This document shows positions 1-64,000 of a stretch of 64,000 nucleotides of DNA, piece after piece. Each line of letters opens with the position of its first letter. The first letter of the stretch is position 1. The notes below the pieces were generated by a model that worked only from the letters and a program-made list of their open reading frames with translations, was not told the origin of the DNA and did not search any database. Source of the DNA: an uncultured Ruficoccus sp. (GTDB lineage Bacteria > Verrucomicrobiota > Verrucomicrobiia > Opitutales > Cerasicoccaceae); assembly GCA_965140785.1 (NCBI GenBank), contig OZ223481.1, forward strand, positions 128,001-192,000. The letters run 5' to 3'. The position numbers were made by a program, and so were the translations under genes.

Positions 1-315
1 GACCAGACTCATGTCGCCCCTGAGCACGTTGATCAGCTCCGGCAGTTCATCGAGGCTGGTCGAGCGCAGAAAGCGGCCATACGCCCCCAACCGCTCAGCG
101 TCGGGCAACGGCTCCCCGTCCGGGCCGCAGGCATTGCTCATCGTGCGCAGCTTGATCAGGGGGAAAACCTTCCCGTTCAGGCCGGGGCGGGGCTGGACAA
201 AAAACACCGGCCACCCCAGCTTCGCCCACGACACCAGGCACAGGACCAGCAAGACCGGGCTGAAAGCCAAGAGCGCCAGCGCGGAAACAAAGAGGTCGAA
301 GAGTCGCTTGGCCAT
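1..315 (-). CDS. PglC-like polyprenyl-phosphate sugar-1-phosphate transferase (3' end outside window)
   Basis: Own translation from ATG at 315: MAKRLFDL...PVFFVQPRPGLNGKVFPLIKLRTM...LPDAERL...GRFLRSTSLDELPELINVLRGDMSLV, the bacterial sugar transferase signature. Absent from the ORF track because it runs off the edge. Confidence 0.92.
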   Translation of the reverse strand, partial: MAKRLFDLFVSALALLAFSPVLLVLCLVSWAKLGWPVFFVQPRPGLNGKVFPLIKLRTMSNACGPDGEPLPDAERLGAYGRFLRSTSLDELPELINVLRGDMSLV

Positions 316-556
316 GATTCGATGAGCAGGGGGATAACCTGTATCTTTCAGGATTTATCCCTCGCAACAAGCAGAAGATGCCATCCCCGGCGACTGCTCA
401 TTCGGAACATTCCCTCCATGCCCGATGAGAGCGCCATCGCCGGGGAGAAATAAAAAGCCACTGCACCTCACGGAAAGTTCCGCAACACGCAGTGGCCAGA
501 AAAGCTTGGGCAATGGGCCGGGCATTCTCCCGACCGTCAAGCCCATTAGGAATCGT

Positions 557-1552
557 TTACAGCGAGGAACGACCGGCTTCGATTTCGCCCTTGATCCAGT
601 CGTAGGTCTTTTTCATGCCCTCACGCAGGGAGATGGAGGGCGCCCAGCCCATCAGTTCCTTGATGCGGGTGTTGTCGCTGCTGCGGCCACGCACGCCCTT
701 GGGCGCGTCGAGGTTGTAGTTGCGCTCCAGCTTGACCCCGGCGATTTCCTCGGTGATGTCCACCAGTTCGTTGATGGAGACCATCTCGTCGCTGCCGAGA
801 TTGATCGGCTCGATGATATCGCTGTCCATGATCCGGTTGATACCCTCGATGCAATCGTCGATGTACATGAACGAGCGGGTCTGCAGACCGTCGCCCCAGA
901 TTTCGATGTTCAGATCACCGCTGCTAGCCGCGTGGATGACCTTGCGGCAGATGGCGGCAGGGGCCTTTTCACGGCCACCGTCGTAGGTGCCATACGGGCC
1001 ATAGACATTGTGAAAACGGTACACGCGGGTTTCGATGCCGAAGTCCTCGCGGAAATGACGGCACATGCGCTCGCTGAAAAGCTTTTCCCAGCCGTAGCCG
1101 TCCTCGGGGTCGGCCGGATAGGCGTCGGCTTCCTTCAGACCGGGGTTGGTGGTCTCGCGCTGCTTGTAGCCGGCATAGACGCAGGCCGAAGAGGCGTAGA
1201 AGAAACGGCTCGTGCCGGTATCGCGGGCGGCGATCAACAGGTGGGTGTTGATCAGGACACTGAGCATGCACAGAGCCTTGTTGTTCTCGATAAAGCCCAT
1301 GCCTCCCATATCCGCGGCGAGGTTGTAAACACGGTCGCAACCGTTGACCGCCTCGTGACAGGCATCCAGGTATTGAAGGTCGAGCACGCGATTATCCACA
1401 TCATTGAAGCGCTGATACCACTGCGTGAACGGCTTGCGGTCCACTGCGCGGATATTGGTAAAGCCGCGCGAGCGGAGATTGGCAACCAAATGACCGCCAA
1501 TGAAGCCACCGGCACCGGCGACCAGGATTTTTTGAGTTTTATCTATGTTCAT
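557..1552 (-). CDS. NAD-dependent epimerase, GDP-mannose 3',5'-epimerase-like
   Basis: GAGGFIG Rossmann motif, AADMGGMGFI, ASSACVY, YGWEK and GGREKAPAAICRK, all typical of the GME subgroup of extended SDRs. Confidence 0.85.
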   Translation of the reverse strand: MNIDKTQKILVAGAGGFIGGHLVANLRSRGFTNIRAVDRKPFTQWYQRFNDVDNRVLDLQYLDACHEAVNGCDRVYNLAADMGGMGFIENNKALCMLSVLINTHLLIAARDTGTSRFFYASSACVYAGYKQRETTNPGLKEADAYPADPEDGYGWEKLFSERMCRHFREDFGIETRVYRFHNVYGPYGTYDGGREKAPAAICRKVIHAASSGDLNIEIWGDGLQTRSFMYIDDCIEGINRIMDSDIIEPINLGSDEMVSINELVDITEEIAGVKLERNYNLDAPKGVRGRSSDNTRIKELMGWAPSISLREGMKKTYDWIKGEIEAGRSSL

Positions 1553-1596
1553 GATGGATAGTGTTCAGATATAAAGGGGACAAAATCTAGGGGATA

Positions 1597-1935
1597 TTAC
1601 TCTTCGACGGCGATGACCAGTATTTTCAGCAACTCTTTGCCCGGGTTGGCGACCGTGTGTGTCTCGCCCGGTTCGACCAGCACGGTAGAGTTTGCCCCCA
1701 CCCTTAATTCACGCTCATCCACCGTAAAGGACGCCTCGCCCTCGAGCACATAGTAGAACTCGTACATGTCGGGATGGGCATGAGCCTGAGTCCGCTGGCC
1801 GGGCTGAAACTCGGTTTGTGAAATTTGCGTAACCTTGGGCAATTGCCCTTTGCGCACGAACACGCGCTTGAGGATATCGGGGTCGTGGGAAACGCCCTCC
1901 GCTGCCAAATCATCTGCTCGCTGGTAGATCATCAC
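1597..1935 (-). CDS. Cupin domain protein
   Basis: HAHPDMYEFYYVLEG and VEPGETHTV cupin motifs; overlaps the stop of the upstream GT. Confidence 0.85.
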   Translation of the reverse strand: MMIYQRADDLAAEGVSHDPDILKRVFVRKGQLPKVTQISQTEFQPGQRTQAHAHPDMYEFYYVLEGEASFTVDERELRVGANSTVLVEPGETHTVANPGKELLKILVIAVEE

Positions 1936-3224
1936 GCTTGGGCGGGCTTGGAGGTGCCTTCAAGCACATCGCCGAATTTGCGGCAGAGGATGGCCTTGCT
2001 CAGTTCCTGTTCGACCGCCGCCCGGCCCCGGGCACCCAGCTTTTGGAATTCCTCGGGCGGCAGCTCACTCAGGCGGGTGAGCTGCTCCACCGCGCCATCC
2101 ACATCCCCGTGCTCGACCTGCCAGCCGCAGTGGTGCTTGTCGATCACGTCGGAAATCGCGCACGGACTGGCCCCCAGCAGGATGATGGGCCGGGACAGTG
2201 CCATGGCCCCATAAAACTTGCACGGGTGGATGATGCCGACCATCTCGTCGCCCATGGAGATCAGATGCACGTCCGCCGCCGACAGGGAGTACTTGATCTG
2301 ATCCAGCGGCTGATAGGGCAGCGAAACGATGTTGCAGGGCGCATGCTCGCGGATTACGGCCTCCACGCTCTGCTTGCCCAGGCCGCCACCGACAAAGAGA
2401 AAGACCAGCTTCGGGTTGTCCTGAAGCCGCAGCGCGGCCTGCAGGATCGTATCTAGCGGGTGCGCCGGGGAGTGGTTCCCGCTGTACATGATGACAAGCT
2501 TGTCCTCCAGGTTATGCGCCTTGCGGAACGGATTGTCGGCGTGCGCGACCTGTTCGAGATAGCCCTCCATCGGCCAGGGGGGCATGATGTGAAACTTGCG
2601 TTCGGCCTCCGGCAGTTTCCGCTTCATCGTCTCCGCCATGAACCGGTCCAACACGACGATGTCCGAAGCCCGCTTCAGGATCAGGCGATTGAACCATTCG
2701 AAGACCCGCACCGCGAGGCTCCCCTGCGCGGCCTTGCCCATGGCCACCGCCTGGTCGGGATTGATGTCCATCACCCAGTAGCAGATCCGCACCCGGCGAA
2801 AAAAACTGAGCATGACGGCGATGGCCCCGCCCATGGGCGGCGAGGTCGTCACGAGCAGGCAGTCCGGCTTTTTGGAAAAAAGCCCGCGCAGAAACGCCTG
2901 GGCGCAAAACGACAGCTGCCCGCCCAGGCGGTGCAGGATCGTGCGCTTGCCCAGCGAGGAGAACGGCAGGCGGCGGATATTAACCCCGTTGCGCTGCTCG
3001 CGGGAAGGAAACTTCTCCTTCGGGTTGTCGTACCCGCGGTCCGAAGTCAGGACGGTCACCTCCCAGCCACGGGCGGCCATTTCCTCGGCCGCGTCGGCCA
3101 TGTGCTGCCCGACACTGGCCGGGTCGGGAACATAAACTTGAGAAATGAGCAGCATACGCCCAGGCGCAGGCTTCTCCGAGAGCGAGTGAGAGGCTCTGGA
3201 GGAAAAATCGGAAGCAGCAGACAT
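1932..3224 (-). CDS. Glycosyltransferase family 4 (WcaI/WbuB-like)
   Basis: SQVYVPD N-terminal motif, YWVMDINPD, YSGN and HPCKFYGAMA. Confidence 0.88.
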   Translation of the reverse strand: MSAASDFSSRASHSLSEKPAPGRMLLISQVYVPDPASVGQHMADAAEEMAARGWEVTVLTSDRGYDNPKEKFPSREQRNGVNIRRLPFSSLGKRTILHRLGGQLSFCAQAFLRGLFSKKPDCLLVTTSPPMGGAIAVMLSFFRRVRICYWVMDINPDQAVAMGKAAQGSLAVRVFEWFNRLILKRASDIVVLDRFMAETMKRKLPEAERKFHIMPPWPMEGYLEQVAHADNPFRKAHNLEDKLVIMYSGNHSPAHPLDTILQAALRLQDNPKLVFLFVGGGLGKQSVEAVIREHAPCNIVSLPYQPLDQIKYSLSAADVHLISMGDEMVGIIHPCKFYGAMALSRPIILLGASPCAISDVIDKHHCGWQVEHGDVDGAVEQLTRLSELPPEEFQKLGARGRAAVEQELSKAILCRKFGDVLEGTSKPAQA

Positions 3225-3424
3225 AGGAAATCGCGAGCTGGCGGTTAAAGCAAGCAGGCCGCCGTCTGCAGCCTGAAGGTTTTGTTTAGAACTGAGCCGC
3301 GATCAATGTCGAGTCAATGTTTCCCCACTTTGAACTGAGGAGAACGCCCGGGGGACTAATGGGCATCGTGTAACGATGGACGTCACTGAGTTACGCCTGT
3401 GAAACATCCCCGGCGACAGCGCGG

Positions 3425-5845
3425 CTAACGAGGCCCCGGGGCGATGTACAGTTCGATATCGTCCCAGTCGATCCAGTCTCCGGCCCCCTGATTGCGCACG
3501 ACCAACTCCAGCCGAGCCTTCGCGGCCCCGGTCATCGCCTCGCCTACCGCCGTCAACGGCAGCCAGTCATGCTCGCCCGGTGGGAGGCCGTCCATGTGCC
3601 ACGAGCCCAGGCTCTTGCCGTCGGCGTCCAGCAGGCGCATATTGACATAGACCTGAGCGTCCCCGCTGAGCCGCCCCCTGCACCATGCCCGCAGGTACAG
3701 TTGCTGGCCCGGCTGGACCGCCACCGTCCGGATCAGCCCGAAATAGTCGTTGCCTTCGATCCGCAGTCCGTTGCCCGTCCCGCGGGCCGCCCGCGGGGAC
3801 TGCTCCAGTCGCATCTTCTCGGTGTGTTGCGCATCCAACTCCCATCCGCCTTCGCCGACGGCCTCCAGTGTCAGCCCTGGCTGCGCCGGAGCCGCGGCCA
3901 GCCCGCCGGAAAAAAGCGGCTCAGTAAATGTCTCGCTCACCATGACTTTCGAGCCCTCCGGCAACGGCTCTCCCCGGTGGGTCGGATCGCTGCGCAGCAG
4001 AAAAAACAGGGCCAGGCTCCGACGCCAGTTTCCGGTCAGGGCACGGCTCAACTCCGGCTCAGTAGCCAGCAGTTCCTCCGCATCGGCGGAGCTCGCCCGC
4101 GGCTGAGCAGCCAGACGTCGCCAGGTCCAGTAGTGCTCCACCGCCAGCTCGGTCATGCGAAAGCTGTCCGAAACGCGCCCGATACGCCGCCGGACGAGCT
4201 CGTCCGGCGCCAGCGAGCGAGCTTCCTCCAGGCAGGCCCGCAGGCGCGCGCACAACTCCAGAGGAAACAACTCCGCCTGCGAGGGTGAGGTAAAGTACTT
4301 GATCCAGCGTCCCGGCGGCGGCTGCTTCATCCACGCCTCCTCGCACAGGGCGTAAAAGCGCCGCATCGGCGCGGCGGACTCCCGGTAGCAGCGGCGAAAA
4401 TACTCCTCCAACAGGACATCGGGGTCCTTCTCGATATCCCATAACAGTTGAGCGGCCAGCCAGAGCTTTGGGTCGTCGATACCGGGATTACGCACGCCTT
4501 CAGCGAAGAACGAGCGCACCCCGTGCGCATACAGGTAGGGCAGCGATTCGCCAATGATGGTCGGGTAATGACGCGGGATGAAATAAGGAATCCCCTCGTA
4601 GTAGTCCCAAGAGCCCAGCTTGTTCACGCCAGTCCTTTCCCAGCGGCGGATGAGCGCCTCGTCCCCGGCCCGGTAGCCGTGGTCGAACCACTGCGCCCGA
4701 TCCGAAGTCAGCCAAGGCATAATCTGCGGGTGCAGTTCGAGCTCGGGCACTTCCTCGGCATAATAATAAGCGAGCTGGGTCAAGACCTTGTCCGCGTACT
4801 TGTCGCCCGTCGCCTCATCTTCAAAAAGCTGAACCGCCACGGCATTGGTGAAGCCGAAAACCGCCTCCGAATAGTTGGGGAGCCCGCGGAAATAGGTAAA
4901 CGGCTCCACCGCGGCCCGTGTGTGCGCGCTCTGGTCAAAGCTCAGGCTGTCGGTGATACCGAGAGAAACGCTCTGCTCGTCGGGGTGTTCGTCAAAATAA
5001 CGGGCGGCCTGCTCCGCGATATGGGCCTGGTAGCCAGGGTCGAGCAGGTTGGGCTGCGGCCCGTTGCTGGTGACACGCTCCGTCTTGCGCCCCCAGAGCG
5101 TGGACTGCCAGGCCGGATGGTCCTTGAACGCTTCGGCGTCGGTCAGCCGGTGCAGATTGTGATTGTAATAAAAGCGGCTTCCCAGGCCGTTGCGTAGGGT
5201 CCACTCTTTTTGCTCCGGCGTCTTACGCGCCTGACTGAGGCTGCGCTCCTCGAAGGACGGCTCGACCCGCCCGCCGACGCGCGGCAGCAGCGAGGGCGTC
5301 TCTTCCGGCAAGCTCACTCCGTCCTCACCCGGGAAAAGCCACAGTACCCCGTAGTGCTCACGCAGCAACCAGGCCGCCCCGTAGTAGGTGCCGCGGGGAC
5401 TGGCTCCGGCGATGGCCAGCCACGCGGCGGCTTCGCCGGGACGATGACGCAGAGGCCGGTACGGATAACGTCGGGGCCCCACCCTGGACCGCCAAGGACG
5501 GTACCGGATCAGCAGGAAACCATCTGGGTCCAGTTCGTCTCCGTCACAGATCTGCTCTCCGTCGGGACCTGTTGTCCCGACAAAGAGTCTCGCCCCCGCC
5601 TCCGGAGTCTCGCCGACGCTCACCGTTTCAATCCGCCCCGGATAAAGCTGCTCCAGGGTTTGCACCAGCAGTTCCACCGCCTGTGTTTCCTCCGGTTGCG
5701 GGTTCGCGGGTGAGACAATGACGAGCCCCTCCGCCCCGTCGTCCACACCGGCTGAGGACGCCGACAGGCATCCCGCCAGAACAGTCAGGGCGAGAGCGGG
5801 AATTCGGATCAGCATCAGGAGGTGACTACTATGTCTCGTAAACAA
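3425..5845 (-). CDS. Secreted DUF4838-like protein with a C-terminal carbohydrate-binding-like beta domain
   Basis: Signal-peptide-like N-terminus; GASPRGTYYG..LLREHYGVLWLFPG, PSFEER, HNL and WLAAQLLWD resemble DUF4838/GH-like proteins. Family assignment by recognition only. Confidence 0.6.
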   Translation of the reverse strand: MFTRHSSHLLMLIRIPALALTVLAGCLSASSAGVDDGAEGLVIVSPANPQPEETQAVELLVQTLEQLYPGRIETVSVGETPEAGARLFVGTTGPDGEQICDGDELDPDGFLLIRYRPWRSRVGPRRYPYRPLRHRPGEAAAWLAIAGASPRGTYYGAAWLLREHYGVLWLFPGEDGVSLPEETPSLLPRVGGRVEPSFEERSLSQARKTPEQKEWTLRNGLGSRFYYNHNLHRLTDAEAFKDHPAWQSTLWGRKTERVTSNGPQPNLLDPGYQAHIAEQAARYFDEHPDEQSVSLGITDSLSFDQSAHTRAAVEPFTYFRGLPNYSEAVFGFTNAVAVQLFEDEATGDKYADKVLTQLAYYYAEEVPELELHPQIMPWLTSDRAQWFDHGYRAGDEALIRRWERTGVNKLGSWDYYEGIPYFIPRHYPTIIGESLPYLYAHGVRSFFAEGVRNPGIDDPKLWLAAQLLWDIEKDPDVLLEEYFRRCYRESAAPMRRFYALCEEAWMKQPPPGRWIKYFTSPSQAELFPLELCARLRACLEEARSLAPDELVRRRIGRVSDSFRMTELAVEHYWTWRRLAAQPRASSADAEELLATEPELSRALTGNWRRSLALFFLLRSDPTHRGEPLPEGSKVMVSETFTEPLFSGGLAAAPAQPGLTLEAVGEGGWELDAQHTEKMRLEQSPRAARGTGNGLRIEGNDYFGLIRTVAVQPGQQLYLRAWCRGRLSGDAQVYVNMRLLDADGKSLGSWHMDGLPPGEHDWLPLTAVGEAMTGAAKARLELVVRNQGAGDWIDWDDIELYIAPGPR

Positions 5846-5884
5846 AATAAAGGTTCCCGGGCCCTGCCCGTTGTTAACTCGGGC

Positions 5885-6841
5885 CTAGCCAAGAATGTCG
5901 TGCATGCGGAGAATACCCGCCACACGGCCCTTACCATCGACCACGGGCACGACGTAAATCTCGTGCTGCTCCATCAGGTCCATGATTTCGCCCGCTGCGG
6001 CCTGCAGGTGAACGGACTTGGGGCGAGCGGTCATGAGCTTGGCGGCTTCAGCCGCGCCGGGGCCACCCGGGAGCATGGCGCGTCGGATGTCCCCGTCGGT
6101 GATAATGCCCAGAAGGCGTTCCTCCTCGTCCACCACCAGAACCGCCCCCAGGTTCGGCCGGCTCATCTCGCCGATGATCTGTTCAAAGTTTGCCTGCGCC
6201 TTAACCACGGGCAGGTGGTCGCCGGTCTGCATGACATCGGCTGCCGTCAGCAGCAGACGGCGGCCCAGCGTGCCGCCGGGGTGAAAAATCGCGAACTGCT
6301 CGGGCTTGAAATCGCACGCGTTCATCATGGCCACGGCCAGGGCGTCCCCGATAGCCAGCGCGATCATGGAACTCGTCATGGGCGCGAGGTTGAGGGGGCA
6401 GGCCTCGCGTTCGATGGAGGCGTCCAGCACCAGGTCGCACCGCTCGGCCAACCGGGTGTTCGTCTTGCCGAAGATGCCCAGTACCTTGGCACCGATGTGC
6501 TTGATCGAGGGCAGCATCTTGGCCATTTCCACTGTTTCGGCACTGTTGGAGACCATAAGGACAACGTCCCCGGCACTAACCACGCCCAGGTCCCCGTGCA
6601 GGGCCTCGGCCGCGTTGATGTAAACGGCGGGCGTGCCCGTGCTGGCGAAAGTCGCGGCGATCTTGTGGGCGACGATGCCAGACTTGCCGATGCCGGTCAG
6701 GACGACCTTTCCCTGAACCGCCAGCAGCGTTTCAACAAATGCGTCGAAGTTGGGCCGGAGCCGCTCCAGCGTCTGGGACAGGGCAGCCCGGTCGCGTTCG
6801 AAGACGTCGCGGGCGGAGGAAAAATGGTCGGGAGCGGTCAT
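5885..6841 (-). CDS. kdsD: Arabinose-5-phosphate isomerase (KpsF/GutQ, SIS + 2 CBS)
   Basis: TGIGKSG, ASTGTPA, EALHGDLG, REACPLNLAPMTSS and FHPGGTLG. Start placed at the ATG overlapping the kdsA stop (TGATG). Confidence 0.92.
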   Translation of the reverse strand: MTAPDHFSSARDVFERDRAALSQTLERLRPNFDAFVETLLAVQGKVVLTGIGKSGIVAHKIAATFASTGTPAVYINAAEALHGDLGVVSAGDVVLMVSNSAETVEMAKMLPSIKHIGAKVLGIFGKTNTRLAERCDLVLDASIEREACPLNLAPMTSSMIALAIGDALAVAMMNACDFKPEQFAIFHPGGTLGRRLLLTAADVMQTGDHLPVVKAQANFEQIIGEMSRPNLGAVLVVDEEERLLGIITDGDIRRAMLPGGPGAAEAAKLMTARPKSVHLQAAAGEIMDLMEQHEIYVVPVVDGKGRVAGILRMHDILG

Positions 6842-7641
6842 CAGGCTAAGTTTCTCACGGTGGCCCAGAGCTTCAGGCACGATTCCACCAGGGCCGGGAA
6901 CTGCTCCAGCGGAATTTGGTTGGGACCGTCGGAGATGGCCTGGTCCGGGTCCGGGTGGGTTTCAAAAAACAGGCCGTCGGCCCCGGCGGCCAAGGCCGCG
7001 CGGGCCAAGGCGGGTACGAACTCGCGCTGGCCGGTGGTTTTGCCGCCCCCGGCACCGGGAAGCTGCACGCTGTGGGTGGCATCGAAAACCGTCGGATGCC
7101 CGTAGCCCTTCATGATCGAGAACGAGCGCATGTCCACCACGAGATTCTGGTAGCCGAAGGTCGAGCCGCGCTCGGTCTGCCACAGTTCGGCCGCATCCGC
7201 ACCCTCCAGCTTGTCCACGACGAAGCGCATCTCCGTGGGCGAGAGGAACTGCCCCTTCTTGACATTGACCACGCGCCCGGTCTTCGCGGCGGCAACCAGC
7301 AGGTCCGTCTGGCGGCAGAGGAAGGCCGGCACCTGGAGCACCTCGCAAACCTCGCCCACCGGGCCGGCCTGCTCGGGCAGGTGGAAATCCGTCGTCACCG
7401 GCAGGCCGGTCTCGGCCTTGACCTTCTGGAGCAGGGCCAGCCCCTCGTCCATTCCCGGCCCTCGGTCGCTGCCGAGCGAGGTGCGGTTGGCCTTGTCGAA
7501 CGAGCCCTTGAAAACGAGGTTCAGCTCCGGGTGGGCGGCAGCCAGGGCGGCGAGTTTCTCCGCCACCGTCAGCGTGAGCCGCTCGGTTTCCAACGAGCAG
7601 GGACCGGCGATAAGCAACAGGCGCTTGGGATCGTAGAGCAT
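6841..7641 (-). CDS. kdsA: 3-deoxy-8-phosphooctulonate (KDO8P) synthase
   Basis: [47 protein letters not shown] and ETHPDP. Confidence 0.97.
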
Positions 7642-7648
7642 GATGTTT

Positions 7649-9220
7649 CTATGTATTTTCCTCCGCCTGCTGGAAGCGCGGGTTCTGGCGCATCCAGATC
7701 ACCGTCAAAGCCGTTGTCAGAGTGACCAGGAGCAACACGGAAGGGTTACTGAGATTAAATTCAAAGCTCGCATGGACCAGCGCCAGCAGGCAACCGGAAA
7801 GGATCATGACATGCTCGCAGGAGAGGGCCCGGATGTAGTAGCAAAGCATCCCCGCCAAATACAACACGATCAGAACAAGGAACCCGCCCCCGACCGCTCC
7901 CAGTTCCGCCGCGAACTGGAGTAGATCGCAATGGGCATGCGTGATACGCAAACGGACTTCCCGCCAACCGTACTCGCTTCTATGCCACCTCAAGCGCCAG
8001 ATGGGCTCGTACTCTTTTTTGAACTGATACGTACGAAACGCCCACTGGAAGGAACCGGCGCCCCACCCGTACACCGGACGGTCCAGGTACATCTCCGCCG
8101 TCGCCTTGGCCATCATTAGCCGCATCTGAACCGAGGAATCCGACAACGCGCCCCCCTCGCTGGAGGACCAGGATTTAAAACGCTCTTCGAACCTTTCGAT
8201 ATCTCCGAACTTCATCACGCCGTAAATCGTGGCGGCCAGCGCCACCAGCAGAAGAATGCTCCCGGCGATAAAGATCCCGAAGCTTCTGCTCTGCACCAGC
8301 CGGAAAAAATAGAGGCAAAGGAACATCACAAGCACTGCCAGGGCCATGATAACTGTGCCGCGGGACAAAGCCGCCGTCAACGCCACGGCAATAACCGCCC
8401 CCAGTAATAGAAACACGATACCGGGATGCGACTTCTGCATGCGCCGGCGGGCACGCTGCGAATAGTAAAAGAACATCCCCAGGCAAAGCGCCAAAATCGG
8501 GTACATAAAGGCACCCGCATGATTGCGATAGGGGAACGGCCCAAAAAATAAGGGGTTCGAGCTGTCGAAATTCCACAGCAGCAGGTCCGTGCCGGTCATT
8601 TGCTGGGCCAGCCCCACCAGGGAGATGGCCGCACCGTTCAGGCAGATGAGCCAGAACAAGATAACGACGGAGCGACGTCGGGTCAGTCCCACCCAGGCCG
8701 TCCATAGGGCCAGCAGTGGCGTTGCCCAGTTCATCAGCGCACGCCAGGCATTACTATACGCGAAGGGAGCCTTCACGCCCGAGGGCAACCAATCCACGTG
8801 CTTAATGGGGTAGGTCCACCAGGTCGAACTGAATCCGATCCAGTTCTCGACATCCTTATGCCCAACCCCAATGGCCGGATTCAGGGCCTGGATCAGAATG
8901 TAAATCATCAGCAGCAGCCCCAGCCAGAAGATCGGAAAGCACAGCAGCTTCCGAAGGTTCCGGCGGGGAGTCTCATCCCGGCCGTGCGCCGGGATAAACA
9001 ACTGGACGAACGTGATCAGGCTGATCGCAAACAAGGCAATCTGGGGCCACATCCCCATGCTCCCCAACAGCCATGGGCCCAAGCACACCAAAAGCCCCAG
9101 CCCGCAAATCGTGAACCACTCTCTCCGTGAAAGAGAAGCCCGCGGGCTGCGTTCTCGTCCCTGCGAATGGCGGCGAAACGCCTCCACCGGGTCTTGGTAT
9201 CTGTTTTTTGGCTGACTCAC
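7649..9220 (-). CDS. O-antigen ligase family membrane protein
   Basis: Multiple TM segments; [25 protein letters not shown] and [14 protein letters not shown] motifs. Confidence 0.85.
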
Positions 9221-9260
9221 CGTCGGATTCCATTAAGCGGCCATAGGCGCATTCTCTGAC

Positions 9261-9827
9261 TTACGTCCAGTCTTCGCCCTCGACCATTTCGAGCCATTGA
9301 TGAAGAATAAAGGTGTGAATTTCCTGAATCCGGGCCGAGACTCGGGACGGCACGAGGATCTCGTAATCGGTGCCGCCGTGGGCCTTGCCGCCATCGCCTC
9401 CGGCCAACAAGATACTGGTCAGGCCACGGGCACGCGCGGTTTCAAAGGCCCTGAGCAGGTTGGTGGAGTTGCCGCTGGTGGTGAAGCCGACGAAGATATC
9501 GCCGGGCCGCCCCAAGCTCTCCAATTGACGGGAAAACACCGCCTCGAAGCCGAAATCGTTGCCAATGCAGGTCAGGGCCGTCGTATCCGCGCACAGGCAG
9601 ATCGCTGGCAGAGAGGGACGATTGCCCTTGTAGCGGCCAACAAATTCCTCGGCTAGGTGGAGAGCGTCAGCCGCGCTCCCGCCGTTGCCCGCCGAGAGGA
9701 TTTTTCCGCCCTTGCGCAGGCGCTCGATGATAGCCCGGCCCGTCTGCTCGACGAGTGGGAGTTGCCCCGCGAAGGCGGTCAGCACTTCGATCAATTCATG
9801 GTGAGCGTCTTCAGCACGGTATTTCAT
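9261..9827 (-). CDS. gmhA: Phosphoheptose isomerase (SIS)
   Basis: GNGGSAADALHLAEEFVGRY, GNDFGF..VFSRQ, TSGNS and RIQEIH; start at MKYRAE. Confidence 0.93.
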   Translation of the reverse strand: MKYRAEDAHHELIEVLTAFAGQLPLVEQTGRAIIERLRKGGKILSAGNGGSAADALHLAEEFVGRYKGNRPSLPAICLCADTTALTCIGNDFGFEAVFSRQLESLGRPGDIFVGFTTSGNSTNLLRAFETARARGLTSILLAGGDGGKAHGGTDYEILVPSRVSARIQEIHTFILHQWLEMVEGEDWT

Positions 9828-10788
9828 AATCGAGAATCTCCTGCGGGCTGACGGTGGCCGTTCCCAGCTTGCCGATGGCGATGCCGGCGGCCCGGTTGGC
9901 CAGGTGCGCGGCCTCCTCGATGGTGGCACCGGCGGCCATAGCCAGAGTGAGGGTGGCGATGACCGTGTCGCCCGCGCCGGAAACGTCGAAAACCTCCCGC
10001 GCCACAGTCGGGATCCGGTGGGCGACCTTACCCTCGTCGCAGACCAGCATGCCGTCCGCTCCGAGCGTGACGACCAGGTGGTGCGGGGCGTAATGCTCGG
10101 CGATGCCCCGGACGACCTCCTCCTCCGGGAACGGATCCTGCGGGTCGATGCTGATCCCGGCCATCTGGAGCGACTCGTCGCGGTTGGGCGTGATCAGGTC
10201 CATGCCCTTGACGTTGAGCTTGCGCTTGGGCTTGGGATCGACCGCGATCAGGCAGTCGGCGTCGCCGCGCAGCTCGATCAGGCGCGAAAGTAACTTCTCG
10301 GTCACCACACCCTTGGCGTAGTCCGAGACGATGACCGCCTTAGCCGCGGCCATCTTCTTCTCCAGGACCGCTAGGCACTCCGCGCTGTCAAAGGCGTAAG
10401 CGCTGCGGTGCGCCTCCCGGTCAATCCGGCAAAGCTGCTGCTGCCGGACCATGACGCGGGTCTTCTCGATCGTGGGGCGCTCGGGGGAGCGCCATTGTTG
10501 GGAAAAAACGATGCCGTTATCGGCCACCACCTTGGCGAGAATGTCGCCGGGCGTGTCCTTCCCCATCCAGCCAAACAGCTCCACCGGCGCGCCGAGCGCC
10601 GCCAAGTTCATGGCGACATTGGCCGCGCCGCCGGCGGTGTACGTGTCGCGCACCTGCGCCACGACCGGTACCGGCGCCTCGGGGGAAATTCGCGTGGCAT
10701 CGCCCCATAAGTAATGGTCGAGCATCAGATCGCCCACCACGAGGACCGGGGTTTCCTTAAAATGGTCTATAAGCTCCTGGCTGGTCAT
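9811..10788 (-). CDS. rfaE1: D-glycero-D-manno-heptose-7-phosphate kinase (RfaE domain I / HldA)
   Basis: GDLMLDHY..G...RISPEAPVPVV, GGAANVA, SDYAKG, TPN and DVSGAGDTV. Confidence 0.92.
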   Translation of the reverse strand: MTSQELIDHFKETPVLVVGDLMLDHYLWGDATRISPEAPVPVVAQVRDTYTAGGAANVAMNLAALGAPVELFGWMGKDTPGDILAKVVADNGIVFSQQWRSPERPTIEKTRVMVRQQQLCRIDREAHRSAYAFDSAECLAVLEKKMAAAKAVIVSDYAKGVVTEKLLSRLIELRGDADCLIAVDPKPKRKLNVKGMDLITPNRDESLQMAGISIDPQDPFPEEEVVRGIAEHYAPHHLVVTLGADGMLVCDEGKVAHRIPTVAREVFDVSGAGDTVIATLTLAMAAGATIEEAAHLANRAAGIAIGKLGTATVSPQEILDYEIPC

Positions 10789-10965
10789 AGGCGTCGATCG
10801 TCGCTTCCCCGGCTGGCCGGGCATGGGCATAAAACGGTCAGCATGGCCATCAAGGCCACAGATTCAAGTCTTTAGAGACGGCCAGATGGACACCAACGGT
10901 TCGTTATGGGTGTAGGCCCCCGCTTACGGAAGCAACGGAGACTAACGGTGCTTGGAACACGCATC

Positions 10966-11028
10966 GGGGTAGCCGCCTTTCTGGCGGCGCAGGGGCGCAG
11001 CCCCTCATTGCCAGCGGGTGCAACCCGC
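10966..11028. repeat. Triple-hairpin REP-like repeat, family A copy 1 (immediately 3' of ugd)
   Basis: Ungapped match to 56866-56928 (52/63 identical by hand count), with a compensatory stem change; starts with GTAG. Confidence 0.85.
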
Positions 11029-12396
11029 CTAGCGTTCGCCGCCCTGGCCGATGCCGTAGGCCTCGAAGCCGATTTCACGCAGCTGAGACAGTGCGAGGAT
11101 ATTGCGGCCGTCGAAGACGAAGGCGGGCTTGAGCATTTCCTGGTAAATCCGCCCCCAGTCCAGCCCCTTGAAGCTGTCCCACTCGGTCAGGATGGCCACG
11201 GCGTGCGCGCCACGGATGGCTGCGTACGGATCGGTGCAGATATCCACGCGCTCATCGTCCTCGCCTAGTCCCAAATCGCGCTGAATCGTGGCCGGATCGA
11301 CCTTGGGGTCGTAAATGGCGAGGTTCGCCTGCTCTTCCAAGAGGTCGCGGCAGACGCTGATGGCAGGCGATTCGCGGGTGTCGTTGGTGTCCTTCTTGAA
11401 GGCAAAGCCGAGGATGGCGATTTTCTTGCCCGAGACGGTATTGAACAGCGTGCTCACCATGCGGTCCACGAAGCGGCGCTTCTGGTGGTCGTTCATGGTT
11501 ACGACCTGCTCCCAGTACTTGGCCACTTCCGGCAGGCCGAAGTGTTCACACAGGTACACCAGGTTCAAAATATCCTTCTGGAAGCACGAGCCGCCGAAAC
11601 CGACCGAGCTGCGCAGGAATTTTGGGCCGATGCGCGAATCCCGCCCGATGGCGTGGGCGACCTCGTCCACGTTGGCGCCAGTGGCCTCGCAGAGGGCCGA
11701 AATGGCGTTGATGGAGGAAATGCGCTGGGCCAGAAAGGCGTTGGCGGTCAGCTTGGACAGCTCCGAGGACCAGACATTCGTCGTGAGAATGCGCTCGCGC
11801 GGCACCCAGCGGGCGTAAACCTCCACCAGCGCCTGCACGGCCTTGTCCCCCTCGGCGGACTCCTCACCGCCGATCAGCACACGGTCGGGCGCGGTCAGGT
11901 CCTCGACGGCGGTCCCTTCGGCCAGAAACTCGGGATTGGAGATGACCTGGAAGTTCAGGTCCTTGCCCGAACCGGCCAGGATACGCCGGATGGACTCGGC
12001 GGTGCGCACCGGCAGGGTCGATTTCTCCACCACAATCTTGTCCGACTCGGCCACCTCGGCGATGCGCCGGGCGCACAGCTCGATGTATTTCAGGTCGGCG
12101 GCGCGGCCCGCGCCCACCCCGTAGGTCTTGGTCGGCGTGTTGACCGACATGAAAATCATATCCGCCTCGCGGATAGCCTGATCCACCTCGGTGCTGAAAA
12201 ACAGGTTCCGCCCGCGGGCCTCCTTGACCACCTCGTCCAGGCCCGGCTCGAACACCGGCAGCTTGTCCGAGTTCCAGGCGTCGATACGCGCCTGGTTAAT
12301 GTCAACAACCGTGACCGGAATGTCCGGGCACTGCTTGGCAATCATGGCCATGGTGGGTCCGCCCACATAACCGGCTCCGATGCAGCAAATCTTCAT
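11029..12396 (-). CDS. ugd: UDP-glucose 6-dehydrogenase
   Basis: [34 protein letters not shown] and [14 protein letters not shown]. Confidence 0.96.
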
Positions 12397-12538
12397 AACA
12401 CTTGGGTTTTTCGCAATTGGGGGAAAAGTGCGATGCTCCCCATATCGCCCAAATTGACAATCCTTTAATCCGCCCGGACGGGTGACACCTCCGTTACGAT
12501 GCCCGTCGTCGATAAGTAGGCCCTCGTGTCGTGTTAGC

Positions 12539-12705
12539 CTAGGCCGCGTGGACAAAATACGGAACGAGCAACCGAAGGCGATTTTTGGTCCGAAATTCAG
12601 GCTTCGAAGCGAGGCAATTTGCCGAATTGTCGAGCTGAGGACATGGATTTGGGGCCTAAAAGCGCCAAAGGGGGCGACATGAGCTATTTTGTCCACGTGG
12701 CCTAG
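12539..12705. repeat. ~160-bp palindromic element (MITE-like or structured RNA), copy 1
   Basis: 21-nt inverted arms CTAGGCCGCGTGGACAAAATA / TATTTTGTCCACGTGGCCTAG (1 mismatch); interior colinear with 30762-30919. Confidence 0.85.
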
Positions 12706-12725
12706 TTCCTGATAAAATGCGAATG

Positions 12726-12810
12726 GCCACAAAAGGCACAAATCCGGAACTGGCCTCTCTAGATTCGCGCCTTATCCTGATTTTTTGTGAGTTTTGTGCC
12801 TTTTTGTGGC
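12726..12810. repeat. Inverted repeat GCCACAAAAGGCACAAA / TTTGTGCCTTTTTGTGGC
   Basis: Near-perfect inverted arms about 50 nt apart; the right side has three TTTTGTG units. Confidence 0.7.
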
Positions 12811-12884
12811 TCAAATACATCTTCAATGAACTCAGCTAGCACCACCCCAGTTCAAGATTGCCCCGACCGGGCCGATAACTTCTG

Positions 12885-13718
12885 ATGCCACCCGTGCCGG
12901 ACACGCCCGACATCTCCGTCATCATCCTCACGCTCAACGAGGAGCGCGACCTGCCCGGCTGTCTGGAATCCCTGACCTGGTGCGACGATGTCCATGTGCT
13001 CGACTCGGGTAGCACTGACCGCACCGCGGAGCTGGCCACCGCCGCCGGGGCCACCGTCGCCGTCAACCCTTTCCAGTCCTTCGGCCAGCAGCGCAACTGG
13101 GCGCTCGACCACTGCCCGCTTAAACACGGCTGGGTGCTCTTTCTCGACGCCGACGAGCGCGTCACTCCGGCCATGCTGGCGGAACTGACCGAGAAGACCG
13201 CCCATGCTCCCGACACCATCGCCGGGTATTACTGCTGCTGGGCTCTCATGCTGGGTGAACGCTGGCTCAAGCGCGCCGACAATTTCCCCAAATGGCAATT
13301 CCGCCTGCTGCGGCGGGGCCGGGCGCGCTTCACGGACTTCGGCCACGGCCAGAAGGAGGACCAGGTGGAGGGCGAGATCGGCTATATCAAAGAGCCCTAC
13401 CTGCACTACGCTTTCGGCGGCGGCTGGGAGGTCTGGCAAAAGCGCCACCGCAAATACGCCAAACAGGAAGCCGCCGCCCGGCTGGCCTCCGATGTGCCGC
13501 TCTCCCGCATCTTTTCCCGCCACGCCTCGCAGCGTAACCCCGCCATCAAGCGACTCGTCAGCCGCCTGCCCGGCTGGCCGCTGTTCCGTTTTTCCTACAC
13601 CTATGTCCTGCGCGGCGGCTTCCTCGAAGGCCGCGAAGCCTGGGAGTATTGCCGCCGCTTGGCCTGGTACGAAGCCCTCATCCAACATGAGATGCGGCAA
13701 GTCAGGCACCATTCTTGA
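12885..13718 (+). CDS. Glycosyltransferase family 2
   Basis: ISVIILTLNEE, VLDSGSTDRT, QQRNWAL and WVLFLDADE. Confidence 0.92.
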   Translation: MPPVPDTPDISVIILTLNEERDLPGCLESLTWCDDVHVLDSGSTDRTAELATAAGATVAVNPFQSFGQQRNWALDHCPLKHGWVLFLDADERVTPAMLAELTEKTAHAPDTIAGYYCCWALMLGERWLKRADNFPKWQFRLLRRGRARFTDFGHGQKEDQVEGEIGYIKEPYLHYAFGGGWEVWQKRHRKYAKQEAAARLASDVPLSRIFSRHASQRNPAIKRLVSRLPGWPLFRFSYTYVLRGGFLEGREAWEYCRRLAWYEALIQHEMRQVRHHS

Positions 13719-13799
13719 ACCTGCTTTTTCCAACCCACCGCATGCAATCTGATAATTTTCTTTATTTCAGAAAAAAATGAATATATAGAAATATTAAAA

Positions 13800-14276
13800 A
13801 TGCCCAAAGAAGCGACCGCAATTCTGGAGGAGTGGGAAATCGAGCTGTTGAATATTTTTGTCGGCTTGTTCGACTCGTTTGGTGTGCCCAAATCGGTGGC
13901 GCAGATTTACGGCGTGCTCTTTTGCGCCGAACAACCGCTGACCCAGGAGGAGATTGGCCAGAAGCTCCAGATCAGCGCCGGATCGGCCTCGCAAGGGCTG
14001 CGTTTCCTGGTGGACATCGGAGCCGCGCACAAGCAGTCCACCCCCGGCCAGCGCGGCAGTCAGTTCACCCCCGAACGCTCCATGCGCCGGTTGCTGGGTT
14101 ATTTCATCGATGTAAAAATGCGTCCCCGTATGCGCACCGGCAAGGAACGCCTGGAAACCCTGCGCGACCGGCTGCCCGAAAACGATAAACTCGCTCAAAA
14201 GCGGTTGGAAACGCTTCTTCAGTGGCAGAGCAAGGCCAACAAGCTGCTGCCTGTCATTTCCAAGTTTCTCGGCTAA
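13800..14276 (+). CDS. GbsR/MarR-family transcriptional regulator
   Basis: GVPKSVAQIYGVLF...PLTQEEIGQKLQISAGSASQGLRFL winged HTH; AT-rich upstream region; heads the polysaccharide operon. Confidence 0.82.
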   Translation: MPKEATAILEEWEIELLNIFVGLFDSFGVPKSVAQIYGVLFCAEQPLTQEEIGQKLQISAGSASQGLRFLVDIGAAHKQSTPGQRGSQFTPERSMRRLLGYFIDVKMRPRMRTGKERLETLRDRLPENDKLAQKRLETLLQWQSKANKLLPVISKFLG

Positions 14277-14302
14277 GCCCCCAATTCTTTTCCGCTCATT
14301 TC

Positions 14303-15283
14303 ATGGACAAGTCCCAGCCTATCCTCGTCACCGGCGCCGCCGGATTCATCGGCAGCAAAACCGCCGAACTCCTGCTTGAAGCCGGACACACCGTCGTTGG
14401 CATCGACAATCTCAATGACTACTATGATGTGCGCGTCAAGCAGCACCGGCTCGACCAACTCAAGGGGCGGGAAGGCTTTACCTTTGAGCCGACCGATATC
14501 GAGGACCTGCCCGCCCTGGAGAAACTCTTTGCAGTACACCGCTTCGTCGCCGTCATCAACCTGGCAGCCCGCGCCGGGGTTCGGTACAGCATGGAGAACC
14601 CGCACGTCTACATGACGACCAACGCCCACGGCACCCTCAACCTGCTGGAGTGCATGAAGGACCACGGGGTGAAAAAATTCGTCCTGGCCTCGACCTCCTC
14701 ACTCTACGCGGGCCAGCCCATGCCCTTTGTCGAGACGCTACCGGTCAATACGCCGATCTCCCCCTACGCCGCCTCTAAAAAAGCCGCCGAAACCATGGCC
14801 TACACCTACCATCACCTCTATGGTATCGACGTGACCGTGCTTCGCTATTTCACGGTCTTCGGTCCGGCGGGCCGCCCGGACATGTCCATCCTGCGCTTTA
14901 TCAAGTGGATCGACGAAGGCACCCCGATCGAGCTTTTTGGTGACGGCTCCCAAAGCCGCGACTTCACCTACGTGGACGATATCGCCCGCGGCACCATCGC
15001 CGCGCTCAAGCCCCTCGGCTACGAGATTATTAACCTCGGCGGCGGCAACAACCCCATCTCGATCAACGCCATGATCGAATGTTTCGAGCAGCACCTGGGC
15101 AAAAAAGCCACCATCGACCACAAGCCCTTCCACAAGGCCGACATGAAGGAAACCTGGGCCAATATCGACAAAGCCAAATCCCTCCTCGGCTGGACCCCCA
15201 AAATCGACCCCTTCGAAGGCTTCCGCCGCAGCGTCGAGTGGCACCGTGAGAACCGCGAGTGGGTAAGCGATATTCAGCTATGA
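14303..15283 (+). CDS. NAD-dependent epimerase (UDP-glucuronate 4-epimerase-like)
   Basis: VTGAAGFIG, IDNLNDYYD, LAARAGVRYS, YAASKKA, GPAGRPDM and RDFTYVDD. Confidence 0.9.
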   Translation: MDKSQPILVTGAAGFIGSKTAELLLEAGHTVVGIDNLNDYYDVRVKQHRLDQLKGREGFTFEPTDIEDLPALEKLFAVHRFVAVINLAARAGVRYSMENPHVYMTTNAHGTLNLLECMKDHGVKKFVLASTSSLYAGQPMPFVETLPVNTPISPYAASKKAAETMAYTYHHLYGIDVTVLRYFTVFGPAGRPDMSILRFIKWIDEGTPIELFGDGSQSRDFTYVDDIARGTIAALKPLGYEIINLGGGNNPISINAMIECFEQHLGKKATIDHKPFHKADMKETWANIDKAKSLLGWTPKIDPFEGFRRSVEWHRENREWVSDIQL

Positions 15284-16086
15284 GTGAGCGAAGCAACATT
15301 TTCAGTCTGCCGAAGCGGGCTCTGAATCGCCTGACACGCGATAGCCAACTTCTATTCGCACGACTTGAACATAAAATCCGGCCTGAAAAGGCTTGCCACA
15401 TTGCCATCTGTGGCTTTCCCCGCGCCGGCACCTCCGTGCTCTTCAACATGCTCGCCTCGACCATGAAGGGTTTCAATAACCTGGGCCGGGAGACTGGCGC
15501 ACTTGCTGTGTTGAACCGTAGGGGTAACTGGATCACCAAGCAGCCCAACGATATATTTCATATCGGCAAAATCGCGGCCCAAAATTTCAGGGCTAAGAAA
15601 GTTCTGGTCATCGCCCTGTACCGGGATCCTAGCGACTCCATTACCTCCGTACACAGACTGCTGCCCGACGATTACTACATGGGCTACGATAAGAGAGGAT
15701 TCGACCAGTGCGGACTGGGGGAAATCTACAATGCCTACAAAAAGGCGATCGACCATCCCCCCGCCGGAGTCGACTTCCTCACTTTCTCTTACGAAGAACT
15801 CTGTGGAGCCCCGTCACGCCTGCAGGCGGAAATAACCCGTCGACTACAGGCCGAGTTCAGCGCCGACATGAAGGATTTCTATAAGTCTGGCGGTCAGATG
15901 GCCTATAAGTCCGGCGAAAGAGCCGAAAAGATCGCCGCCGGTCCCCTCGTCAAAGAACGACTCGGGAAATGGAAAAAGCCCGAGCGCATCCGCTCTCAGT
16001 TCACCCAGTTCCCCGAACTCTTCGCCATGGTAGAGGAGCTGGGCTACGAAAAAGACAGGGACTGGTTCGACACCTACCGTACCTGA
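15280..16086 (+). CDS. Sulfotransferase-family protein
   Basis: CGFPRAGTS (5'-PAPS-binding loop), YRDPSDSITS (3'-PB motif), SYEEL and GKWK; ATGA-coupled to the epimerase. Confidence 0.75.
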   Translation: MSERSNIFSLPKRALNRLTRDSQLLFARLEHKIRPEKACHIAICGFPRAGTSVLFNMLASTMKGFNNLGRETGALAVLNRRGNWITKQPNDIFHIGKIAAQNFRAKKVLVIALYRDPSDSITSVHRLLPDDYYMGYDKRGFDQCGLGEIYNAYKKAIDHPPAGVDFLTFSYEELCGAPSRLQAEITRRLQAEFSADMKDFYKSGGQMAYKSGERAEKIAAGPLVKERLGKWKKPERIRSQFTQFPELFAMVEELGYEKDRDWFDTYRT

Positions 16087-16123
16087 TCCTCTCCAGTATT
16101 TTTCGCCTAAAACTATACGACGT

Positions 16124-16525
16124 ATGTTACTTAAAAAAAATTCCCGCCGACTCAAGCGGTTGCTCTTCCCCCGGAAACGTAACGGTGAAGGCCCTCCCGC
16201 CTCCTACCGATCCGTCCAACTGACAACTGAAGGCATTAACGCCGGTGATTATAAAAAGTATCTCGGCGGGGGAGCCGGGCAGTGGGATCAGCGCGGGCAA
16301 TTTCAGTTGGACCTGCTGCGCTCCATAGGTCTCACCCCCACCTCGAAGCTGGCAGACATCGGCTGCGGGCCGCTGCGCGCCGGCCGTTTCTTCATCGAAT
16401 ACCTGGAAGCGGACGGTTACTTCGGCTTCGACTACAACGTCAGCTTCATTGAGGCAGGCAGGGCGATCATCGACGAGCAGGGACTGGTTAACAAGCGGCC
16501 AACCCGCTGCCCATCCTCCTTTTGA
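16124..16525 (+). pseudogene. Truncated class I SAM-dependent methyltransferase
   Basis: LADIGCGPLRAG (motif I) and YFGFDYN (motif II), then a stop after 133 aa with no room for the remaining fold before murA. Confidence 0.6.
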
Positions 16526-16567
16526 AAAAGAACAGCTGAGGCAGCGACACCTAAAAATCTCCGCACC

Positions 16568-17866
16568 ATGAAAAACAAAATCGATCTCTCTGTCATAGGC
16601 GGGCAAGTGCCCTCAGGGGCTGTACCAGTCAGTGGAGCCAAAAATGCGGCAACCCGTCTCATGGCGGCAGGGCTTTTGACCAATGAGCCCGTTATCCTGT
16701 CGAATTTTCCCACCGAGTTGGTAGACGTCGCCCAGAAGGCCCGTTTCATGCGCGCCATCGGCGCCGAATTGGACTTCGACCGCCAGCGCAGTGTACTCAC
16801 CGTCAACGCCCGGGGGACGCAGGACGCTCCCCCCGCAGACTTCGACTTTCCCATCCGTACCACGTACCTTCTGCCTGTCGGTCAATTGGTCCGCTATGGC
16901 CATGCACATATTCCTTACCCCGGTGGATGCAAGCTGGGTGAGCGTAAATACGACCTGCATCTGGAAGTGTGGCGCCAGCTCGGCTGCGATGTCGTCGAGC
17001 GTGAAGATCACATTGAAATAACCGCACGCTCGGGCTCACTGGTCGGCAACGAAATCAACTTCCCCATTACAACGGTCGGGGGCACCGAGAATGCCTTGCT
17101 GTGCGGAGCTGTGGCCCAGGGGACCACAGTCGTCCACAACGCCTATGTGACCCCGGAAGTTTATAACCTGATCGAGCTCCTGCGGCTGATGGGAGCCCAG
17201 ATCCAAATTCAGGGCAGCAGCATGATCACCATCGAAGGTGCCGGTGGGTGCCTGCACGGAGCGACCATTGACGTGATCCCCGACCGCATCGAAGCCCTCA
17301 CCTGGATTATCTACGCCGCCCTGTCCAAAGGCGATATCCTGATCGAGAATGTCCCCTTCGACCTGATGGAAATTCCCCTTCAGCACTTGCGGGCCGCAGG
17401 GCTCGATTACTTCAGCAACAGCCGTTCCGTTTACATCTCCCCGAACTGCTTCAGCACGCACTTCGTGCAGCCGTTCGAGCTGGCTTGCGGCACCCACCCG
17501 GGCATCATTTCGGACATGCAGCCGTTCTACGTGCTGCTGGCCATGTTTGGCGCCGGTAAGAGCCTGATCGTGGACTATCGCTACCCCAAGCGGGTCGCTT
17601 TCCTCGACGAGTTGCTCAAGTTCGCCCCGGGCTCGCTGGAGTGGAAGAGTGAAGATGCCGCCATGATCCGCGTCAACGGACCCGTCCCACTGCGCGGTGC
17701 ACAGGTCAAGTCCACCGACCTGCGCGGCAGCATGACGCTCGTCATGGCCGGACTTCTGGCCCAGGGCAAGAGCATCATCCACGACGTCGGGATGGCCCTG
17801 CGTGGCTACAATCTGATGGAACAGAAGCTCCGATCCCTCGGCATCGAATTCGAGATCTCGGAATAA
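16568..17866 (+). CDS. murA: UDP-GlcNAc 1-carboxyvinyltransferase homologue (MurA-like) within the polysaccharide cluster
   Basis: SGAKNA, PGGCKLGER (Cys115/Arg120 equivalents), TVGGTEN, PEV, IPDRIEA, SDMQ and TDLRG. Confidence 0.9.
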   Translation: MKNKIDLSVIGGQVPSGAVPVSGAKNAATRLMAAGLLTNEPVILSNFPTELVDVAQKARFMRAIGAELDFDRQRSVLTVNARGTQDAPPADFDFPIRTTYLLPVGQLVRYGHAHIPYPGGCKLGERKYDLHLEVWRQLGCDVVEREDHIEITARSGSLVGNEINFPITTVGGTENALLCGAVAQGTTVVHNAYVTPEVYNLIELLRLMGAQIQIQGSSMITIEGAGGCLHGATIDVIPDRIEALTWIIYAALSKGDILIENVPFDLMEIPLQHLRAAGLDYFSNSRSVYISPNCFSTHFVQPFELACGTHPGIISDMQPFYVLLAMFGAGKSLIVDYRYPKRVAFLDELLKFAPGSLEWKSEDAAMIRVNGPVPLRGAQVKSTDLRGSMTLVMAGLLAQGKSIIHDVGMALRGYNLMEQKLRSLGIEFEISE

Positions 17867-17876
17867 AAACGCGTCC

Positions 17877-18806
17877 ATGCTCGTTCTCCAACAGCAGTTT
17901 CCGAATGCGGTACGGTTTGACGAACCGCTTGCCCCCTACTCCTGGTGGCGTATCGGAGGCAAGGCCGACGCCCTGATCGAGATTCAAAGCGAGGAGCAAC
18001 TGGCCCATGTGCTCAAGAGCCTCCAATCACACAAGCTCGCCTGGTGCCTCATTGGACGAGGCACCAACCTGCTTTTTGACGATGCGGGCTTCCGGGGTTG
18101 CGTGCTGCGGCTGGGCAATGGTTTATCCGACATGAGCTTCGAGGACGACCGACTCACCGCCCAGGCCGGCTGCTGGACGCCCGGCGTGGCCTTGACCTGC
18201 GCCCGCCGCGGGCTTTCCGGAATCGAGCACACCATCGGCATTCCCGCCTCCTTCGGGGGTCTGATCTGCATGAATGGCGGCAGCCAGCGCAAAGGAATCG
18301 GCGACATCACCGAAAGCGTGACCACCCTTGATCCGGAGGGAAACCGCCACACCTACAGCCGAGAGGACTGCGCGTTTTCATACCGTCACAGCCGTTTTCA
18401 AGACAGCGGCGAGATCGTCGTCAGCGCAACCCTCCGGTTCCCAGCCCATCGCCCCTACACGGAACAACGTCCGGAACTGCTCTCCATCCTGCGCGAGCGC
18501 AATCGCAAATTCCCCCGCAAACTCCCAAGCTGCGGCTCGGTTTTCAAGAGCTCCCCGGAACTTTTTTCCGCCTACGGCCCTCCCGGAAAAATCATTGAGG
18601 ACATGGGCTTTAAGGGGAAAACCTGTGGAAACATACAAGTCTCTCCCCGCCATGCCAATTTCATCGTCAACAAGGGCGGCGGCTCTTCCGCTGACGTCCT
18701 GGCACTGGTCAATGAAATCCGTGCAAGCGTCAGGGACAAAACCGGGCTGACCATGCACCCGGAATTCCGCTACGTCCACCCGACGCACGGCATCATCGAA
18801 ATCTGA
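17877..18806 (+). CDS. murB: UDP-N-acetylenolpyruvoylglucosamine reductase homologue (MurB-like)
   Basis: WRIGGKAD, IGRGTNLL, GIPASFGG...MNGG, FSYRHSRF, SCGSVFK and HANFIVN. Confidence 0.92.
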   Translation: MLVLQQQFPNAVRFDEPLAPYSWWRIGGKADALIEIQSEEQLAHVLKSLQSHKLAWCLIGRGTNLLFDDAGFRGCVLRLGNGLSDMSFEDDRLTAQAGCWTPGVALTCARRGLSGIEHTIGIPASFGGLICMNGGSQRKGIGDITESVTTLDPEGNRHTYSREDCAFSYRHSRFQDSGEIVVSATLRFPAHRPYTEQRPELLSILRERNRKFPRKLPSCGSVFKSSPELFSAYGPPGKIIEDMGFKGKTCGNIQVSPRHANFIVNKGGGSSADVLALVNEIRASVRDKTGLTMHPEFRYVHPTHGIIEI

Positions 18807-18810
18807 TCGC

Positions 18811-20250
18811 ATGAAACGTCTGATTCACAGACTTTGGCACTCGCCGACCTTTACCTCATGGTCCAACCGGGCCGCGCAATCGGTTCGCCTGATCGTGCTG
18901 CTGCCCCTCATCCTGAAGGATTTCGACGACACTCAGGTGGCCTGCTGGTTTCTATTCAGCTCCATTCTCTTTTTCGGGCAAGTCATCAGCCAGCAAACCG
19001 CCCTGACGATGGCCCGCATGACAGCAATGGCCAACGGCGGCCTGAGTGACCTCTCCCCACACACCGGGAAAGCCCGCGACACAACCGGCCAGCCCAATTG
19101 GCCCCTGATCGAGCGCCTCTACGGCACACTGCAATCCCTCAATGCTATTCTCGCTGTCACCGGCCTGCTGCTGGCTATTGCCATGGGATATTATTCGCTT
19201 GAGCCCATGCTTAGCGATTACTCGGGAGCGAGCGACATCTGGTGCGCCTTCGCGATCCTCATGGGCGGGTATTTCATCAACGAGCTTTTTCGCAAGTTCG
19301 AAGTTACCCTCAAAGGGCTAAACCAGGTCGCCCTCACCAATCGCTGGAACGCCCTCTTCTCCGTACTCTCCTCGTGCAGTGGTGCTCTCGTCCTGCTGGC
19401 GGGCGGCTCCATCGTCGAGCTCGCCATCGCCATGCAGGCATTCATCCTGTTGAGTATCCTGCGCCAATGGGGGCTGCTCATGTTTCTGGTCCAGCCACGC
19501 TTCCGCGCCTTTAAAGTCTGGGCCTGGCATCAAGAAATTGTCAAATGGGCGTGGACTCCTTTATGGCGCGGCACGGTCCAGGCCCTGGCCAACCGCGGCG
19601 GCGCCCGGGTCGGAGCCGTTGTCCTCGCCCGCCATTGCGAGCCGGTCACCCTGGCCAGCATCCTTCTGGCCATACGCATCCTCGATGCGCTCGAAGACGT
19701 CAGCACCACCCCCATCGCCAGCCATTCACCGCGCTTTGGCCGGCTGTTGGGGGAAGGCAAAATCGACAAATTCCGCAAAGGCATGGATCGGGCGTTTCGC
19801 CTGTCATGCTCTGTCCATGTCACTGGGGTGGTCATGGTCGGATTTCTGGGCGGAATCGGGCTGCGGCTCCTTGGCTCCGATACAAAGTTCATCCCCATGA
19901 CCCTGTTCTTCAGCCTGGCAATCGCCCAGACACTCTTTTCCGTCGTTCGCAAGAGCCTGATGATATCAATGGTCGGCAACAACGTCGTCGTAGTCGAACG
20001 CTACTTGGCAGCTGCTCTGGCCAGTATCCTCCTCGCCTTCTGGCTCATCCCGCTGGACCCCTTCTGGGGCCTTCTTGCCAGCAGCTACCTCCCCGCCATC
20101 GTCATTGTAAACATCAAACCCCTCCAAATCGGCTGCCAGACGCTTCAGGAGCCCATATCGTTGTTCGTCAGGCGCACGATACTTGCCCCCCTGAGCGTGC
20201 TGCTGCTAGCCTCCGGGCTGGCGCTGGTGCTGAGTTATACGCGCCCTTGA
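18811..20250 (+). CDS. Polysaccharide flippase (Wzx/MATE-like)
   Basis: 479 aa with about 12 hydrophobic segments; located in a glycosyltransferase cluster. Confidence 0.72.
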   Translation: MKRLIHRLWHSPTFTSWSNRAAQSVRLIVLLPLILKDFDDTQVACWFLFSSILFFGQVISQQTALTMARMTAMANGGLSDLSPHTGKARDTTGQPNWPLIERLYGTLQSLNAILAVTGLLLAIAMGYYSLEPMLSDYSGASDIWCAFAILMGGYFINELFRKFEVTLKGLNQVALTNRWNALFSVLSSCSGALVLLAGGSIVELAIAMQAFILLSILRQWGLLMFLVQPRFRAFKVWAWHQEIVKWAWTPLWRGTVQALANRGGARVGAVVLARHCEPVTLASILLAIRILDALEDVSTTPIASHSPRFGRLLGEGKIDKFRKGMDRAFRLSCSVHVTGVVMVGFLGGIGLRLLGSDTKFIPMTLFFSLAIAQTLFSVVRKSLMISMVGNNVVVVERYLAAALASILLAFWLIPLDPFWGLLASSYLPAIVIVNIKPLQIGCQTLQEPISLFVRRTILAPLSVLLLASGLALVLSYTRP

Positions 20251-20270
20251 GTACAACCCGAATCGATTCC

Positions 20271-21440
20271 ATGAAAATCCTGTACCTGATCAGCTGCCTG
20301 CGAGGAATGAACTCCGGCGTCGGCGGACATAACTACTCGCTCATTACTATCGCAACGGCAATGGCCCGTTCGAACACAGTGAAAGTCGTACTCAACCACG
20401 ACATGGAATGCCCCGCCTTCAACACCTACCAGGGAACGCTCCTACACATCAGCCACCAGAGCCTGCGCGACGACATCAAGTCCCTGGTCGCGATCATCAG
20501 AGAAGAAAAACCGGACGCACTGCATTCCTTTGACCGAATATCCCATTGCATAGCAAAGGCAGCCAGTGCCCAAACCCAAACCCCGCTTGTCATCACCAAG
20601 CCCGGAGACATTCTCCCTCGCTATACCTATCCTCACGCCTACGACGTGACCGTGTTTACCCAGGCAGATGTCGATTTCTTCAAAAACCACCCATACTTCC
20701 GAAACGCACGCATTTCGAATATTCCAAACCGAACGACAAAACCGATCGTGAACGAAAAGCGTCTTTTAGCCCTCCAACCGTATGTCAAAGAGGGAGCGTT
20801 CAAGATCATGTTCATTTCGACCTTCAACAATAGAAAATTCAATACACACACAAAGTGTATTGAATTGATCAAACGCTTGAACCTGGAGGGTTTCAAAGCC
20901 CAAGGCATTTTTATCGGTAACATTAACGAACAAAGCGTCTATGATAAACTGCTCGCCAGCGCCGGAGAAAACTGCACCCTGCTTACCTCTGAGGAGTTCT
21001 TTGATAACGCTTCGGAATTTCTGGCCGGTGCGGATGCTGCGGTCACGATGGGGCGAAGCACTCAAGAGGCAGCCGCCTATGGAAAACCCATTTTATGCTG
21101 TGCCCATAACCTCGACATCCCATATCTCCTTAACGATTCGAATTTCGAGCACACAGCCTCTCATAACTTTACAAACCGTACTACCGTCGACATGAGCGGA
21201 TATGACGCCCTTGCCTCTATTTCTTCTCTCATTACCTCTCCGCAAGCCTACACCCAAGCCTGCGAATTCTCCAAACGCCAATTCGCCAAGTACTGGGATG
21301 TTGAAATGGCAGTTCCGAAATACTGTAATCTTTACGCTTCAGCACGCCCCGCGTGCAACCTCCCTCTGGAAAAATACCTACAGGCAACAGTTAAGCTACT
21401 TTACGATAAAGGGCGTAAGCTCTTCTCTAAATCTAGCTGA
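20271..21440 (+). CDS. GT-B fold glycosyltransferase
   Basis: MKILYLI...GVGGH N-terminus, KPDALHS and ADAAVTMGRSTQEAAAYGKP; AT-rich. The longer track ORF from 19545 is a spurious extension over wzx. Confidence 0.78.
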   Translation: MKILYLISCLRGMNSGVGGHNYSLITIATAMARSNTVKVVLNHDMECPAFNTYQGTLLHISHQSLRDDIKSLVAIIREEKPDALHSFDRISHCIAKAASAQTQTPLVITKPGDILPRYTYPHAYDVTVFTQADVDFFKNHPYFRNARISNIPNRTTKPIVNEKRLLALQPYVKEGAFKIMFISTFNNRKFNTHTKCIELIKRLNLEGFKAQGIFIGNINEQSVYDKLLASAGENCTLLTSEEFFDNASEFLAGADAAVTMGRSTQEAAAYGKPILCCAHNLDIPYLLNDSNFEHTASHNFTNRTTVDMSGYDALASISSLITSPQAYTQACEFSKRQFAKYWDVEMAVPKYCNLYASARPACNLPLEKYLQATVKLLYDKGRKLFSKSS

Positions 21441-21481
21441 CACAAACACATTCCTTCTCACTCCTTTCACCAAATACATCT

Positions 21482-22084
21482 ATGGCCAGCACTAATCTCA
21501 GGGAATCCATCAGAGCAGATTTGCTGCGCTACCGCAAAAACACCGGCTGGAAGGCTTTCGGGTATGCCTACATCGTCTACCCCGGCTTTCGTGTCACATT
21601 CTGGTATCGGCTTGTCCATTATTGCCATCGCTCTCCGAAATGGCGGATATTCTCCAAAATCGGCACACTCTGGCTACTGCACCAACAGCACCGCACTGGG
21701 ATAGAGCTCAGCCATCAAACAGAGATAGGCCCGGGCGTCTATATCCCCCATGCTGGAGCAATTGTGATTAACGGGAAGTGTAAGATCGGCAGCAATCTCT
21801 ACCTCTCCCACGATGTGCTGCTTGGCAAAGCCCATGCCGGCCCCCGGCAAGGGGTGCCCACCGTCGGGGATGACGTTTATCTTGGGCCGGGTGCACGGCT
21901 ACTGGGTAAACTCCATGTGGGAGACAATGCCGCCATCGGGGCAAATGCAGTCGTTTTAAACGACATTCCTTCCGACAGCTTCGCCGTGGGCGCTCCGGCC
22001 AAAGTCGTTAAAAATACCGGAGCCCGGGGGTTACTCGGAATCGCAGAAGAACAGGCCACAGTCCAAACACCGACCAAGGGCTAA
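21482..22084 (+). CDS. Hexapeptide-repeat O-acetyltransferase (CysE/WcaB-like)
   Basis: IGPGVYIPH, PTVGDDVYLGPGARLLG, IGANAVV and VGAPAK. Confidence 0.88.
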   Translation: MASTNLRESIRADLLRYRKNTGWKAFGYAYIVYPGFRVTFWYRLVHYCHRSPKWRIFSKIGTLWLLHQQHRTGIELSHQTEIGPGVYIPHAGAIVINGKCKIGSNLYLSHDVLLGKAHAGPRQGVPTVGDDVYLGPGARLLGKLHVGDNAAIGANAVVLNDIPSDSFAVGAPAKVVKNTGARGLLGIAEEQATVQTPTKG

Positions 22085-22129
22085 TTGACCCCTGCGGTCC
22101 TCATCGCAACTTCACCTTTCAGCCCATTC

Positions 22130-23506
22130 ATGAAATTAATCCCCTTTCCCTCGGAAAATAACGGAAGACTGCTACAGAAAGTGGCCTACTGGGTCCTGGT
22201 CGGCATGGCTATCGTCTCGCCATTAGGCCAGCTTACCCGATTCGGCCAATTCACGGGCGAAGGTGATGGCCAGGCCATGGGCGCTGTTACCATCCTGACC
22301 ATTTTGTACATCGGGCTTTCTATTATTAACGGCAGCATTATGGCTGCCATAAAAAAAACACCCCGCCGCCCTGCTCCTCTTCTGCTTCGCAGGATGGAGT
22401 TGCCTGGCAACCCTGGTGCAGGGGCTTCCGGTCATGTACGGGGTATACCCGGCCGCCCGCATGGTCAGTTATTATCTGGTCATGCTTGCCGTCTTCGGAA
22501 GCTTTTACTCCGAGCGTCAATTGCGATCGTCGCCCTGACGTTTTGTTTCTTCATGTCGATATGCTGTGTCATCAGTCTGGCCGACTATTTTGAATACATA
22601 AATCTAGAGCAGGTTAATGTCGTCGAGAATGCCTTCAAGACGGATGACATGAGAAACCTGAGAGTGGACAGCCTAACGGGGCCATTCTCCAGTCGGACAA
22701 TCTTCGCCAACCACATGGCCATAACCGTTACGATTGCAGTCTGGTATGTGCTGTTGAAAGGGAAGTCGATCATAGGCCTGAGTGCAGGCGTTGAGATGCT
22801 CGGCATTTTTGCGATCAGTGCCGTCATGTCCCAATCTCGAGGCCTGTATATGGCGATTCCGGTCGCTGTTTTATATATGGTGTATAAGCAGCGCAGCTTC
22901 TTGAGACTCATGCCAAAATTGCTCCTCGCTTCAGTCATATTCATAGCCGCAGCTACAGTTGTATTGTTAAATCATCCTGATTTGATGTTCGCGTTCGTGG
23001 AGCGCTTAAAAGGCCTCCTGCCATCGGAGTTCGCCTATAGCTCCTCAGGGCGATTCTCCATTTGGTCCAACCTCTTTAAGGAGCTTATGTCAAATCCGCA
23101 GGGGATTGGTTTTAAAGACGTCTATGTTGCAAACTGGGGGGTGATCGACACGCACAATGTCTATCTCAAAAACCTCAAACAGGCAGGCATCATCGGCATC
23201 GTCATGCTGACGATAGCATTCATCCCCTTGTTCAAGGTGTTATTTCGCCGAGAAATGGCTCCAACCGAGTCCGCCATCCAATCGGCTATCGTATGCTTGG
23301 GCATTTATGGACTGACGCATACCGTGGACTCCACCCTCTTTCTGTGGGTTTTCATTGGATTCGCACTGAGCCATTATTTCCGGCCGGTCAATCCCATGCA
23401 GATGCAGCCTAATCCACAGCCCCAGTTTCATCCCCACCCCCACTGGCCCGCCCCGCCCCATCGTCCACAACGGGCTCCCTTCCCCCCCACCGGACCTGCA
23501 CGGTAA
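22130..23506 (+). CDS. Wzy polymerase / O-antigen ligase family protein with a compensated frameshift segment
   Basis: Multi-TM protein; GPFSSRT, SQSRG, SSGRFSIW, GIG and THNVYLK..QAGIIG. The stretch 22359-22520 is hydrophobic only in the alternative frame. Confidence 0.75.
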   Translation: MKLIPFPSENNGRLLQKVAYWVLVGMAIVSPLGQLTRFGQFTGEGDGQAMGAVTILTILYIGLSIINGSIMAAIKKTPRRPAPLLLRRMELPGNPGAGASGHVRGIPGRPHGQLLSGHACRLRKLLLRASIAIVALTFCFFMSICCVISLADYFEYINLEQVNVVENAFKTDDMRNLRVDSLTGPFSSRTIFANHMAITVTIAVWYVLLKGKSIIGLSAGVEMLGIFAISAVMSQSRGLYMAIPVAVLYMVYKQRSFLRLMPKLLLASVIFIAAATVVLLNHPDLMFAFVERLKGLLPSEFAYSSSGRFSIWSNLFKELMSNPQGIGFKDVYVANWGVIDTHNVYLKNLKQAGIIGIVMLTIAFIPLFKVLFRREMAPTESAIQSAIVCLGIYGLTHTVDSTLFLWVFIGFALSHYFRPVNPMQMQPNPQPQFHPHPHWPAPPHRPQRAPFPPTGPAR

Positions 23507-23585
23507 AACTTCAATCATCATCCCACCCGGCTTTACGGCCCAGCCAGCTCCGGTGTGTCCCGTTTACAAACCAATATAAGCATCC

Positions 23586-24755
23586 ATGAAAAGACTGGCA
23601 AAGATTGTGGTAGTCGGTTTCGGCTCCATCGAAAAAGATAACGATGGCAACTGGCAGACGAAACAACCTATTGCCGAGTATATTAACGGCTTGGCCGAGG
23701 GAGCCGAAGAGGTCGTTTGGTTCATTAACCACAATCGGCTTAAAAACCAAAACCAACAGGCTACGATCAATTCTGACAAAATTCGCGTCAGGGCATATAA
23801 ATACAGCACCTGGAGCTGGTTCCGCATGATGCCTGGCGTGCTAAAAGAGAGCAAAGGTGCCGGTGTGATCCTGCACATGCCAACATCGACACACCTCTAT
23901 CCGTTATACAAGCTCATCAAAAGACGTTCGGTCGCGCTGGCAGTCTACATCGGGGACGACTATGAGGCGTACTGCAAAACCGGGACCGGCCTCACAGCCC
24001 TCAAGCGGCGGATGATACTGATGGCCCACCGCACATTGGTCAGTATCGCTGATCTGGTTGTGGCCAGAGGTAAGCACCTGGCATCGGTCGCGATGGAGCG
24101 CAACCGTAATGTCATTGAGACTGTGCCGCTCGCGCACATGCCGACTGAAGTCCAAACCAAGCCGCTTCCCACGGCGGGTGAACCTTTCAATATCCTCTGC
24201 GTAAGCAAGCTCGCCTGGTGCAAAGGCTTTAAAGAGTTCATCGACGCCTACGACCAGCTCGTACAGGAGGGACGGCACAAGCTTGGCAAACTGTACATCG
24301 TCGGAGACGACCTCGGAGGCAACAATATCGAGGGGGACGCCATCAGGGAATATGCCCGCACTAAAGCATGCTGTGATCACATCGTCTTTACCGGTTATTT
24401 GTACCTCGCGAGCGAACTGGAAAAGTACTGGCAGGCGTGCCCCCTGCTGGTGATGCCGACCTCCTCCCACAATGAAGGTGTCCCGCGCGTGATCGACGAA
24501 GCCCTAAGCCGCGGCCTGGGGATTGTCTCGACAACCATCGGTGGGGTGGGAGCCGAGTTCGCATCCAGCCCCGTCGTACTGGTGAAACCCGCCGATACCG
24601 GAGCGCTCCGCACCGGCATCGAACAGGTGCTCGATCACCCGGAAACGCTGGCCGACATTTCCGCCTATGCGAAAAGTCGCTTCGAGTTTTTCCAGCAGCA
24701 AGGCTCGCCCGGCAAGCAGCACTACCAAGCCCTTTCACAATGTATCAGAAAATAA
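23586..24755 (+). CDS. Glycosyltransferase family 4
   Basis: KG..EFIDA, YIVGD and EGVPRVIDEALSRGL. Confidence 0.85.
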   Translation: MKRLAKIVVVGFGSIEKDNDGNWQTKQPIAEYINGLAEGAEEVVWFINHNRLKNQNQQATINSDKIRVRAYKYSTWSWFRMMPGVLKESKGAGVILHMPTSTHLYPLYKLIKRRSVALAVYIGDDYEAYCKTGTGLTALKRRMILMAHRTLVSIADLVVARGKHLASVAMERNRNVIETVPLAHMPTEVQTKPLPTAGEPFNILCVSKLAWCKGFKEFIDAYDQLVQEGRHKLGKLYIVGDDLGGNNIEGDAIREYARTKACCDHIVFTGYLYLASELEKYWQACPLLVMPTSSHNEGVPRVIDEALSRGLGIVSTTIGGVGAEFASSPVVLVKPADTGALRTGIEQVLDHPETLADISAYAKSRFEFFQQQGSPGKQHYQALSQCIRK

Positions 24756-24863
24756 ACTTCACCTATTTACCAAGGAGGGGAGACAACCCCCAGGCCATCG
24801 ACTTCTAAACGAACTGTCGAGGCTCTATCCTGCCTCTCGCAGACCCCACGAAGCCACAATCTA

Positions 24864-25658
24864 ATGAAGACTGTCCAGAAATTGATCCAACATCCGGCAT
24901 GGACAGCCAAGAAGCTTTATCTCCATGGTCGATCCTTTTTGAACCTGAACAAAGATGACATCATACTGGCCGTTTTCCCGAAAACGGGCAGTACCTGGGT
25001 TCGGTTCTTCCTCTTCAATCTACTCTCGAGCGTCGAACAGCGCCAGGGCGAGATCAGCATCGACGAGATGAACCGTTTGATGCCCGAGATGGGGCACCCC
25101 TCCTTGTTTCGCGACTGGCCCTTTCGCTCGTGTCCACGCATCGTCAAAAACCACCATGCGGCCAATTTTATGACGCGCGGTCATCGTGTGATACTGATCC
25201 TGCGCGACCCCCGCGACGTCGTCGTGTCTTATTACCACTATGTCAATGGCGGCAAAAATGCTCCCGCTCAGGCCCAGACAATCAAGGACATCATCTACGA
25301 TCCGGAAAAAGGATTCGAAGGCTTTTTCAGGCAGTACTATTCCTGGCCGGAACAAGACCGTTTCTTACTGCGGTACGAAGACCTCAAAGCCGACCCTTTT
25401 GCCGAGTTCAGTCGCCTGGTGCATCACCTGAATATTCCGGCCAGCGAGGGGCAAATCCGGCAAGCTATCGCCAGTGCGGATTTTTCAGCCATGCGCAAAG
25501 CTCAGCAGCAAAGTAAATCCATGCGGGAGAGCTTCTCCGAGGGTTTCAATTTTGTCCGGTCCGGCGGCAGCGGTGAATGGAAAAACCTTTTCGAGGCCAA
25601 GGACATCGCCTATTGGGAGTCACTGAAAAATAAATACAATTTCAAGCTATATCCATGA
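24864..25658 (+). CDS. Sulfotransferase (Sulfotransfer_1 / cytosolic SULT-like)
   Basis: DDIILAVFPKTGSTW, RDPRDVVVSYYHY, RYEDLK and FVRSGGSGEWKN. Confidence 0.9.
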   Translation: MKTVQKLIQHPAWTAKKLYLHGRSFLNLNKDDIILAVFPKTGSTWVRFFLFNLLSSVEQRQGEISIDEMNRLMPEMGHPSLFRDWPFRSCPRIVKNHHAANFMTRGHRVILILRDPRDVVVSYYHYVNGGKNAPAQAQTIKDIIYDPEKGFEGFFRQYYSWPEQDRFLLRYEDLKADPFAEFSRLVHHLNIPASEGQIRQAIASADFSAMRKAQQQSKSMRESFSEGFNFVRSGGSGEWKNLFEAKDIAYWESLKNKYNFKLYP

Positions 25659-25754
25659 TGCCACCCCTCCTCCCCCGTCAACGACAAGGCATCGATAACC
25701 CGTGCTTCCTTTAAGGCAGACAACCATCCCACCAACCCAGTCAGCACATCAGCC

Positions 25755-26894
25755 ATGGCCAAGACGCTCATTGCCATTTATACCCGAGGAAAAGGCATCA
25801 CTGGGCAATTGGTAGCCACACGCCTATTAGTAGACGCCTTGAAGAAAGAGGGCTGGAGCGTCCACGATTATCCCCTGCCGGCTCTTGACCGCGACTCCCC
25901 CCACCCCTGGTTCGCTTACTTCATTTATTTCCTCAAGCTTCTCCTGGCTTGGATGCGTCTGCCTTATTTCCTGCTCCTCCGACCGGACTTCATTCACTTG
26001 AATGCCGGTCAGTCACTGGTCGCCCTGATACGCGACTGGGTGCCGTTCCAGTCACTGGTCCGACTGACACGAGCTCGCGGCTACATTTCCATGCACGGAA
26101 GCATCGCCATGTCATGGCGTAAACAGGACCGCTGCACCCAGCTTCTCAACCGCCTCACCAGATCGGCCGAAGCGGTCACGGTGCTGGGCACCCAACTGCA
26201 ACAGCAATTGATCCACCTTGGGGTGCCCGAAGGCAAGATCGTCATCTTGCCCAATACCTGTGACATCCCCCCTCTGAGCGAAAATAGTATCCGCGCTAAA
26301 CAAAGCGTGCCGGACACGCACCGGATTCTTTTTATCAGCAACCTCATCGACGCCAAGGGCTACCCGGAGTTTCTGGAGGGCATGGAGCTACTCGCCCGGC
26401 AGACCACCCTTCCTCTTGAGATCAACCTTTGCGGACAGCTTTACCAGACCGAATACTCTGACCGATTTAAAACGGTGAATGACGCGCGCCAATGGATAGA
26501 ACAAAAGCTGCAGACCCTCAACAGCCTGCCGCACGCCTCAGCCCGTTGGCTCGAGGGAGTCGCCGGAGAGGAGAAAGAACATCTGCTGCACGCGGCCCAT
26601 TTGTTCGTTTTTCCCAGCCGCTACCCTGTCGAGGCCCAACCCATCGTCCTGCTGGAAGCGATGGCCAGCGGAGCCGCCATCATAACAAGCTCCATTGGAG
26701 AAATCCCTGAAACGGTCGGTAAATGCGCCCTGCTCCTGCAGGAAGTATCCGGGCAGACGGTTTACCATGCAACTCGCCGTCTGCTGGAAAACGGACAAGT
26801 GCGCCTAGATTACGCGCAGCGGGGAGCCGAACTTTTCCACCAGTTGTACAGTCAGAAACAGTACAAACAAAACTGGCTGCATCTTCTGTCCTAA
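25755..26894 (+). CDS. Glycosyltransferase family 4
   Basis: FISNLIDAKG and FVFPSRYPVEAQPIVLLEAMASG. Confidence 0.9.
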   Translation: MAKTLIAIYTRGKGITGQLVATRLLVDALKKEGWSVHDYPLPALDRDSPHPWFAYFIYFLKLLLAWMRLPYFLLLRPDFIHLNAGQSLVALIRDWVPFQSLVRLTRARGYISMHGSIAMSWRKQDRCTQLLNRLTRSAEAVTVLGTQLQQQLIHLGVPEGKIVILPNTCDIPPLSENSIRAKQSVPDTHRILFISNLIDAKGYPEFLEGMELLARQTTLPLEINLCGQLYQTEYSDRFKTVNDARQWIEQKLQTLNSLPHASARWLEGVAGEEKEHLLHAAHLFVFPSRYPVEAQPIVLLEAMASGAAIITSSIGEIPETVGKCALLLQEVSGQTVYHATRRLLENGQVRLDYAQRGAELFHQLYSQKQYKQNWLHLLS

Positions 26895-27088
26895 GCGGCG
26901 TTAAAAATGAAAAATGTATCCAAATTTTAATGACTGCCAGACTTTCACCTGGAGAAATACCGGCAAGAACACTGAAACGTAACATGTGGAGCCGCTTTTA
27001 GCTTTTCAGTCATCCGCCCCCAGCTACTATCAACGCCCGAATCATTTCCTAATTGCTGTCCGAGAGGGTCAGCCCGTCAGAGATCACA

Positions 27089-28261
27089 ATGGCCTCAGAT
27101 GTAAATAGTCATAACTCATCCGGCAACACCCTACGTATCTTGCTACATGGTCATTTAGGGCAAGGCAACCTCGGCGACGAAGCCATGTTGGCCGGTGTTT
27201 ACCAACTGCTTATAAAGAATATACCCGATATTCGCGTAAGCGTCATCGCCGGGCCCCATTCCCGGCTGGATTTCCTGCCCCCGGAGACAGTTTCCGTCCT
27301 TCCACGCACGCAGCGAGAACTTATGCGTGGAATTGCCTCAACGGACATCCTCATGATTGTCGGCGGCACGCATCTGGCCTCCTTCAAAAGCGATTTTCGT
27401 CACACCAAAGCCATCCTTCGCCAAGGTATGATTTTGGCCTACGCCCGGCTGCTTGGCAAAAAAGTCTTCATGGCCGGGGTTGGCATAGGCCCCTTTGAAA
27501 CCCGCTCCGGGGAAATGATGGCCGCCTGCGTGGCTCGCCTGTGCAACGCCATCACCGTCCGGGATGAGCGCTCCCTCTCCTGGCTGGCCTCCAGGAAAGC
27601 GCTCCACGCACGGGCCAGTAAATGCGTCGATCCGGCTTTCGCGCTAAACATCCCGTCCGCCTCGAAAACGGGTGACGCCCTGGGCATTTCGCTGATGCCC
27701 TACTTCGCCAACTATCACCCCGGCAGTGGCAAGGACCGGGAAATCGTCAGCCGCATGGTTGAACTCGCCTCCGCATGGTGGAAGCAAAAGCCCGCCGCGC
27801 CCGTCGTTCTTTTTCCGTTCCTGGAACAGCGCAGCATCTACTCCGACAGCGAAGTCATCACGCCTCTTTACGAGCAGTTGGCCCCACTCGGCCCGGTCCG
27901 CATTCACGACGCCAGCCAGAGGCTGGAAGAGCGCATTCGGGGCATCGGTGCCTGCACACATTTTATTTCTTTTCGCTATCATGCCATGCTCTTCGCCTTC
28001 ATGGCGGGCGTACCGCAGTTGGCCGTCGCCTACCATGATAAAAACCGCACCCTTGCCGGCGAATCGGGGCTGCCCGCCAAGGCGGTTTTTTCCGTCGATG
28101 ATTTACTAGCGGGAAAATTATCCGGCCCGGCAGAGGATTTCTTCTCCTCCCCCACGCAATGGGCGAGCACGGTTGATCCGTCGTTTTTTCAGGATCAGGC
28201 AGAAAATATCATCACCGGGCAGATGTACCAGACGATGCGCGGAAAGGCCCAACCAAAATGA
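27089..28261 (+). CDS. Polysaccharide pyruvyltransferase (CsaB/WcaK-like)
   Basis: GHLGQGNLGDEAML, VGG, GVGIGP, ITVRDERS, DPAF, RYHA and AYHDK. Confidence 0.9.
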   Translation: MASDVNSHNSSGNTLRILLHGHLGQGNLGDEAMLAGVYQLLIKNIPDIRVSVIAGPHSRLDFLPPETVSVLPRTQRELMRGIASTDILMIVGGTHLASFKSDFRHTKAILRQGMILAYARLLGKKVFMAGVGIGPFETRSGEMMAACVARLCNAITVRDERSLSWLASRKALHARASKCVDPAFALNIPSASKTGDALGISLMPYFANYHPGSGKDREIVSRMVELASAWWKQKPAAPVVLFPFLEQRSIYSDSEVITPLYEQLAPLGPVRIHDASQRLEERIRGIGACTHFISFRYHAMLFAFMAGVPQLAVAYHDKNRTLAGESGLPAKAVFSVDDLLAGKLSGPAEDFFSSPTQWASTVDPSFFQDQAENIITGQMYQTMRGKAQPK

Positions 28262-29418
28262 AACTTCTCCACGTCATCCATGACAACCGTATCAGCGGAG
28301 TCGCCATGCGGGCCCTGACCGTAGCACCGCAGTTGCGGGCACAGGGCATCGAACCGATCTTCGTCGTGCCGGACGAGGCCGGCTCTGTCGATGAGAAGTG
28401 CCGCGAACTGGGGCTGCCAGTGCACCGTGCCTACATGCCACGTCCGACATTGAAGGCCCGTCACCTGCTGCGGGTGTTGGTGTGGCTGGTCGGGCTGCCC
28501 CGTACCGCGCTACAGTTGCGTCGCCTCATTCACCGCGAGCGTGCGGACTGCCTCCATGTCAACGGTCTGGTCAACGTCGGCCCCTGGCTGGCCGCCTGGC
28601 TCACCCGCAAGCCCATCGTCTGGCACCTGTGCGGGACCGACTACCCAAAGGCCCTGGTGCGGATATTGATTCCGCTCATCCGCCGCCGCAGCGAGATCAT
28701 TTACATTTCTCCCCAGGTCGGAAATTACTTCCTGGGAACAGGTGGCCGAAACTCTAACGAACACCTGCTCTTTGAGCCGGTGGACCTGGCGGTACTGGAG
28801 CGGCGAATGCGTCAGTCCGCCCCAGAAAGCCTGCGCGAGATTATTGGCGACAATGACAACGCCCCGGTCTGCCTCACCGTCGGCAACCTTTCACCCCGCA
28901 AGGGAGCCCACTACCTGATCGAGGCCATCGCGCTCATGAAGGATGCGGGACTGCGAATGAAGCTCGCCGTGGTGGGCGAGTCCCTGAGCGTCCATCTGGA
29001 CTACGAGCGCCAATTGCACCAGCGTATTCAGGAGCTCGGATTGACCGAACAGGTGTTTTTCCTCGGCCGACGGGACGATGTTCCTGCGCTCATGCAGCAA
29101 GCCGATGTCTTTGCCCTCGCCTCGAACTCGGAGGGCACTCCGCTGGTCATCATGGAGGCAATGGCCTTGTATCTTCCCGTTGTCGCCACCGCCGTCGGGG
29201 GCGTCCCAGATATGATTACTGACAATGAAAATGGTCTTCTGGTGGACAAGGGGAGTCCGACCCAGCTTCAGGCTGCGCTGAGTCGTCTGGTACAAGAATC
29301 CGGCTTGCGCGAACGCCTGACCCAAAAGGCCCGGCGCACCACAGAGGAGAAGTTCTCGCTCTCCACCCATGTCAAAGGCTTTGCAGCCATCATAAAAAGG
29401 GCAGCGACCGAAACCTGA
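28258..29418 (+). CDS. Glycosyltransferase family 4
   Basis: VGNLSPRKG, LGRRDDV and EGTPLVIMEAMA. Confidence 0.92.
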   Translation: MKLLHVIHDNRISGVAMRALTVAPQLRAQGIEPIFVVPDEAGSVDEKCRELGLPVHRAYMPRPTLKARHLLRVLVWLVGLPRTALQLRRLIHRERADCLHVNGLVNVGPWLAAWLTRKPIVWHLCGTDYPKALVRILIPLIRRRSEIIYISPQVGNYFLGTGGRNSNEHLLFEPVDLAVLERRMRQSAPESLREIIGDNDNAPVCLTVGNLSPRKGAHYLIEAIALMKDAGLRMKLAVVGESLSVHLDYERQLHQRIQELGLTEQVFFLGRRDDVPALMQQADVFALASNSEGTPLVIMEAMALYLPVVATAVGGVPDMITDNENGLLVDKGSPTQLQAALSRLVQESGLRERLTQKARRTTEEKFSLSTHVKGFAAIIKRAATET

Positions 29419-29479
29419 AAAGATACCGTTAGCACGGCCTGCACGCTTAAGCCATGAGTAGTGGCTACCCGTAACCGCC

Positions 29480-30616
29480 CTACAATTCCTCGAACAGGCC
29501 GACCCAGCGCCGCATCAACGGGGCACTGGAGTACTTCTCCCTTCCGCATGCCTGGGCGCGTTGCTGGCAGGCACGAAGTTCCTCGGGATGTGTCAAGATG
29601 TGCTCCAGGGTTGTGCGCAGGCCGTCCACATCACCCGGTTCGACGAGCCAGCCGCATTTTTCGGTTTCTACAATTCGGGCCAGATCGCTGCCCTTGGGGG
29701 CCACGGCCAGCACGGCCTGCCCAGCCACCAGGGCACTGTAAGTCCGCCCTGGCATGAGAATGTGCTCGGCCCCATGGCCGACGTTGATCAGCGCGATGTC
29801 GGCGCGGCGCATGGCGTCCGTCCACTGCTCGTTGTTGAGGTAGCCGCCGAGCGTGACCCACTCCGGGGGCGGGCCCACCGCCTGGCGCAGGTCGGCGTAA
29901 CCCTTGCCGCTGGCGTGGATATTTAAAAGACAACGCGAAGCAATGATCTCCCCTGGCTCTTTAATCAGCCCGATAAAGCTGGAGGGGTCGTGCATATAAC
30001 CCATGTTGCCGCAGTAGAGGATTTCTATTCTTTTCTCGGCCGAAGACTCCTCCGTGCGATCCGGAAAAGGTACTTCGCTCGCTCCCACATCGATGATGAC
30101 CGGGTGGGCCACCTCAGGGTTCTTTGCCATGACGTAATCCTGAAGCGTCTGGCCGAGGAAGACGTTCGCGTCGCTCTTTCGCAGGGTCCAGCCTTGCAGC
30201 CGGTCGAGCACCCGTGTGAAGAAGCTGTCTTTCCTCAGCATACCGGCATGCACCAGAGACTCGGGGAAGAGGTCGTAAACCAGATGCACGATCCGGTGCC
30301 GGCGGCCCCGCAGGAGAATCGCCAGCGCGGGCACGTAGAACGTATTGGTCGAGAAAACCATGATGCACGGCTCGCGGTCAAAAAGCATCCGTGCCGCCAC
30401 GTACAGGGGATAGACCACGTACATTTTCAGGCGCAACCACAGGTGAGCGAGACGACCGCCGCCCTTGAGGCGCCCGTATTCGAGATTGGACATGAGGTAA
30501 CGCTGCCGGGCTTCCCACCCTTCGGCATTCATCAGCTCAAGAATGCGTGGCGTACAGCCGACGAATTGACAATTCGTCCAGAACTCAACGCGGGGCGGTG
30601 CAGTTTTCTTTCTCAT
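29480..30616 (-). CDS. Glycosyltransferase family 4 (WcaI-like)
   Basis: HLVYDLFPE, YCGNMGYMH and MPGRTYSAL. Confidence 0.85.
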   Translation of the reverse strand: MRKKTAPPRVEFWTNCQFVGCTPRILELMNAEGWEARQRYLMSNLEYGRLKGGGRLAHLWLRLKMYVVYPLYVAARMLFDREPCIMVFSTNTFYVPALAILLRGRRHRIVHLVYDLFPESLVHAGMLRKDSFFTRVLDRLQGWTLRKSDANVFLGQTLQDYVMAKNPEVAHPVIIDVGASEVPFPDRTEESSAEKRIEILYCGNMGYMHDPSSFIGLIKEPGEIIASRCLLNIHASGKGYADLRQAVGPPPEWVTLGGYLNNEQWTDAMRRADIALINVGHGAEHILMPGRTYSALVAGQAVLAVAPKGSDLARIVETEKCGWLVEPGDVDGLRTTLEHILTHPEELRACQQRAQACGREKYSSAPLMRRWVGLFEEL

Positions 30617-30761
30617 GAGGGAGGCGGGAAATGGTGGACGATATCTCGAATCGGACAGAGCCGGAGGCAGAAATTCAAATAAGCGTATAACCTTACGGAT
30701 AAAATCGAATCAAACTAAAACCGGTGGTCGGAGTCCGGCCATTAGCCCGAAAGTGCCCCAA

Positions 30762-30923
30762 GCTCTGTCTTCAAATTACGGAACGAGCAGGAGAGCTGAT
30801 TTTTGAAGACAAAATTCAGGCTTCAAACCGAGGCGAATCAAGATTTGTCGAGGTGAGGACATGAACTTTGAAACAAAAAGCGGCGCAAAATGCGACATGA
30901 GATAATTTGAAGGCAGAGCCTAG
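30762..30923. repeat. ~160-bp palindromic element (MITE-like or structured RNA), copy 2
   Basis: 17-nt arms GCTCTGTCTTCAAATTA / TAATTTGAAGGCAGAGC followed by CTAG; interior motifs shared with 12543-12701. Confidence 0.85.
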
Positions 30924-30960
30924 CCTGCGAATTGGGCTGCCAGGCGAGGCATGGCACTCC

Positions 30961-31731
30961 TCAAGAGACAACCTGGCGGCGGCGATAGGCCGCCGGGGTC
31001 AGGCCGGTGTGCCGGCGGAACTGCACGCACAGCGCCGAGGCGTTGGAAAAACCGCAGTCGGCGGCCACCTGCTTGATGGGGTCGTTGGTCCCGGCGAGCT
31101 GGACGCGGGCCGCCTCGATCCGCCGCTCGATCAGGTGCTGGTGCGGGCTCTGCCCGAGCGCCTCCCGGAAGCACGCATGCAGGTGGGGGACCGACCATTG
31201 CGCGACTTCGGCCAGCGCCTCCATTCGCAGCGACTCGGCGTAGTGGTTTTCCAAATACGCCAGCACCCGCTGCAGTTCCGCCGCTAAGGCCTGCCGGGGC
31301 GCCTCGTGCAGGTATAGCTCCGCCTGAAGGCGCAAGCGCGACACGATGTAGTCACGCAAGACCGACCGCTCCAGCCGGTCGCTGGCGAAGAGCTGCACCG
31401 CCTCGTCCGCGAAGCGGCGGGCCGCGTCGAGATTCTGCCACCAGGTCAGGCGCGGCACCGGCCGGGGAGAGCCGTCCAAGACGCGGACCCGCAGAGACAG
31501 GCAGCGGTAGGGGTCCTCGAAGTCGCTGCGCCCGATCGTAGAGTCGCCGGGCTGATGCCAGAGAATCGCCCCGACCCGCACCTCGGTCCATTGCCCCTCG
31601 ATCTCCACCCATCCGCGACCACCGGTCACCAGTTCCAAGCAGTAGGTCCGAGGCAGGATTGGCTGGGACTTGGGGTGACGGCCAGGCGGTTGGTAGTAAT
31701 GCCCGACCCGGATAAGTTCACCCAGGCGCAT
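30961..31731 (-). CDS. AraC family transcriptional regulator
   Basis: N-terminal cupin-like domain; C-terminal LAEVAQWSVPHLHACFR...VAADCGFSNASALCVQFRRHTGLTP. Confidence 0.93.
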   Translation of the reverse strand: MRLGELIRVGHYYQPPGRHPKSQPILPRTYCLELVTGGRGWVEIEGQWTEVRVGAILWHQPGDSTIGRSDFEDPYRCLSLRVRVLDGSPRPVPRLTWWQNLDAARRFADEAVQLFASDRLERSVLRDYIVSRLRLQAELYLHEAPRQALAAELQRVLAYLENHYAESLRMEALAEVAQWSVPHLHACFREALGQSPHQHLIERRIEAARVQLAGTNDPIKQVAADCGFSNASALCVQFRRHTGLTPAAYRRRQVVS

Positions 31732-31843
31732 GACAGGCAGTACCGAGTTTTAAAAAACAAATCATAGTTTTTAATTATTATATATCGTTGAGTCTCGATG
31801 TTTAAAGGGGAAAATGCAGATTCAAGCTAATTTTTAAATACCC

Positions 31844-32911
31844 ATGAAAAACTCAGACAAAATTCGTTTCGGCTTCGTTGGCACCGGCCAGATCACTGCG
31901 TCGGCGGCCGGCCAGATCAATGCCCACCCCCACGGCGAAGTCGTCGCCGCCTTCGACACCAGCGAGGTGCGGGTCAAGGCGTTCTGCGAGAAGCACGCCA
32001 TCGAGAACCCCTGCACCAGTCTCGAGGCCCTGCTCGCCGACGACAAGGTGGACGCCCTCTATGTGGCCACGCCGAACAAGTTTCACGCCCCCACCGCTGA
32101 GGCGGCCCTCAAGGCGGGCAAACACGTCATCCTCGAAAAACCTTTCGCCATGAGCCTGGCCGAGGCCCAGTCCGCCGCCAAGCTGGCTAAGGAAACCGGG
32201 CTCACTCTGTCCGTCGGGATGAACCAGCGCTTCAACCCCGACTCGCAGAAGGTTAAGGCCCTCGTCGAGGCCGGTACGCTGGGTGAAATTTACCACGCCA
32301 AGGCCCACTGGCGCCGGCGTCAGGGTATCCCGAAGCTCGGCACGTGGTTCGTCAGCAAGGAATTGGCCGGGGGCGGCGCGCTCTACGACATCGGCGTGCA
32401 CATGCTCGACCTGGCCCTGTACTGCATGGGCAACTTCGAACCGGTCAGCGTCTCCGGCGTGACCTACAGTAAGTTCGGCTCCCGCGGCCTGGGCGAAGGC
32501 TCCTGGGGCATGTCCGACAAGAGCGACATCGCCTTCGACGTGGACGACTTCGCCAGCGCCTTTATCCGCCTGGCCAACGGCGCGACCGTCACCCTGGAAG
32601 CCGTCTGGGCCTGCCACACCCAGGAGGCCAACTGCAACAACGTGGAACTCTTCGGCACCGAGGCCGGCGCCACCGCCGTACCCGCCAAGCTGTTCCGCGC
32701 CTCCGAGCAAATCCCCGGCGCCTACGAGGTCATCGAAAACCTCCCGGCCCCCGAGGACACCGGCATGAGCAACCGCTTCACCAACTTCATCAACCACCTG
32801 CACGACGGCACCCCGCTGTGCTGCACCCTCGACCAGGCCCTGGCCGTGCAGAAGGTGCTCGACGGCATCGCCGAGTCCACCCGCACCGGCAAGGAAGTCT
32901 CCGTGGCCTAG
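31844..32911 (+). CDS. Gfo/Idh/MocA family oxidoreductase
   Basis: GFVGTG, VATPNKFH, GKHVILEKP and GGGALYDIGVH. Confidence 0.93.
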   Translation: MKNSDKIRFGFVGTGQITASAAGQINAHPHGEVVAAFDTSEVRVKAFCEKHAIENPCTSLEALLADDKVDALYVATPNKFHAPTAEAALKAGKHVILEKPFAMSLAEAQSAAKLAKETGLTLSVGMNQRFNPDSQKVKALVEAGTLGEIYHAKAHWRRRQGIPKLGTWFVSKELAGGGALYDIGVHMLDLALYCMGNFEPVSVSGVTYSKFGSRGLGEGSWGMSDKSDIAFDVDDFASAFIRLANGATVTLEAVWACHTQEANCNNVELFGTEAGATAVPAKLFRASEQIPGAYEVIENLPAPEDTGMSNRFTNFINHLHDGTPLCCTLDQALAVQKVLDGIAESTRTGKEVSVA

Positions 32912-32950
32912 GCCCCTCCCCCTCCTTAACCCTCCAATACGATTATTCCC

Positions 32951-33697
32951 ATGAGCCAAACCCTCCCGCTCGGAGTGCAGAGCTACTGCTTCCGCAACTT
33001 CAAGGACAACGCCGACGTCGCCGCCAAGGTGAAGGAAATCGGCCTCGACCGCATCGAAATCTGCCGTATCCACGCCGACTTTCAGGACCTGAACGCCTGG
33101 AAGGACACCGTCAAAATCTACCAGGACGCCGGGGTACAGATCGTCTCAATCGGCGTCGAGACGCTGGTCGGCGACCCCTCGGAGCGCGACCTGTTCGAGT
33201 GCGTCAAGCTCGCTGGCGCCAAGCACATTTCCGTCCACTTCAAAGTGGACAGCTACCCCAGGGCCATCGCTCAGGCCCGCACCCTGGCCCGCGAATACGG
33301 TGTCAAGGTCGGCATCCACTGCCACGGCGGCTACATGTTCGGCGGTCAGCCCGACGTACTGGAGCACCTGATCGCCCTGGGCACCCCCGAAATCGGCCTG
33401 TGCATGGACACCGCCTGGTGCATGCAGATCGGCCCCCGCCTGGGACAGCCGCTGGAGTGGCTGAAAAAGTACGAAGGCAAGCTCACGGGCGTCCATTTTA
33501 AGGACTTCGTCTTCGAAAAGAACGGCCAGTGGGTGGACACCGTCGTCGGCCAGGGAAATCTCGACCTGCCCGCCTACGTCGAACTCCTCAAGACCGCCAA
33601 CTACGACGGCATGGCCGTGATCGAGTATGAAGCTGACCCGGAAAACCCGGTCCCGGCCCTCAAAAACTGCGTCGAGCAGATGAAGAAAGTGCTCTAG
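32951..33697 (+). CDS. Sugar phosphate isomerase/epimerase (xylose-isomerase-like TIM barrel)
   Basis: GVQSYCFR, GIHCH, CMDTAW, HFKD, VGQGNLD and IEYE. Confidence 0.88.
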   Translation: MSQTLPLGVQSYCFRNFKDNADVAAKVKEIGLDRIEICRIHADFQDLNAWKDTVKIYQDAGVQIVSIGVETLVGDPSERDLFECVKLAGAKHISVHFKVDSYPRAIAQARTLAREYGVKVGIHCHGGYMFGGQPDVLEHLIALGTPEIGLCMDTAWCMQIGPRLGQPLEWLKKYEGKLTGVHFKDFVFEKNGQWVDTVVGQGNLDLPAYVELLKTANYDGMAVIEYEADPENPVPALKNCVEQMKKVL

Positions 33698-33734
33698 GCA
33701 ACACCAAGCCTCACACCATTTCCGCTTTCCCCAC

Positions 33735-33770
33735 AATAGCTCGTCCGCACCCGCGGGCGGGCTATTTTTA
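33735..33770 (+). terminator. Intrinsic terminator
   Basis: AATAGCTCGTCCGC-ACCC-GCGGGCGGGCTATT followed by a T run, after the epimerase stop. Confidence 0.75.
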
Positions 33771-33800
33771 TTCTGCTCCCAACGTCAATCCGGGCGGACG

Positions 33801-34685
33801 CTACTCCTTGCCCAGCCCCGTCACCTCAAGGATCTTGGCCCGATAGGAAGCGAGGTTGACCGACAGGGTGAGATTGCCAAAGCAGCCGGAGCCGATGATG
33901 TTTTCCTTGAGGCCCTCGGGCACGCCCACTCCCGGCTGCCCCGGATAGAGCCGGGCCACTGTCGCCATAATACCGGCCACTTCCCAGCCATCTGCCCCCT
34001 GCACAAACAACGCGCCGCCCGAATCGCGCGACACAGCCTGTGCCTCAAAGGCGGTTCGCTCGGCCGGATTGCCGGAGAAATCCGTCACCAACATATCGCC
34101 CATCTTCGGATTCTGAATGACCGCCGACATACGGTTCGTGCCCCAGCTCATCTTTCTCTGCATGGGCTGAGTGGTCAAAACTCCGGCCATGTTGGCCTGC
34201 TGCGGGCTGGATACCTCCGTCCAAGTCCACGGGTTGGTCGATTGATCGACGTGCCAGCCGGTCATGTGGTCCTGGGCGAGGAAGCCGGCCCCGATCATGA
34301 CAACCTCTGTGCCCGTCGTCGGCGTGGAGGACGCGATTGGCATCGAGGGCAGGTCCGGCTCATCCGTTAAGTGCAACAGCTTCAGCTCGGCATCTTTAAA
34401 GGTATAGATATCGTCGATAGCCTCTTCCCGAAGTAGGGTCTGTCCGTTGACGACGACCCGCTTTGGGTTAATATGCCGGGCCGTCAGCACCCAGCCGTTG
34501 CCCAGATAGACGCCCGCCCCGCCGGAGATTTCGAGCATATTGGCAAAGCCGGGATCGGCGGGCTGGCCGTCCTGGCCGGTCGGAGCGGTCAGATTGCCGC
34601 CGGGATTACCGCTGTTGAGGACCGCCTGGGAGAGCAGGGGCGCCCCCAGCAGGCTTAGTGAGATAAATAAAGTACGCAGTCTCAT
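33801..34685 (-). CDS. Secreted trypsin-like serine protease
   Basis: Signal peptide; [14 protein letters not shown] (catalytic His) and RDSGGALF (catalytic Ser). Confidence 0.78.
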
Positions 34686-34801
34686 CAATGCGTGACATAA
34701 CCACAAAAGATACCGTACGTAAACCCTTCGTTGCCCTTTCACCCGGAAAGCGGACGCCGGAGCGCCCTTGCCAGCGCGAGCGCAGCTGTCAGCATGGCGG
34801 C

Positions 34802-35134
34802 ATGTTCAGCTATCTGTTTCTCGTCATGGCCATCGTCGCCGAAGTCATCGCCACCTCCGCGCTGAAGATGACGCACCAGTTTACCCGGCTCGGCCCGAGT
34901 GTGGTCGTCATAGCGGGGTACGCGGTGGCGTTTTACTGCCTCAGCCACGTGCTCAAAACCATCCCCGTCGGCGTGGCCTACGCGATCTGGTCCGGCCTGG
35001 GCATCGTGCTGGTCACGGTGGTGGGCGCGTTCCTGTTCAAGCAGGTGCCCGACCTCGCCGCCATCATCGGCATGACCCTGATCGTGGCCGGGGTGCTCGT
35101 GATCAACCTGTTCTCGAAAACCGTGGCCCACTGA
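34802..35134 (+). CDS. SMR family small multidrug efflux transporter (EmrE/QacE-like)
   Basis: 110 aa with 4 TMs; [13 protein letters not shown] (membrane Glu) and [13 protein letters not shown]. Confidence 0.93.
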
Positions 35135-35194
35135 TGCCGCCTCGGCGAAGGTACAGTTCAAGGGCACATATTGTGAAACAACCCAGACACAAGT

Positions 35195-35297
35195 CGTCAT
35201 TCTGAGCGAAAGCAGCGAGTCGAAGGATGCCCTGGCAGGGACTTCACGAGCGCGCACAGAAGCCCCCTGACGAGAAGATCCTTCGGCCTGTCCTCAG
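35195..35297. repeat. CGTC-type REP-like palindrome between convergent genes
   Basis: CGTCATTCTGAGCGAA...GAAGGAT...ATCCTTCG...CTCAG. Confidence 0.55.
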
Positions 35298-35303
35298 CCG
35301 CCT

Positions 35304-37061
35304 TCACTTCACGCCCAAGTACTTCTTCACCTCTTTGAGCGGGCGAGTGTTGAGGATGTGCTTGGGCTCCAGCCAGCCCTTGCGGGCGACATAGACGCCG
35401 TTGCGGAAAAACTCGAGCTGGTCGGTGGCGTGGGCGTCGGGGTTGATGGAGCAAAGCAGGCCGCGCTCGGCGGCGTGGTGCCACAGCCGCCAGTCCATAT
35501 CGAGGCGCCAGGGATTGGCATTGAGCTCGATGATTTTGCCATTGGCCAGGGCGGCGTCGATGACCTTGGCCGCATCGACCGGGTAGCCCTCGCGCCGCAG
35601 CAACAGGCGGCCCGTCATGTGCCCGAGCATGGTGACGTGTTCGTTTTCCAGCGCCTTGACGAGGCGCTTCGTCATGGCCTTCTCGTCGTTGCTCATGCCC
35701 GCGTGGATGGAGGCCACCACGCAGTCCAGGCCCCTGAGCACCTCGTCGGGGAAGTCCAGCTTCCCGTCGGTTAAAATGTCCACCTCGCTCCCGGTAAAGA
35801 CCCAGGTCTTGAACTTGCCCGAGGCGTTGAGCTGGCCGATGGCCTCGACCTGGGCGGCGAGGCGGTCCTCGTCGAGCCCGTTGGCCTGGAAGCTAGAACG
35901 CGAATGGTCGGCGATGCCGAGATACTCGAAGCCCAGATCCTGCGCGGCCTGCACCATCTGCTCGAGCGAAGCCTTGCCATCGGAGGCGGTGGTGTGGTTG
36001 TGGAAAACGCCCAAAATGTCGCCGGACTCGACCAGCGCGGGCAGCTTGTCCTTCTCGGCGACCTCGATCTCGCCCCGGTCTTCGCGCAGTTCGGGGGGGA
36101 TGTAGGCGAGGTCGAGCTTTTTAAAAAGCTCCTGCTCGCCGTCAATGGGCTCGGGCTTGCGCTCGCTGGGCTTGGGACCGTCGTCCTTGCCTCCGCGCGT
36201 GTCCTCGGGAAACAGGCCCCACTCGGATAGGCTGAGGCCGCGCTCAAGGGCGCGCTGACGCATGCGCACGTTGTGGTCCTTGCTCCCGGTGAAGTGGTGC
36301 AGCGCGTAAAAGAACTGGGCCGGGGGCACGACGCGCAAGTCCGCCTGCAAGCCGCCCTCCAGGCGGATGGACGACTTCGTCTCGCCCTTGGCGGTAACCT
36401 CCACCACGCGGTCCTGTGAGGTAAACCACTCCATAATCGGGCCCGGTTCGGTCGCGGCCACGAGAAAGTCCAGATCGCCCACCGTCTCGCGCTTGCGCCG
36501 GAGGCTCCCGGCGGCCTCGGCCTCTTTGACCTGCTTGAGCTTGCGCAGCCCCTCCAGGATGGGGCGGGCGGCCTCCTCGGCATCGGCCCAACGGTGGCGG
36601 GCGGCGTAGGCTTCGCGGTTGGCGATCCCGGCGAGGAGCTTTTCCTGCGTTTTTTTCCCGAAACCCTCCAGCCCGGCTACCTTGTCTTCGCGGCAGGCAG
36701 TGGCGAGCTGGTCAATGCTCTCGACCCCGAGCTCGTCGTGAACTTTCTTGATCTTTTTCGGGCCCAGTCCGGGGATTTCCAGCATCTCGATCATGCCCGG
36801 CGGGACGGAGGCCTTGAGCTTGTCGTAGTACTCGAGCTTCCCCGTCTCGTGCAGGGTGGTGATCTTCTCCACCAGTGCCTTGCCAATGCCCTTGACCTCG
36901 CCCAGACGTTCCTCGGCGATGACCGTGCCGAGGTCCTCGTCGAGCGTTTCCAGCGCGCGGGCGCCGTTCTGGTAGGCACGGACTTTAAAGGTATTTTCGC
37001 CCTTGAGCTCCAGCAGTTCGGCGATGTCTTCGAGGATCTCGACAATGGCGGATTTTTCCAT
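35304..37061 (-). CDS. polX: DNA polymerase X / PHP 3'-5' exonuclease
   Basis: GENTFKVRAY, GSLRR.RETVGDLD, QADLR, HFTGSKDHN, IPPELRE, HNHTTASDG and NPDAH. Confidence 0.95.
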   Translation of the reverse strand: MEKSAIVEILEDIAELLELKGENTFKVRAYQNGARALETLDEDLGTVIAEERLGEVKGIGKALVEKITTLHETGKLEYYDKLKASVPPGMIEMLEIPGLGPKKIKKVHDELGVESIDQLATACREDKVAGLEGFGKKTQEKLLAGIANREAYAARHRWADAEEAARPILEGLRKLKQVKEAEAAGSLRRKRETVGDLDFLVAATEPGPIMEWFTSQDRVVEVTAKGETKSSIRLEGGLQADLRVVPPAQFFYALHHFTGSKDHNVRMRQRALERGLSLSEWGLFPEDTRGGKDDGPKPSERKPEPIDGEQELFKKLDLAYIPPELREDRGEIEVAEKDKLPALVESGDILGVFHNHTTASDGKASLEQMVQAAQDLGFEYLGIADHSRSSFQANGLDEDRLAAQVEAIGQLNASGKFKTWVFTGSEVDILTDGKLDFPDEVLRGLDCVVASIHAGMSNDEKAMTKRLVKALENEHVTMLGHMTGRLLLRREGYPVDAAKVIDAALANGKIIELNANPWRLDMDWRLWHHAAERGLLCSINPDAHATDQLEFFRNGVYVARKGWLEPKHILNTRPLKEVKKYLGVK

Positions 37062-37133
37062 GCCTAGAGCATGAATATTAATCCGCTTTACGCAAGCATC
37101 CGGCCAGAGATATAGTGCCAACTCCATCAACGA

Positions 37134-37406
37134 ATGGATAAAATCGAATTAATCGCAAAATTGCACCAAGCTCATGCCATGGTCTCACAATACCGTGGTG
37201 GGTATTCGGGTGAATTTCTAGACGCGCAAGAATTTGCATCCGCGCTTGCGAAGGCTACCCAGTCCATAGAGAACGGTGAGCGCACAAATATCCAGGACTT
37301 GCTGGGATGGTTTGCTCCGACCTGTGCATGGGATGATTTCGCGGGCAGCGAAGGCATCCCTCTGGGCAATGAGATTTACTCCGCTTTAAAAATACTGAAG
37401 AAATGA
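37134..37406 (+). CDS. Hypothetical 90-aa protein (AT-rich)
   Basis: Clean ORF with ATGA overlap onto fcl; contains GYSGEF and [11 protein letters not shown]. Confidence 0.7.
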
Positions 37407-38350
37407 CTCCCTCGACAAAGATCTTCCTTTCCGGGCACCGCGGCATGGTCGGTAGTGCCATCCACCGGGCGCTGCTGGCTCAGGGCCACGAGAACTTCCT
37501 CCTGCGCACGCATGCCGAGCTCGACCTGTGCGACGCGGTGGCGGTCGAAGCCACCCTGGCGGCGGAGAAGCCCGAGATGGTCATCGTGGCGGCGGCCCGC
37601 GTGGGCGGCATTCACGCCAACAACACCTACCCGGCCGAGTTCATCCACGAGAACCTGGCCAGCGCTCACAACATGATCCATTTTTCCTGGAAACACGGGG
37701 TCAAGCGCCTGCTCTTTTTAGGCAGTTCGTGCATTTATCCGCGCGAAGCGCCCCAGCCCATGACCGAGGACTGCCTGCTGAGCGGCCCGCTCGAACCCAC
37801 CAACGAGCCCTACGCCATCGCCAAGATCACCGGCCTCAAGCTCTGCCAGTACTACCGCAAACAGTACGGGGTGCTTTACCACTCGGGCATGCCGACCAAT
37901 CTCTACGGCCCCGGCGACAATTACCACCCGGAGAACTCCCACGTCTTGCCCGCCCTGCTGCGGCGCTTTCACGAGGCGGTCGAGTCCGGCGCGCCCTCCG
38001 TCACCCTCTGGGGCACGGGTAGCCCGCAACGGGAGTTCCTGCATGTGGACGACCTCGCCGCCGGCGCCCTCCACCTGCTCAACCTCGACAACCCGCCCGA
38101 CTGGGTCAACATCGGCTACGGCTCCGACGTCACGATCAAGGAAGTGGCCGAGATCATCAAGGACGTAACCGGCTACCAGGGCGAACTCAAGTGGGACACC
38201 TCCCGCCCCGACGGCACCCCCCGCAAGCTCATGGACAGCTCCACCATCCGCTCAACCGGCTGGGAGCCCAAGATCGGCCTGCGCGAAGGCATCGAAAAGA
38301 CCTACGCGAGCTTTAAGGAAGAGCTGGCGAAAGGGACGGTGCGGGGCTAG
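37403..38350 (+). CDS. fcl: GDP-L-fucose synthase
   Basis: [44 protein letters not shown] and REFLHVDD. Confidence 0.96.
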
Positions 38351-38380
38351 TTTTCCCGACATACGCAGCCCTTCCTGGCC

Positions 38381-38446
38381 ATGGCATTTCCCCAAGAAAT
38401 GCCATCCGTGATCCGCAGGGATCACAGGTGCAGGACTCTGTCCTGC
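38381..38446. repeat. Hairpin repeat family C, between convergent fcl and kdsB
   Basis: 38408-38437 is the reverse complement of 60532-60560 apart from one extra base; related to 44220-44255. Confidence 0.75.
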
Positions 38447-38461
38447 TGTCCCGGTGGCGTG

Positions 38462-39205
38462 CTACTCAAGTCGATGGAGCTGGCTGCGGGCCAGTTCGAG
38501 GTCTTCGGGGGTGTCGATGCCGAGGGGCTCGTAGGCGGTTTCGACGGCCTGGATGCTCATCCCATGTTCGAGGAAGCGCAGCTGCTCGAGCTTTTCGGTT
38601 TGTTCCAGCGTGCCGGGGGACAGCTCAATGTAACGGGCGAGGGTTTCGCGGGTGTAGCCGTACACCCCGATATGCGCCCAGAAGGTGTGGCTCTCGGTCC
38701 AATCCTCAGGCGCGACGCCGCGCACGTGCGGGACCGGACTGCGCGAGAAGTACATGGCCTGCCCGTCGTGGCGGCGCACGACCTTGACTAGGTTCGGATC
38801 GAGCACTTCGCGGTGCGTGCGGATACGGTACACGGCGGTGACGAGGTCGCAGCGGGTGTTTTCCCAGACCTGCACCAGGCTGTCGAGCAGGTCGGGCTGG
38901 ATGAAGGGCTCGTCACCCTGCACGTTGAGAAAGAACTCGCTGTCGAGCCGGGGCAGGAGCGAAGCCAGCCGCTCGGTGCCACTCTGGCAGTCCGGGCTGG
39001 TCATGAAGACCTGCGCGCCCCAGGCTTCGGCCCGCTCAAGGATTTCCTCCGAGTCGGTGGCGATGGCGACATGGCCGGCCTTGCGCATTCTCGAGGCCTG
39101 CTCCCAGACGTGCTGGAGCATGGGCTTGCCGCCGATGTCAATCAGGGCCTTGCGGGGCAGACGGGTGGAGCCCAGACGGGCGGGGATGATGACGGATACG
39201 CTCAT
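38462..39205 (-). CDS. kdsB: CMP-KDO synthetase
   Basis: IPARLGSTRLPRKAL, SGTER, NVQGDEP, YFSRSPVP, HIGVYGY and EKLEQLR. Confidence 0.96.
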   Translation of the reverse strand: MSVSVIIPARLGSTRLPRKALIDIGGKPMLQHVWEQASRMRKAGHVAIATDSEEILERAEAWGAQVFMTSPDCQSGTERLASLLPRLDSEFFLNVQGDEPFIQPDLLDSLVQVWENTRCDLVTAVYRIRTHREVLDPNLVKVVRRHDGQAMYFSRSPVPHVRGVAPEDWTESHTFWAHIGVYGYTRETLARYIELSPGTLEQTEKLEQLRFLEHGMSIQAVETAYEPLGIDTPEDLELARSQLHRLE

Positions 39206-39330
39206 GGGATAGGGTTCATTCTCACAAAGGCACCCCGGAGACAAAACCTTTTCTTCATATCTGCACTTTGTGATACCGCTACGTTCAATTTAACTCCGGC
39301 TAAACGTTCCCCATTGTGGAGACCCGGCAT

Positions 39331-39870
39331 TCACTTTTCCACTTCGCGCTTTTTTATGAATCTGGCCGGGGTGCCGGCCACCACGGTCCAGGGCTCGACA
39401 TCTTCGAAGACGCTGGAGCGCACGCCGACCACGGCCCCCTCCCCCACCGTGACGCCGGGCCCGATAAAGACATCCGCCGTGACCCAGGCATGGGCCCCGA
39501 TCTCGATCGGGGCGGCCTGATGTGGCAGGTCCAGCCGCCGGTAGTCATGCGTTCCGGTGCAGAGAAAAGTGTACTGGCTGACCGTGCAATGCGCCCGCAA
39601 CGTAATCGGCGCCTGCGTGTAACAATCCACATAATCGCCCAGTGTGCTGCCCTCCTCCATGGTCAGCGCCCAAGGGGCCCAGATACGCGCACCGGAGCCG
39701 GGCTTGGCCCCGGGGGCTATTTTCGCACCGAAGCAGCGCAATAACAGGCAACGCCAGGCATAAAGATTTCTCGGAGTGGGTCGATATAGGATAAACCACA
39801 CAACCGCCCACGCGACACGCCCCAGCTTATGCGCTAAGGAATAGGAGACGGATTGCAAAGGAAGGGTCAT
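39331..39870 (-). CDS. wcaF: WcaF-like polysaccharide acetyltransferase
   Basis: LLRCFGAKI, RIWAPWAL, VSQYTFLCTGTHDY and GTPA. Confidence 0.82.
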   Translation of the reverse strand: MTLPLQSVSYSLAHKLGRVAWAVVWFILYRPTPRNLYAWRCLLLRCFGAKIAPGAKPGSGARIWAPWALTMEEGSTLGDYVDCYTQAPITLRAHCTVSQYTFLCTGTHDYRRLDLPHQAAPIEIGAHAWVTADVFIGPGVTVGEGAVVGVRSSVFEDVEPWTVVAGTPARFIKKREVEK

Positions 39871-39983
39871 ATCTTTTGCTTAAATTGAAGATAAGAGGAA
39901 CCAAAGCCAATATTGTTTTTCCTTGACTCAACCTCCTTTTACAACGTTTTGGGCAGGGCATACTCTCTCCATAGGTTTATTAT

Positions 39984-40241
39984 ATGCTTAATATCACGCT
40001 GATAAAGTTTATCCTGAAGACAGGGCTCGTCACCCTGCTTTTGGTGGGCGGCATCTACATGCTGGCACTCTCTCGCCAGAAATGCGCGGCCATCGCCAGC
40101 AGCCTCTTCGGTGTGCGTGATCTTGAAATCACGACCGGAAATGTTGTCTTCCTTAAAGTCACCGGTGCCATCCTGACCCTACTCGGTCTTTTCCTGATCT
40201 GGAAGCTCTTCATTTACGTGCCCACGGCGGCCAGCAGTTGA
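39984..40241 (+). CDS. Small two-TM membrane protein
   Basis: 85 aa with two hydrophobic segments; fills the divergent gap. Confidence 0.65.
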   Translation: MLNITLIKFILKTGLVTLLLVGGIYMLALSRQKCAAIASSLFGVRDLEITTGNVVFLKVTGAILTLLGLFLIWKLFIYVPTAASS

Positions 40242-41548
40242 GCCAGCTTGTCAAGATCGAGTTTCCCGTTGGTCTTCAGGGGGAGCGTTTCCACCAGCAG
40301 CCAGCGCTTGGGCATAAAGGCGGGTTGCACCTGCCCCCGCAGAGCTTGCTGATGGGCTTTTAATTCTGAGGCGGGGAGGCCCGCCACCAGCGCGACCACC
40401 CGCTGCCCCCAATCCGGGTCCGGCTCGCCCACCACCAGCGCCTCGGCCTCCGGGGCCAGACGACGGATGGCCGCCTCGACCTCCTGCGGATCGACCTTCT
40501 CGCCGCCAGAGACGATGAGCCGGTCCCGACGACCGAGGATGCGCAAACGGCCTTTGCTGTCCACTTCACCTTCGTCGCCGGGGCGGAACTCCGCCTGCGG
40601 GTAAGGTCGCTCCGGGTAGTAGCCGTGAAAAAGCGAACCGCTCCGAATAACGATCCCCCCCGCCTCCATCATCACCCGGACGTGGGGAAACAATTCTCCC
40701 GCCAGTGGTTCTCCGGCCAGAAAATCCTCCGGACGCTGGGCGGCGATGACAGCGGCTGTCTCCGTCATCCCGTAGCTGCATGAGAGCCCCAGTTCGGCAG
40801 CGCGGGCCCGCTCCCGCAGGTCCGGTGCCACGCCGGCCCCGCCGAGCAGGAGCAACCCGAAACCGCCCAGCCAATCCGCCCCGCCCGATTGGGCGAGGAT
40901 ACGCCCGAACTGGGTCGGCACGAGCGAGAGGTGAAATTCGTCCCGCCCCGGCAGGCCTGCTTCCGGCTCCGCAAACTGATGGTAATTCCCCAGGACCAGC
41001 CGCCCGCCGGTGATAAAACTCCTCAGCGCCTGCATCAGCCCGCTCACGTGCCAAAGGGGCAGCACGCACCAGGCATTGACCACGGCGGTATGGTAAAACT
41101 CCGCGTAGCCCTGCACGGCGGCTCCGAGTGTTTCCCAGGTATGCATGGTGAAGCGTACCCGCCCGCCGGTTCCGCCGGTCGGGATCATGATGTGCCCGAC
41201 AAAGGGCTCCAGCGCCGGTAAATCCATCGGGACATGGAGTGGAAGGTGGGCCGTCCCCCAGATAAGGCCCGGCTCCATTTGCACGGCGACCTGCGTCCAC
41301 TCGTTTTCCCGCCAACCCGGACTGGCCAGAAAAAGCGGCGCCCGCGCCGCCACCGCCGCCAACAATCCGCCCAGCAGGGCCGCGGGTTTTTCCTCGGCCA
41401 GCAGGACGGAAACGGCGGGCTTCTTGCGCTGGCGTTCGGTCAGCTCGGCCAGGCGCTTTTCATAGGAGATCCGCACCTGCTCTTGCGTAGGTTCATCGAG
41501 CCAGGGCTGGGTCAGACGCTCCCGAAAGGCCGCTACAGTCGCTTCCAT
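40214..41548 (-). CDS. menE: o-succinylbenzoate-CoA ligase
   Basis: PTGGTGG, LPLWHVSGL, SLVPTQ, YGMTETAA, GRRD..IVSGGEKV.P.EVE and NGK; adjacent to menC. Confidence 0.88.
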   Translation of the reverse strand: MEATVAAFRERLTQPWLDEPTQEQVRISYEKRLAELTERQRKKPAVSVLLAEEKPAALLGGLLAAVAARAPLFLASPGWRENEWTQVAVQMEPGLIWGTAHLPLHVPMDLPALEPFVGHIMIPTGGTGGRVRFTMHTWETLGAAVQGYAEFYHTAVVNAWCVLPLWHVSGLMQALRSFITGGRLVLGNYHQFAEPEAGLPGRDEFHLSLVPTQFGRILAQSGGADWLGGFGLLLLGGAGVAPDLRERARAAELGLSCSYGMTETAAVIAAQRPEDFLAGEPLAGELFPHVRVMMEAGGIVIRSGSLFHGYYPERPYPQAEFRPGDEGEVDSKGRLRILGRRDRLIVSGGEKVDPQEVEAAIRRLAPEAEALVVGEPDPDWGQRVVALVAGLPASELKAHQQALRGQVQPAFMPKRWLLVETLPLKTNGKLDLDKLAQLLAAVGT

Positions 41549-42511
41549 ATCGCTTCACAGGCCTCCGTGGTTAACGAGCCGCAGGCAAGCGTCGGCCCGT
41601 AACTGTGCCGACCTAGTTGATCTTCGTACGGAAAGGCTTCCAGCGTCCCGAAGCCCACCGCCTCCGAGCAGTGTTCGTCCAGCGCGGCCAGCCGCAAGGC
41701 GGCCTCAATTCCGATCGCGGTCTCGAAAACCGAGGAATAGATGACCCGCACCCCCGGGTGGACGGCCCGCCAGGACCGGTAGGCATCAATCGAGCCGCTC
41801 AGCGCGGGCTTGATCACGAAGGGCCCCCTTGGGGAAAAGCTCGCTCCAGCGCGCCAATTCGCCCGGCCCGCACAGAGACTCGTCCAACGCCACCGGCACC
41901 GCGTAACGGTTGGCGAGCGCGGCCATGTGCTTTTCCTCGCCCGGGGGCAGCGGCTGCTCCAAAAACTCGACCGGGTAGTCCTCCAGAAACGCCAGCCACG
42001 CCTCGGCATCCTCCCGGCTGAGTCCGGCGTTGGCATCGAGCCGCAGGATGCCCTTGCCGTGCAGGAGCTTGAACAACTCGGCGCACAGGTGTCGCTCAGT
42101 CTCGATCGACTCGACGCCGATCTTCCACTTAAAGGTCGTAAAACCCTGGCCTAGAAGCGTTTGAAGCGCAGCGTAGGCGGTAATCCCAGCAGGCAGTAGC
42201 CCGGCCACGTGCAGGGAACGCGTCGGAGCGGCCTCCAGCAGGCCCAGCGCGCAATCCAGGGCGAAACGGGTGCAGACCAGCTCCGGCGGCACCGCCAGCG
42301 CGGGGTCTTCGGCCCGGGCATCCAGAAACTCCACCGCCTGTATCAGGCTTTCGGTCCCGAAGGCATCCAGCGGGGCGATTTCGCCGTAACCCACGCGCCC
42401 GTCCTGCTCCAGCCGCACGATGACGCCCTCGCGCTCCGCCCAATCCCCGTGTGCGGTCAGCAGAGGGGTCCGGAAGGGACGGCAGTAGGGCTTCCAGGCG
42501 AGGCGTTCCAT
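41533..42511 (-). CDS. menC: o-succinylbenzoate synthase, split by a +1 frameshift near 41825
   Basis: TAHG...REG, GEIAPL, FKWKIG, LRLDAN, EQP and ALDES in one frame; VIKPAL...SSVFETAIG...GFG in the next frame, joined at a G5 run. Confidence 0.85.
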
Positions 42512-42656
42512 GGGAGGGGGGCAAAGGACATCCGGGAAAATCCGGCGACCTGTTAAGCGCAGCTTGGCAGCTTCCGGGCAAAGTGTCCATCCCTGTGTTT
42601 TTTCATTGTCGCAAGGCTTTCCGCGCCCATAATTCCCAACGGCAACAACCGTTGCC

Positions 42657-44219
42657 ATGAGCGAAGACACAGATACCTTCTTTTATAAACCCGCGGACCT
42701 TTTTTTCCGGGACAATGCCCAGGTCGCCCTGACCTATGACGACATCACGCTGGCCACTCGGTACTCCGAAGTGCTGCCGCGCATGACCAATCCCGAGACC
42801 GCCCTCTCCGAGGCGCTCCAGTTGTCCATGCCGATCGTTTCGGCGGACATGGACACCGTGACCGAGGCCCGCATGGCCATCGCCATGGCCAACAACGGCG
42901 GCATCGGCCTGATCCACTACAACATGTCCGAGCGCGAGCAGGTCAAGCAGGTCGCCCGTGTCAAAAACAACATTCACGGCCTCATTCAGGACCCGATCAG
43001 CGTCAAGCCGGACATGCATATCGCCGAAGTGCTCGACATGATGGACGAGCGGGGCTTCAAGTTCAGCACCTTCCCCGTCATCGACGACTCCGGCAAGCTC
43101 CTCGGCCTGTTGCCGGGCCGCGCCGTCAAGCAGCGCTACCGCGACCGCACCGTTCACGAGGCCATGCAGCCGCGCAAGGAGGTCTTTACCCTCACTCAGT
43201 CCCAGATCGAGGGCGACCCCATCACCGCCGCCGACAAGTTCTTCAACGAGCACCTGGGCATCCACAAGCTCCTCGTGGTCGATGACGACGACCGCCTGGC
43301 CGGACTCTTTACCCTCAGTGACATCGAACGCATCACCGAGGAGAGCCGCGACAACGTTAAACCCGCCCGCGACGCGCAGTTCCGGCTGGTCTGCGGGGCC
43401 GCTGTCTCCGCTCCCCGCACCGCCGAGGGTGCGCTCGACCGGGACAAGCTTCTCACCCACGTCGCCGCCCTGGTGGACGAAGGCGTGGACGCCATCGCCG
43501 TCTCCACCGCCCACGGCCACACCGCTGGTGTGGGCGACGCTGTCCGCCTCCTGCGCAGCGAGTACCCGGACCTGACTCTGATCGCGGGCAATGTCACCAG
43601 TGGCGAGGGCGTCCGCTTCCTGGCCGATGCCGGGGCCAACGCCATCAAGGTCGGCCAGGGCCCGGGCTCGATCTGCACCACCCGCATTGTCGCCGGGGTC
43701 GGCATCCCGCAGTTGACCGCGCTTTATGTGGCCACCCGCGAGGCCGCCAAGGCCGGCGTAAAGATCATCGCCGACGGCGGCATCACTAAAAGCGGCGACA
43801 TCGTCAAGGCCCTCACGCTGGCCGACGCCGTCATGTGCGGCGGCATCCTGGCCGGTTGCCCCGAGGCGCCGGGCAAGATCATGGAGATCAACGGCAAGCT
43901 TTATAAGCAGTACCGCGGCATGGGAAGTCTGGAGGCAATGAAGGCCGGTAGCGCAGCCCGCTACGGTCACTCCAATGCCTCCCGCAACGCCAAAGTCGCC
44001 GCTGAAGGCGTCGAGGCGGTCAAGGAGGTCTCCGACTCGGTCGATCAGGTCCTGGCCCAGCTCATCGGCGGTATCCAGAGCGGCATGGGCTACCTCGGCG
44101 CCCGCAACCTGCCCGAGCTGCGCGAACGTGCCCGCTACATCCGCGTCAGCCCCGCCGGCCAGCGCGAATCCGCCCCGCACGACATCATCGAGGTCAAAAC
44201 CACCAAGGACCCCGCCTAA
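42657..44219 (+). CDS. guaB: IMP dehydrogenase
   Basis: [12 protein letters not shown] pair, [31 protein letters not shown] and AEGVE. Confidence 0.97.
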
Positions 44220-44418
44220 GCAGGGCATAGCCCTGCACCCTCGATCCTCTGGATCGCAATGGGGCTCCGCCCCATCGGAGCCAGAAAGGCTCCTGCCCCA
44301 GGGAAGAGACATTCTCAAATAAATGGGTCGACCCAGTTTTGATGCTCCGCATCAAAAGTGCAGGCTAAAAAGCTGGTCCAGCCGGACCCTACTGCGGGTC
44401 TGGGCTGCGTAAGCCCAG
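44220..44418. repeat. Composite hairpin mosaic (modules C + A + B) 3' of guaB
   Basis: Module C at 44220-44255, module A at 44256-44299 and module B at 44332-44418; each is matched elsewhere in the window. Confidence 0.8.
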
Positions 44419-44455
44419 AAAACAGAACCGGGGGCGGGACAGAACCCGCCCCCGG
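44418..44455 (-). terminator. Probable terminator of the chitinase gene
   Basis: 11-bp perfect stem CCGGGGGCGGG / CCCGCCCCCGG followed on the minus strand by TTCTGTTTT. Confidence 0.6.
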
Positions 44456-44551
44456 CAGTGCGTTGGGGAGAAACAGGGCACATGGGATGTGCCTGATCTG
44501 GTCACTAAGGACCTAGTTTATTATAGGCATTTTTCCTAATTTCTTAAGGGA

Positions 44552-47500
44552 CTAGTCGGTGGTAACGCTCTCGGCGTAGCGCTCGCCCACCAGCTTGAGG
44601 ATGGATTGGTCGCTGGAGCTGTCGCGCACGTCGTTGGAGAGTTCCCAGAACATGACACCGCCCAAGCCCTGTTCGCTCACAAAATCGAGCTTGCGCTCGA
44701 CCGCGGCGGGGCTGTCGTAGCTGATGAACGTCCCGGTGGCGGCGTTGTACAGGTAGGAAACCTGTGACTCGTCGTCCCAGTATTCGACATTGTTGGCCGG
44801 GTCGGCGGCCATGCGTTCGACGATCGTGCGGTAGTCGATGATGCCGGTCTCGATCGTGCCCGCGCCCAGGCCGGTCGCGCTCTGGTACAGGCCGTTGTTC
44901 GTGGCCGGAACACCCGTCCAGGTGTAGCCGTAGAGCGGGATGCCGAGGGTGATCTTCGAGGCCGGGACACCGGCATCGAGGTAGCCCTGCACCGCCGAAA
45001 CGACGTTGTAGCGGGGCATCGGATCGGCCGAATTGGCAGTAAGCGGGGCGTTGTGCCCGGTCCGCGTCCTGTCCCAGCGACCGTGTAAGTCGTAGGTCAT
45101 GAGGTTGAACCAGTCGAGCTGCTCAGCCAGAGCCGCGAGGTCGATCTTTTCATATTTGTCATAACCGGCGGGCACGGCGGCGCTGATTTCATAGGTCTTG
45201 CCGTCAATGGCCCCCTGGGCGTCCAACGCCTCTCGCAAGGCCTTGGCCAGGAGGGCGTAGTTGGTGGCGTCTTCGGGGCGGACGTTGCTGTTCACGTCGG
45301 TGGCCACGACCGGGTACTCCCAGTCCAGATCGATGCCGTCGAAGTCATACTTAACGACGAAGTCCACCACGGACTGCGCGAACTTCGTCCGCGCGGCGGC
45401 GGAAGCGGCCACGGTGGAGAAGCGGCCCGAGTCAAACCAGCCGCCCACGGCGATCATGGTCCGCAAGTGCGGGTACTGCGCCTTCAGTTCCTGATACTGG
45501 TTGAAGTTGCCGCGCAGGGGCTGCTCCCAGGTGTCATCCCCGAAGCGCTTGCTCAGGTCCGCCTCCGTGTCGATGACTTCGATCTCGCCAGCCGCGTTGA
45601 TGCGGGCGAAGGCGTGGACGATGTGCGTCAGGCTCTCCGCCGGAATGTCGGCCACCTCGTAGCCACGGGCATAGACCCCCCAGCTCGGGAAGTAAGCCAC
45701 GACGCGCCCGGTGTTGCTGCCGGAATCACCGCCGCCGGTACCGGAACCATTGTCCGTGCCCGACCCGTTGTCACCGGAACCGGTATCGGTCCCGCCGTTG
45801 GACGAGCCGTCGTCCCCGCTGCCGTTATCAGAACCGGAGCCGTTATTGCCGCCGTCATCGCCGCCGTCATCGCCGCCGTTGTCGCCGGCACCCGTAGAGC
45901 CATCGGAAACGCTGACACCGTTGAGGGTCACGTTCGTCGGCTGGCTGGAGACGCCGCCGGGGGAGCCGTTGAAGCCGAAGCTCACGCTCGCGCCCGCCGG
46001 CAGGGAGGCATTCCAGGCGAGGTTGGAAACCGTGTAGGTGTCGCCCTCGTGAGAAACAAGCTTGGCGTCCCAGAGGCTGGCGATCGCGTAAGGCCAGTCG
46101 AAGGTCACCGTCCAGCCCTCCAGGGCCGTGCCGGTGGTGTTGGTCAGAGTCGCGCCGGCGGTAAATCCGCTGCCCCAGTCACTGGAGACATCGACCACGA
46201 GTGCGGCGGTTGTATCGGGATTTTCATTACCGGTATCGCCGCTGCCGTTGTCCGAACCATTGTCGCCGGAGCCATCATCGGAACCGCCACTGTTGGACCC
46301 GTCGTCGGAACCGTTTCCGGAGTCATCACCCGAGCCTGTATCGGGATTTCCACTACCGTTGTCGCCGGCATCCGAGCCGTCGGAGAGGTTGACGCCGTTA
46401 ACCACGATGTTGGTCAACTCAGCGGAGGAGTCGCCGCTAGCCTGGAAGCCGAAGGTCACGGTCTGTCCGGGGGTGATGGATCCGTTCCAGCTTTCGTTAC
46501 TGAAGGTGTAGGTATTCCCGCTGCGTGAGCCGTCGGTCGCGCTCCAGAAGCCGGTAATGTTGACCGGAAGGTCGAAGCTGACCGTCCAGTTACCAACCGA
46601 GGCGGTGCCGTTGTTGGTCAGGCTGACCGTGGCGATGAAGCCGTCGCCCCAGTCGCTGCCGACCGCATAGGCCACTGCGAGGTCGGCGCTGCCGGAGCCG
46701 GTCCCGCCGGTGTTGCCACCGTCATTGGAGCCATTGCCGGAATCGTCGCCCGAGCCTGTATCGGGATTTCCACTACCGTTGTCGCCGGTATCGGAGCCGT
46801 CGGGCAGATCGATGCCGTCGACCTGGCCGTCGAGCACGACGGGGTTATCATAATAGTCCTGCACCTTGCTGATGAACCAGTAGTCGTCGGTCGGGGGTGA
46901 GCCCACGCCGTCGGTACTGGCACCCACGCCCGCTCCGAAGAGCGCGACCACGACGCCGGCCTCTTTGGCCAGGTCCAGGTGCGAGCCCCACGTCACAGTG
47001 TTACCGCTGACGGAAACCGCGGAGGTGCCGCCATCGGTCGTGCCGAAGTAACCCAGGCGCGTATCGGATCCGGGGACGAAGCTGTCGCCCAGGAAATACG
47101 GGCCGGTCGAGTCCTCGTAGTGCTGGCTGGTGTTGGCCAGCGGCTCGAATTCGCCGTCGGCGCTGTAGGGATTATCCGCCAGGGTCGTATTGATGTGCCC
47201 GACGGGGAGCTGCCACAGGACGACCGGCAGGCCGGTGCTGTCGTGCATGGCGTTGACGAAGATCAGGTAGTTGGTCCAGTGGGCGGCATTCCAGAACCAC
47301 GTGCTGGCAGCCGGGTTGGCAGCGTTGCCGTCATAGGCCGCGTCGAGGCCGTACTTGTCGATGCTGACGAAGCTCGCCCCGTGGGTGAGCACCCCGGCGT
47401 CCACGTAGTAGTCGGAGATGGCCGAAGCCTCATTGTAAACGGCGACGCGACCGTCAGCCAGGCCGAGCGAATCGGTCAGGCGCACCACGCCCTTGGCGCC

Positions 47501-48847
47501 GACGGGGGTCGTCCAGCCGCCCGCGGGGGAGGCCCAGAGGTTGAACTGCCAGCCGTAGTAGGCGTTGGGCTGGTACTTTTGGAAGGTGTAGTTGATCGCC
47601 TCGACCAGGCCGCGCAGGGTATCGGGGAAGACCGGGTCGCTCGCGTCGAGCACACCCGAGGTGTAGGCGGCGCTGGTGACGGCGTAGATCTCGTCCGGGC
47701 TGGCGGCGTTGTTCTGCGCGAAATAGCCGAGGAAGTCCGGCTCCAGCACCCAGCCGATGACTTCATCGCCGGCGACCGCCTTGGTGATTTCCAGGGCGTG
47801 CTTGAGGTCGGTGAAGTAGCCCTCCAGGTAGGAAGCGGACTCGATGTGCTGCTTGTCGGTATAATAGCTCTCGCCGCCGTCGGGGATGTTGTACCAGACG
47901 AAGAACGGGATCATGCCGAGCTTGACGCTCTCCTCGACATAACGAGTGGCGCGCTCGCCGTCGTTGAGCGAACGCCAGTTCCAGCCTGCGCCGATGCTGT
48001 TGGAGGCCCCGCCGTTGAGGTAGATGTAGCGGATGTCCACGCGCTTGTTCTGGCCGGGGTTTTCAAAATCCTGCCAGAAGTCCAGGTCGGCGGCGGAGTC
48101 CTCGCTGACCGAACCGATGGCCAGGTAATCGGGCAGGCCCGGCACGGAGCCGTCCGCGTTGAGCACGCGCACACCGAGGTAACGAACATCGCCTGTATCC
48201 GTATTCTCGATACGCAGCGAAGCGCGCCCGGCGGTCAGGCCCTTTAACGTGACGTTCTGGCCGGAAACGCCCGGCTCGAGCACGTCCGGGTTGTTGGTGG
48301 CGACGGCGTAGTTGCCCGCCGTTTCGAGGGCAAGACTGTTAGCACCCTGGGAGATCGTTACCTGCAAGGCGGTTCCATCCGCATCCACGGAGGGGAAAAC
48401 GATGGAGCCGTCATTGCCGGGCCCATTACTTCCTCCGCCGGGGGAGCCGTTGTCGTTGCCGCCGGTCCCGGCTTCGCCGGAGAGCGTGGCGGCCAGGCTC
48501 GCGGGGGCAGTGCCGGAGCCGCCGAAGCCGAACTCAACTGTCCCGTTAGCGGAGACGGCACCGTTCCAGGAGACATTACCGATTACGTAAGTGTTGCCCT
48601 CCCGGCTGAGGATTTGGGCGTTCCAGATACTGTTGATCGCGAAGGGCGAATCGAAGGTCAGGGACCAGCCCGCCAAGGGTGTCCCGGTCGTGTTGGTGAA
48701 GGAGGCGTTAGCGGTAAAGCCGTTGCCCCAGTCGTCGGAAACCTTGACGTTGAGCTGGGTCTCCGCGCCGGATACTTGCGTCCATGCCATCAGGGCATTG
48801 AGGGCGGTCGCCGCAACAAGAGGTCGAATTCTGAGCAGTTTTAACAT
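44552..48847 (-). CDS. Secreted multidomain chitinase: CBM2 - Ig-like - unassigned GH-like domain - CBM2 - CBM2 - GH18
   Basis: Signal peptide; three DWG.GF...W...NxxWN...V.FGF CBM2 repeats; Gly/Asp/Asn/Ser linkers; C-terminal YFPSWGVY, THIVHAFA, AVGGW, FDGIDLDWEYP, LMTYD and GGVMFWEL. Confidence 0.9.
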   Translation of the reverse strand: MLKLLRIRPLVAATALNALMAWTQVSGAETQLNVKVSDDWGNGFTANASFTNTTGTPLAGWSLTFDSPFAINSIWNAQILSREGNTYVIGNVSWNGAVSANGTVEFGFGGSGTAPASLAATLSGEAGTGGNDNGSPGGGSNGPGNDGSIVFPSVDADGTALQVTISQGANSLALETAGNYAVATNNPDVLEPGVSGQNVTLKGLTAGRASLRIENTDTGDVRYLGVRVLNADGSVPGLPDYLAIGSVSEDSAADLDFWQDFENPGQNKRVDIRYIYLNGGASNSIGAGWNWRSLNDGERATRYVEESVKLGMIPFFVWYNIPDGGESYYTDKQHIESASYLEGYFTDLKHALEITKAVAGDEVIGWVLEPDFLGYFAQNNAASPDEIYAVTSAAYTSGVLDASDPVFPDTLRGLVEAINYTFQKYQPNAYYGWQFNLWASPAGGWTTPVGAKGVVRLTDSLGLADGRVAVYNEASAISDYYVDAGVLTHGASFVSIDKYGLDAAYDGNAANPAASTWFWNAAHWTNYLIFVNAMHDSTGLPVVLWQLPVGHINTTLADNPYSADGEFEPLANTSQHYEDSTGPYFLGDSFVPGSDTRLGYFGTTDGGTSAVSVSGNTVTWGSHLDLAKEAGVVVALFGAGVGASTDGVGSPPTDDYWFISKVQDYYDNPVVLDGQVDGIDLPDGSDTGDNGSGNPDTGSGDDSGNGSNDGGNTGGTGSGSADLAVAYAVGSDWGDGFIATVSLTNNGTASVGNWTVSFDLPVNITGFWSATDGSRSGNTYTFSNESWNGSITPGQTVTFGFQASGDSSAELTNIVVNGVNLSDGSDAGDNGSGNPDTGSGDDSGNGSDDGSNSGGSDDGSGDNGSDNGSGDTGNENPDTTAALVVDVSSDWGSGFTAGATLTNTTGTALEGWTVTFDWPYAIASLWDAKLVSHEGDTYTVSNLAWNASLPAGASVSFGFNGSPGGVSSQPTNVTLNGVSVSDGSTGAGDNGGDDGGDDGGNNGSGSDNGSGDDGSSNGGTDTGSGDNGSGTDNGSGTGGGDSGSNTGRVVAYFPSWGVYARGYEVADIPAESLTHIVHAFARINAAGEIEVIDTEADLSKRFGDDTWEQPLRGNFNQYQELKAQYPHLRTMIAVGGWFDSGRFSTVAASAAARTKFAQSVVDFVVKYDFDGIDLDWEYPVVATDVNSNVRPEDATNYALLAKALREALDAQGAIDGKTYEISAAVPAGYDKYEKIDLAALAEQLDWFNLMTYDLHGRWDRTRTGHNAPLTANSADPMPRYNVVSAVQGYLDAGVPASKITLGIPLYGYTWTGVPATNNGLYQSATGLGAGTIETGIIDYRTIVERMAADPANNVEYWDDESQVSYLYNAATGTFISYDSPAAVERKLDFVSEQGLGGVMFWELSNDVRDSSSDQSILKLVGERYAESVTTD

Positions 48848-48890
48848 AGAAGAATCTGTTTGGGGGTTTGCACATAGGCCGGCATAGATT

Positions 48891-49040
48891 AAAAAAAACG
48901 CCGACTGGCGGCGCCTCCGGGCGGCGGCTGTCCTGCGCCGGGCCCGAAAGCGCCTTTTATTGGGGTAGAAAATGCCGGAGCGGACGGGCAGTGCCCGGCT
49001 TCCGTTCCCGCACGGGAAAGCGGCGCGTATGCGCCGCCGC
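48891..49040 (-). promoter_or_regulatory. Structured 5' leader ending in an intrinsic terminator upstream of the chitinase
   Basis: Minus strand GGCGCCG-CCAGT-CGGCG followed by T8, 44 nt before the ATG; several GC hairpins upstream. Confidence 0.5.
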
Positions 49041-49445
49041 GATGAAAACGTCGGGACTGGGGCAATAACTAGTCGATAAGCAGCACTCCTTTCTCTTTCG
49101 AGGGGCGTAATACCCCGGATTGTTCCAGTAGGAGTACCCCACGCAGTAAATATTCCTTCCCAGAATATTGATTAATTTCCTCTCCTTCCCGCCCGGTTTA
49201 GCCCAGCTCATGCAGCAAACTGAAATACAGGCGTCAGCGCCCTGGATGCTGAACGTTAATCCGTTGCATCCCACGGTGAACGCCCCCGACCATTAACGCA
49301 GCCCTATTTCTGTATCAGTGACCCAAATAACACTCTCCTGCATCGTGGCCGGGAGAGGGCATAAGTATGGACTTCTCACGCGCAGCCCACATCATCACAT
49401 TTCTTCTTTCTCAGAAGCATTCCGAAACGCCTTTTGCTTTAGCCG

Positions 49446-50537
49446 ATGAGCAACAATTTTCACTTTCTAAAACTGGATGCCATCCGGGGATTTGCCGCAA
49501 TAATCGTATTATTATATCACTGTGTCGGGCAGCTTCAGATCGCCGGTATAAATATCGGTGCGGTCTTTCGATTCGGACAAGAAGGCGTCATTATCTTCTT
49601 CATTCTCTCTGGGTTTCTCATCGAATATACCACGAATCGAAGCGGGACCATCAAAGGAGGCGAGTATTTCACGAAACGCTTTTTGCGTATCTACCCGGTA
49701 CTGGTAATGGCCCTGGCCGCCATCTATGTCATCGAATGCATGACCGCCGGCCAGCTAGTTGCAATCCCTTGGCGGGATTTGGTCGGCACGGTGTTCATGC
49801 TGGACGATAACGCGTACAAACCGAACGCCTTTTGTGCTCCGGTCTGGGGGGACGGAGCGCTGTGGTCGTTAACGTATGAGGTCTGGTTCTATATTCTTTA
49901 TTTTCCCCTCATGCGTCTCATCCCCCAGCCCAAGCAAACGCATGTCGTCGGTTGCCTCGGGATCGCCGCCGCTCTCGCCAACTGCCTATGGCCGTCGCTA
50001 CCACTACGCATCCTCATTTATCTTCCGATTTGGTGGCTCGGGGTGGATATGGCGAGAAGCTATAGGGCCCGAACACTTTCCCTTTGGAGCATCAGGGCGA
50101 TTTTGACCTATCTCTCTGTGATCACTCTCATTTTCGTTCCGGCGGTTTTCCATCTCTATGTAAGCGGACATTTCTCCTTCACGAACCATCATGTGTACGT
50201 ATTCAGGCACCTGGCAGCCGGTCTGTGGCTGACCGGGGGTATTTTCGCCTGGCGCTATTTCAATTATATCGGTTTTTCGTTCACGGTTGGCCTTTTCAGC
50301 ATCGTCGCCCCTTTTTCATACGCCTTGTACATTCTCCACATGAAAACACTTATGGGCGCAGAATACTTAAGCTTCTTGCCTAATCCATACGTCGAGCTGA
50401 CGGCATACATTATGGTGACTTTTGGCCTGGCCTGGCTGATTGAATGCAAGGCCTATCCGGTGATTCGCCGGTATCTGTATCCAGTGATTTATCGCGCTTT
50501 CACCAAGAAAGAATGGAAGAGAGAACCCGCGGCCTGA
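49446..50537 (+). CDS. Acyltransferase family 3 (OafA-like)
   Basis: LDAIRGFAAIIVLLYH, GVIIFFILSGF, KRFLRIYP, WSLTYEVWFY and SYALYILH; AT-rich. Confidence 0.92.
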   Translation: MSNNFHFLKLDAIRGFAAIIVLLYHCVGQLQIAGINIGAVFRFGQEGVIIFFILSGFLIEYTTNRSGTIKGGEYFTKRFLRIYPVLVMALAAIYVIECMTAGQLVAIPWRDLVGTVFMLDDNAYKPNAFCAPVWGDGALWSLTYEVWFYILYFPLMRLIPQPKQTHVVGCLGIAAALANCLWPSLPLRILIYLPIWWLGVDMARSYRARTLSLWSIRAILTYLSVITLIFVPAVFHLYVSGHFSFTNHHVYVFRHLAAGLWLTGGIFAWRYFNYIGFSFTVGLFSIVAPFSYALYILHMKTLMGAEYLSFLPNPYVELTAYIMVTFGLAWLIECKAYPVIRRYLYPVIYRAFTKKEWKREPAA

Positions 50538-50706
50538 AGCCTGAACTCGAGTCAACCAAGAGGACTTACCCTCTGTTTCGCCCCTTTCGGTCCGGGGCAG
50601 AAATATGGAGAGACGACGGCTTGGGGTTGCATTTGTTTCGCGTACTCGACAAGCTGTCCGGTTTGTTCATGTTCGATCACCTCATTTCCAACACATTGAT
50701 TTTTTC

Positions 50707-52251
50707 ATGGCGCTGACCTCTTTTAAAAGTCAACTGCTGGCCGACGTCGGCATCAGCATGGGCGACGAAGGCAAGGGCCGCGTCGTTTACGAACTTATCG
50801 CCGAACTGAAGGAAAGCTCGAAGCTGGCCAAGCCCGTCGCCGCCGTCCTCAAGGTTAATGGCGGGGCCAACAGCGGCCACACCGCCGGCGGCCTCAAGCT
50901 AAACCTGCTCCCCGCCGGTGTAATCGATCCGGACATCGACCTGCTCGCCATCGGGATGGGCGTGGTGGCCGACCCGCGCAAGTTCTGGTGGGAGGCCAAG
51001 CCGCTCGAAACCGCTGGCTACGTCGTCGTCTCGCGCCTGGCCATCGACGAGCGCACCCAGGTCAGCGACCTGTGCCACCGCCTGCTCGACCTGGCCTGGG
51101 AGAGCTACCGCTCGAACATTCTGGGCGAGGACCCGCGCGGCTCGACCGGGCGCGGCATCACCCCCGCCTACCTCGATGAGGTCGGCCAGATGCAGATCGG
51201 CTATGCCGAGTTCGCGCGGGACCGCGACAGCTACGCCCGCAAGCTCGCCGCCCGCGCGGACCGCGCCCTGCGCACCATCCAGCACGTTTGCCAAGTCAGC
51301 GAACAGGATTTTAACCAGTTTTTCGAGACCCTGACCACAGCCGAGACCCGCGCCAACCAGTCCTCCATCGACGAGGGGATCTTCCCGGCCAGTGAATTCG
51401 ATTTCACCCGCTTCCGCGGCGACAAGCCCTTTACCCTCAACCTGCAGGCCCTGACCGAAGCCTATTGGGAGGCCGGGCAGGCACTGGCCGACCGCGTCAT
51501 GGACCTGCGCGAGCGCCTGCTGGCCGAGCTGCGCGACGGGCGCAGCATCATCGGCGAATTCGGCCAGTCCTACTGGCTGGACAAGCGGCACGGCTTCGCG
51601 CCCAACGTGACCGCCTCGCACACCTACTCGCCCGAGTTCTTCCAGTCCGCCGGGCTCCCGGTGCAGCCGGTCCACACCGTCGGCTGCTGCAAGGCCTACG
51701 ACACCAAAGTCGGCACCCACATTTTCCTCACCCAGTTCCCGGACAACCACCCGCTGGGCGAACGGCTCAAGCGGATCGAGTTCGGCACCAGCACGGGCCG
51801 CCAGCGCATGGTCGGCTGGTTCGACGCGGTGGAAAAGGGCGACGCCCTGCGCTTCGGCGGCTACGAAGATCTCGTGCTGAACAAGCTCGACGCCCTCACC
51901 GACGACTCCGGCGAGGCCGGCCAGCTCCGCGTCTGCACCCCACTACCGCGACGCCTCCGGCAAGACCTACTGCGAAGTCCCCCGCGACGACCGTGTGCGC
52001 CGCTCCCTGGAGCCGGTCTATGCCGAGCTGCCCACCTGGAGAGAAGACATTTCCGGCGTGCGCTCGTTCGCGCAGCTCCCCGCCGAGGCCCAGCACTACG
52101 TGGCCTTCTGTGTCAAAAGCCTGCTCGCCGTGGCCGAACGCAACGGCCACCGCCTCGAACAGCCCAACCTGCGCTACGTCGGCGTCGGCCGGATACCTCG
52201 CAGATCATCCGCGACGTCCCCGCCACCGCCGAGCTGATCAAGCTGGTTTAG
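50707..52251 (+). CDS. purA: Adenylosuccinate synthetase (compensated frameshift pair at ~51940 and ~52190)
   Basis: [42 protein letters not shown] and NKLDAL. The PVYAELPTW...LPAEAQHYV...YVGVG segment lies in the shifted frame. Confidence 0.92.
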
Positions 52252-52261
52252 GCGGGGGAGT

Positions 52262-52388
52262 TGGGGGCTCCGCGCCCCCAAACCCCGCGGCAGGCACAGC
52301 CTGCACTTTCGATGCGACGCATCGCGTCAGCGTTTATTGAAAAGAGTGTCCCTCTTTTCAATAAACGCTGAGAAACATCAAAACTGGG
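52262..52388. repeat. Hairpin repeat family B (reverse orientation) carrying a nested perfect 20-bp inverted repeat
   Basis: Reverse complement reads CCCAGTTTTGATG...CATCGAAAGTGCAGGCT...CCTGCCGCGGGG..TGGGGGCGCGGAGCCCCCA; nested IR at 52327-52371. Confidence 0.85.
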
Positions 52389-52505
52389 CGCCACCATCAG
52401 GCAGGCTGCATCCGGTATCGACTTCTAAACGGAGTAGCTGGACAGCTGTGTCCAAAAGGCGGCAAGCGCCCGCCGCTTTGAAGGCTCCCAGATTAGTAGC
52501 GGTCG

Positions 52506-53315
52506 CTACGCCTTAAACTCCCCGCCGGCGGCGGCTAGTTGCTCGGCCTCGGGCTGGTCCATGAGGGCGGTGTGTTCCTCGCAGTAGCCGCGTCCGTCCT
52601 TGTAGTAGAACTGGTCGTCGGGCTTGGTCTTGTCCGTCGCCCCGCAGATGCAGCAGCGGTGGAAAGGCTTGTCGGCCTCGGCCTTCTGCTTGGCTTCGAA
52701 GGTCTGGCGGCGCTTGACGGCCTTGCCGCGCCGGAGCATATCCCGCCCGAAGAAGAGGAAGAAATTCGCCGTAGCCGCGAGAATCATCAGGCGGGTGGAG
52801 GCCGTGCCGGTCAGAAACTGAAAGGCGTACAGGCCCCAAGTGAAAGCGGCCAGCCACTTGACCTTCACCGGCAGGATGAAAAAGAGCAGGAACTCGAAGT
52901 TCGGGTAGAGGTAGGCGAAGGCGAGAAAGACCGACCCGGCGAGGAAGGCATTGCTCGTTTCCTGGCCTGGGGCCGCGAAGGAGGCGGCCACGGTGGCCAG
53001 CGTCCCAACCAGGATAAACAAGTTGTAGCGGAATTCGCCCCAGGTCTGCTCTAGCGCCCGGCCCAGCATGAAAAACACGTACCAGGCGATGACCATGAAC
53101 AGCAGGCCCATGGCCGGGGGCATGAACAGAAAAGTCACCACCCGCCAGACTTCGCCTTGCAGGACCCGCGCGGGAACCAACGTCAGGCGCTCGACAGGAA
53201 AAACCTGCGACAGAGCGAGCCCGAAAACCGCCACCTGCCCCATGATGAGCCAGAGGGTCAGGTTCTTGATGGCCAGGCCGCCGAAGCGCCGTTCCAACCT
53301 GTCCAGTAGGGTCAT
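52506..53315 (-). CDS. Rhomboid/Derlin-like membrane protein with a C-terminal Cys/His finger
   Basis: GEVWRVVTFLF, LGRALEQTWG and FFILPVKVKW; C-terminal CCICG...YCEEH; no GxSG motif. Confidence 0.65.
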   Translation of the reverse strand: MTLLDRLERRFGGLAIKNLTLWLIMGQVAVFGLALSQVFPVERLTLVPARVLQGEVWRVVTFLFMPPAMGLLFMVIAWYVFFMLGRALEQTWGEFRYNLFILVGTLATVAASFAAPGQETSNAFLAGSVFLAFAYLYPNFEFLLFFILPVKVKWLAAFTWGLYAFQFLTGTASTRLMILAATANFFLFFGRDMLRRGKAVKRRQTFEAKQKAEADKPFHRCCICGATDKTKPDDQFYYKDGRGYCEEHTALMDQPEAEQLAAAGGEFKA

Positions 53316-53332
53316 GGGTTCTCGATCTCCTT

Positions 53333-53360
53333 AAAAAAAACTCAGCGCGCGGCTGAAAAA
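53333..53360 (-). terminator. Intrinsic terminator after the Pfk homologue
   Basis: Minus strand TCAGC-CGCGC-GCTGA-G followed by T8. Confidence 0.55.
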
Positions 53361-53436
53361 TCCGCCCGCCTCCGCGCCCGGATGGACGCGGAGACTGCGG
53401 CGGCGAAAGTGTGCACGGGAAGACCCGCGCCGGCGC

Positions 53437-54696
53437 TTAGGCCACGGTGTAGGCTTCCAGGCGCTTGTCCACCCGGTTGGCCACGAGTGAGACGAACTGC
53501 GGGATGCCGTTGTCGAACGGTACGGCCACTTCGCCCACAGTCAGCGGGCTGGCGTACTTGAAGTACTGGTAGCTAATGCTGATACCGTCTTCGTTGATCC
53601 AGTTGGCGGGGAAGGCCTTGCTGCTGTCGGCAATCTCGGCCAGGGAGGCCAGGCCGGTTTCGCAGCTGTAGGTGTCCGTATCGCCACGGGAAAGAGTGAC
53701 CATCTTGCCGGTTTCGCCTTCGGCGGCGGCGGCGACGGCGGCCTGGCCGCAGAGGAAGGCCTCGTTGGAGTCGGTCAGGGAAGCCGAGCGGGCGGCACAG
53801 CGCTGGGTGGCGCCGAGCACAGAGCACTGGACCTTGACCGCGAGGTGCTGCTCCACCAACTGGCGCAGGAAGAGGGCCGGGGTGCTGATGTTCGGCAGGG
53901 AAGCCATCTCAGCCGGGATGGAGGTGGCCAGGTAATTGCCGTCGGTGTCCACGAGCCCCTCGCCCACCACGATCTGGCAGTAGGTGTGGGTCTTGAGGAC
54001 GTTGCGCACGTGCTCCACGAAGTTGTCCGCGTCGAAGGCCACCTCGGGCATCAGGATGAGGTGGGGCGGGTCGTTGGGCTCGTTGCGGCGCTTGGCCAGC
54101 GAGGAAGCCGCTGCCAGCCAGCCGGCGTGGCCGCCGCCGACCTCGAGGATCGAAACCAGGTCGTGGTTGCCCTGGCAGGAGGCGTCGATGGCCAGTTCCT
54201 TAACCGTGGCGGCGATCTTCTTGACCGCGCTGCCGTAGCCGGGGCAGTGGTCGGTGAGGGAAAGCTCGTTCGTGAGGGACTTGGGCAGGCCGATGACGCG
54301 CAGGCTGGAGCCCTTGGACTCGGCAAGTTCATTCAGGCGGGCACCGGCTTCCAGGGTTTCGCGGTCACCGATGAGCAGGAAAAAACAGATGTTGTGGGCT
54401 TCGAGCACGGACAGGATCCGCTCGTGCTCCTCGGGGCGACGGACAGCGCCACGGCTGACGCCGAGGGCAGCACCCGGGGTGACACGCAGGCCGCGGATGA
54501 CCTGTTGGGACTCCTCGGCCAAGTCGATGATCTCCTCGTTCATAAGGCCGCGGAGACCGTTGAGCCCGCCGTAGATTTCCTCGATGCAGCCGTGGTTAAG
54601 CGCTTCGGTGACGGCGCCCGCGAGGGTGGAATTTACAGTGGGGGTCGGCTCGCCGTCCTGGACGATCAAAATGTTTCCGGTGAGTTCTTCGGACAT
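53437..54696 (-). CDS. PfkA/PPi-PFK family protein with a degenerate active site
   Basis: EIYGGLNGLRG, TPGAALG, TDHCPGYGSA, HAGWLAAA and PHLILMPE identify the family; the catalytic motifs are altered. Confidence 0.85.
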   Translation of the reverse strand: MSEELTGNILIVQDGEPTPTVNSTLAGAVTEALNHGCIEEIYGGLNGLRGLMNEEIIDLAEESQQVIRGLRVTPGAALGVSRGAVRRPEEHERILSVLEAHNICFFLLIGDRETLEAGARLNELAESKGSSLRVIGLPKSLTNELSLTDHCPGYGSAVKKIAATVKELAIDASCQGNHDLVSILEVGGGHAGWLAAASSLAKRRNEPNDPPHLILMPEVAFDADNFVEHVRNVLKTHTYCQIVVGEGLVDTDGNYLATSIPAEMASLPNISTPALFLRQLVEQHLAVKVQCSVLGATQRCAARSASLTDSNEAFLCGQAAVAAAAEGETGKMVTLSRGDTDTYSCETGLASLAEIADSSKAFPANWINEDGISISYQYFKYASPLTVGEVAVPFDNGIPQFVSLVANRVDKRLEAYTVA

Positions 54697-54794
54697 GTCT
54701 GTCTGGTGGTTTGGATGATTAAAAGAGTGCCACATTTGAGCATGGCCAATGGGCTTGGCAACGAAAAACGCGCCGGAGGGACCATCCGGCCACT

Positions 54795-56420
54795 TCAGGC
54801 TTCCAACTTATTGCTGACGGGACCGGGGGTGGCGTGTTCCAGCGAGCGGGCGAGGGAGTTGAGCAGCCAGATCAGGCGCTCGACCCCGGCCACGAGCTGG
54901 AGCAGCTCGGCCTGCTCCCGGGGAGGAGCCTGGGTGGTCGTCTCCACAAACCCCTGACGCAGGCGCGAAAGGGTCTCGCTGCCATCCCCGGTGATGAGCT
55001 GGGCCAGCGCGATGTCGTCGGAATCGCCGGAGGCGACCGCGTCGAACACGGTCAGCGCCGCCGCCTCGAAACCCTCGTAGAGCCGTCCGCCGCTGGTATC
55101 GCGGTGGCGGGCAAGCTCCTTGGCTCGGGGGATGCTTTTATAAAATTCCGTTTCGAGCGCGGCATAAATGTCGAGCCGCTCGTTTAACATACCGACCCGG
55201 TGCACCGTTCCTGTCGCAAGCGACTGGTGCACAAGTAGATCCAAATAACCGTGAATGGCCTCATGCAGGGCGCGGGTGCTGTCGTGGATGCGCCGGGCCT
55301 CCTCCGGGAGGAAGTTCGAGTGCGGGTCGAGCCGCAGGTAGCGGGTGAGCTGCTCGCCGAGGCGGGCCTGCTCCATCTCGATCAGGTCGAGGCAGGTTTC
55401 CGGCTGGGCCTCGCAGCGCGGGTAGAGGTACTTGGGACGGCTCGCGTCCTCGTCCACCGGCGGCGGGTAGAGGCGGTTCAACCACTGGGAGAGCGACCCT
55501 TCCAGCGGCATGATGACGAGCGTCGTCAGCACGCAGTAGAGGAGATTGGCCACCGCCATCTCGGTCGAGAGCGAGGTCGAAAGCTTTTCCAGCAAAGCGG
55601 CCACCAGCGGCACCCCACCCCACACCTCGACGAAAAACAGCGGCACCAGAATGGCCGTCCCGATCCACCCGTAATAGACCTGAAACATGGCCATCTGCTT
55701 CGGCGTGCCCTTGAGCCGGAGTGTCAGCAGGTGCGTGATCAGGCTCGCCCCGAGGTTGACCCCGTAGATGGCCATGAGCGCCTCCAGCCGCCCCATCAGC
55801 CCGGCCTGGGCCAGCACGATGGTGACGAGGATGACGGCGTTGCCGGACTGGGCCACCACCGTCAGCAGGCACCCGGCGATGAACACCAGCAGGTACTGCC
55901 CGGCGGTCGCCTCCATGATGTGGCGGAACCAGACAAAGTTCTGAAAATCCTCCCCATAATCCTGCAGCGTGAACAGCCCGGTAAAGAGCAGTCCCATGCC
56001 GAAGAGAAAGCCCAGCATGTCCCGCCCCCGGCGCGGCACCTGAAAGGCGTAGAGGATGCCCGCGATTCCCACCAGGTACGCGATGAAGAGATTCAGCGGC
56101 AGCACCAGGAAGAAAATCAGCAGACAGGTGCCGGGGTTGGACCAGTTGAGCAGCGAGATCGCCCGCTGGCGCTTCATCAGGCCGCTGGAGACGACGCTGA
56201 TGGTCAGAAAGGTGATGGCGGCGGCGGTCTGGGTAATGGCCCCGATCCAGAACCCCCACCAGGCCGCGCGCCAGCGGGTCGAGGTCAGCCGCAGAAATAT
56301 CCCGTGCAGGCGGTGCCCGGTCAGCCGCTTCAGGTGCTGGTCGATGATCTGGATGCCAACGAAGAACAGCCCCAGCCCGGCCAGAATATATCCGATGATG
56401 AAAAAGAGCCCCTCTTGCAC
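54795..56420 (-). CDS. Na/Pi cotransporter family protein with a C-terminal PhoU-like region
   Basis: LAGLGLFFVG, GAITQTAAA, VAQSGNA and IYGVNLGAS; multi-TM followed by a helical tail. Confidence 0.85.
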   Translation of the reverse strand: MQEGLFFIIGYILAGLGLFFVGIQIIDQHLKRLTGHRLHGIFLRLTSTRWRAAWWGFWIGAITQTAAAITFLTISVVSSGLMKRQRAISLLNWSNPGTCLLIFFLVLPLNLFIAYLVGIAGILYAFQVPRRGRDMLGFLFGMGLLFTGLFTLQDYGEDFQNFVWFRHIMEATAGQYLLVFIAGCLLTVVAQSGNAVILVTIVLAQAGLMGRLEALMAIYGVNLGASLITHLLTLRLKGTPKQMAMFQVYYGWIGTAILVPLFFVEVWGGVPLVAALLEKLSTSLSTEMAVANLLYCVLTTLVIMPLEGSLSQWLNRLYPPPVDEDASRPKYLYPRCEAQPETCLDLIEMEQARLGEQLTRYLRLDPHSNFLPEEARRIHDSTRALHEAIHGYLDLLVHQSLATGTVHRVGMLNERLDIYAALETEFYKSIPRAKELARHRDTSGGRLYEGFEAAALTVFDAVASGDSDDIALAQLITGDGSETLSRLRQGFVETTTQAPPREQAELLQLVAGVERLIWLLNSLARSLEHATPGPVSNKLEA

Positions 56421-56565
56421 GTGTGGACTAGATACCTAGGAGCTTTTCCCGAAAACACAAGCCGCACATCGCCCTGCCCTGTTCCGGGGCAGGCACACCA
56501 AGCCGTCAGGACACGAGGTCCAGACGACGGGTCCAGGCGGACTCGGATCAAACGCCGGGCGTTTG

Positions 56566-56745
56566 CTAGAAGCCGACCGCCACGACAATGAAGAGAAACA
56601 GCAAGGCCAACCCGGCCAGCATGCCGACCAGAACCAGCTTATCCTTGCCGGAAGGCTTGGGATAATCGTTGTAATCCTCCTGCTCGTAAGCAGTGGGGCC
56701 GTTCGGAGTCGGGATTTCCTTCGGCTTGACGGTTTCGTCGCTCAT
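56566..56745 (-). CDS. Small tail-anchored membrane protein (59 aa, not in the ORF track)
   Basis: MSDETVKPKEIPTPNGPTAYEQEDYNDYPKPSGKDKLVLVGMLAGLALLFLFIVVAVGF*; same strand as its neighbours, AAGGA just upstream, single C-terminal TM. Confidence 0.72.
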   Translation of the reverse strand: MSDETVKPKEIPTPNGPTAYEQEDYNDYPKPSGKDKLVLVGMLAGLALLFLFIVVAVGF

Positions 56746-56865
56746 ACAGGGATCCTTGAGTTGGGGTTACTTCATAAATAAAACTTATCCCGCCGTTAAA
56801 CTCAACCCGAAAGCGTGGGAAATACTGGGAACCGTCCGATGATAGCCTTAAATTAACCCTGCCGG

Positions 56866-56929
56866 GGGGTAGGAGCCTTGTTGGCTCCGTAGGGGCACAG
56901 CCCCTCCTTGCCGGCGGATGCAACCCGCC
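56866..56929. repeat. Triple-hairpin REP-like repeat, family A copy 2 (immediately 3' of purB)
   Basis: Colinear with 10966-11028; contains two GTAG-headed hairpins. Confidence 0.85.
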
Positions 56930-58354
56930 TTAGAGAATCTCTTCCGGCACGTACTCGGCGGCGGCGGAGTAAAGCTCGGCGATGGGGACGACCTTTTCCG
57001 CGAAGCGGCCGACCTGCCGGACGGCGGCGCCGGTTTCCTCCTTGGCCTTCTCGATCAGGGCGGCGATGTGTTCGGCGCTGAGCTTGAGGCGACCGTCCGC
57101 GCCCAGGCGTTCGACGAGGTTGTTCTCGGAAATCTTACCCGTACGCAGGTCGCGGACGGTGCCCAGGGCGTGTTCCTTGATTGCCTCGTGCGCCTCCTCG
57201 CGCCCCACCCCGGCCTTGACCGCCTCCATGAGGATGGCCGTGGTCGAGAGGAAGGGCAGGTAGTGGGCGTTTTCCTTGGCCGTCATTTCCGGGTAAACCT
57301 CCATCTGGCGCAGCACGGTGAGGAAGGTCTCCAGCAGCCCGTCGAGGGCGAAGAAAGCGTCCGGCAGAACCACGCGGCGCACGACCGAACAGGAGACATC
57401 GCCCTCGTTCCACTGGTCCCCGCCCAGCTCGGCGGCCATGGTGACGTGGCCGCGCAGGATGTGGTGGAAGCCGTTGATGCGCTCGCAACTGCGGGAGTTC
57501 ATCTTGTGGGGCATGGCGGAGGAGCCGGTCTGGCCCTTGGCAAAGCCCTCCGAGGCCAGCTCGTGTCCGGCCATCAGGCGCAGGGTCTTGGCCAGGGAAG
57601 CGGGGCCGCAGGCGAGCTGGTAGAGCGCGCTCACCACCTCGAAGTCGAGGCTGCGCGGGTACACCTGCCCCACGCACTCCAGGGAGGCGGGCAGGCCGAG
57701 GTGCTCGCTCACGCGCTGGTCGAGCTGGGCAGCCTTGGCATCGTCGCCGTCGAAGAGCCGGAGCTGGTCGGTCTGGGTGCCGACCGCGCCCTTGAGCCCG
57801 CGCGAGGGGTAGGACTTCATTAAAGCATCGAGCCGGTTGAAGGCGATGAGCAGGTCCTCGCCGAACATGACCAGGCGCTTGCCAAAGGTCGTCAACTGCG
57901 CCGCCACATTGTGCGTGCGGGCGGTGATGGGCAGCTCTTTGGTCTCGTCGGCCTTTTTGCTCAGGGCGATGAGGGCGGCGGCCACTTTTTCGCGCACCAG
58001 CCCGAGTGCGCGGTAAACCTGGAGCTGCTCGACATTCTCGGTCAGGTCGCGGCTGGTCATGCCCTTGTGGAGCTGCTGGTGTCCGGCCAGGTCGCAGAAC
58101 TCTTCCAGGCGGGCCTTGACGTCGTGGCGGGTGATCTTCTCGCGGCGCTTGATCGACTCGAGATCGACCTGATCGCGAACGCCCTCGTAGGCTTCGACGA
58201 CCCCGTCGGGCACGCCCAGTCCAAGGTCGGCCTGCGCCTTGAGCACGGCGATCCAGAATTCACGCTCCAGCACAATACGGCCGCCGGGCGACCAGATTTT
58301 CTTCATCGGCTCGCTGGCGTAGCGATCGGCCAGCACATTGGGGATACTCTCCAT
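56930..58354 (-). CDS. purB: Adenylosuccinate lyase
   Basis: RYAS, TRHDVKA, HKGMTSRD, RTHNVAAQLTTFGKR, KGAVGT and GSSAMPHKMN. Confidence 0.96.
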   Translation of the reverse strand: MESIPNVLADRYASEPMKKIWSPGGRIVLEREFWIAVLKAQADLGLGVPDGVVEAYEGVRDQVDLESIKRREKITRHDVKARLEEFCDLAGHQQLHKGMTSRDLTENVEQLQVYRALGLVREKVAAALIALSKKADETKELPITARTHNVAAQLTTFGKRLVMFGEDLLIAFNRLDALMKSYPSRGLKGAVGTQTDQLRLFDGDDAKAAQLDQRVSEHLGLPASLECVGQVYPRSLDFEVVSALYQLACGPASLAKTLRLMAGHELASEGFAKGQTGSSAMPHKMNSRSCERINGFHHILRGHVTMAAELGGDQWNEGDVSCSVVRRVVLPDAFFALDGLLETFLTVLRQMEVYPEMTAKENAHYLPFLSTTAILMEAVKAGVGREEAHEAIKEHALGTVRDLRTGKISENNLVERLGADGRLKLSAEHIAALIEKAKEETGAAVRQVGRFAEKVVPIAELYSAAAEYVPEEIL

Positions 58355-58484
58355 CCCCAACGATAAAAAGAGGATTCGCCCGGATTGCACGGATATTTCT
58401 CATTCTCTTCGGATTGGGAAGCGGTTGAGAAAAACCTTTTGCCCCGCTTGCATAAAACACGTGTTGGGGGCACATTATGGTGCG

Positions 58485-58976
58485 ATGGCAAAAGCACGTC
58501 CGCAACTGATCCAGGCGCTCCGGGAAACGGCCCGGCAGATCGACGCCGGGGCGGACTACCACTGGGCGCACGCGGGCAAGTGCAACTGCGGCCACCTCGC
58601 CCAGGTCATCACCGGCCTGAGCCCGAGCGAGATCTTCCAGCGGGCGCAAAAGCACGAACTGACCGAGTGGTCCGAGTACGCCAACGATTACTGCCCCGCC
58701 AGCGGCGTTCCCATCGACGACATCATCCAGTGCATGCTAAAGGCCGGCCTCGAACGGCGCGACCTGCACCGGCTCGAATACCTCAGCGACGTGCGCGTGC
58801 TCATGGCCCTGCCCGGCGGCATGCGCTACCTGCGCCGCAACCAGCCAGTGGACGTCGCCCTCTACCTGCGCACCTGGGCCAGCCTGCTCGAACTCGAGCT
58901 CAAAGCCGCCCGCCGCCGCCGCGCCGGGGTGAAAGAATCGTCCGTGCCCGGCTTCTATCCCATCCACGGGTATTAA
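58485..58976 (+). CDS. Hypothetical Cys/His-motif protein
   Basis: Coding-like GC3 pattern; YHWAHAGKCNCGHLAQ, YCPASG and LEYLSD. Confidence 0.75.
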   Translation: MAKARPQLIQALRETARQIDAGADYHWAHAGKCNCGHLAQVITGLSPSEIFQRAQKHELTEWSEYANDYCPASGVPIDDIIQCMLKAGLERRDLHRLEYLSDVRVLMALPGGMRYLRRNQPVDVALYLRTWASLLELELKAARRRRAGVKESSVPGFYPIHGY

Positions 58977-59069
58977 GACCTACTTCGGCAGGAGACAGCC
59001 CGAGCCCGTCTGCGGATCATAAATCTAGCATTTATGATTTTAGACATCTACGAATCTATAAAGATCCCC

Positions 59070-60032
59070 CTACGGCTCGACGCGGAAAGTCATGACGATC
59101 GGGTAGTGGTCCGAGCCCAGTTCGGGACCTACCCATTCGGCCACCGGCACAATCCGCTCCGAGACGAAAAACTGGTCGATCGCGGTCCAGATAAACGGTA
59201 GCCCGGCGGGCCAGGTACGCCGGGGCATCCACCTGACCTGAGGCGAGCGCAAGCCGCTCTCCTTCTCGAATTTCTCGAAGAAGGGGGACCAGGGCGAGCA
59301 ATTCATGTCGCCCATGAGGATGACCGGGTCTTTCTGCTCGGCGCAAAGCCGGGCCAGGTCGCGCAGGGTGCCGTTACGCCAGCCCCAGGCATCCTGACTG
59401 ACCGGAGCCTGCGGGTGCATGGCGATGATCGTCACCGGGCCTTCCGGTAACTCGATCCGCACCGGCACGGTGCCGACGCCGCCCCAGGGGAATTTCTCCC
59501 CGATGATCGGGTAGCGGCTGAAAATCATCGCGCCCAGACCGCCCCGCCCCATCCGGCGCTCCTTTTTCTGCGGGTAAATCTCGTCCAGCCCCTCGTAGAG
59601 CGGCTCCATCGCGTTGGTGGCCTCGACGATGACGAAAATGTCCGGGTTCTCCCGGCGCACCCATTCGAGGATTTTGTCGAACTCGCGGTTGTGCGTGTGG
59701 ATGTTGAACGAAGCGGCCTTATACACTTGGCCCTCCGAGGCAGGCGCCGGTTTGGGCAGTCGGAAAATCTCCGCCCCGTTCCAGAAGAAAAAGACCAGGG
59801 CCAACACCAGCAGGACCGGGCGGCGGGTCAGGAGCAGAAACAGGCTCAACGCCCCCAGCACGACGAAGTACTCCATCCGGAAATGGCTCAGCCCGTCCAG
59901 CCGCCAATCTTTCTCTCCCCAGTAGCCGGCCAGCGTCAGCGCCATCAATGCGAGCACCAACAGCAGGCACAGCAGCGTGTTGAGCGTGCGCCAGGAGAGC
60001 AGGCCGTGCGGTTTATCATGTGCCCGATGCAT
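59070..60032 (-). CDS. Membrane-anchored endonuclease/exonuclease/phosphatase (YafD-like)
   Basis: Three N-terminal TMs; SFNI, PDIFVIVE, SRYP, GDMN, IDQ and GSDHYP. Confidence 0.9.
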   Translation of the reverse strand: MHRAHDKPHGLLSWRTLNTLLCLLLVLALMALTLAGYWGEKDWRLDGLSHFRMEYFVVLGALSLFLLLTRRPVLLVLALVFFFWNGAEIFRLPKPAPASEGQVYKAASFNIHTHNREFDKILEWVRRENPDIFVIVEATNAMEPLYEGLDEIYPQKKERRMGRGGLGAMIFSRYPIIGEKFPWGGVGTVPVRIELPEGPVTIIAMHPQAPVSQDAWGWRNGTLRDLARLCAEQKDPVILMGDMNCSPWSPFFEKFEKESGLRSPQVRWMPRRTWPAGLPFIWTAIDQFFVSERIVPVAEWVGPELGSDHYPIVMTFRVEP

Positions 60033-60122
60033 ACCGTAAGGGCATCACTGTGGCGGACTCGCGCGCAGTTTCAAGGCAGGAAAGAGTTGTCTTGCGCCGG
60101 GCGGGCGGTTTTTATCGGCGGC

Positions 60123-60533
60123 ATGGTTCAGCTCACGGCTTCCTACGACGGCGACCTGCACTGCACGGTCACCCACGGCCCCTCGGGGCAGATCATCTCC
60201 ACCGACGCCCCGGTCGATAATCAGGGACGCGGCGAGACCTTTTCCCCCACCGACCTGTGCGCCTCGGCATTCGCCACCTGCGTGGCCACGATCATGGGGA
60301 TCAAGGCCCGCTCGCTCGGCATCGACATCAAGGGCATGACCCTCTCGGTGGAGAAACACATGTCCTCCAACAGCCCGCGCCGCATCGCCGCGCTGCCCAT
60401 GACGGTCACCGTGTCCACCCCGACCACGCCCGAGCAACGCGCCGCCCTCGAACGGGCCGCCTACGGCTGCCCCGTCCACAACAGCCTCCACCCCGACATC
60501 GAAAAACCCATCACCTTCAACTGGCAGGACTAG
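60123..60533 (+). CDS. OsmC family protein
   Basis: TDAPVDNQGRGETFSPTDL...ATC...CPVHNSL. Confidence 0.92.
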   Translation: MVQLTASYDGDLHCTVTHGPSGQIISTDAPVDNQGRGETFSPTDLCASAFATCVATIMGIKARSLGIDIKGMTLSVEKHMSSNSPRRIAALPMTVTVSTPTTPEQRAALERAAYGCPVHNSLHPDIEKPITFNWQD

Positions 60534-60724
60534 TCCTGCACCTGTGATCCTGCGGATCACTGACACCCGCGCCAACGCGCGGGTGTGGAGAACGCCTAGA
60601 GACATCAGCCTCTTTATGGATAGCCCAGTTTTGATGCTGTTTGCGGATGCGCAGCATCGAAAGTGCAGACTAAAATGCTGGTCCAGCCGGACCTGCCGTG
60701 GGGCCTGGGGGCGCGCAGCCCCCA
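60524..60724. repeat. Hairpin mosaic: module C (60524-60560, overlapping the osmC stop) and module B (60624-60724)
   Basis: Matches 38408-38437 (reverse), 44332-44418 and 52262-52388. Confidence 0.8.
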
Positions 60725-60749
60725 TCATATTCAGTTTCCCGTCTCTCCC

Positions 60750-63620
60750 ATGACCACTGTCCGCCACCTGACCTGCTCTCGTCCCGGCTCGGCCTGGGAG
60801 GAGGCGGTGCGTCCGTGGTTCGAGTTGCTGGGCCGGGAAGCCTGGGCGGCGGACAAGCCCGTGGCGGCGCTGGTGCCCGACGGGGTCGCCGCCTCCGTGC
60901 TCAAGCGCCAGCTGGCCGAGGCCGGGCTGCCAGTGGTCGGGATCGATATCTTCACCCCCGGACGACTGCGCCACCGGCTGGCCGCCGCGCTTCCGCAGGA
61001 CAAGCCCGTGGCCGTGCGCGAGGAGCTGATCCTCTTTCTGCGGCTGGCCGCGCAGAATCTGCCGGATAACAGCTTTGCCCGGGCGGTGCTGGCCGATCCG
61101 CTGCCGTTTTTGCGCGACTTCGACGCGCTCGACGCCGCCGGGTGGACCGGGGAGGTTTTCCGCTTCGGCCCCGCCAACGAGCTGTTGAACGCCCTGCGCG
61201 GGCAGTTGGAAAGGGCCGGGATGCGGACTGCCCACGCCGCCGCCCGCCTGCCCGAGACCGCCGAACCGGTCTTCTCGCACCTCCTGGTGACGGGCTTCGG
61301 CCCGGCCCAGAGCGGGAACTTCTTTCTCCTGCAATCCGCGCTCGCCGCCAGTGAGGCGGCCACGGCGGTCTTTAGTCAACCGATCTCGGACGCCCCGCTC
61401 GACTACGCCTTTAGCGAAATCTGGGAAACCCTCCTCGGCCCCGCCGAACCGGCCCCCGGCATGCTGGAGTTCCCCGCCGCTGCCGCGGGCGAACCGGCCT
61501 TCCTCCTCGCGCCCGATCCCTGCGTGGAGGCAAGCCTGATCGCCGATCAGGTCGAGCGCTGGCTGGCCGAGGCAGAGAGCCCGCGCATCGGGGTGGTCTT
61601 CCCGCACGGCGGGCTGGCCCTGCCGCGCGAAGTCGCCCTCGCCCTCGAAGCGGCCCGCCTCCCCCACTACGACGCCGGGGGGCACGCCGCCGCCCGACCG
61701 GCAGGCTTTCAACTGCTGGAGGCCTGGCGGGCCATGCAGGAGAGCCAGCGGCTGCAGGAGGCGGTGGACTTTATTCGAGCCCTGCGCGCCCACCGCGAGC
61801 TTTTGCCCGAGCAGGCCGAGCGTTTGTTAAAAGTCCTGCGGGACACCTTCAGCGAGGCCATGACCGACGACCTCGCCGTGCTCCGGGCCGCCGGTTCGCA
61901 CCGGCCGGAGGCGGCGGAGTTTTTCACCCAATGGCCTCCCCTGCCCCCGAGCGAAACGCTGGAAGCCTACGCCGAGGCGGTCCGCCCGGTGCTGGAGCGC
62001 TTCGCCTGGCCCGAGCGGCTGGATTTCCTCAGCGAGCGTGTCGCCCTGCTGGCCCCCCGCCTGGAGGACCGGCTGGAGCGGACGGCCTTCCTCGGCTGGC
62101 TGGCCAAAATGGTGGACCGCCCCGGACGCGCCCGCAGCGAAATGGGCCGCCACCCGCTGGCCCGGGTCGCGCTGGTCACGGCTCAGGAAGCGCTCGCCGG
62201 GGACTGGACGCATCTGATTTTTGCCGGGATGAACGGACGCCAGTGGGAGCCGCCCGTCCCCGCCTCCGGCCTGCTGGACGAGAGCCTGATCCGCCGCCTC
62301 AACGAGCGCGCCGGCTACACCGCCGACGGCGTGGCGGACTTCGACGGGGAGCATGGCCGCCTGCTCGCTCCCGACGAGCAGACCGCGCTGACCGAATCGG
62401 CCTTCTGGCACCTTTTTAGCCAGACCGGGGCCGCCGTCACCTGCACCGCCGCCCGGCGCGACAATCCCGCCTCCACTCGTGCCAGCGCCGTCAACGACCT
62501 TTTCCTCAAAGCCTTTCACCTCGCCCGCGGCACGCTGCCCGACGAACCGGCCTGCGCCCAACTGGAGGCGCTCAGCCTCGCCCGGCTCCCTCCGGCCGAG
62601 AGCGCCCGCGCCTTTCCCGGCGAGGAGGGCTTCATCGGCGTGCACCAGAACCGCCGCAACCCCGCCCTGTCCTTCGACGGGCACTTCTTCGGCTTCGACA
62701 CGCCCCCGCCCGGCGGGCTGGACTTTTCCTTCTCGCAGTGGGAGGAGGTCTTTAAAAACCCCGGCTACACCTGGATCAAGCAGGCCGTCCGCGCCGATCT
62801 GGCCTGGAACCCCGACGCCGAGCGCTCGCTCGCCCAGGCCGTCGGGCTGTGGGTCCACGACTGGGTCAGCCCGCTGGTAAAGGACGGGACGTGGGTGCCC
62901 ATTCCCGAGCGTGAGCTGTGGCCGCAGATCGCCCGCGACAAGGCCGCCCGCGTCGCCCAGCGCCTGAGCGCCGCCTACGAGTCCGCCGGACGCCGCCTGC
63001 CGGACTGGTGGAGCGAGACCCACACCGGCGCCCTCGCCATGGCCGACTCCCTCATCGAGGCCGTGCTCGACGCCGCGCTGGAGGCCCTTCCCCGCGGCCA
63101 GTTGGCGAGCGAATATTCCCTGCCCGAGGGCACACTGGAGCTTTCCCCCGGCGACCCCGCCCTGCGCGTGCGCGGGCGCATCGACCTGCTCCTGCACGAC
63201 GGTCCCGACCCCGAAAACGCCCCGGGCCCGACCTGGCTGGTGGACTTCAAGACCGGCAGCCGCAAGCCCCTCACGACTAAGCGCTTCGCCGAGGGCGACG
63301 GGCTCCAGCTCGGCCTCTACGCCCTGGCCCTGGAGCAACTGGGCTTCGGCCCGGTCACGCTCAGCCTGCTCGTCCCCGGCGGCGCGTTAAAGCCCCAACT
63401 GACCGACGCCGACGTGCGCGCCGAGACCGCGCTGCTCGGAGCCGTCTCGGCCATCCACGCCAGCGGCATACTCGGACACCGGGGGGCGTTCCGCGACCGT
63501 TTCAAGTTCAGTGGCCATTACCCGCTGGCCACGCTCGTCATCGGCCCGGCCACCCTGAAAAGCAAGTGGCTGCTCACCCACCCCGGCCTCGCCCCGGACG
63601 AAGAGGAGGACGACGCATGA
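60750..63620 (+). CDS. AddB/RexB-like inactive helicase with C-terminal PD-(D/E)XK nuclease
   Basis: C-terminal RGRIDLLL...LVDFKTG...LQLGLY RecB-family nuclease; ATGA-coupled to the downstream helicase. Confidence 0.8.
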   Translation: MTTVRHLTCSRPGSAWEEAVRPWFELLGREAWAADKPVAALVPDGVAASVLKRQLAEAGLPVVGIDIFTPGRLRHRLAAALPQDKPVAVREELILFLRLAAQNLPDNSFARAVLADPLPFLRDFDALDAAGWTGEVFRFGPANELLNALRGQLERAGMRTAHAAARLPETAEPVFSHLLVTGFGPAQSGNFFLLQSALAASEAATAVFSQPISDAPLDYAFSEIWETLLGPAEPAPGMLEFPAAAAGEPAFLLAPDPCVEASLIADQVERWLAEAESPRIGVVFPHGGLALPREVALALEAARLPHYDAGGHAAARPAGFQLLEAWRAMQESQRLQEAVDFIRALRAHRELLPEQAERLLKVLRDTFSEAMTDDLAVLRAAGSHRPEAAEFFTQWPPLPPSETLEAYAEAVRPVLERFAWPERLDFLSERVALLAPRLEDRLERTAFLGWLAKMVDRPGRARSEMGRHPLARVALVTAQEALAGDWTHLIFAGMNGRQWEPPVPASGLLDESLIRRLNERAGYTADGVADFDGEHGRLLAPDEQTALTESAFWHLFSQTGAAVTCTAARRDNPASTRASAVNDLFLKAFHLARGTLPDEPACAQLEALSLARLPPAESARAFPGEEGFIGVHQNRRNPALSFDGHFFGFDTPPPGGLDFSFSQWEEVFKNPGYTWIKQAVRADLAWNPDAERSLAQAVGLWVHDWVSPLVKDGTWVPIPERELWPQIARDKAARVAQRLSAAYESAGRRLPDWWSETHTGALAMADSLIEAVLDAALEALPRGQLASEYSLPEGTLELSPGDPALRVRGRIDLLLHDGPDPENAPGPTWLVDFKTGSRKPLTTKRFAEGDGLQLGLYALALEQLGFGPVTLSLLVPGGALKPQLTDADVRAETALLGAVSAIHASGILGHRGAFRDRFKFSGHYPLATLVIGPATLKSKWLLTHPGLAPDEEEDDA

Positions 63621-64000
63621 GCGGCTTCCCTCCCCTGCCCGACCAGCGCGACCGCGACCGCTTCCTGAAGGAAACGGACCGGAACTTCTCCGTCATCGCC
63701 CCGGCGGGCGTGGGCAAGACCACGGCCATCGTCGGCCGCATCGCCAACCTCGGTGCCCAGGACGCCAACCGGGCCGAACCGCTGCTGCCACACCTGGCCG
63801 TCGTCACCTACACCCGCAAGGCCGCCGGCGAGCTGGAGGACCGCGCCCGACACAAGCTTCTGGAGCACGCCGCCGGCAACGAACGCCTGCTCCGGCTGTT
63901 CGGGAAAGCCTTTTTCGGGACCATCCACAGCTTTTGCCTGGAGCTGCTGCGCCGCCACGGCCACCACCTCGGCCTCTCCCCGGCACTGGAACTGGTCGAG
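63617..64000 (+). CDS. UvrD/AddA-like helicase (5' part, truncated by the window edge)
   Basis: Own translation: MSGFPPLPDQRDR...VIAPAGVGKTT (Walker A), VVTYTRKAAGELEDR (motif Ia) and FGTIHSFC (motif Ib). Confidence 0.88.
   Translation, partial: MSGFPPLPDQRDRDRFLKETDRNFSVIAPAGVGKTTAIVGRIANLGAQDANRAEPLLPHLAVVTYTRKAAGELEDRARHKLLEHAAGNERLLRLFGKAFFGTIHSFCLELLRRHGHHLGLSPALELVE

Follow-up and report, generated by a model that had tools for sequence, protein, structure and literature searches.

A probable O-antigen-type Wzx/Wzy locus in an uncultured Ruficoccus, predicted to direct a sulfated, pyruvylated, acetylated and lactyl-ether-bearing polysaccharide

Related surface-polysaccharide systems

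The colanic acid cluster of E. coli encodes the acetyltransferase WcaB and the pyruvyltransferase WcaK. The locus described here resembles it in predicting a Wzx/Wzy polymer with O-acetyl groups, a pyruvate ketal and uronic acid, and shows weak family matches to its components (acetyltransferase to WcaB, pyruvyltransferase to WcaK, GT4d to WcaL and GT4e to WcaI), all far under the equivalog cut-offs; unlike this locus, colanic acid is not known to involve sulfotransferases or MurA/MurB. A further likeness is to the enterobacterial Wzx/Wzy O-antigen clusters outlined in PMC7685785, which combine nucleotide-sugar genes, several glycosyltransferases (GTs), wzx, wzy and modification genes, are hypervariable between conserved flanks, have low GC and rely on a ligase encoded separately. 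However, the present locus belongs to another phylum and unites two sulfotransferases and four kinds of anionic group. According to the same source, lactyl ethers occur in some E. coli O-antigens (O58, O69, O124, O146 and O150).

O- and capsular polysaccharides that are sulfated and in part pyruvylated have been described from marine Cobetia strains (PMC11766843), and a Cobetia pacifica structure is cited in PMC6801904; sulfate and the 1-carboxyethylidene group (pyruvate ketal) are common to these polymers and the product predicted here. In Cobetia, sulfotransferase and PAPS genes go together with the cluster. The Cobetia capsular cluster, as presented in PMC11766843, uses a Kps ABC transporter and contains its PAPS genes, whereas the present locus is of the Wzx/Wzy type and its PAPS genes lie on another contig. 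The term 'MurA' does not occur in PMC11766843.

Lactyl-ether sugars reported from bacterial glycans include 3-O-(1-carboxyethyl)-GlcA in an Alteromonas exopolysaccharide (PMC2901825), nosturonic acid and 4-O-lactyl-mannose (PMC12679510), and glucolactilic acid in Campylobacter N-glycans, which has been linked to a pyruvyl-transferase gene (bioRxiv 10.64898/2026.05.23.727390). The MurA/MurB pair of the locus (MurA2/MurB2) is predicted to carry out this chemistry, and the MurA2 clade has carriers in Alteromonas, Vibrio, cyanobacteria, Mycobacterium and Bacteroidota, for all of which such sugars have been reported. The available text of these three sources assigns the ether to no MurA/MurB paralogue, and the connection that we infer is drawn at the level of lineages.

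Organization and gene content

The window, i.e., the whole 64,000-nucleotide stretch analyzed, contains at 14303-30616 what we take, with a probability of about 0.7, to be the serotype-variable part of a verrucomicrobial LPS O-antigen-type, Wzx/Wzy-dependent surface-polysaccharide locus. What was observed directly is the gene content, the motifs, the context and the comparative distribution, and the inventory given in an earlier note was confirmed: an epimerase, two sulfotransferases, a methyltransferase remnant, a MurA/MurB pair, Wzx, Wzy, an acetyltransferase, a pyruvyltransferase and five GT4 enzymes. A Pfam search (E<=0.001) assigned a family to 13 of the 15 ORFs submitted, the exceptions being orf133 and Wzx; NCBIfam was then also searched, and several assignments fell under its equivalog cut-offs (CsaB 110.7 < 213, Wzx 93 < 300, EpsC 129 < 150). 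From 14303 to 29418 all genes lie on the + strand with operon-like gaps of -25 to 158 nt. The features of the window are as follows.

1..309, - strand: 3' portion of a gene for a small Bac_transf phosphoglycosyl transferase, whose 217-aa frame extends beyond the start of the window (PF02397, 204 bits, at G000:C10:127785-128309(-))
5885..7641, - strand: kdsD (SIS+CBS) and kdsA (DAHP_synth_1), Kdo synthesis, LPS core context (domain matches)
7649..9220, - strand: WaaL-like O-antigen ligase, kept among relatives (Wzy_C, 48.9 bits)
9261..10830, - strand: gmhA-like (SIS_2) gene and hldE/rfaE-like kinase (PfkB), heptose pathway (domain matches)
11029..12741, - strand: UDP-glucose 6-dehydrogenase, Ugd (three UDPG_MGDP_dh domains)
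12553..12691, + strand: MITE-like repeat, one of multiple copies, situated to the left of the conserved GT2
12885..13718, + strand: GT2 glycosyltransferase, also at the left flank of congener G001 (profile match, congener comparison)
13800..14276, + strand: small conserved ORF (weak MarR/sigma70_r4 helix-turn-helix profile matches)
14303..15283, + strand: UDP-glucuronate 4-epimerase-like SDR, with which the conserved left flank ends (Pfam, NCBIfam, solved relatives)
15259..16086, + strand: sulfotransferase ST3 (Sulfotransfer_3-like), with which the variable part begins (Pfam 32.1 bits, cut-off 27)
16124..16525, + strand: orf133, class-I methyltransferase truncated to its N-terminal 133 aa (alignment to a Cerasicoccus methyltransferase)
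16568..17866, + strand: MurA2, predicted accessory UDP-sugar enolpyruvyl transferase (Pfam, NCBIfam, tree, active-site residues)
17877..18806, + strand: MurB2, predicted accessory enolpyruvyl-UDP-sugar reductase, type II MurB-like (NF010480, 272.6 bits, cut-off 259)
18811..20250, + strand: Wzx flippase (NF041503 O-unit flippase-like, weak: 93 bits, cut-off 300)
20271..21440, + strand: GT4a, divergent GT-B glycosyltransferase (profile match; start determined separately)
21482..22084, + strand: hexapeptide-repeat O-acetyltransferase, EpsC/CysE/WcaB-like (Pfam, NCBIfam)
22085..23506, + strand: Wzy polymerase, locus-specific (Wzy_C, 38.7 bits, cut-off 31.7)
23586..24755, + strand: GT4b (Pfam)
24864..25658, + strand: sulfotransferase ST1, Sulfotransfer_1 (Pfam 103 bits)
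25755..26894, + strand: GT4c (Pfam)
27053..28261, + strand: ketal pyruvyltransferase, PS_pyruv_trans, CsaB/WcaK-like (Pfam 96 bits)
28258..29418, + strand: GT4d (Pfam)
29480..30616, - strand: GT4e, weakly WcaI-like, convergent with the operon (Pfam, NCBIfam)
30756..30923, + strand: second MITE-like repeat copy, right junction of the variable region
30961..31731, - strand: AraC-family regulator, conserved right flank (profile match, congener comparison)

The Bac_transf protein is a candidate initiating enzyme, and a WecA-like PF00953 match lies ~4 kb further upstream. The true start of Ugd is probably near 12396, as the domain begins only 116 residues into the longest possible ORF. The small ORF at 13800..14276, which has 39% identity in Cerasicoccus, is a possible locus regulator. 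The epimerase ORF opens at 14222, with 14303 an in-frame ATG, and among solved structures it is best matched by 5u4q (261 bits) and by 6zl6/6zla (187 bits), which are entries for a Bacillus UDP-GlcA 4-epimerase. In ST1, the PAPS-binding loops and the catalytic His align with those of cytosolic SULTs. ST3 displays the PAPS motifs PRAGTS and RDPSD by eye and is 35% identical to a Cerasicoccus sulfotransferase in the same position; no solved relative was found for it, and its Pfam score is marginal (32 bits). orf133 is 61% identical to residues 5-130 of a 237-aa Cerasicoccus methyltransferase and then ends, and so is a methyltransferase remnant. Membership of these families does not reveal the substrate specificity of an enzyme.

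Variability and base composition

The left flank is kept in four of four same-genus genomes (81-84% DNA identity in G001-G003) and the right flank in three, while the genes between them differ. Wzx is 80% identical in G002 and 45% in G004 and has 11 hydrophobic segments, as does the WaaL-like ligase (45% identity to G004, 29% to Cerasicoccus); Wzy, with seven hydrophobic segments in a crude scan, has no homologue in the loci of the four congeners or in Cerasicoccus. The enrichment in AT noted earlier for several genes is real but moderate: between 20001 and 27000 the GC of 1-kb windows is 0.51-0.56, whereas in the flanks it is mostly 0.60-0.65, and the 7-kb stretch 20001-27000 as a whole (GC 0.532) lies below 91% of the 4061 7-kb windows of the genome. 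GC3 is 0.585-0.677 for GT4a to the pyruvyltransferase versus 0.73-0.89 for flank genes. The conserved flanks with differing contents in four congeners, the low GC3 and the phyletically patchy MurA clade described below together indicate a mosaic, so that the horizontal assembly put forward earlier holds, and the locus is a hypervariable, horizontally shuffled serotype locus. No locus with the same gene set was found among the MurA2 loci surveyed or in the congener comparison, and there is no characterised counterpart among what was searched.

The accessory MurA/MurB pair

MurA2 and MurB2 share fold and family with MurA (EC 2.5.1.7) and MurB (EC 1.3.1.98) of peptidoglycan synthesis; MurA2 retains the active-site Cys, Lys, Arg and Asp, and MurB2 scores over the NCBIfam MurB equivalog cut-offs. 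With the housekeeping MurA of this genome, however, MurA2 shares only 31% identity; it falls under the MurA equivalog cut-off (332.9 < 392.7, NCBIfam), passing that of the MurA subfamily NF006873, and belongs to a separate, horizontally spread clade found in polysaccharide clusters. Housekeeping murA and murB are located elsewhere in the genome, the former scoring 537 bits versus 332.5 for MurA2 in a profile search of the genome and the latter ~7 kb from an MraY-type match. A full-scoring MurA accompanies MurA2 in five of five other genomes tested. A quick ML tree separated six housekeeping MurA from the MurA2-side rows (36 MurA2 plus one divergent G002 row) with an SH-aLRT of 100.

The clade is spread patchily over many phyla, with carriers including Alteromonas, Vibrio, cyanobacteria, Mycobacterium and Bacteroidota, and its tree does not track organism phylogeny; MurA2 is absent from congeners G001 and G003. 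A MurB-like gene lies <=10 kb from MurA2 in 71 of 80 MurA2 loci and immediately downstream in 55 of those 71. The eight loci sampled, which represent eight lineages, are all polysaccharide clusters with GT, Wzx and PGT genes. The pair, which could have been taken for a local oddity, is thus a widespread mobile cassette. When E. coli genomes were searched at the DNA level with a MurA2-MurB2 pair from Vibrio, an insensitive test, there was no match. In 57 of 81 loci MurA2 is followed by a specific GT family, and the GT4a family stands directly downstream of the pair in 16 of 81, which makes GT4a a candidate transferase for the modified sugar.

Predicted pathway and alternative readings

Each chemical step, like the attachment to LPS, is proposed from sequence. 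Ugd and the 4-epimerase would supply UDP-GlcA and UDP-GalA. MurA2 would use PEP to place an enolpyruvyl group on a hydroxyl of a UDP-sugar, which may be UDP-GlcNAc or a different sugar, perhaps a uronate, and MurB2 would reduce the product to a lactyl (1-carboxyethyl) ether. The nearby phosphoglycosyl transferase may start the repeat unit on undecaprenyl phosphate, to be extended by GT4a-e and perhaps GT2, with GT4a the likeliest transferase for the lactyl sugar; five GT4 genes together with Wzy point to a complex repeat unit and not to a disaccharide from a processive synthase. At the cytoplasmic face, ST3 and ST1 would add sulfate from PAPS, the hexapeptide enzyme O-acetyl groups and the PS_pyruv_trans enzyme a pyruvate ketal. 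Wzx would then flip the unit, Wzy would polymerise it and the conserved WaaL-like ligase would join the polymer to lipid A-core.

The earlier reading as a Wzx/Wzy cluster stands, and the cluster looks intact. That the product is a capsule or free exopolysaccharide, with nearby LPS core genes coincidental, is rather unlikely. In its favour, pyruvate ketal, acetyl and sulfate decorations are characteristic of EPS, for instance colanic acid, the weak NCBIfam WcaB, WcaK, WcaL and WcaI matches would fit, and the MurA2 cassette adjoins Wza/Wzc export genes in other lineages (e.g., loci L077, L032 and L036). The window also contains no Wzz/PCP gene, the only two Wzz matches of the genome being weak and lying elsewhere. 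However, the window ORFs that were scanned include neither Wza nor Wzc, the locus has kdsA/kdsD/WaaL-like/gmhA/hldE on one side and kdsB on the other, and a WaaL-like gene directly adjoins variable genes in Cerasicoccus and G004 as well. Because the locus adjoins genes for the LPS core and for a WaaL-like ligase that is conserved, an O-antigen is more likely than free EPS. We consider it highly improbable that MurA2/MurB2 are redundant peptidoglycan enzymes making UDP-MurNAc for the cell wall and leaving the polysaccharide unmodified. Their MurB equivalog and MurA subfamily scores, and the catalytic and UDP-contacting residues common to MurA2 and housekeeping MurA, would allow this, but the full-scoring MurA and the MurB near an MraY-type match elsewhere in the genome, the separate clade that does not follow organism phylogeny, the position in the variable part with absence from two congeners, the eight polysaccharide-cluster contexts and the recurrent downstream GT family all argue against it. 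Gram-positives, with MurA1 and MurA2, provide a precedent for redundant MurA enzymes.

Sulfation would depend on PAPS, and the genes for its synthesis, for which the earlier note had suggested looking elsewhere, are on another contig: cysC and cysD are intact, and cysN is present, but in the assembly its frame shifts at a G5 run. A Sat-type sulfurylase was not found in the genome (91% complete). The frameshift and the truncated methyltransferase, which implies some decay in the locus, raise the alternative of a partly decayed or silent cluster, whose real polymer would have fewer substituents and could be without sulfate if PAPS synthesis were broken; no expression data were found, and the cysC-cysD-cysN stretch of this genome, the sole query, was found in only two runs, both DNA-type and from one study. 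On the other hand, all other genes are full-length open frames with intact motifs, and one independent, low-depth (4.5x) contig misses the extra G, restoring the cysN frame. Such decay or silence appears unlikely.

The decoration enzymes would fit an undescribed, heavily decorated polymer, for which the earlier term 'glycosaminoglycan-like' is a loose analogy only. The locus is a real, uncharacterised representative of a known kind, in which each gene is of known type and the chemistry is predicted; its product is expected to be a strongly polyanionic heteropolysaccharide with predicted sulfate, pyruvate, acetate and lactic-acid groups.

Gene content and layout of the locus

The locus at 14303-30616 is an uncharacterised O-antigen-type cluster built from known enzyme classes, and no principle is changed by it. 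Its core is a head-to-tail run of thirteen genes on the plus strand (14303-29418), separated by gaps of -25 to 158 nt in the ORF list, with a fifth GT4 glycosyltransferase gene converging on it from the right.

Features of the locus and its surroundings (window coordinates)
14303-29418, plus: in order, SDR epimerase, sulfotransferase ST3, orf133 (a 133-aa ORF), MurA-like gene (MurA2), MurB-like gene (MurB2), Wzx, glycosyltransferase GT4a, hexapeptide acetyltransferase AcT, Wzy, GT4b, sulfotransferase ST1, GT4c, PS_pyruv_trans pyruvyltransferase PyrT, GT4d
16568-17866, plus: MurA2
17877-18806, plus: MurB2
20271-21440, plus: GT4a, start taken at 20271; a longer 631-aa frame overlaps wzx
29480-30616, minus: GT4e, fifth GT4, convergent
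Upstream of the locus: kdsD, kdsA, Wzy_C protein (WaaL-like), gmhA-like, hldE-like, ugd, GT2, small helix-turn-helix ORF
Downstream of the locus: AraC regulator, then farther off kdsB

The gene inventory of the earlier note was recovered in place by the ORF list, Pfam and NCBIfam. That inventory included a methyltransferase remnant, and this description is right for orf133, since the ORF has no Pfam match and breaks off after a stretch that is 61% identical to residues 5-130 of a methyltransferase of 237 aa, encoded at the equivalent position in Cerasicoccus maritimus. The AT-richness ascribed to several of the genes is likewise real, but it amounts to a moderate dip in the GC and GC3 plots: 1-kb windows across 20001-27000 have a GC of 0.51-0.56 against mostly 0.60-0.65 in the surroundings and 0.590 for the whole genome, this 7-kb stretch lies at the 9th percentile among 4061 genome windows, and GC3 falls from 0.73-0.89 in the flank genes to 0.585-0.677 from GT4a through PyrT.

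Predicted decorating enzymes and their activated donors

The epimerase finds its best matches among solved structures in 5u4q (261 bits), deposited as a dTDP-glucose dehydratase, and in 6zl6/6zla (187 bits); we take all of these to be UDP-GlcA 4-epimerases, 6zl6/6zla being the Bacillus cereus enzyme. It matches no NCBIfam equivalog model, and ugd, encoding UDP-glucose dehydrogenase, lies just upstream of it on the opposite strand.

Both sulfotransferases carry the motifs of PAPS-dependent enzymes, ST1 by alignment and ST3 by eye. ST1 aligns with a mouse SULT over the stretches PKTGSTW, KNH and RDPRDVVVSYY, which cover the 5'-phosphosulfate loop, the catalytic His and the 3'-phosphate motif of cytosolic sulfotransferases. 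Its family is small, with 76 proteins at E<=1e-10 in a large protein search, the best at 54% identity, and the source names of its relatives are Akkermansiaceae, Rubrivirga and Salinibacter. ST3 shows PRAGTS and YRDPSD (RDPSD) motifs, scores 32 bits in Pfam and has a counterpart in Cerasicoccus at 35% identity; no relative was found among solved structures. PyrT belongs to the PS_pyruv_trans family (PF04230; 96.2 bits against a cut-off of 25.3) and falls short of the NCBIfam CsaB equivalog (110.7 against 213.1).

Genes for PAPS synthesis, which the earlier note had suggested looking for elsewhere in the genome, do occur there. Contig C26 carries cysC (220 bits) and cysD (153 bits) side by side, followed by cysN, but cysN (about 44159-45434) is split into two frames in the assembly at a run of five G near 44.78 kb. 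A search of the 91%-complete genome for a Sat-type ATP sulfurylase gave no match. Two public sequencing runs carry the cysN stretch. A contig of run X1 (depth 4.5) has one base fewer exactly at the G run, which restores the frame, and run X2 does not bridge the site; an assembly error is weakly supported as the cause of the frameshift, because X1 may be the genome's own source.

Wzx/Wzy pathway and the LPS setting

The predicted Wzx provides the flippase of a Wzx/Wzy pathway: it scores 93 bits against the O-unit flippase-like model NF041503, below the cut-off of 300, has 11 hydrophobic segments in a crude hydropathy scan, and is matched by the gene following MurB2 in the congeners G002 and G004 at 80% and 45% identity, respectively. 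The polymerase is provided by Wzy (Wzy_C, 38.7 bits against a Pfam cut-off of 31.7), and candidate genes for an initiating phosphoglycosyl transferase were found outside 14303-30616, namely a small Bac_transf gene that straddles the window start (1-309, minus strand) and a WecA-like gene about 4 kb before it. No Wzz/PCP chain-length regulator was detected within the window, and two weak Wzz matches (28 bits) occur elsewhere in the genome.

A second Wzy_C protein, the WaaL-like one upstream, adjoins kdsA/kdsD and is kept in relatives (45% identity in G004, 29% in Cerasicoccus), unlike the Wzy inside the locus, which has no counterpart in G004 or Cerasicoccus. The combination of a conserved upstream protein and a locus-specific one fits a ligase and a serotype-specific polymerase. 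A comparable neighbourhood is found in Cerasicoccus, in the order gmhA, hldE, epimerase, kdsA, kdsD, WaaL-like gene, sulfotransferase, methyltransferase, MurA2, MurB2, Wzx, GT4, sulfotransferase, Wzy and GT4s. The earlier note had predicted a decorated anionic polysaccharide. As a prediction, the decorated anionic polymer is largely sound, but judging from its gene surroundings it is more likely to be an LPS O-antigen than an EPS.

Three further genes in the window deserve mention. A small ORF at 13800-14276, with weak matches to MarR and sigma-70 region 4, sits directly upstream of the epimerase in congeners and Cerasicoccus as well and may be a regulator of the locus. Within the LPS region, an 806-aa DUF4838 protein is encoded between a GT4 gene and kdsD (3425-5845, minus). 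Farther along the window (44552-48847, minus) lies the gene for a GH18 chitinase of 1431 aa, which carries three CBM2 modules and gives a weak match to CBM49.

Variability among congeners

The left flank, through the end of the epimerase, is kept in all four same-genus genomes at 74-84% DNA identity, and the AraC flank in three of the four at 70-80%. The interior matches are few: MurB2 and wzx in G002 (75% DNA identity), MurA2 and MurB2 in G004 (68%), a short piece of GT4e in G001, and none in G003. Pfam, applied to 53 of the 62 long ORFs of the four loci, returned different gene sets, in that the scanned ORFs of G001 include neither MurA2 nor a sulfotransferase, G003 carries Sulfotransfer_2 and gmd, the G002 set includes several hexapeptide acetyltransferases as well as a third, divergent MurA-like gene, and in G004 a full-length methyltransferase precedes MurA2 and both an AT3-SGNH acyltransferase and a TupA-like ATP-grasp protein are encoded. 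Kept flanks around differing interiors, with the variable region at about 15263-30959, are what an O-antigen serotype locus shows when horizontal exchange has reshuffled it; together with the lowered GC3, they support the horizontal assembly proposed in the earlier note.

A repeat of about 140-165 bp with terminal inverted repeats of about 21 bp has two copies near the edges of the variable locus (12553-12691 and 30756-30923). It occurs in at least 25 copies in the genome and is also found in the congeners G001, G004 and G007. Its subfamilies keep complementary ends, so that it looks like a MITE, and an Rfam scan of the window gave no match, this repeat included.

A MurA/MurB pair distinct from the cell-wall enzymes

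MurA2 scores 332.9 bits against the TIGR01072 equivalog, under its cut-off of 392.7, and passes the MurA subfamily model NF006873 (338 against 297). MurB2 has the FAD_binding_4 (PF01565) and MurB_C (PF02873) domains and exceeds two MurB equivalog cut-offs (NF010480, 272.6 against 259; TIGR00179, 171.7 against 144.5). Across 28 clade members, MurA2 residues K25, N26, R97, C121, R126, H131, D316, R342, D384, R386 and R412 are invariant, and all except C121 are also among the columns common to six housekeeping MurA; we take them to be the PEP- and UDP-site and catalytic residues of MurA. MurA2 keeps the loop Cys and has the catalytic residues expected of a MurA. The residue differences between the clade and the housekeeping enzymes gave no substrate assignment.

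Contig C12 of the same genome encodes a MurA with a full score (537 bits; the copy in the locus reaches 332.5), to which MurA2 is 31% identical. A housekeeping MurB on contig C48 (280157-280981) is part of an open frame of 762 aa, some 7 kb away from an MraY-type match; this MurB may be fused to a neighbouring cell-wall gene. With a full-scoring MurA and a MurB elsewhere, the pair in the locus therefore represents extra copies. All five further genomes tested likewise have an equivalog-passing MurA (437-608 bits) alongside a MurA2 below the cut-off (311-335 bits). In a quick ML tree, a branch with SH-aLRT 100 parts six housekeeping MurA from a side holding 36 MurA2 and one divergent G002 row, and branching within the MurA2 clade departs from organism phylogeny. 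A third, very divergent MurA-like gene of G002 (L098:2622-3887) forms a long branch outside the clade; it precedes a small hexapeptide acetyltransferase and a MurB2/Wzx pair with 75% DNA identity to that of the window.

MurA2 shares 54-70% identity with at least 119 proteins among the matches listed, whose source names include Verrucomicrobiota, cyanobacteria, Planctomycetota, Alteromonadaceae and Dongiaceae. A species-genome scan confirmed 107 MurA2 loci, and the best 80 of these, drawn from many phyla, were compared. A MurB-like gene lies within 10 kb of MurA2 in 71 of the 80, immediately downstream on the same strand in 55 of those 71, and several of the nine loci without one end at contig ends. 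Genes similar to ugd occur in 26 of the best 80 and epimerase-like genes in 28, and none of them has a counterpart of ST1, PyrT, AcT, Wzy, GT4b or GT4e. Eight loci picked from the 80 for phylogenetic spread (104 of 123 long ORFs scanned) without exception proved to be polysaccharide clusters, in which GT2/GT4, Wzx, Wza/Wzc or phosphoglycosyl transferase genes occur. Judged by this distribution, the MurA/MurB pair is a widespread putative cassette rather than a local invention. A peptidoglycan role for MurA2 and MurB2 was rejected as improbable in view of the cell-wall MurA and MurB encoded elsewhere, the placement in a variable locus and the polysaccharide setting of every sampled locus.

When the ORFs lying within 6 kb of MurA2 were clustered without bias across 81 loci, two accompanying glycosyltransferase families emerged, a GT4a-type family in 16 loci and a GT2 family that takes the corresponding place in 44, one or the other being present in 57. 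GT4a is a divergent GT-B enzyme that belongs to the GT4a-type family at only 23-27% identity; another member lies, for example, at L012:13510-14763. All 14 members of the GT4a-type family that could be placed relative to MurA2 lie 0.85-2.8 kb downstream, and from this position GT4a is the strongest candidate for the transferase of the modified sugar.

Relation to known surface glycans

Bacterial glycosaminoglycan pathways of the heparosan, chondroitin and hyaluronan type employ a processive or bifunctional synthase, build a uronate-hexosamine disaccharide repeat and operate without Wzy. Here only GT4-type genes and one small GT2 were found, along with a Wzy polymerase; with the synthase absent and Wzy present, a true glycosaminoglycan pathway was rejected. 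The term glycosaminoglycan-like, used in the earlier note, applies only loosely, in that the polymer would be acidic and sulfated and would contain uronate.

Surface polysaccharides with sulfate groups are rare in bacteria, and little has been documented about their genetics. Lactyl-ether sugars have been reported from many bacteria, and no publication that ascribes these sugars to genes was retrieved by our literature searches on this point. O- or capsular polysaccharides that are both sulfated and pyruvylated are described for Cobetia in the available text of two reports (PMC11766843, PMC6801904), the first of which assigns the capsular cluster an ABC transporter, whereas the locus here carries Wzx/Wzy. 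Lactyl ethers appear, in the accessible parts of the sources, in E. coli O58, O69, O124, O146 and O150 (PMC7685785), in an Alteromonas EPS as 3-O-(1-carboxyethyl)-GlcA (PMC2901825), and in Odoribacter, Cyanospira, Mycobacterium, Salinivibrio and Nostoc (PMC12679510). The available text of a preprint traces the glucolactilic acid of Campylobacter N-glycans to a pyruvyl-transferase gene, drawing a comparison with MurA (bioRxiv 10.64898/2026.05.23.727390). In the accessible text of the publications retrieved by our literature searches, none was found that assigns MurA/MurB paralogues to glycan lactyl ethers. A Yersinia ruckeri publication considered as such a link was rejected, its available portion holding only aroA in a table, and the portions available of a Klebsiella oxytoca publication and a side-chain review contain nothing on genes. 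In a search for a counterpart in the E. coli lactyl-ether serogroups, the MurA2-MurB2 DNA of Vibrio furnissii gave no match in E. coli genomes with blastn 'distant', a DNA-level search that is insensitive.

On a more far-reaching reading, the MurA2/MurB2 clade and the glycosyltransferase that follows it would move horizontally and would generally determine whether bacterial surface glycans carry 1-carboxyethyl (lactyl) ether sugars, maybe acting on a UDP-sugar other than UDP-GlcNAc. Here they would contribute to an O-antigen in which uronate, sulfate, pyruvate ketal and lactyl ether are combined as four different acidic functions. We hold this reading tentatively, at a probability of roughly 0.3. 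A UDP-uronate is a possible substrate of MurA2, because ugd and a 4-epimerase are present in this locus's setting and, across the loci compared, in between roughly a quarter and a third.

The interest of the locus lies in its dense combination of predicted anionic decorations and in a candidate lactyl-ether cassette. Since sulfation, ketal pyruvylation, acetylation and lactyl-ether formation all have candidate genes within one operon of about 15 kb, and the congeners provide natural 'swap' controls, the locus offers a compact test bed for assigning these activities, and it might also supply enzymes for the synthesis of polyanionic glycans.

Follow-up and report, generated by a model that had tools for sequence, protein, structure and literature searches.

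Why does a polysaccharide gene cluster carry its own copies of murA and murB? In the 64,000-nucleotide stretch of DNA from an uncultured Ruficoccus sp. analyzed here (the window), a MurA-like and a MurB-like gene sit in a 16.5-kb Wzx/Wzy cluster together with sulfo-, acetyl- and ketal-pyruvyl-transferases. The original prediction regarded them as peptidoglycan enzymes redirected to a surface glycan. We now consider, with a probability of roughly three in four, that the pair represents dedicated, horizontally mobile enzymes of a surface-polysaccharide pathway that makes a UDP-lactyl-ether sugar for GT-B/Wzx/Wzy assembly. The genes of the locus are as follows, with assignments from Pfam/NCBIfam unless other evidence is given.

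7649-9220, minus strand: second Wzy_C/ligase-type gene (profile match)
11029-12741, minus strand: nucleotide-sugar 6-dehydrogenase of the UDP-glucose dehydrogenase type (PF03721, PF00984, PF03720; TIGR03026, 351 bits; best match TuaD-type), divergent from the cluster
12885-13718, plus strand: GT2 glycosyltransferase
13800-14276, plus strand: small regulator-like ORF
14222-15283, plus strand: SDR sugar epimerase/dehydratase (68% identity to a Cerasicoccus cluster gene)
15259-16086, plus strand: sulfotransferase
16124-16525, plus strand: small ORF directly 5' of the MurA-like gene, with no Pfam or NCBIfam match
16568-17866, plus strand: MurA-like enolpyruvyl (1-carboxyvinyl) transferase, 432 aa (PF00275, NF006873), of the polysaccharide-associated clade
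17877-18806, plus strand: MurB-like FAD-dependent enolpyruvyl reductase, 309 aa (PF01565 and PF02873; NF010480)
18811-20250, plus strand: putative Wzx-like flippase, a polytopic membrane protein (NF041503 WZX_like, 93 bits, below the cut-off of 300; no Pfam match)
20271-21440, plus strand: GT-B (GT4-like) glycosyltransferase, here GT4x (weak PF13439 match), candidate transferase for the product of the pair
21482-22084, plus strand: hexapeptide O-acetyltransferase
22085-23506, plus strand: Wzy (Wzy_C)
23586-24755, plus strand: GT4 glycosyltransferase
24864-25658, plus strand: sulfotransferase
25755-26894, plus strand: GT4 glycosyltransferase
27053-28261, plus strand: CsaB-type ketal pyruvyltransferase (PS_pyruv_trans)
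28258-29418, plus strand: GT4 glycosyltransferase

The predicted gene order, with adjacent murA and murB followed by a flippase and an AT-rich glycosyltransferase, was recovered with exact ORF boundaries. The four genes are packed 4-20 nt apart, the MurB-like gene starting 10 nt past the MurA-like stop, and the GC content of the GT4x gene is 0.493 versus 0.590 for the genome. They belong to a co-oriented block of the Wzx/Wzy type that includes Wzy_C, five glycosyltransferase genes, modification enzymes and the Wzx-like gene. The Wzx-like assignment is tentative given the weak HMM score, and is backed by several hydrophobic segments, by 45% identity to the equally placed gene in a related locus (L006) and by its position, a Wzx-type gene lying 3' of the pair in many related loci. 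The small ORF upstream of the pair likewise shares 65% identity, across 108 aa, with an equally placed ORF of Cerasicoccus maritimus (L007). The window ORFs scanned, from 425 to 38350, include no Bac_transf, Wza or Wzc gene, and the promoter and terminator scan gave no operon boundary, the 21 terminators found between 12 and 31 kb corresponding to the 21.4 expected by chance. Kdo, heptose and ligase-like genes nearby suggest that the polymer is an O-antigen-type glycan. The window was also expected to lack murC-G, ddl and fts genes. Indeed, when 12 dcw proteins encoded by this genome (ftsI, murE, murF, mraY, murD, ftsW, murG, murC-murB, ddl, ftsQ, ftsA and ftsZ) were searched against the window by tblastn, only the MurB-like gene was matched.

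The MurA-like protein matches PF00275 (EPSP_synthase/MurA-type) over residues 16-421 (E 2e-46), as befits a full-length two-domain protein, and passes the NF006873 cut-off (338.1 versus 297 bits, residues 7-429). Its score against TIGR01072, the MurA equivalog, is 332.9 bits and falls below the cut-off of 392.7, as do those of the clade members in the five other module-bearing genomes examined (299-321 bits). The best matches among solved structures are all MurA at ~212 bits. Retention of the Lys22, Cys115, Arg120 and Asp305 equivalents amid divergent motifs was part of the original prediction, and both points hold: the residues are K25, C121, R126 and D316, and the motifs PGGCKLGERKYDLH and HPGIISDMQ start at residues 118 and 310, respectively. 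Altogether the protein keeps K25, N26, R97, C121, R126, D316, R342, D384, R386 and R412, and the corresponding positions (K22, N23, R91, C115, R120, D305, R331, D369, R371 and R397 in E. coli numbering) are common to the clade and housekeeping MurA. The catalytic or PEP-binding residues K25, C121, D316, R342, R386 and R412 do not vary across the clade and housekeeping rows of the alignment.

The sugar-binding site was compared using the 11 polar UDP-GlcNAc contacts of PDB 1UAE given in Table 1 of PMC13750019 (R120, D305, N23, R91, D123, L124, K160, S162, V163, G164 and I/V327). Nine of these are kept in the window protein, counting as kept a replacement of S162 by Thr that matches the Aquifex enzyme. 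K160 corresponds to I167, at a position that likewise is not Lys in Aquifex, and I327 corresponds to R338, which is invariant within the clade. Residues specific to the clade adjoin ligand-contact positions: T29 and R30 follow N26, I314 and S315 precede D316, and D336-Y337-R338-Y339 surround the changed contact. As judged from this alignment, the UDP-sugar pocket is kept, a similarity that does not discriminate between candidate sugars.

The MurB-like protein combines FAD_binding_4 (PF01565) and MurB_C (PF02873) domains and passes the cut-offs of both NF010480 (272.6 versus 259 bits) and TIGR00179 (171.7 versus 144.5 bits). Its motifs SYRHS (R170), CGSVFK (S221) and PEFRY (E296) align with those of the solved type II MurBs 3TX1 and 4PYT, and we take the three residues to be the catalytic Arg/Ser/Glu triad of MurB. 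In the MurB tree, the window protein falls within the main partner clade of 51 rows, and the MurB-like partners interleave with housekeeping MurBs. Because it passes equivalog cut-offs and its family interleaves in this way, sequence alone fails to distinguish the MurB-like protein from MurB.

The genome carries a housekeeping murA elsewhere (C12, 537 bits), while its housekeeping murB is fused to murC. The resulting MurC-MurB protein of 725 aa, with MurB as its C-terminal half, is encoded between murG and ddl in a complete dcw cluster on C48. The pair is thus not the sole set of murA and murB in the cell, and the claim that it represents paralogues is borne out; the window MurB-like protein is not the copy that serves the peptidoglycan pathway. 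The five other module-bearing genomes examined each also possess a housekeeping MurA above the TIGR01072 cut-off and two MurB genes. Compared with housekeeping MurA (EC 2.5.1.7) and MurB (EC 1.3.1.98), the window pair shares the two folds, the order of reactions, the catalytic Lys/Cys/Asp/Arg of MurA, the Arg/Ser/Glu motifs of MurB and most of the UDP-sugar pocket, but identity to the housekeeping proteins of the same genome is only 32% for MurA-like and 33% for MurB-like (against the MurB half of the fusion).

Scanning 185,579 species genomes for a pattern yielded 108 MurA-like relatives, of which 80 were kept, with 49-71% identity and a distribution over eight phyla. As the phylogenetic part of the prediction required, these proteins stand apart from housekeeping MurA: a branch supported at 99/97 separates all 24 clade rows from the other rows, and the clade is recovered in a second tree (35 rows, SH-aLRT 97). 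The housekeeping MurAs of the Ruficoccus genome (G000) and of four others (G001, G002, G003 and G005) fall across that branch, although the housekeeping group as one branch side has support of only 74/33. Two misextracted ORFs with long branches, L073_AL and a Microbacterium housekeeping MurA, were left out of the final tree and alignment. On phylogenetic grounds, the MurA-like ORF is not orthologous to housekeeping MurA.

One alternative is that the two proteins are redundant peptidoglycan isozymes that boost or regulate the supply of UDP-MurNAc and lie in a glycan cluster by chance. Gram-positive bacteria do carry a second MurA, and the complete catalytic residues of both proteins, the curated MurB cut-offs passed by the MurB-like protein and the nine conserved UDP-GlcNAc contacts would all fit such a role. 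We nevertheless consider it very improbable, given the separate clade and the contents of the related loci. In agreement with the prediction, polysaccharide clusters from eight phyla carry the pair: GT, Wzx, Wzy, Wzc, ABC or WecG genes are recurrent neighbors, present in 76 of the 80 loci, whereas dcw homologs other than MurB occur in none. Moreover, the module is patchy, with no match at E<=1e-90 in 200 other sampled genomes of the phylum, and the clade spans phyla against the species tree. Such a patchy, cross-phylum spread, combined with the glycan context, is what characterizes an accessory glycan cassette.

A MurB-like gene is present in 71 of the 80 loci and directly adjacent in 64, lying immediately downstream in 58 and immediately upstream in six; in four more it is one gene off. 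Nine loci have none within reach, two of which (L009 and L077) end at a contig edge near the gene, so that true absence concerns about seven loci. The MurB partners are drawn from at least three clades. In the window the partner belongs to class I and in the syntenic Cerasicoccus cluster to class II (34% identity), meaning that the partner has been exchanged in place between close relatives. This switch points to selection acting on the pairing as such.

The frequencies of pairing bear on a second alternative, in which the enolpyruvyl intermediate persists as a vinyl ether or undergoes additional processing, as in nikkomycin enolpyruvyl-UMP, and the MurB-like protein acts on another substrate. 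NikO (PDB 4FQD), the nikkomycin enolpyruvyl-UMP transferase, is also a MurA-family enzyme recruited elsewhere for a non-GlcNAc acceptor, and PMC6801904 places it in secondary metabolism. This solved relative matches the window protein at 123 bits, and the seven or so loci with no MurB-like neighbor point in the same direction; in these, the ether may stay enolpyruvyl or may rely on the housekeeping MurB. However, the window protein is far nearer to MurA (~212 bits), NikO has neither a MurB partner nor a polysaccharide context, and the MurB-like gene is exchanged for other MurB lineages rather than lost. We therefore regard this alternative as improbable for the window pair.

A third reading, as improbable as that of redundant isozymes, connects the MurB-like protein to the CsaB-type pyruvyltransferase at 27053-28261, the two acting on a lipid-linked or polymeric glycan in the manner suggested for E. 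coli O124, with the MurA-like protein unrelated. A PS_pyruv_trans gene is indeed present in the window, and the supplement of PMC7685785 terms wfeP of E. coli O124, which is needed for glucolactilic acid, a pyruvyltransferase. Yet the MurB-like gene lies 8 kb away from this gene, as opposed to 10 nt from the MurA-like gene, and PS_pyruv_trans is absent from the recurrent neighbor families of the 80 loci, where MurA-like/MurB-like adjacency is the rule. Pseudogenes and a chance pair of ORFs were ruled out by intact frames with all catalytic residues and by E-values of 1e-99 and 1e-81, respectively.

From the recurrence in polysaccharide clusters across phyla, the pair most likely decorates surface glycans with lactic-acid ethers. 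We infer a dedicated pathway, including its chemistry, the sugar that is modified, the place and configuration of the ether bond and what the glycosyltransferase does. In it, the MurA-like enzyme would move the enolpyruvyl group of phosphoenolpyruvate onto a hydroxyl of a UDP-activated sugar, and the MurB-like flavoenzyme would use NAD(P)H to reduce the vinyl ether, giving a lactyl (1-carboxyethyl) ether. The GT-B protein at 20271-21440 would then transfer the UDP-lactyl-sugar to an undecaprenyl-linked repeat unit, to be flipped by Wzx and polymerized by Wzy. Besides carrying sulfate, acetyl and ketal-pyruvyl groups, the glycan so formed would be strongly anionic.

The acceptor can be named only tentatively. 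Another UDP-sugar, for example UDP-GlcA, UDP-GlcNAcA or UDP-Glc, has a little less than an even chance, and UDP-GlcNAc, yielding UDP-MurNAc or an isomer, is a serious candidate at about two chances in five. Conservation of the UDP-GlcNAc contacts means that the pair may make nothing other than UDP-MurNAc, which the cell already produces. The neighborhood gives no clue to the sugar because its precursor genes are mixed: dehydrogenases near the module are of the UDP-Glc type in some loci and of the TviB-type (UDP-GlcNAc) in others, with none in most. A more speculative and rather unlikely extension is that the clade comprises general enolpyruvyl transferases for surface lactyl-ether sugars in at least eight phyla, with an acceptor other than UDP-GlcNAc and most attractively a UDP-uronic acid. 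The latter would yield 3-O-lactyl-glucuronic ('nosturonic') acid, a type of sugar reported from cyanobacteria and marine Alteromonas. The clade-specific R30 and R338, beside sugar- and uridine-contact positions, would hold the extra carboxylate, while the adjacent GT2 or GT4x could serve as alternative transferases for the UDP-lactyl-uronic donor.

GT4x had been proposed as a muramyl transferase. Its AlphaFold model (pLDDT 90.5) finds its best fold matches among retaining GT4 enzymes (BshA, MshA and HepE; TM ~0.65), and, beyond the window, 18 of the 80 related loci have a member of its family (18-30% identity to the window protein) beside the module. None of the 200 other genomes of the phylum has a match at E<=1e-20; the same genomes also lack the module. 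GT4x is therefore retained as a candidate transferase of the module product, but 'muramyl' is too specific, since the identity of the sugar, the lactyl-ether product and the transfer role are all inferred.

Among described systems, E. coli O124, Shigella dysenteriae 3 and S. boydii 17 likewise have O-antigen cluster genes assigned to a UDP-activated lactyl-ether sugar. There, wfeP and its neighbors are held responsible for UDP-GlcpLA (glucolactilic acid) in PMC7685785. By that description WfeP is a pyruvyltransferase and would differ from the MurA-like protein; a distant blastn search with the Vibrio furnissii module (L070:6320-8488) found no match in 20,395 E. coli records. The ketal pyruvyltransferases (PS_pyruv_trans: CsaB and WcaK) also add a three-carbon acid from PEP to glycan sugars, but they have an unrelated fold, form a cyclic ketal rather than an ether and, according to the review PMC6801904, act on lipid-linked or polymeric acceptors. 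The claim of an undescribed pathway holds within the reach of our literature search for MurA/MurB paralogs in polysaccharide clusters, which turned up no account of this clade. Lactyl-ether genes have been published for E. coli O124, with their transferase called a pyruvyltransferase.

Lactyl-ether sugars are well known from O-antigens and capsules (PMC7685785, PMC10609480 and PMC3060912) and also occur in marine and cyanobacterial exopolysaccharides, and their biosynthesis outside peptidoglycan has barely been assigned to genes. The MurA-like/MurB-like cassette offers a concrete and widely distributed candidate. Its cultured carriers include Cerasicoccus maritimus (NBRC 105382, with the syntenic cluster), Vibrio furnissii (CIP 102972) and several species of Halomonas, Alteromonas (among them A. 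lipotrueae), Microbacterium and Mucilaginibacter. Annotation pipelines give the proteins the names of the cell-wall enzymes MurA and MurB, so that genomes seem to have more peptidoglycan genes than they do and a glycan-modification pathway goes unnoticed. Because the fosfomycin-target cysteine is kept in the clade, fosfomycin could likewise affect how carriers decorate their surface glycans.

The window holds a pair of adjacent genes whose products, here called MurA-like and MurB-like, belong to families best known from peptidoglycan synthesis. The pair is part of a co-oriented block (12885-29418) in which profile matches identified glycosyltransferases, a Wzx-like protein, Wzy and modification genes, in the following order:

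GT2 glycosyltransferase
small regulator-like ORF
SDR sugar epimerase/dehydratase
15259-16086, sulfotransferase
16124-16525, small conserved ORF
16568-17866, + strand, MurA-like gene (432 aa)
17877-18806, + strand, MurB-like gene (309 aa)
Wzx-like membrane protein
20271-21440, GT-B glycosyltransferase (GT4x)
21482-22084, hexapeptide O-acetyltransferase
Wzy
GT4 glycosyltransferase
24864-25658, second sulfotransferase
GT4 glycosyltransferase
27053-28261, CsaB-type ketal pyruvyltransferase
GT4 glycosyltransferase

The four central genes are separated by gaps of 4-20 nt. The predicted succession of murA, murB, a putative flippase and an AT-rich glycosyltransferase was confirmed, the GC content of GT4x being 0.493 against 0.590 for the genome. 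MurA-like is a full-length MurA-type enolpyruvyl transferase (PF00275) that exceeds the cut-off of NF006873 (338.1 bits; cut-off 297) and falls below that of the stricter murA equivalog model TIGR01072 (332.9 bits; cut-off 392.7). In MurB-like, a FAD_binding_4 domain is combined with MurB_C, and the protein scores above the cut-offs of both MurB models, NF010480 (272.6 bits; cut-off 259) and TIGR00179 (171.7 bits; cut-off 144.5). We estimate a probability of roughly three in four that the pair would make a UDP-activated lactyl-ether sugar for the glycan of this cluster, with GT4x as the candidate transferase for the product and Wzx and Wzy as the putative assembly proteins. The observation behind the original prediction holds, and the reading of the two genes as glycan-dedicated paralogues is supported as far as computation can take it. 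The pair would share the chemistry of the peptidoglycan MurA and MurB, but MurA-like belongs to a distinct, conserved clade, and the cellular role is probably a different one.

The pair does not represent the only murA and murB copies of the source genome. A housekeeping MurA is encoded on contig C12 (537 bits, above the TIGR01072 cut-off), and contig C48 encodes a MurC-MurB fusion of 725 aa that contains the housekeeping MurB domain (G000:C48:278834-281011, outside the window). Identity to these copies is 32% for MurA-like and 33% for MurB-like. The fusion lies in a complete division and cell-wall (dcw) cluster with the order ftsI, murE, murF, mraY, murD, LysM protein, ftsW, murG, murC-murB, ddl, ftsQ, ftsA, ftsZ, where the product between murD and ftsW is a 376-aa LysM-repeat protein. 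In the window, a search with dcw proteins matched the MurB-like gene only, in line with the claim that murC-G, ddl and fts genes are missing there. All five other carrier genomes tested have two MurB genes, one MurA above the TIGR01072 cut-off (411-598 bits) and a MurA-like copy below it (299-321 bits).

Among 5.8 billion proteins searched, MurA-like has at least 120 relatives, with 54-70% identity among the matches listed; the named ones among these come from Verrucomicrobiota, Cyanobacteria, Planctomycetota and Proteobacteria. Every name given among the matches listed is 'UDP-N-acetylglucosamine 1-carboxyvinyltransferase', so current annotation gives clade members wrong, cell-wall names. Against representatives at 50% identity, the clade is essentially one representative (489 bits); below it come graded intermediates (405 to about 240 bits) and finally ordinary MurAs (about 190-240 bits). 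Two peptide patterns were used to scan 185,579 species, each represented by a single genome. The scan yielded 183 candidate stretches and confirmed 108 relatives, the latter number being a lower bound because it depends on the two patterns. The 80 relatives kept (49-71% identity to MurA-like) are distributed over Verrucomicrobiota, Cyanobacteriota, Pseudomonadota, Bacteroidota, Campylobacterota, Actinomycetota, Sumerlaeota and Planctomycetota. The clade is nevertheless rare, and no match at E<=1e-90 was found in 200 other genomes sampled from the phylum of the window.

In a 97-row MurA tree, which includes two wrongly extracted ORFs as rows, MurA-like falls into a 35-row clade (SH-aLRT 97) together with 32 locus proteins and two representatives, and the housekeeping MurAs of five module-carrying genomes all fall in the other half. 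A cleaner 63-row tree likewise separates MurA-like from housekeeping MurA, placing all 24 clade rows together (support 99/97); the branch that sets off the housekeeping group there is supported at only 74/33. Branching within the clade of the 97-row tree crosses phyla: Cyanobacteria occur among Verrucomicrobiota, and Luteimonas and Euryhalocaulis among Actinomycetota.

The genomic neighbourhoods agree with a role in glycan synthesis. For the 80 loci and the window, 1,296 neighbouring ORFs were clustered and cluster representatives scanned with Pfam. Recurrent neighbour families were GT2 (46 loci), GT4 (26), nucleotide-sugar dehydrogenases (25), one Wzx-type family (24, with more such families besides), SDR epimerases (23), the GT4x family (19), Wzc (17), Wzy and WecG (11 each), AT3-SGNH acyltransferases (10) and ABC exporters (9); sulfotransferases were likewise recurrent. 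At least one recurrent polysaccharide-type family was present in 76 of the 80 loci, the remaining four being three short loci (2-3 kb) and L048, and no dcw homologue other than MurB was found at E<=1e-10 in any of the 80.

A MurB-like gene was detected by tblastn in 71 of the 80 loci: directly downstream of the MurA-like gene in 58, directly upstream in 6, one gene away in 4 and elsewhere in 3, with L039 and L072, where the paired genes overlap slightly, assigned from tblastn coordinates. In two of the nine other loci, L009 and L077, the contig stops near the MurA-like gene, so that about seven truly have no MurB-like neighbour. In L026, L030, L050, L059, L067, L073 and L079, MurA-like is followed by Wzx and/or a glycosyltransferase, with no MurB-like gene within reach. 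In such loci the enolpyruvyl ether may remain unreduced, or its reduction may fall to the housekeeping MurB.

The MurB-like partners are of more than one lineage. In a 74-row tree, 51 partners including the window gene form the main clade (support 100), five from Cerasicoccus and cyanobacteria a second (98) and thirteen from Bacteroidota and Sumerlaeota a third (99), with housekeeping MurBs interspersed between them. The Cerasicoccus maritimus cluster (L007) is syntenic with that of the window, with identities of 68% for the SDR, 35% for the sulfotransferase, 65% for the small ORF and 70% for MurA-like, and Wzx and GT4x come next. Its MurB-like gene (L007:11342-12184) occupies the same slot as 17877-18806 and is of the second class (34% identity). 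Judged by sequence, the reductase was exchanged within its slot among orthologous flanking genes; a reductase swapped while the transferase stays orthologous is the pattern that selection on the two-step reaction would produce. The small ORF immediately 5' of the MurA-like gene (16124-16525; 133 aa, no family match) is 65% identical over 108 aa to L007:9325-9648 at the same position and was not found in the other 79 loci.

The MurA motifs cited in the original prediction occur in the window protein, and the equivalents of Lys22, Cys115, Arg120 and Asp305 are kept as K25, C121, R126 and D316. Residues were mapped through HMMER alignments to Aquifex and Haemophilus structures, with the polar ligand contacts of Table 1 in PMC13750019. 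From E. coli to the window, R120 (R126), D305 (D316), N23 (N26), R91 (R97), D123 (D129), L124 (L130), V163 (V170) and G164 (G171) are identical; S162 is replaced by T169, as in the Aquifex enzyme, K160 by I167, where Aquifex likewise lacks Lys, and I327 by R338. K22, C115, R331, D369, R371 and R397 (E. coli numbering) are kept and, like N23, R91, R120 and D305, are invariant across 35 clade rows and 47 housekeeping-type rows. With these contacts and catalytic residues retained, MurA-like is expected to accommodate PEP and a UDP-sugar in the usual pose and to show fosfomycin sensitivity. There are seventeen clade-specific positions (at least 95% conserved in the clade, present in at most 5% of other rows), among them T29 and R30 directly after N26, T99 and Y100 after R97, I314 before D316, and Y337; S315 and Y339 are clade-invariant in place of the usual T and F. 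The new arginines R30 and R338 adjoin contact positions and would fit a substrate that bears an additional anionic group. In MurB-like, R170, S221 and E296 lie in Arg/Ser/Glu motifs aligned with solved type II MurBs and presumably form the catalytic triad.

Conserved ligand contacts make UDP-GlcNAc the conservative guess for the acceptor sugar. A different sugar or position is argued for by the maintenance of a distinct clade under strong conservation, by clade-specific changes adjoining the pocket, and by the small gain that a cell already making UDP-MurNAc would draw from a second enzyme set. Precursor genes beside the pair do not discriminate between candidate sugars.

The pair, or a Wzx gene that follows it, is usually succeeded by a gene of the GT2 family or by GT4x. 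At 1-5.5 kb downstream on the same strand, the GT2 family was found in 34 and GT4x in 17 of 81 loci, with both in only 2, a pattern that would fit two alternative transferases for one donor. The predicted fold of GT4x is GT-B (pLDDT 90.5), with the best matches among retaining GT4 transferases, for example BshA, MshA and HepE (TM about 0.65), and the family was not found at E<=1e-20 in 200 other genomes of the phylum. Its frame is open further upstream (19545-21440, 631 aa), overlapping the Wzx gene; the alignment of relatives begins at residue 1 of the 389-aa form, which makes 20271 the likely start.

The two sulfotransferases, CsaB-type enzyme and hexapeptide acetyltransferase predict a glycan with sulfate, pyruvate ketal and acetate, and probably lactate too. 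Given the sulfotransferases, the ketal pyruvyltransferase and a uronic-acid gene, the product would be strongly acidic. Between 20000 and 27000 the GC content is only 0.51-0.56 (genome 0.59), with minima in GT4x, Wzy and the second sulfotransferase; such a dip is typical of the variable portion of glycan clusters that is exchanged horizontally. An LPS-core-type run adjoins the cluster upstream:

5885-12741, - strand, SIS+CBS (KdsD/KpsF-like), KdsA-like, Wzy_C/ligase-like (523 aa), SIS_2, PfkB kinase and UDP-glucose-dehydrogenase-type genes

This setting points tentatively to a glycan of the O-antigen type. The window ORFs scanned between 425 and 38350 included no recognised Wza, Wzc or initiating transferase.

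O-antigens and capsules are well documented to contain lactyl ethers, formed on Glc, GlcNAc, Rha and Galf (PMC7685785, PMC10609480 and PMC3060912). For E. coli O124/O164, the review PMC7685785 ascribes UDP-GlcpLA synthesis to wfeP, given in its supplement as a pyruvyltransferase gene between wfeO and wfeQ; its product may be an enzyme of the MurA or of the WcaK type. A full-text literature search, with most subscription journals outside its coverage, found no description of MurA/MurB paralogues as a polysaccharide cassette.

Two further genes of the window, both on the minus strand, are unrelated to the pair: 3425-5845 encodes an 806-aa DUF4838 protein, and 35304-37130 a PolX-type DNA polymerase with HHH, pol beta thumb and PHP domains.
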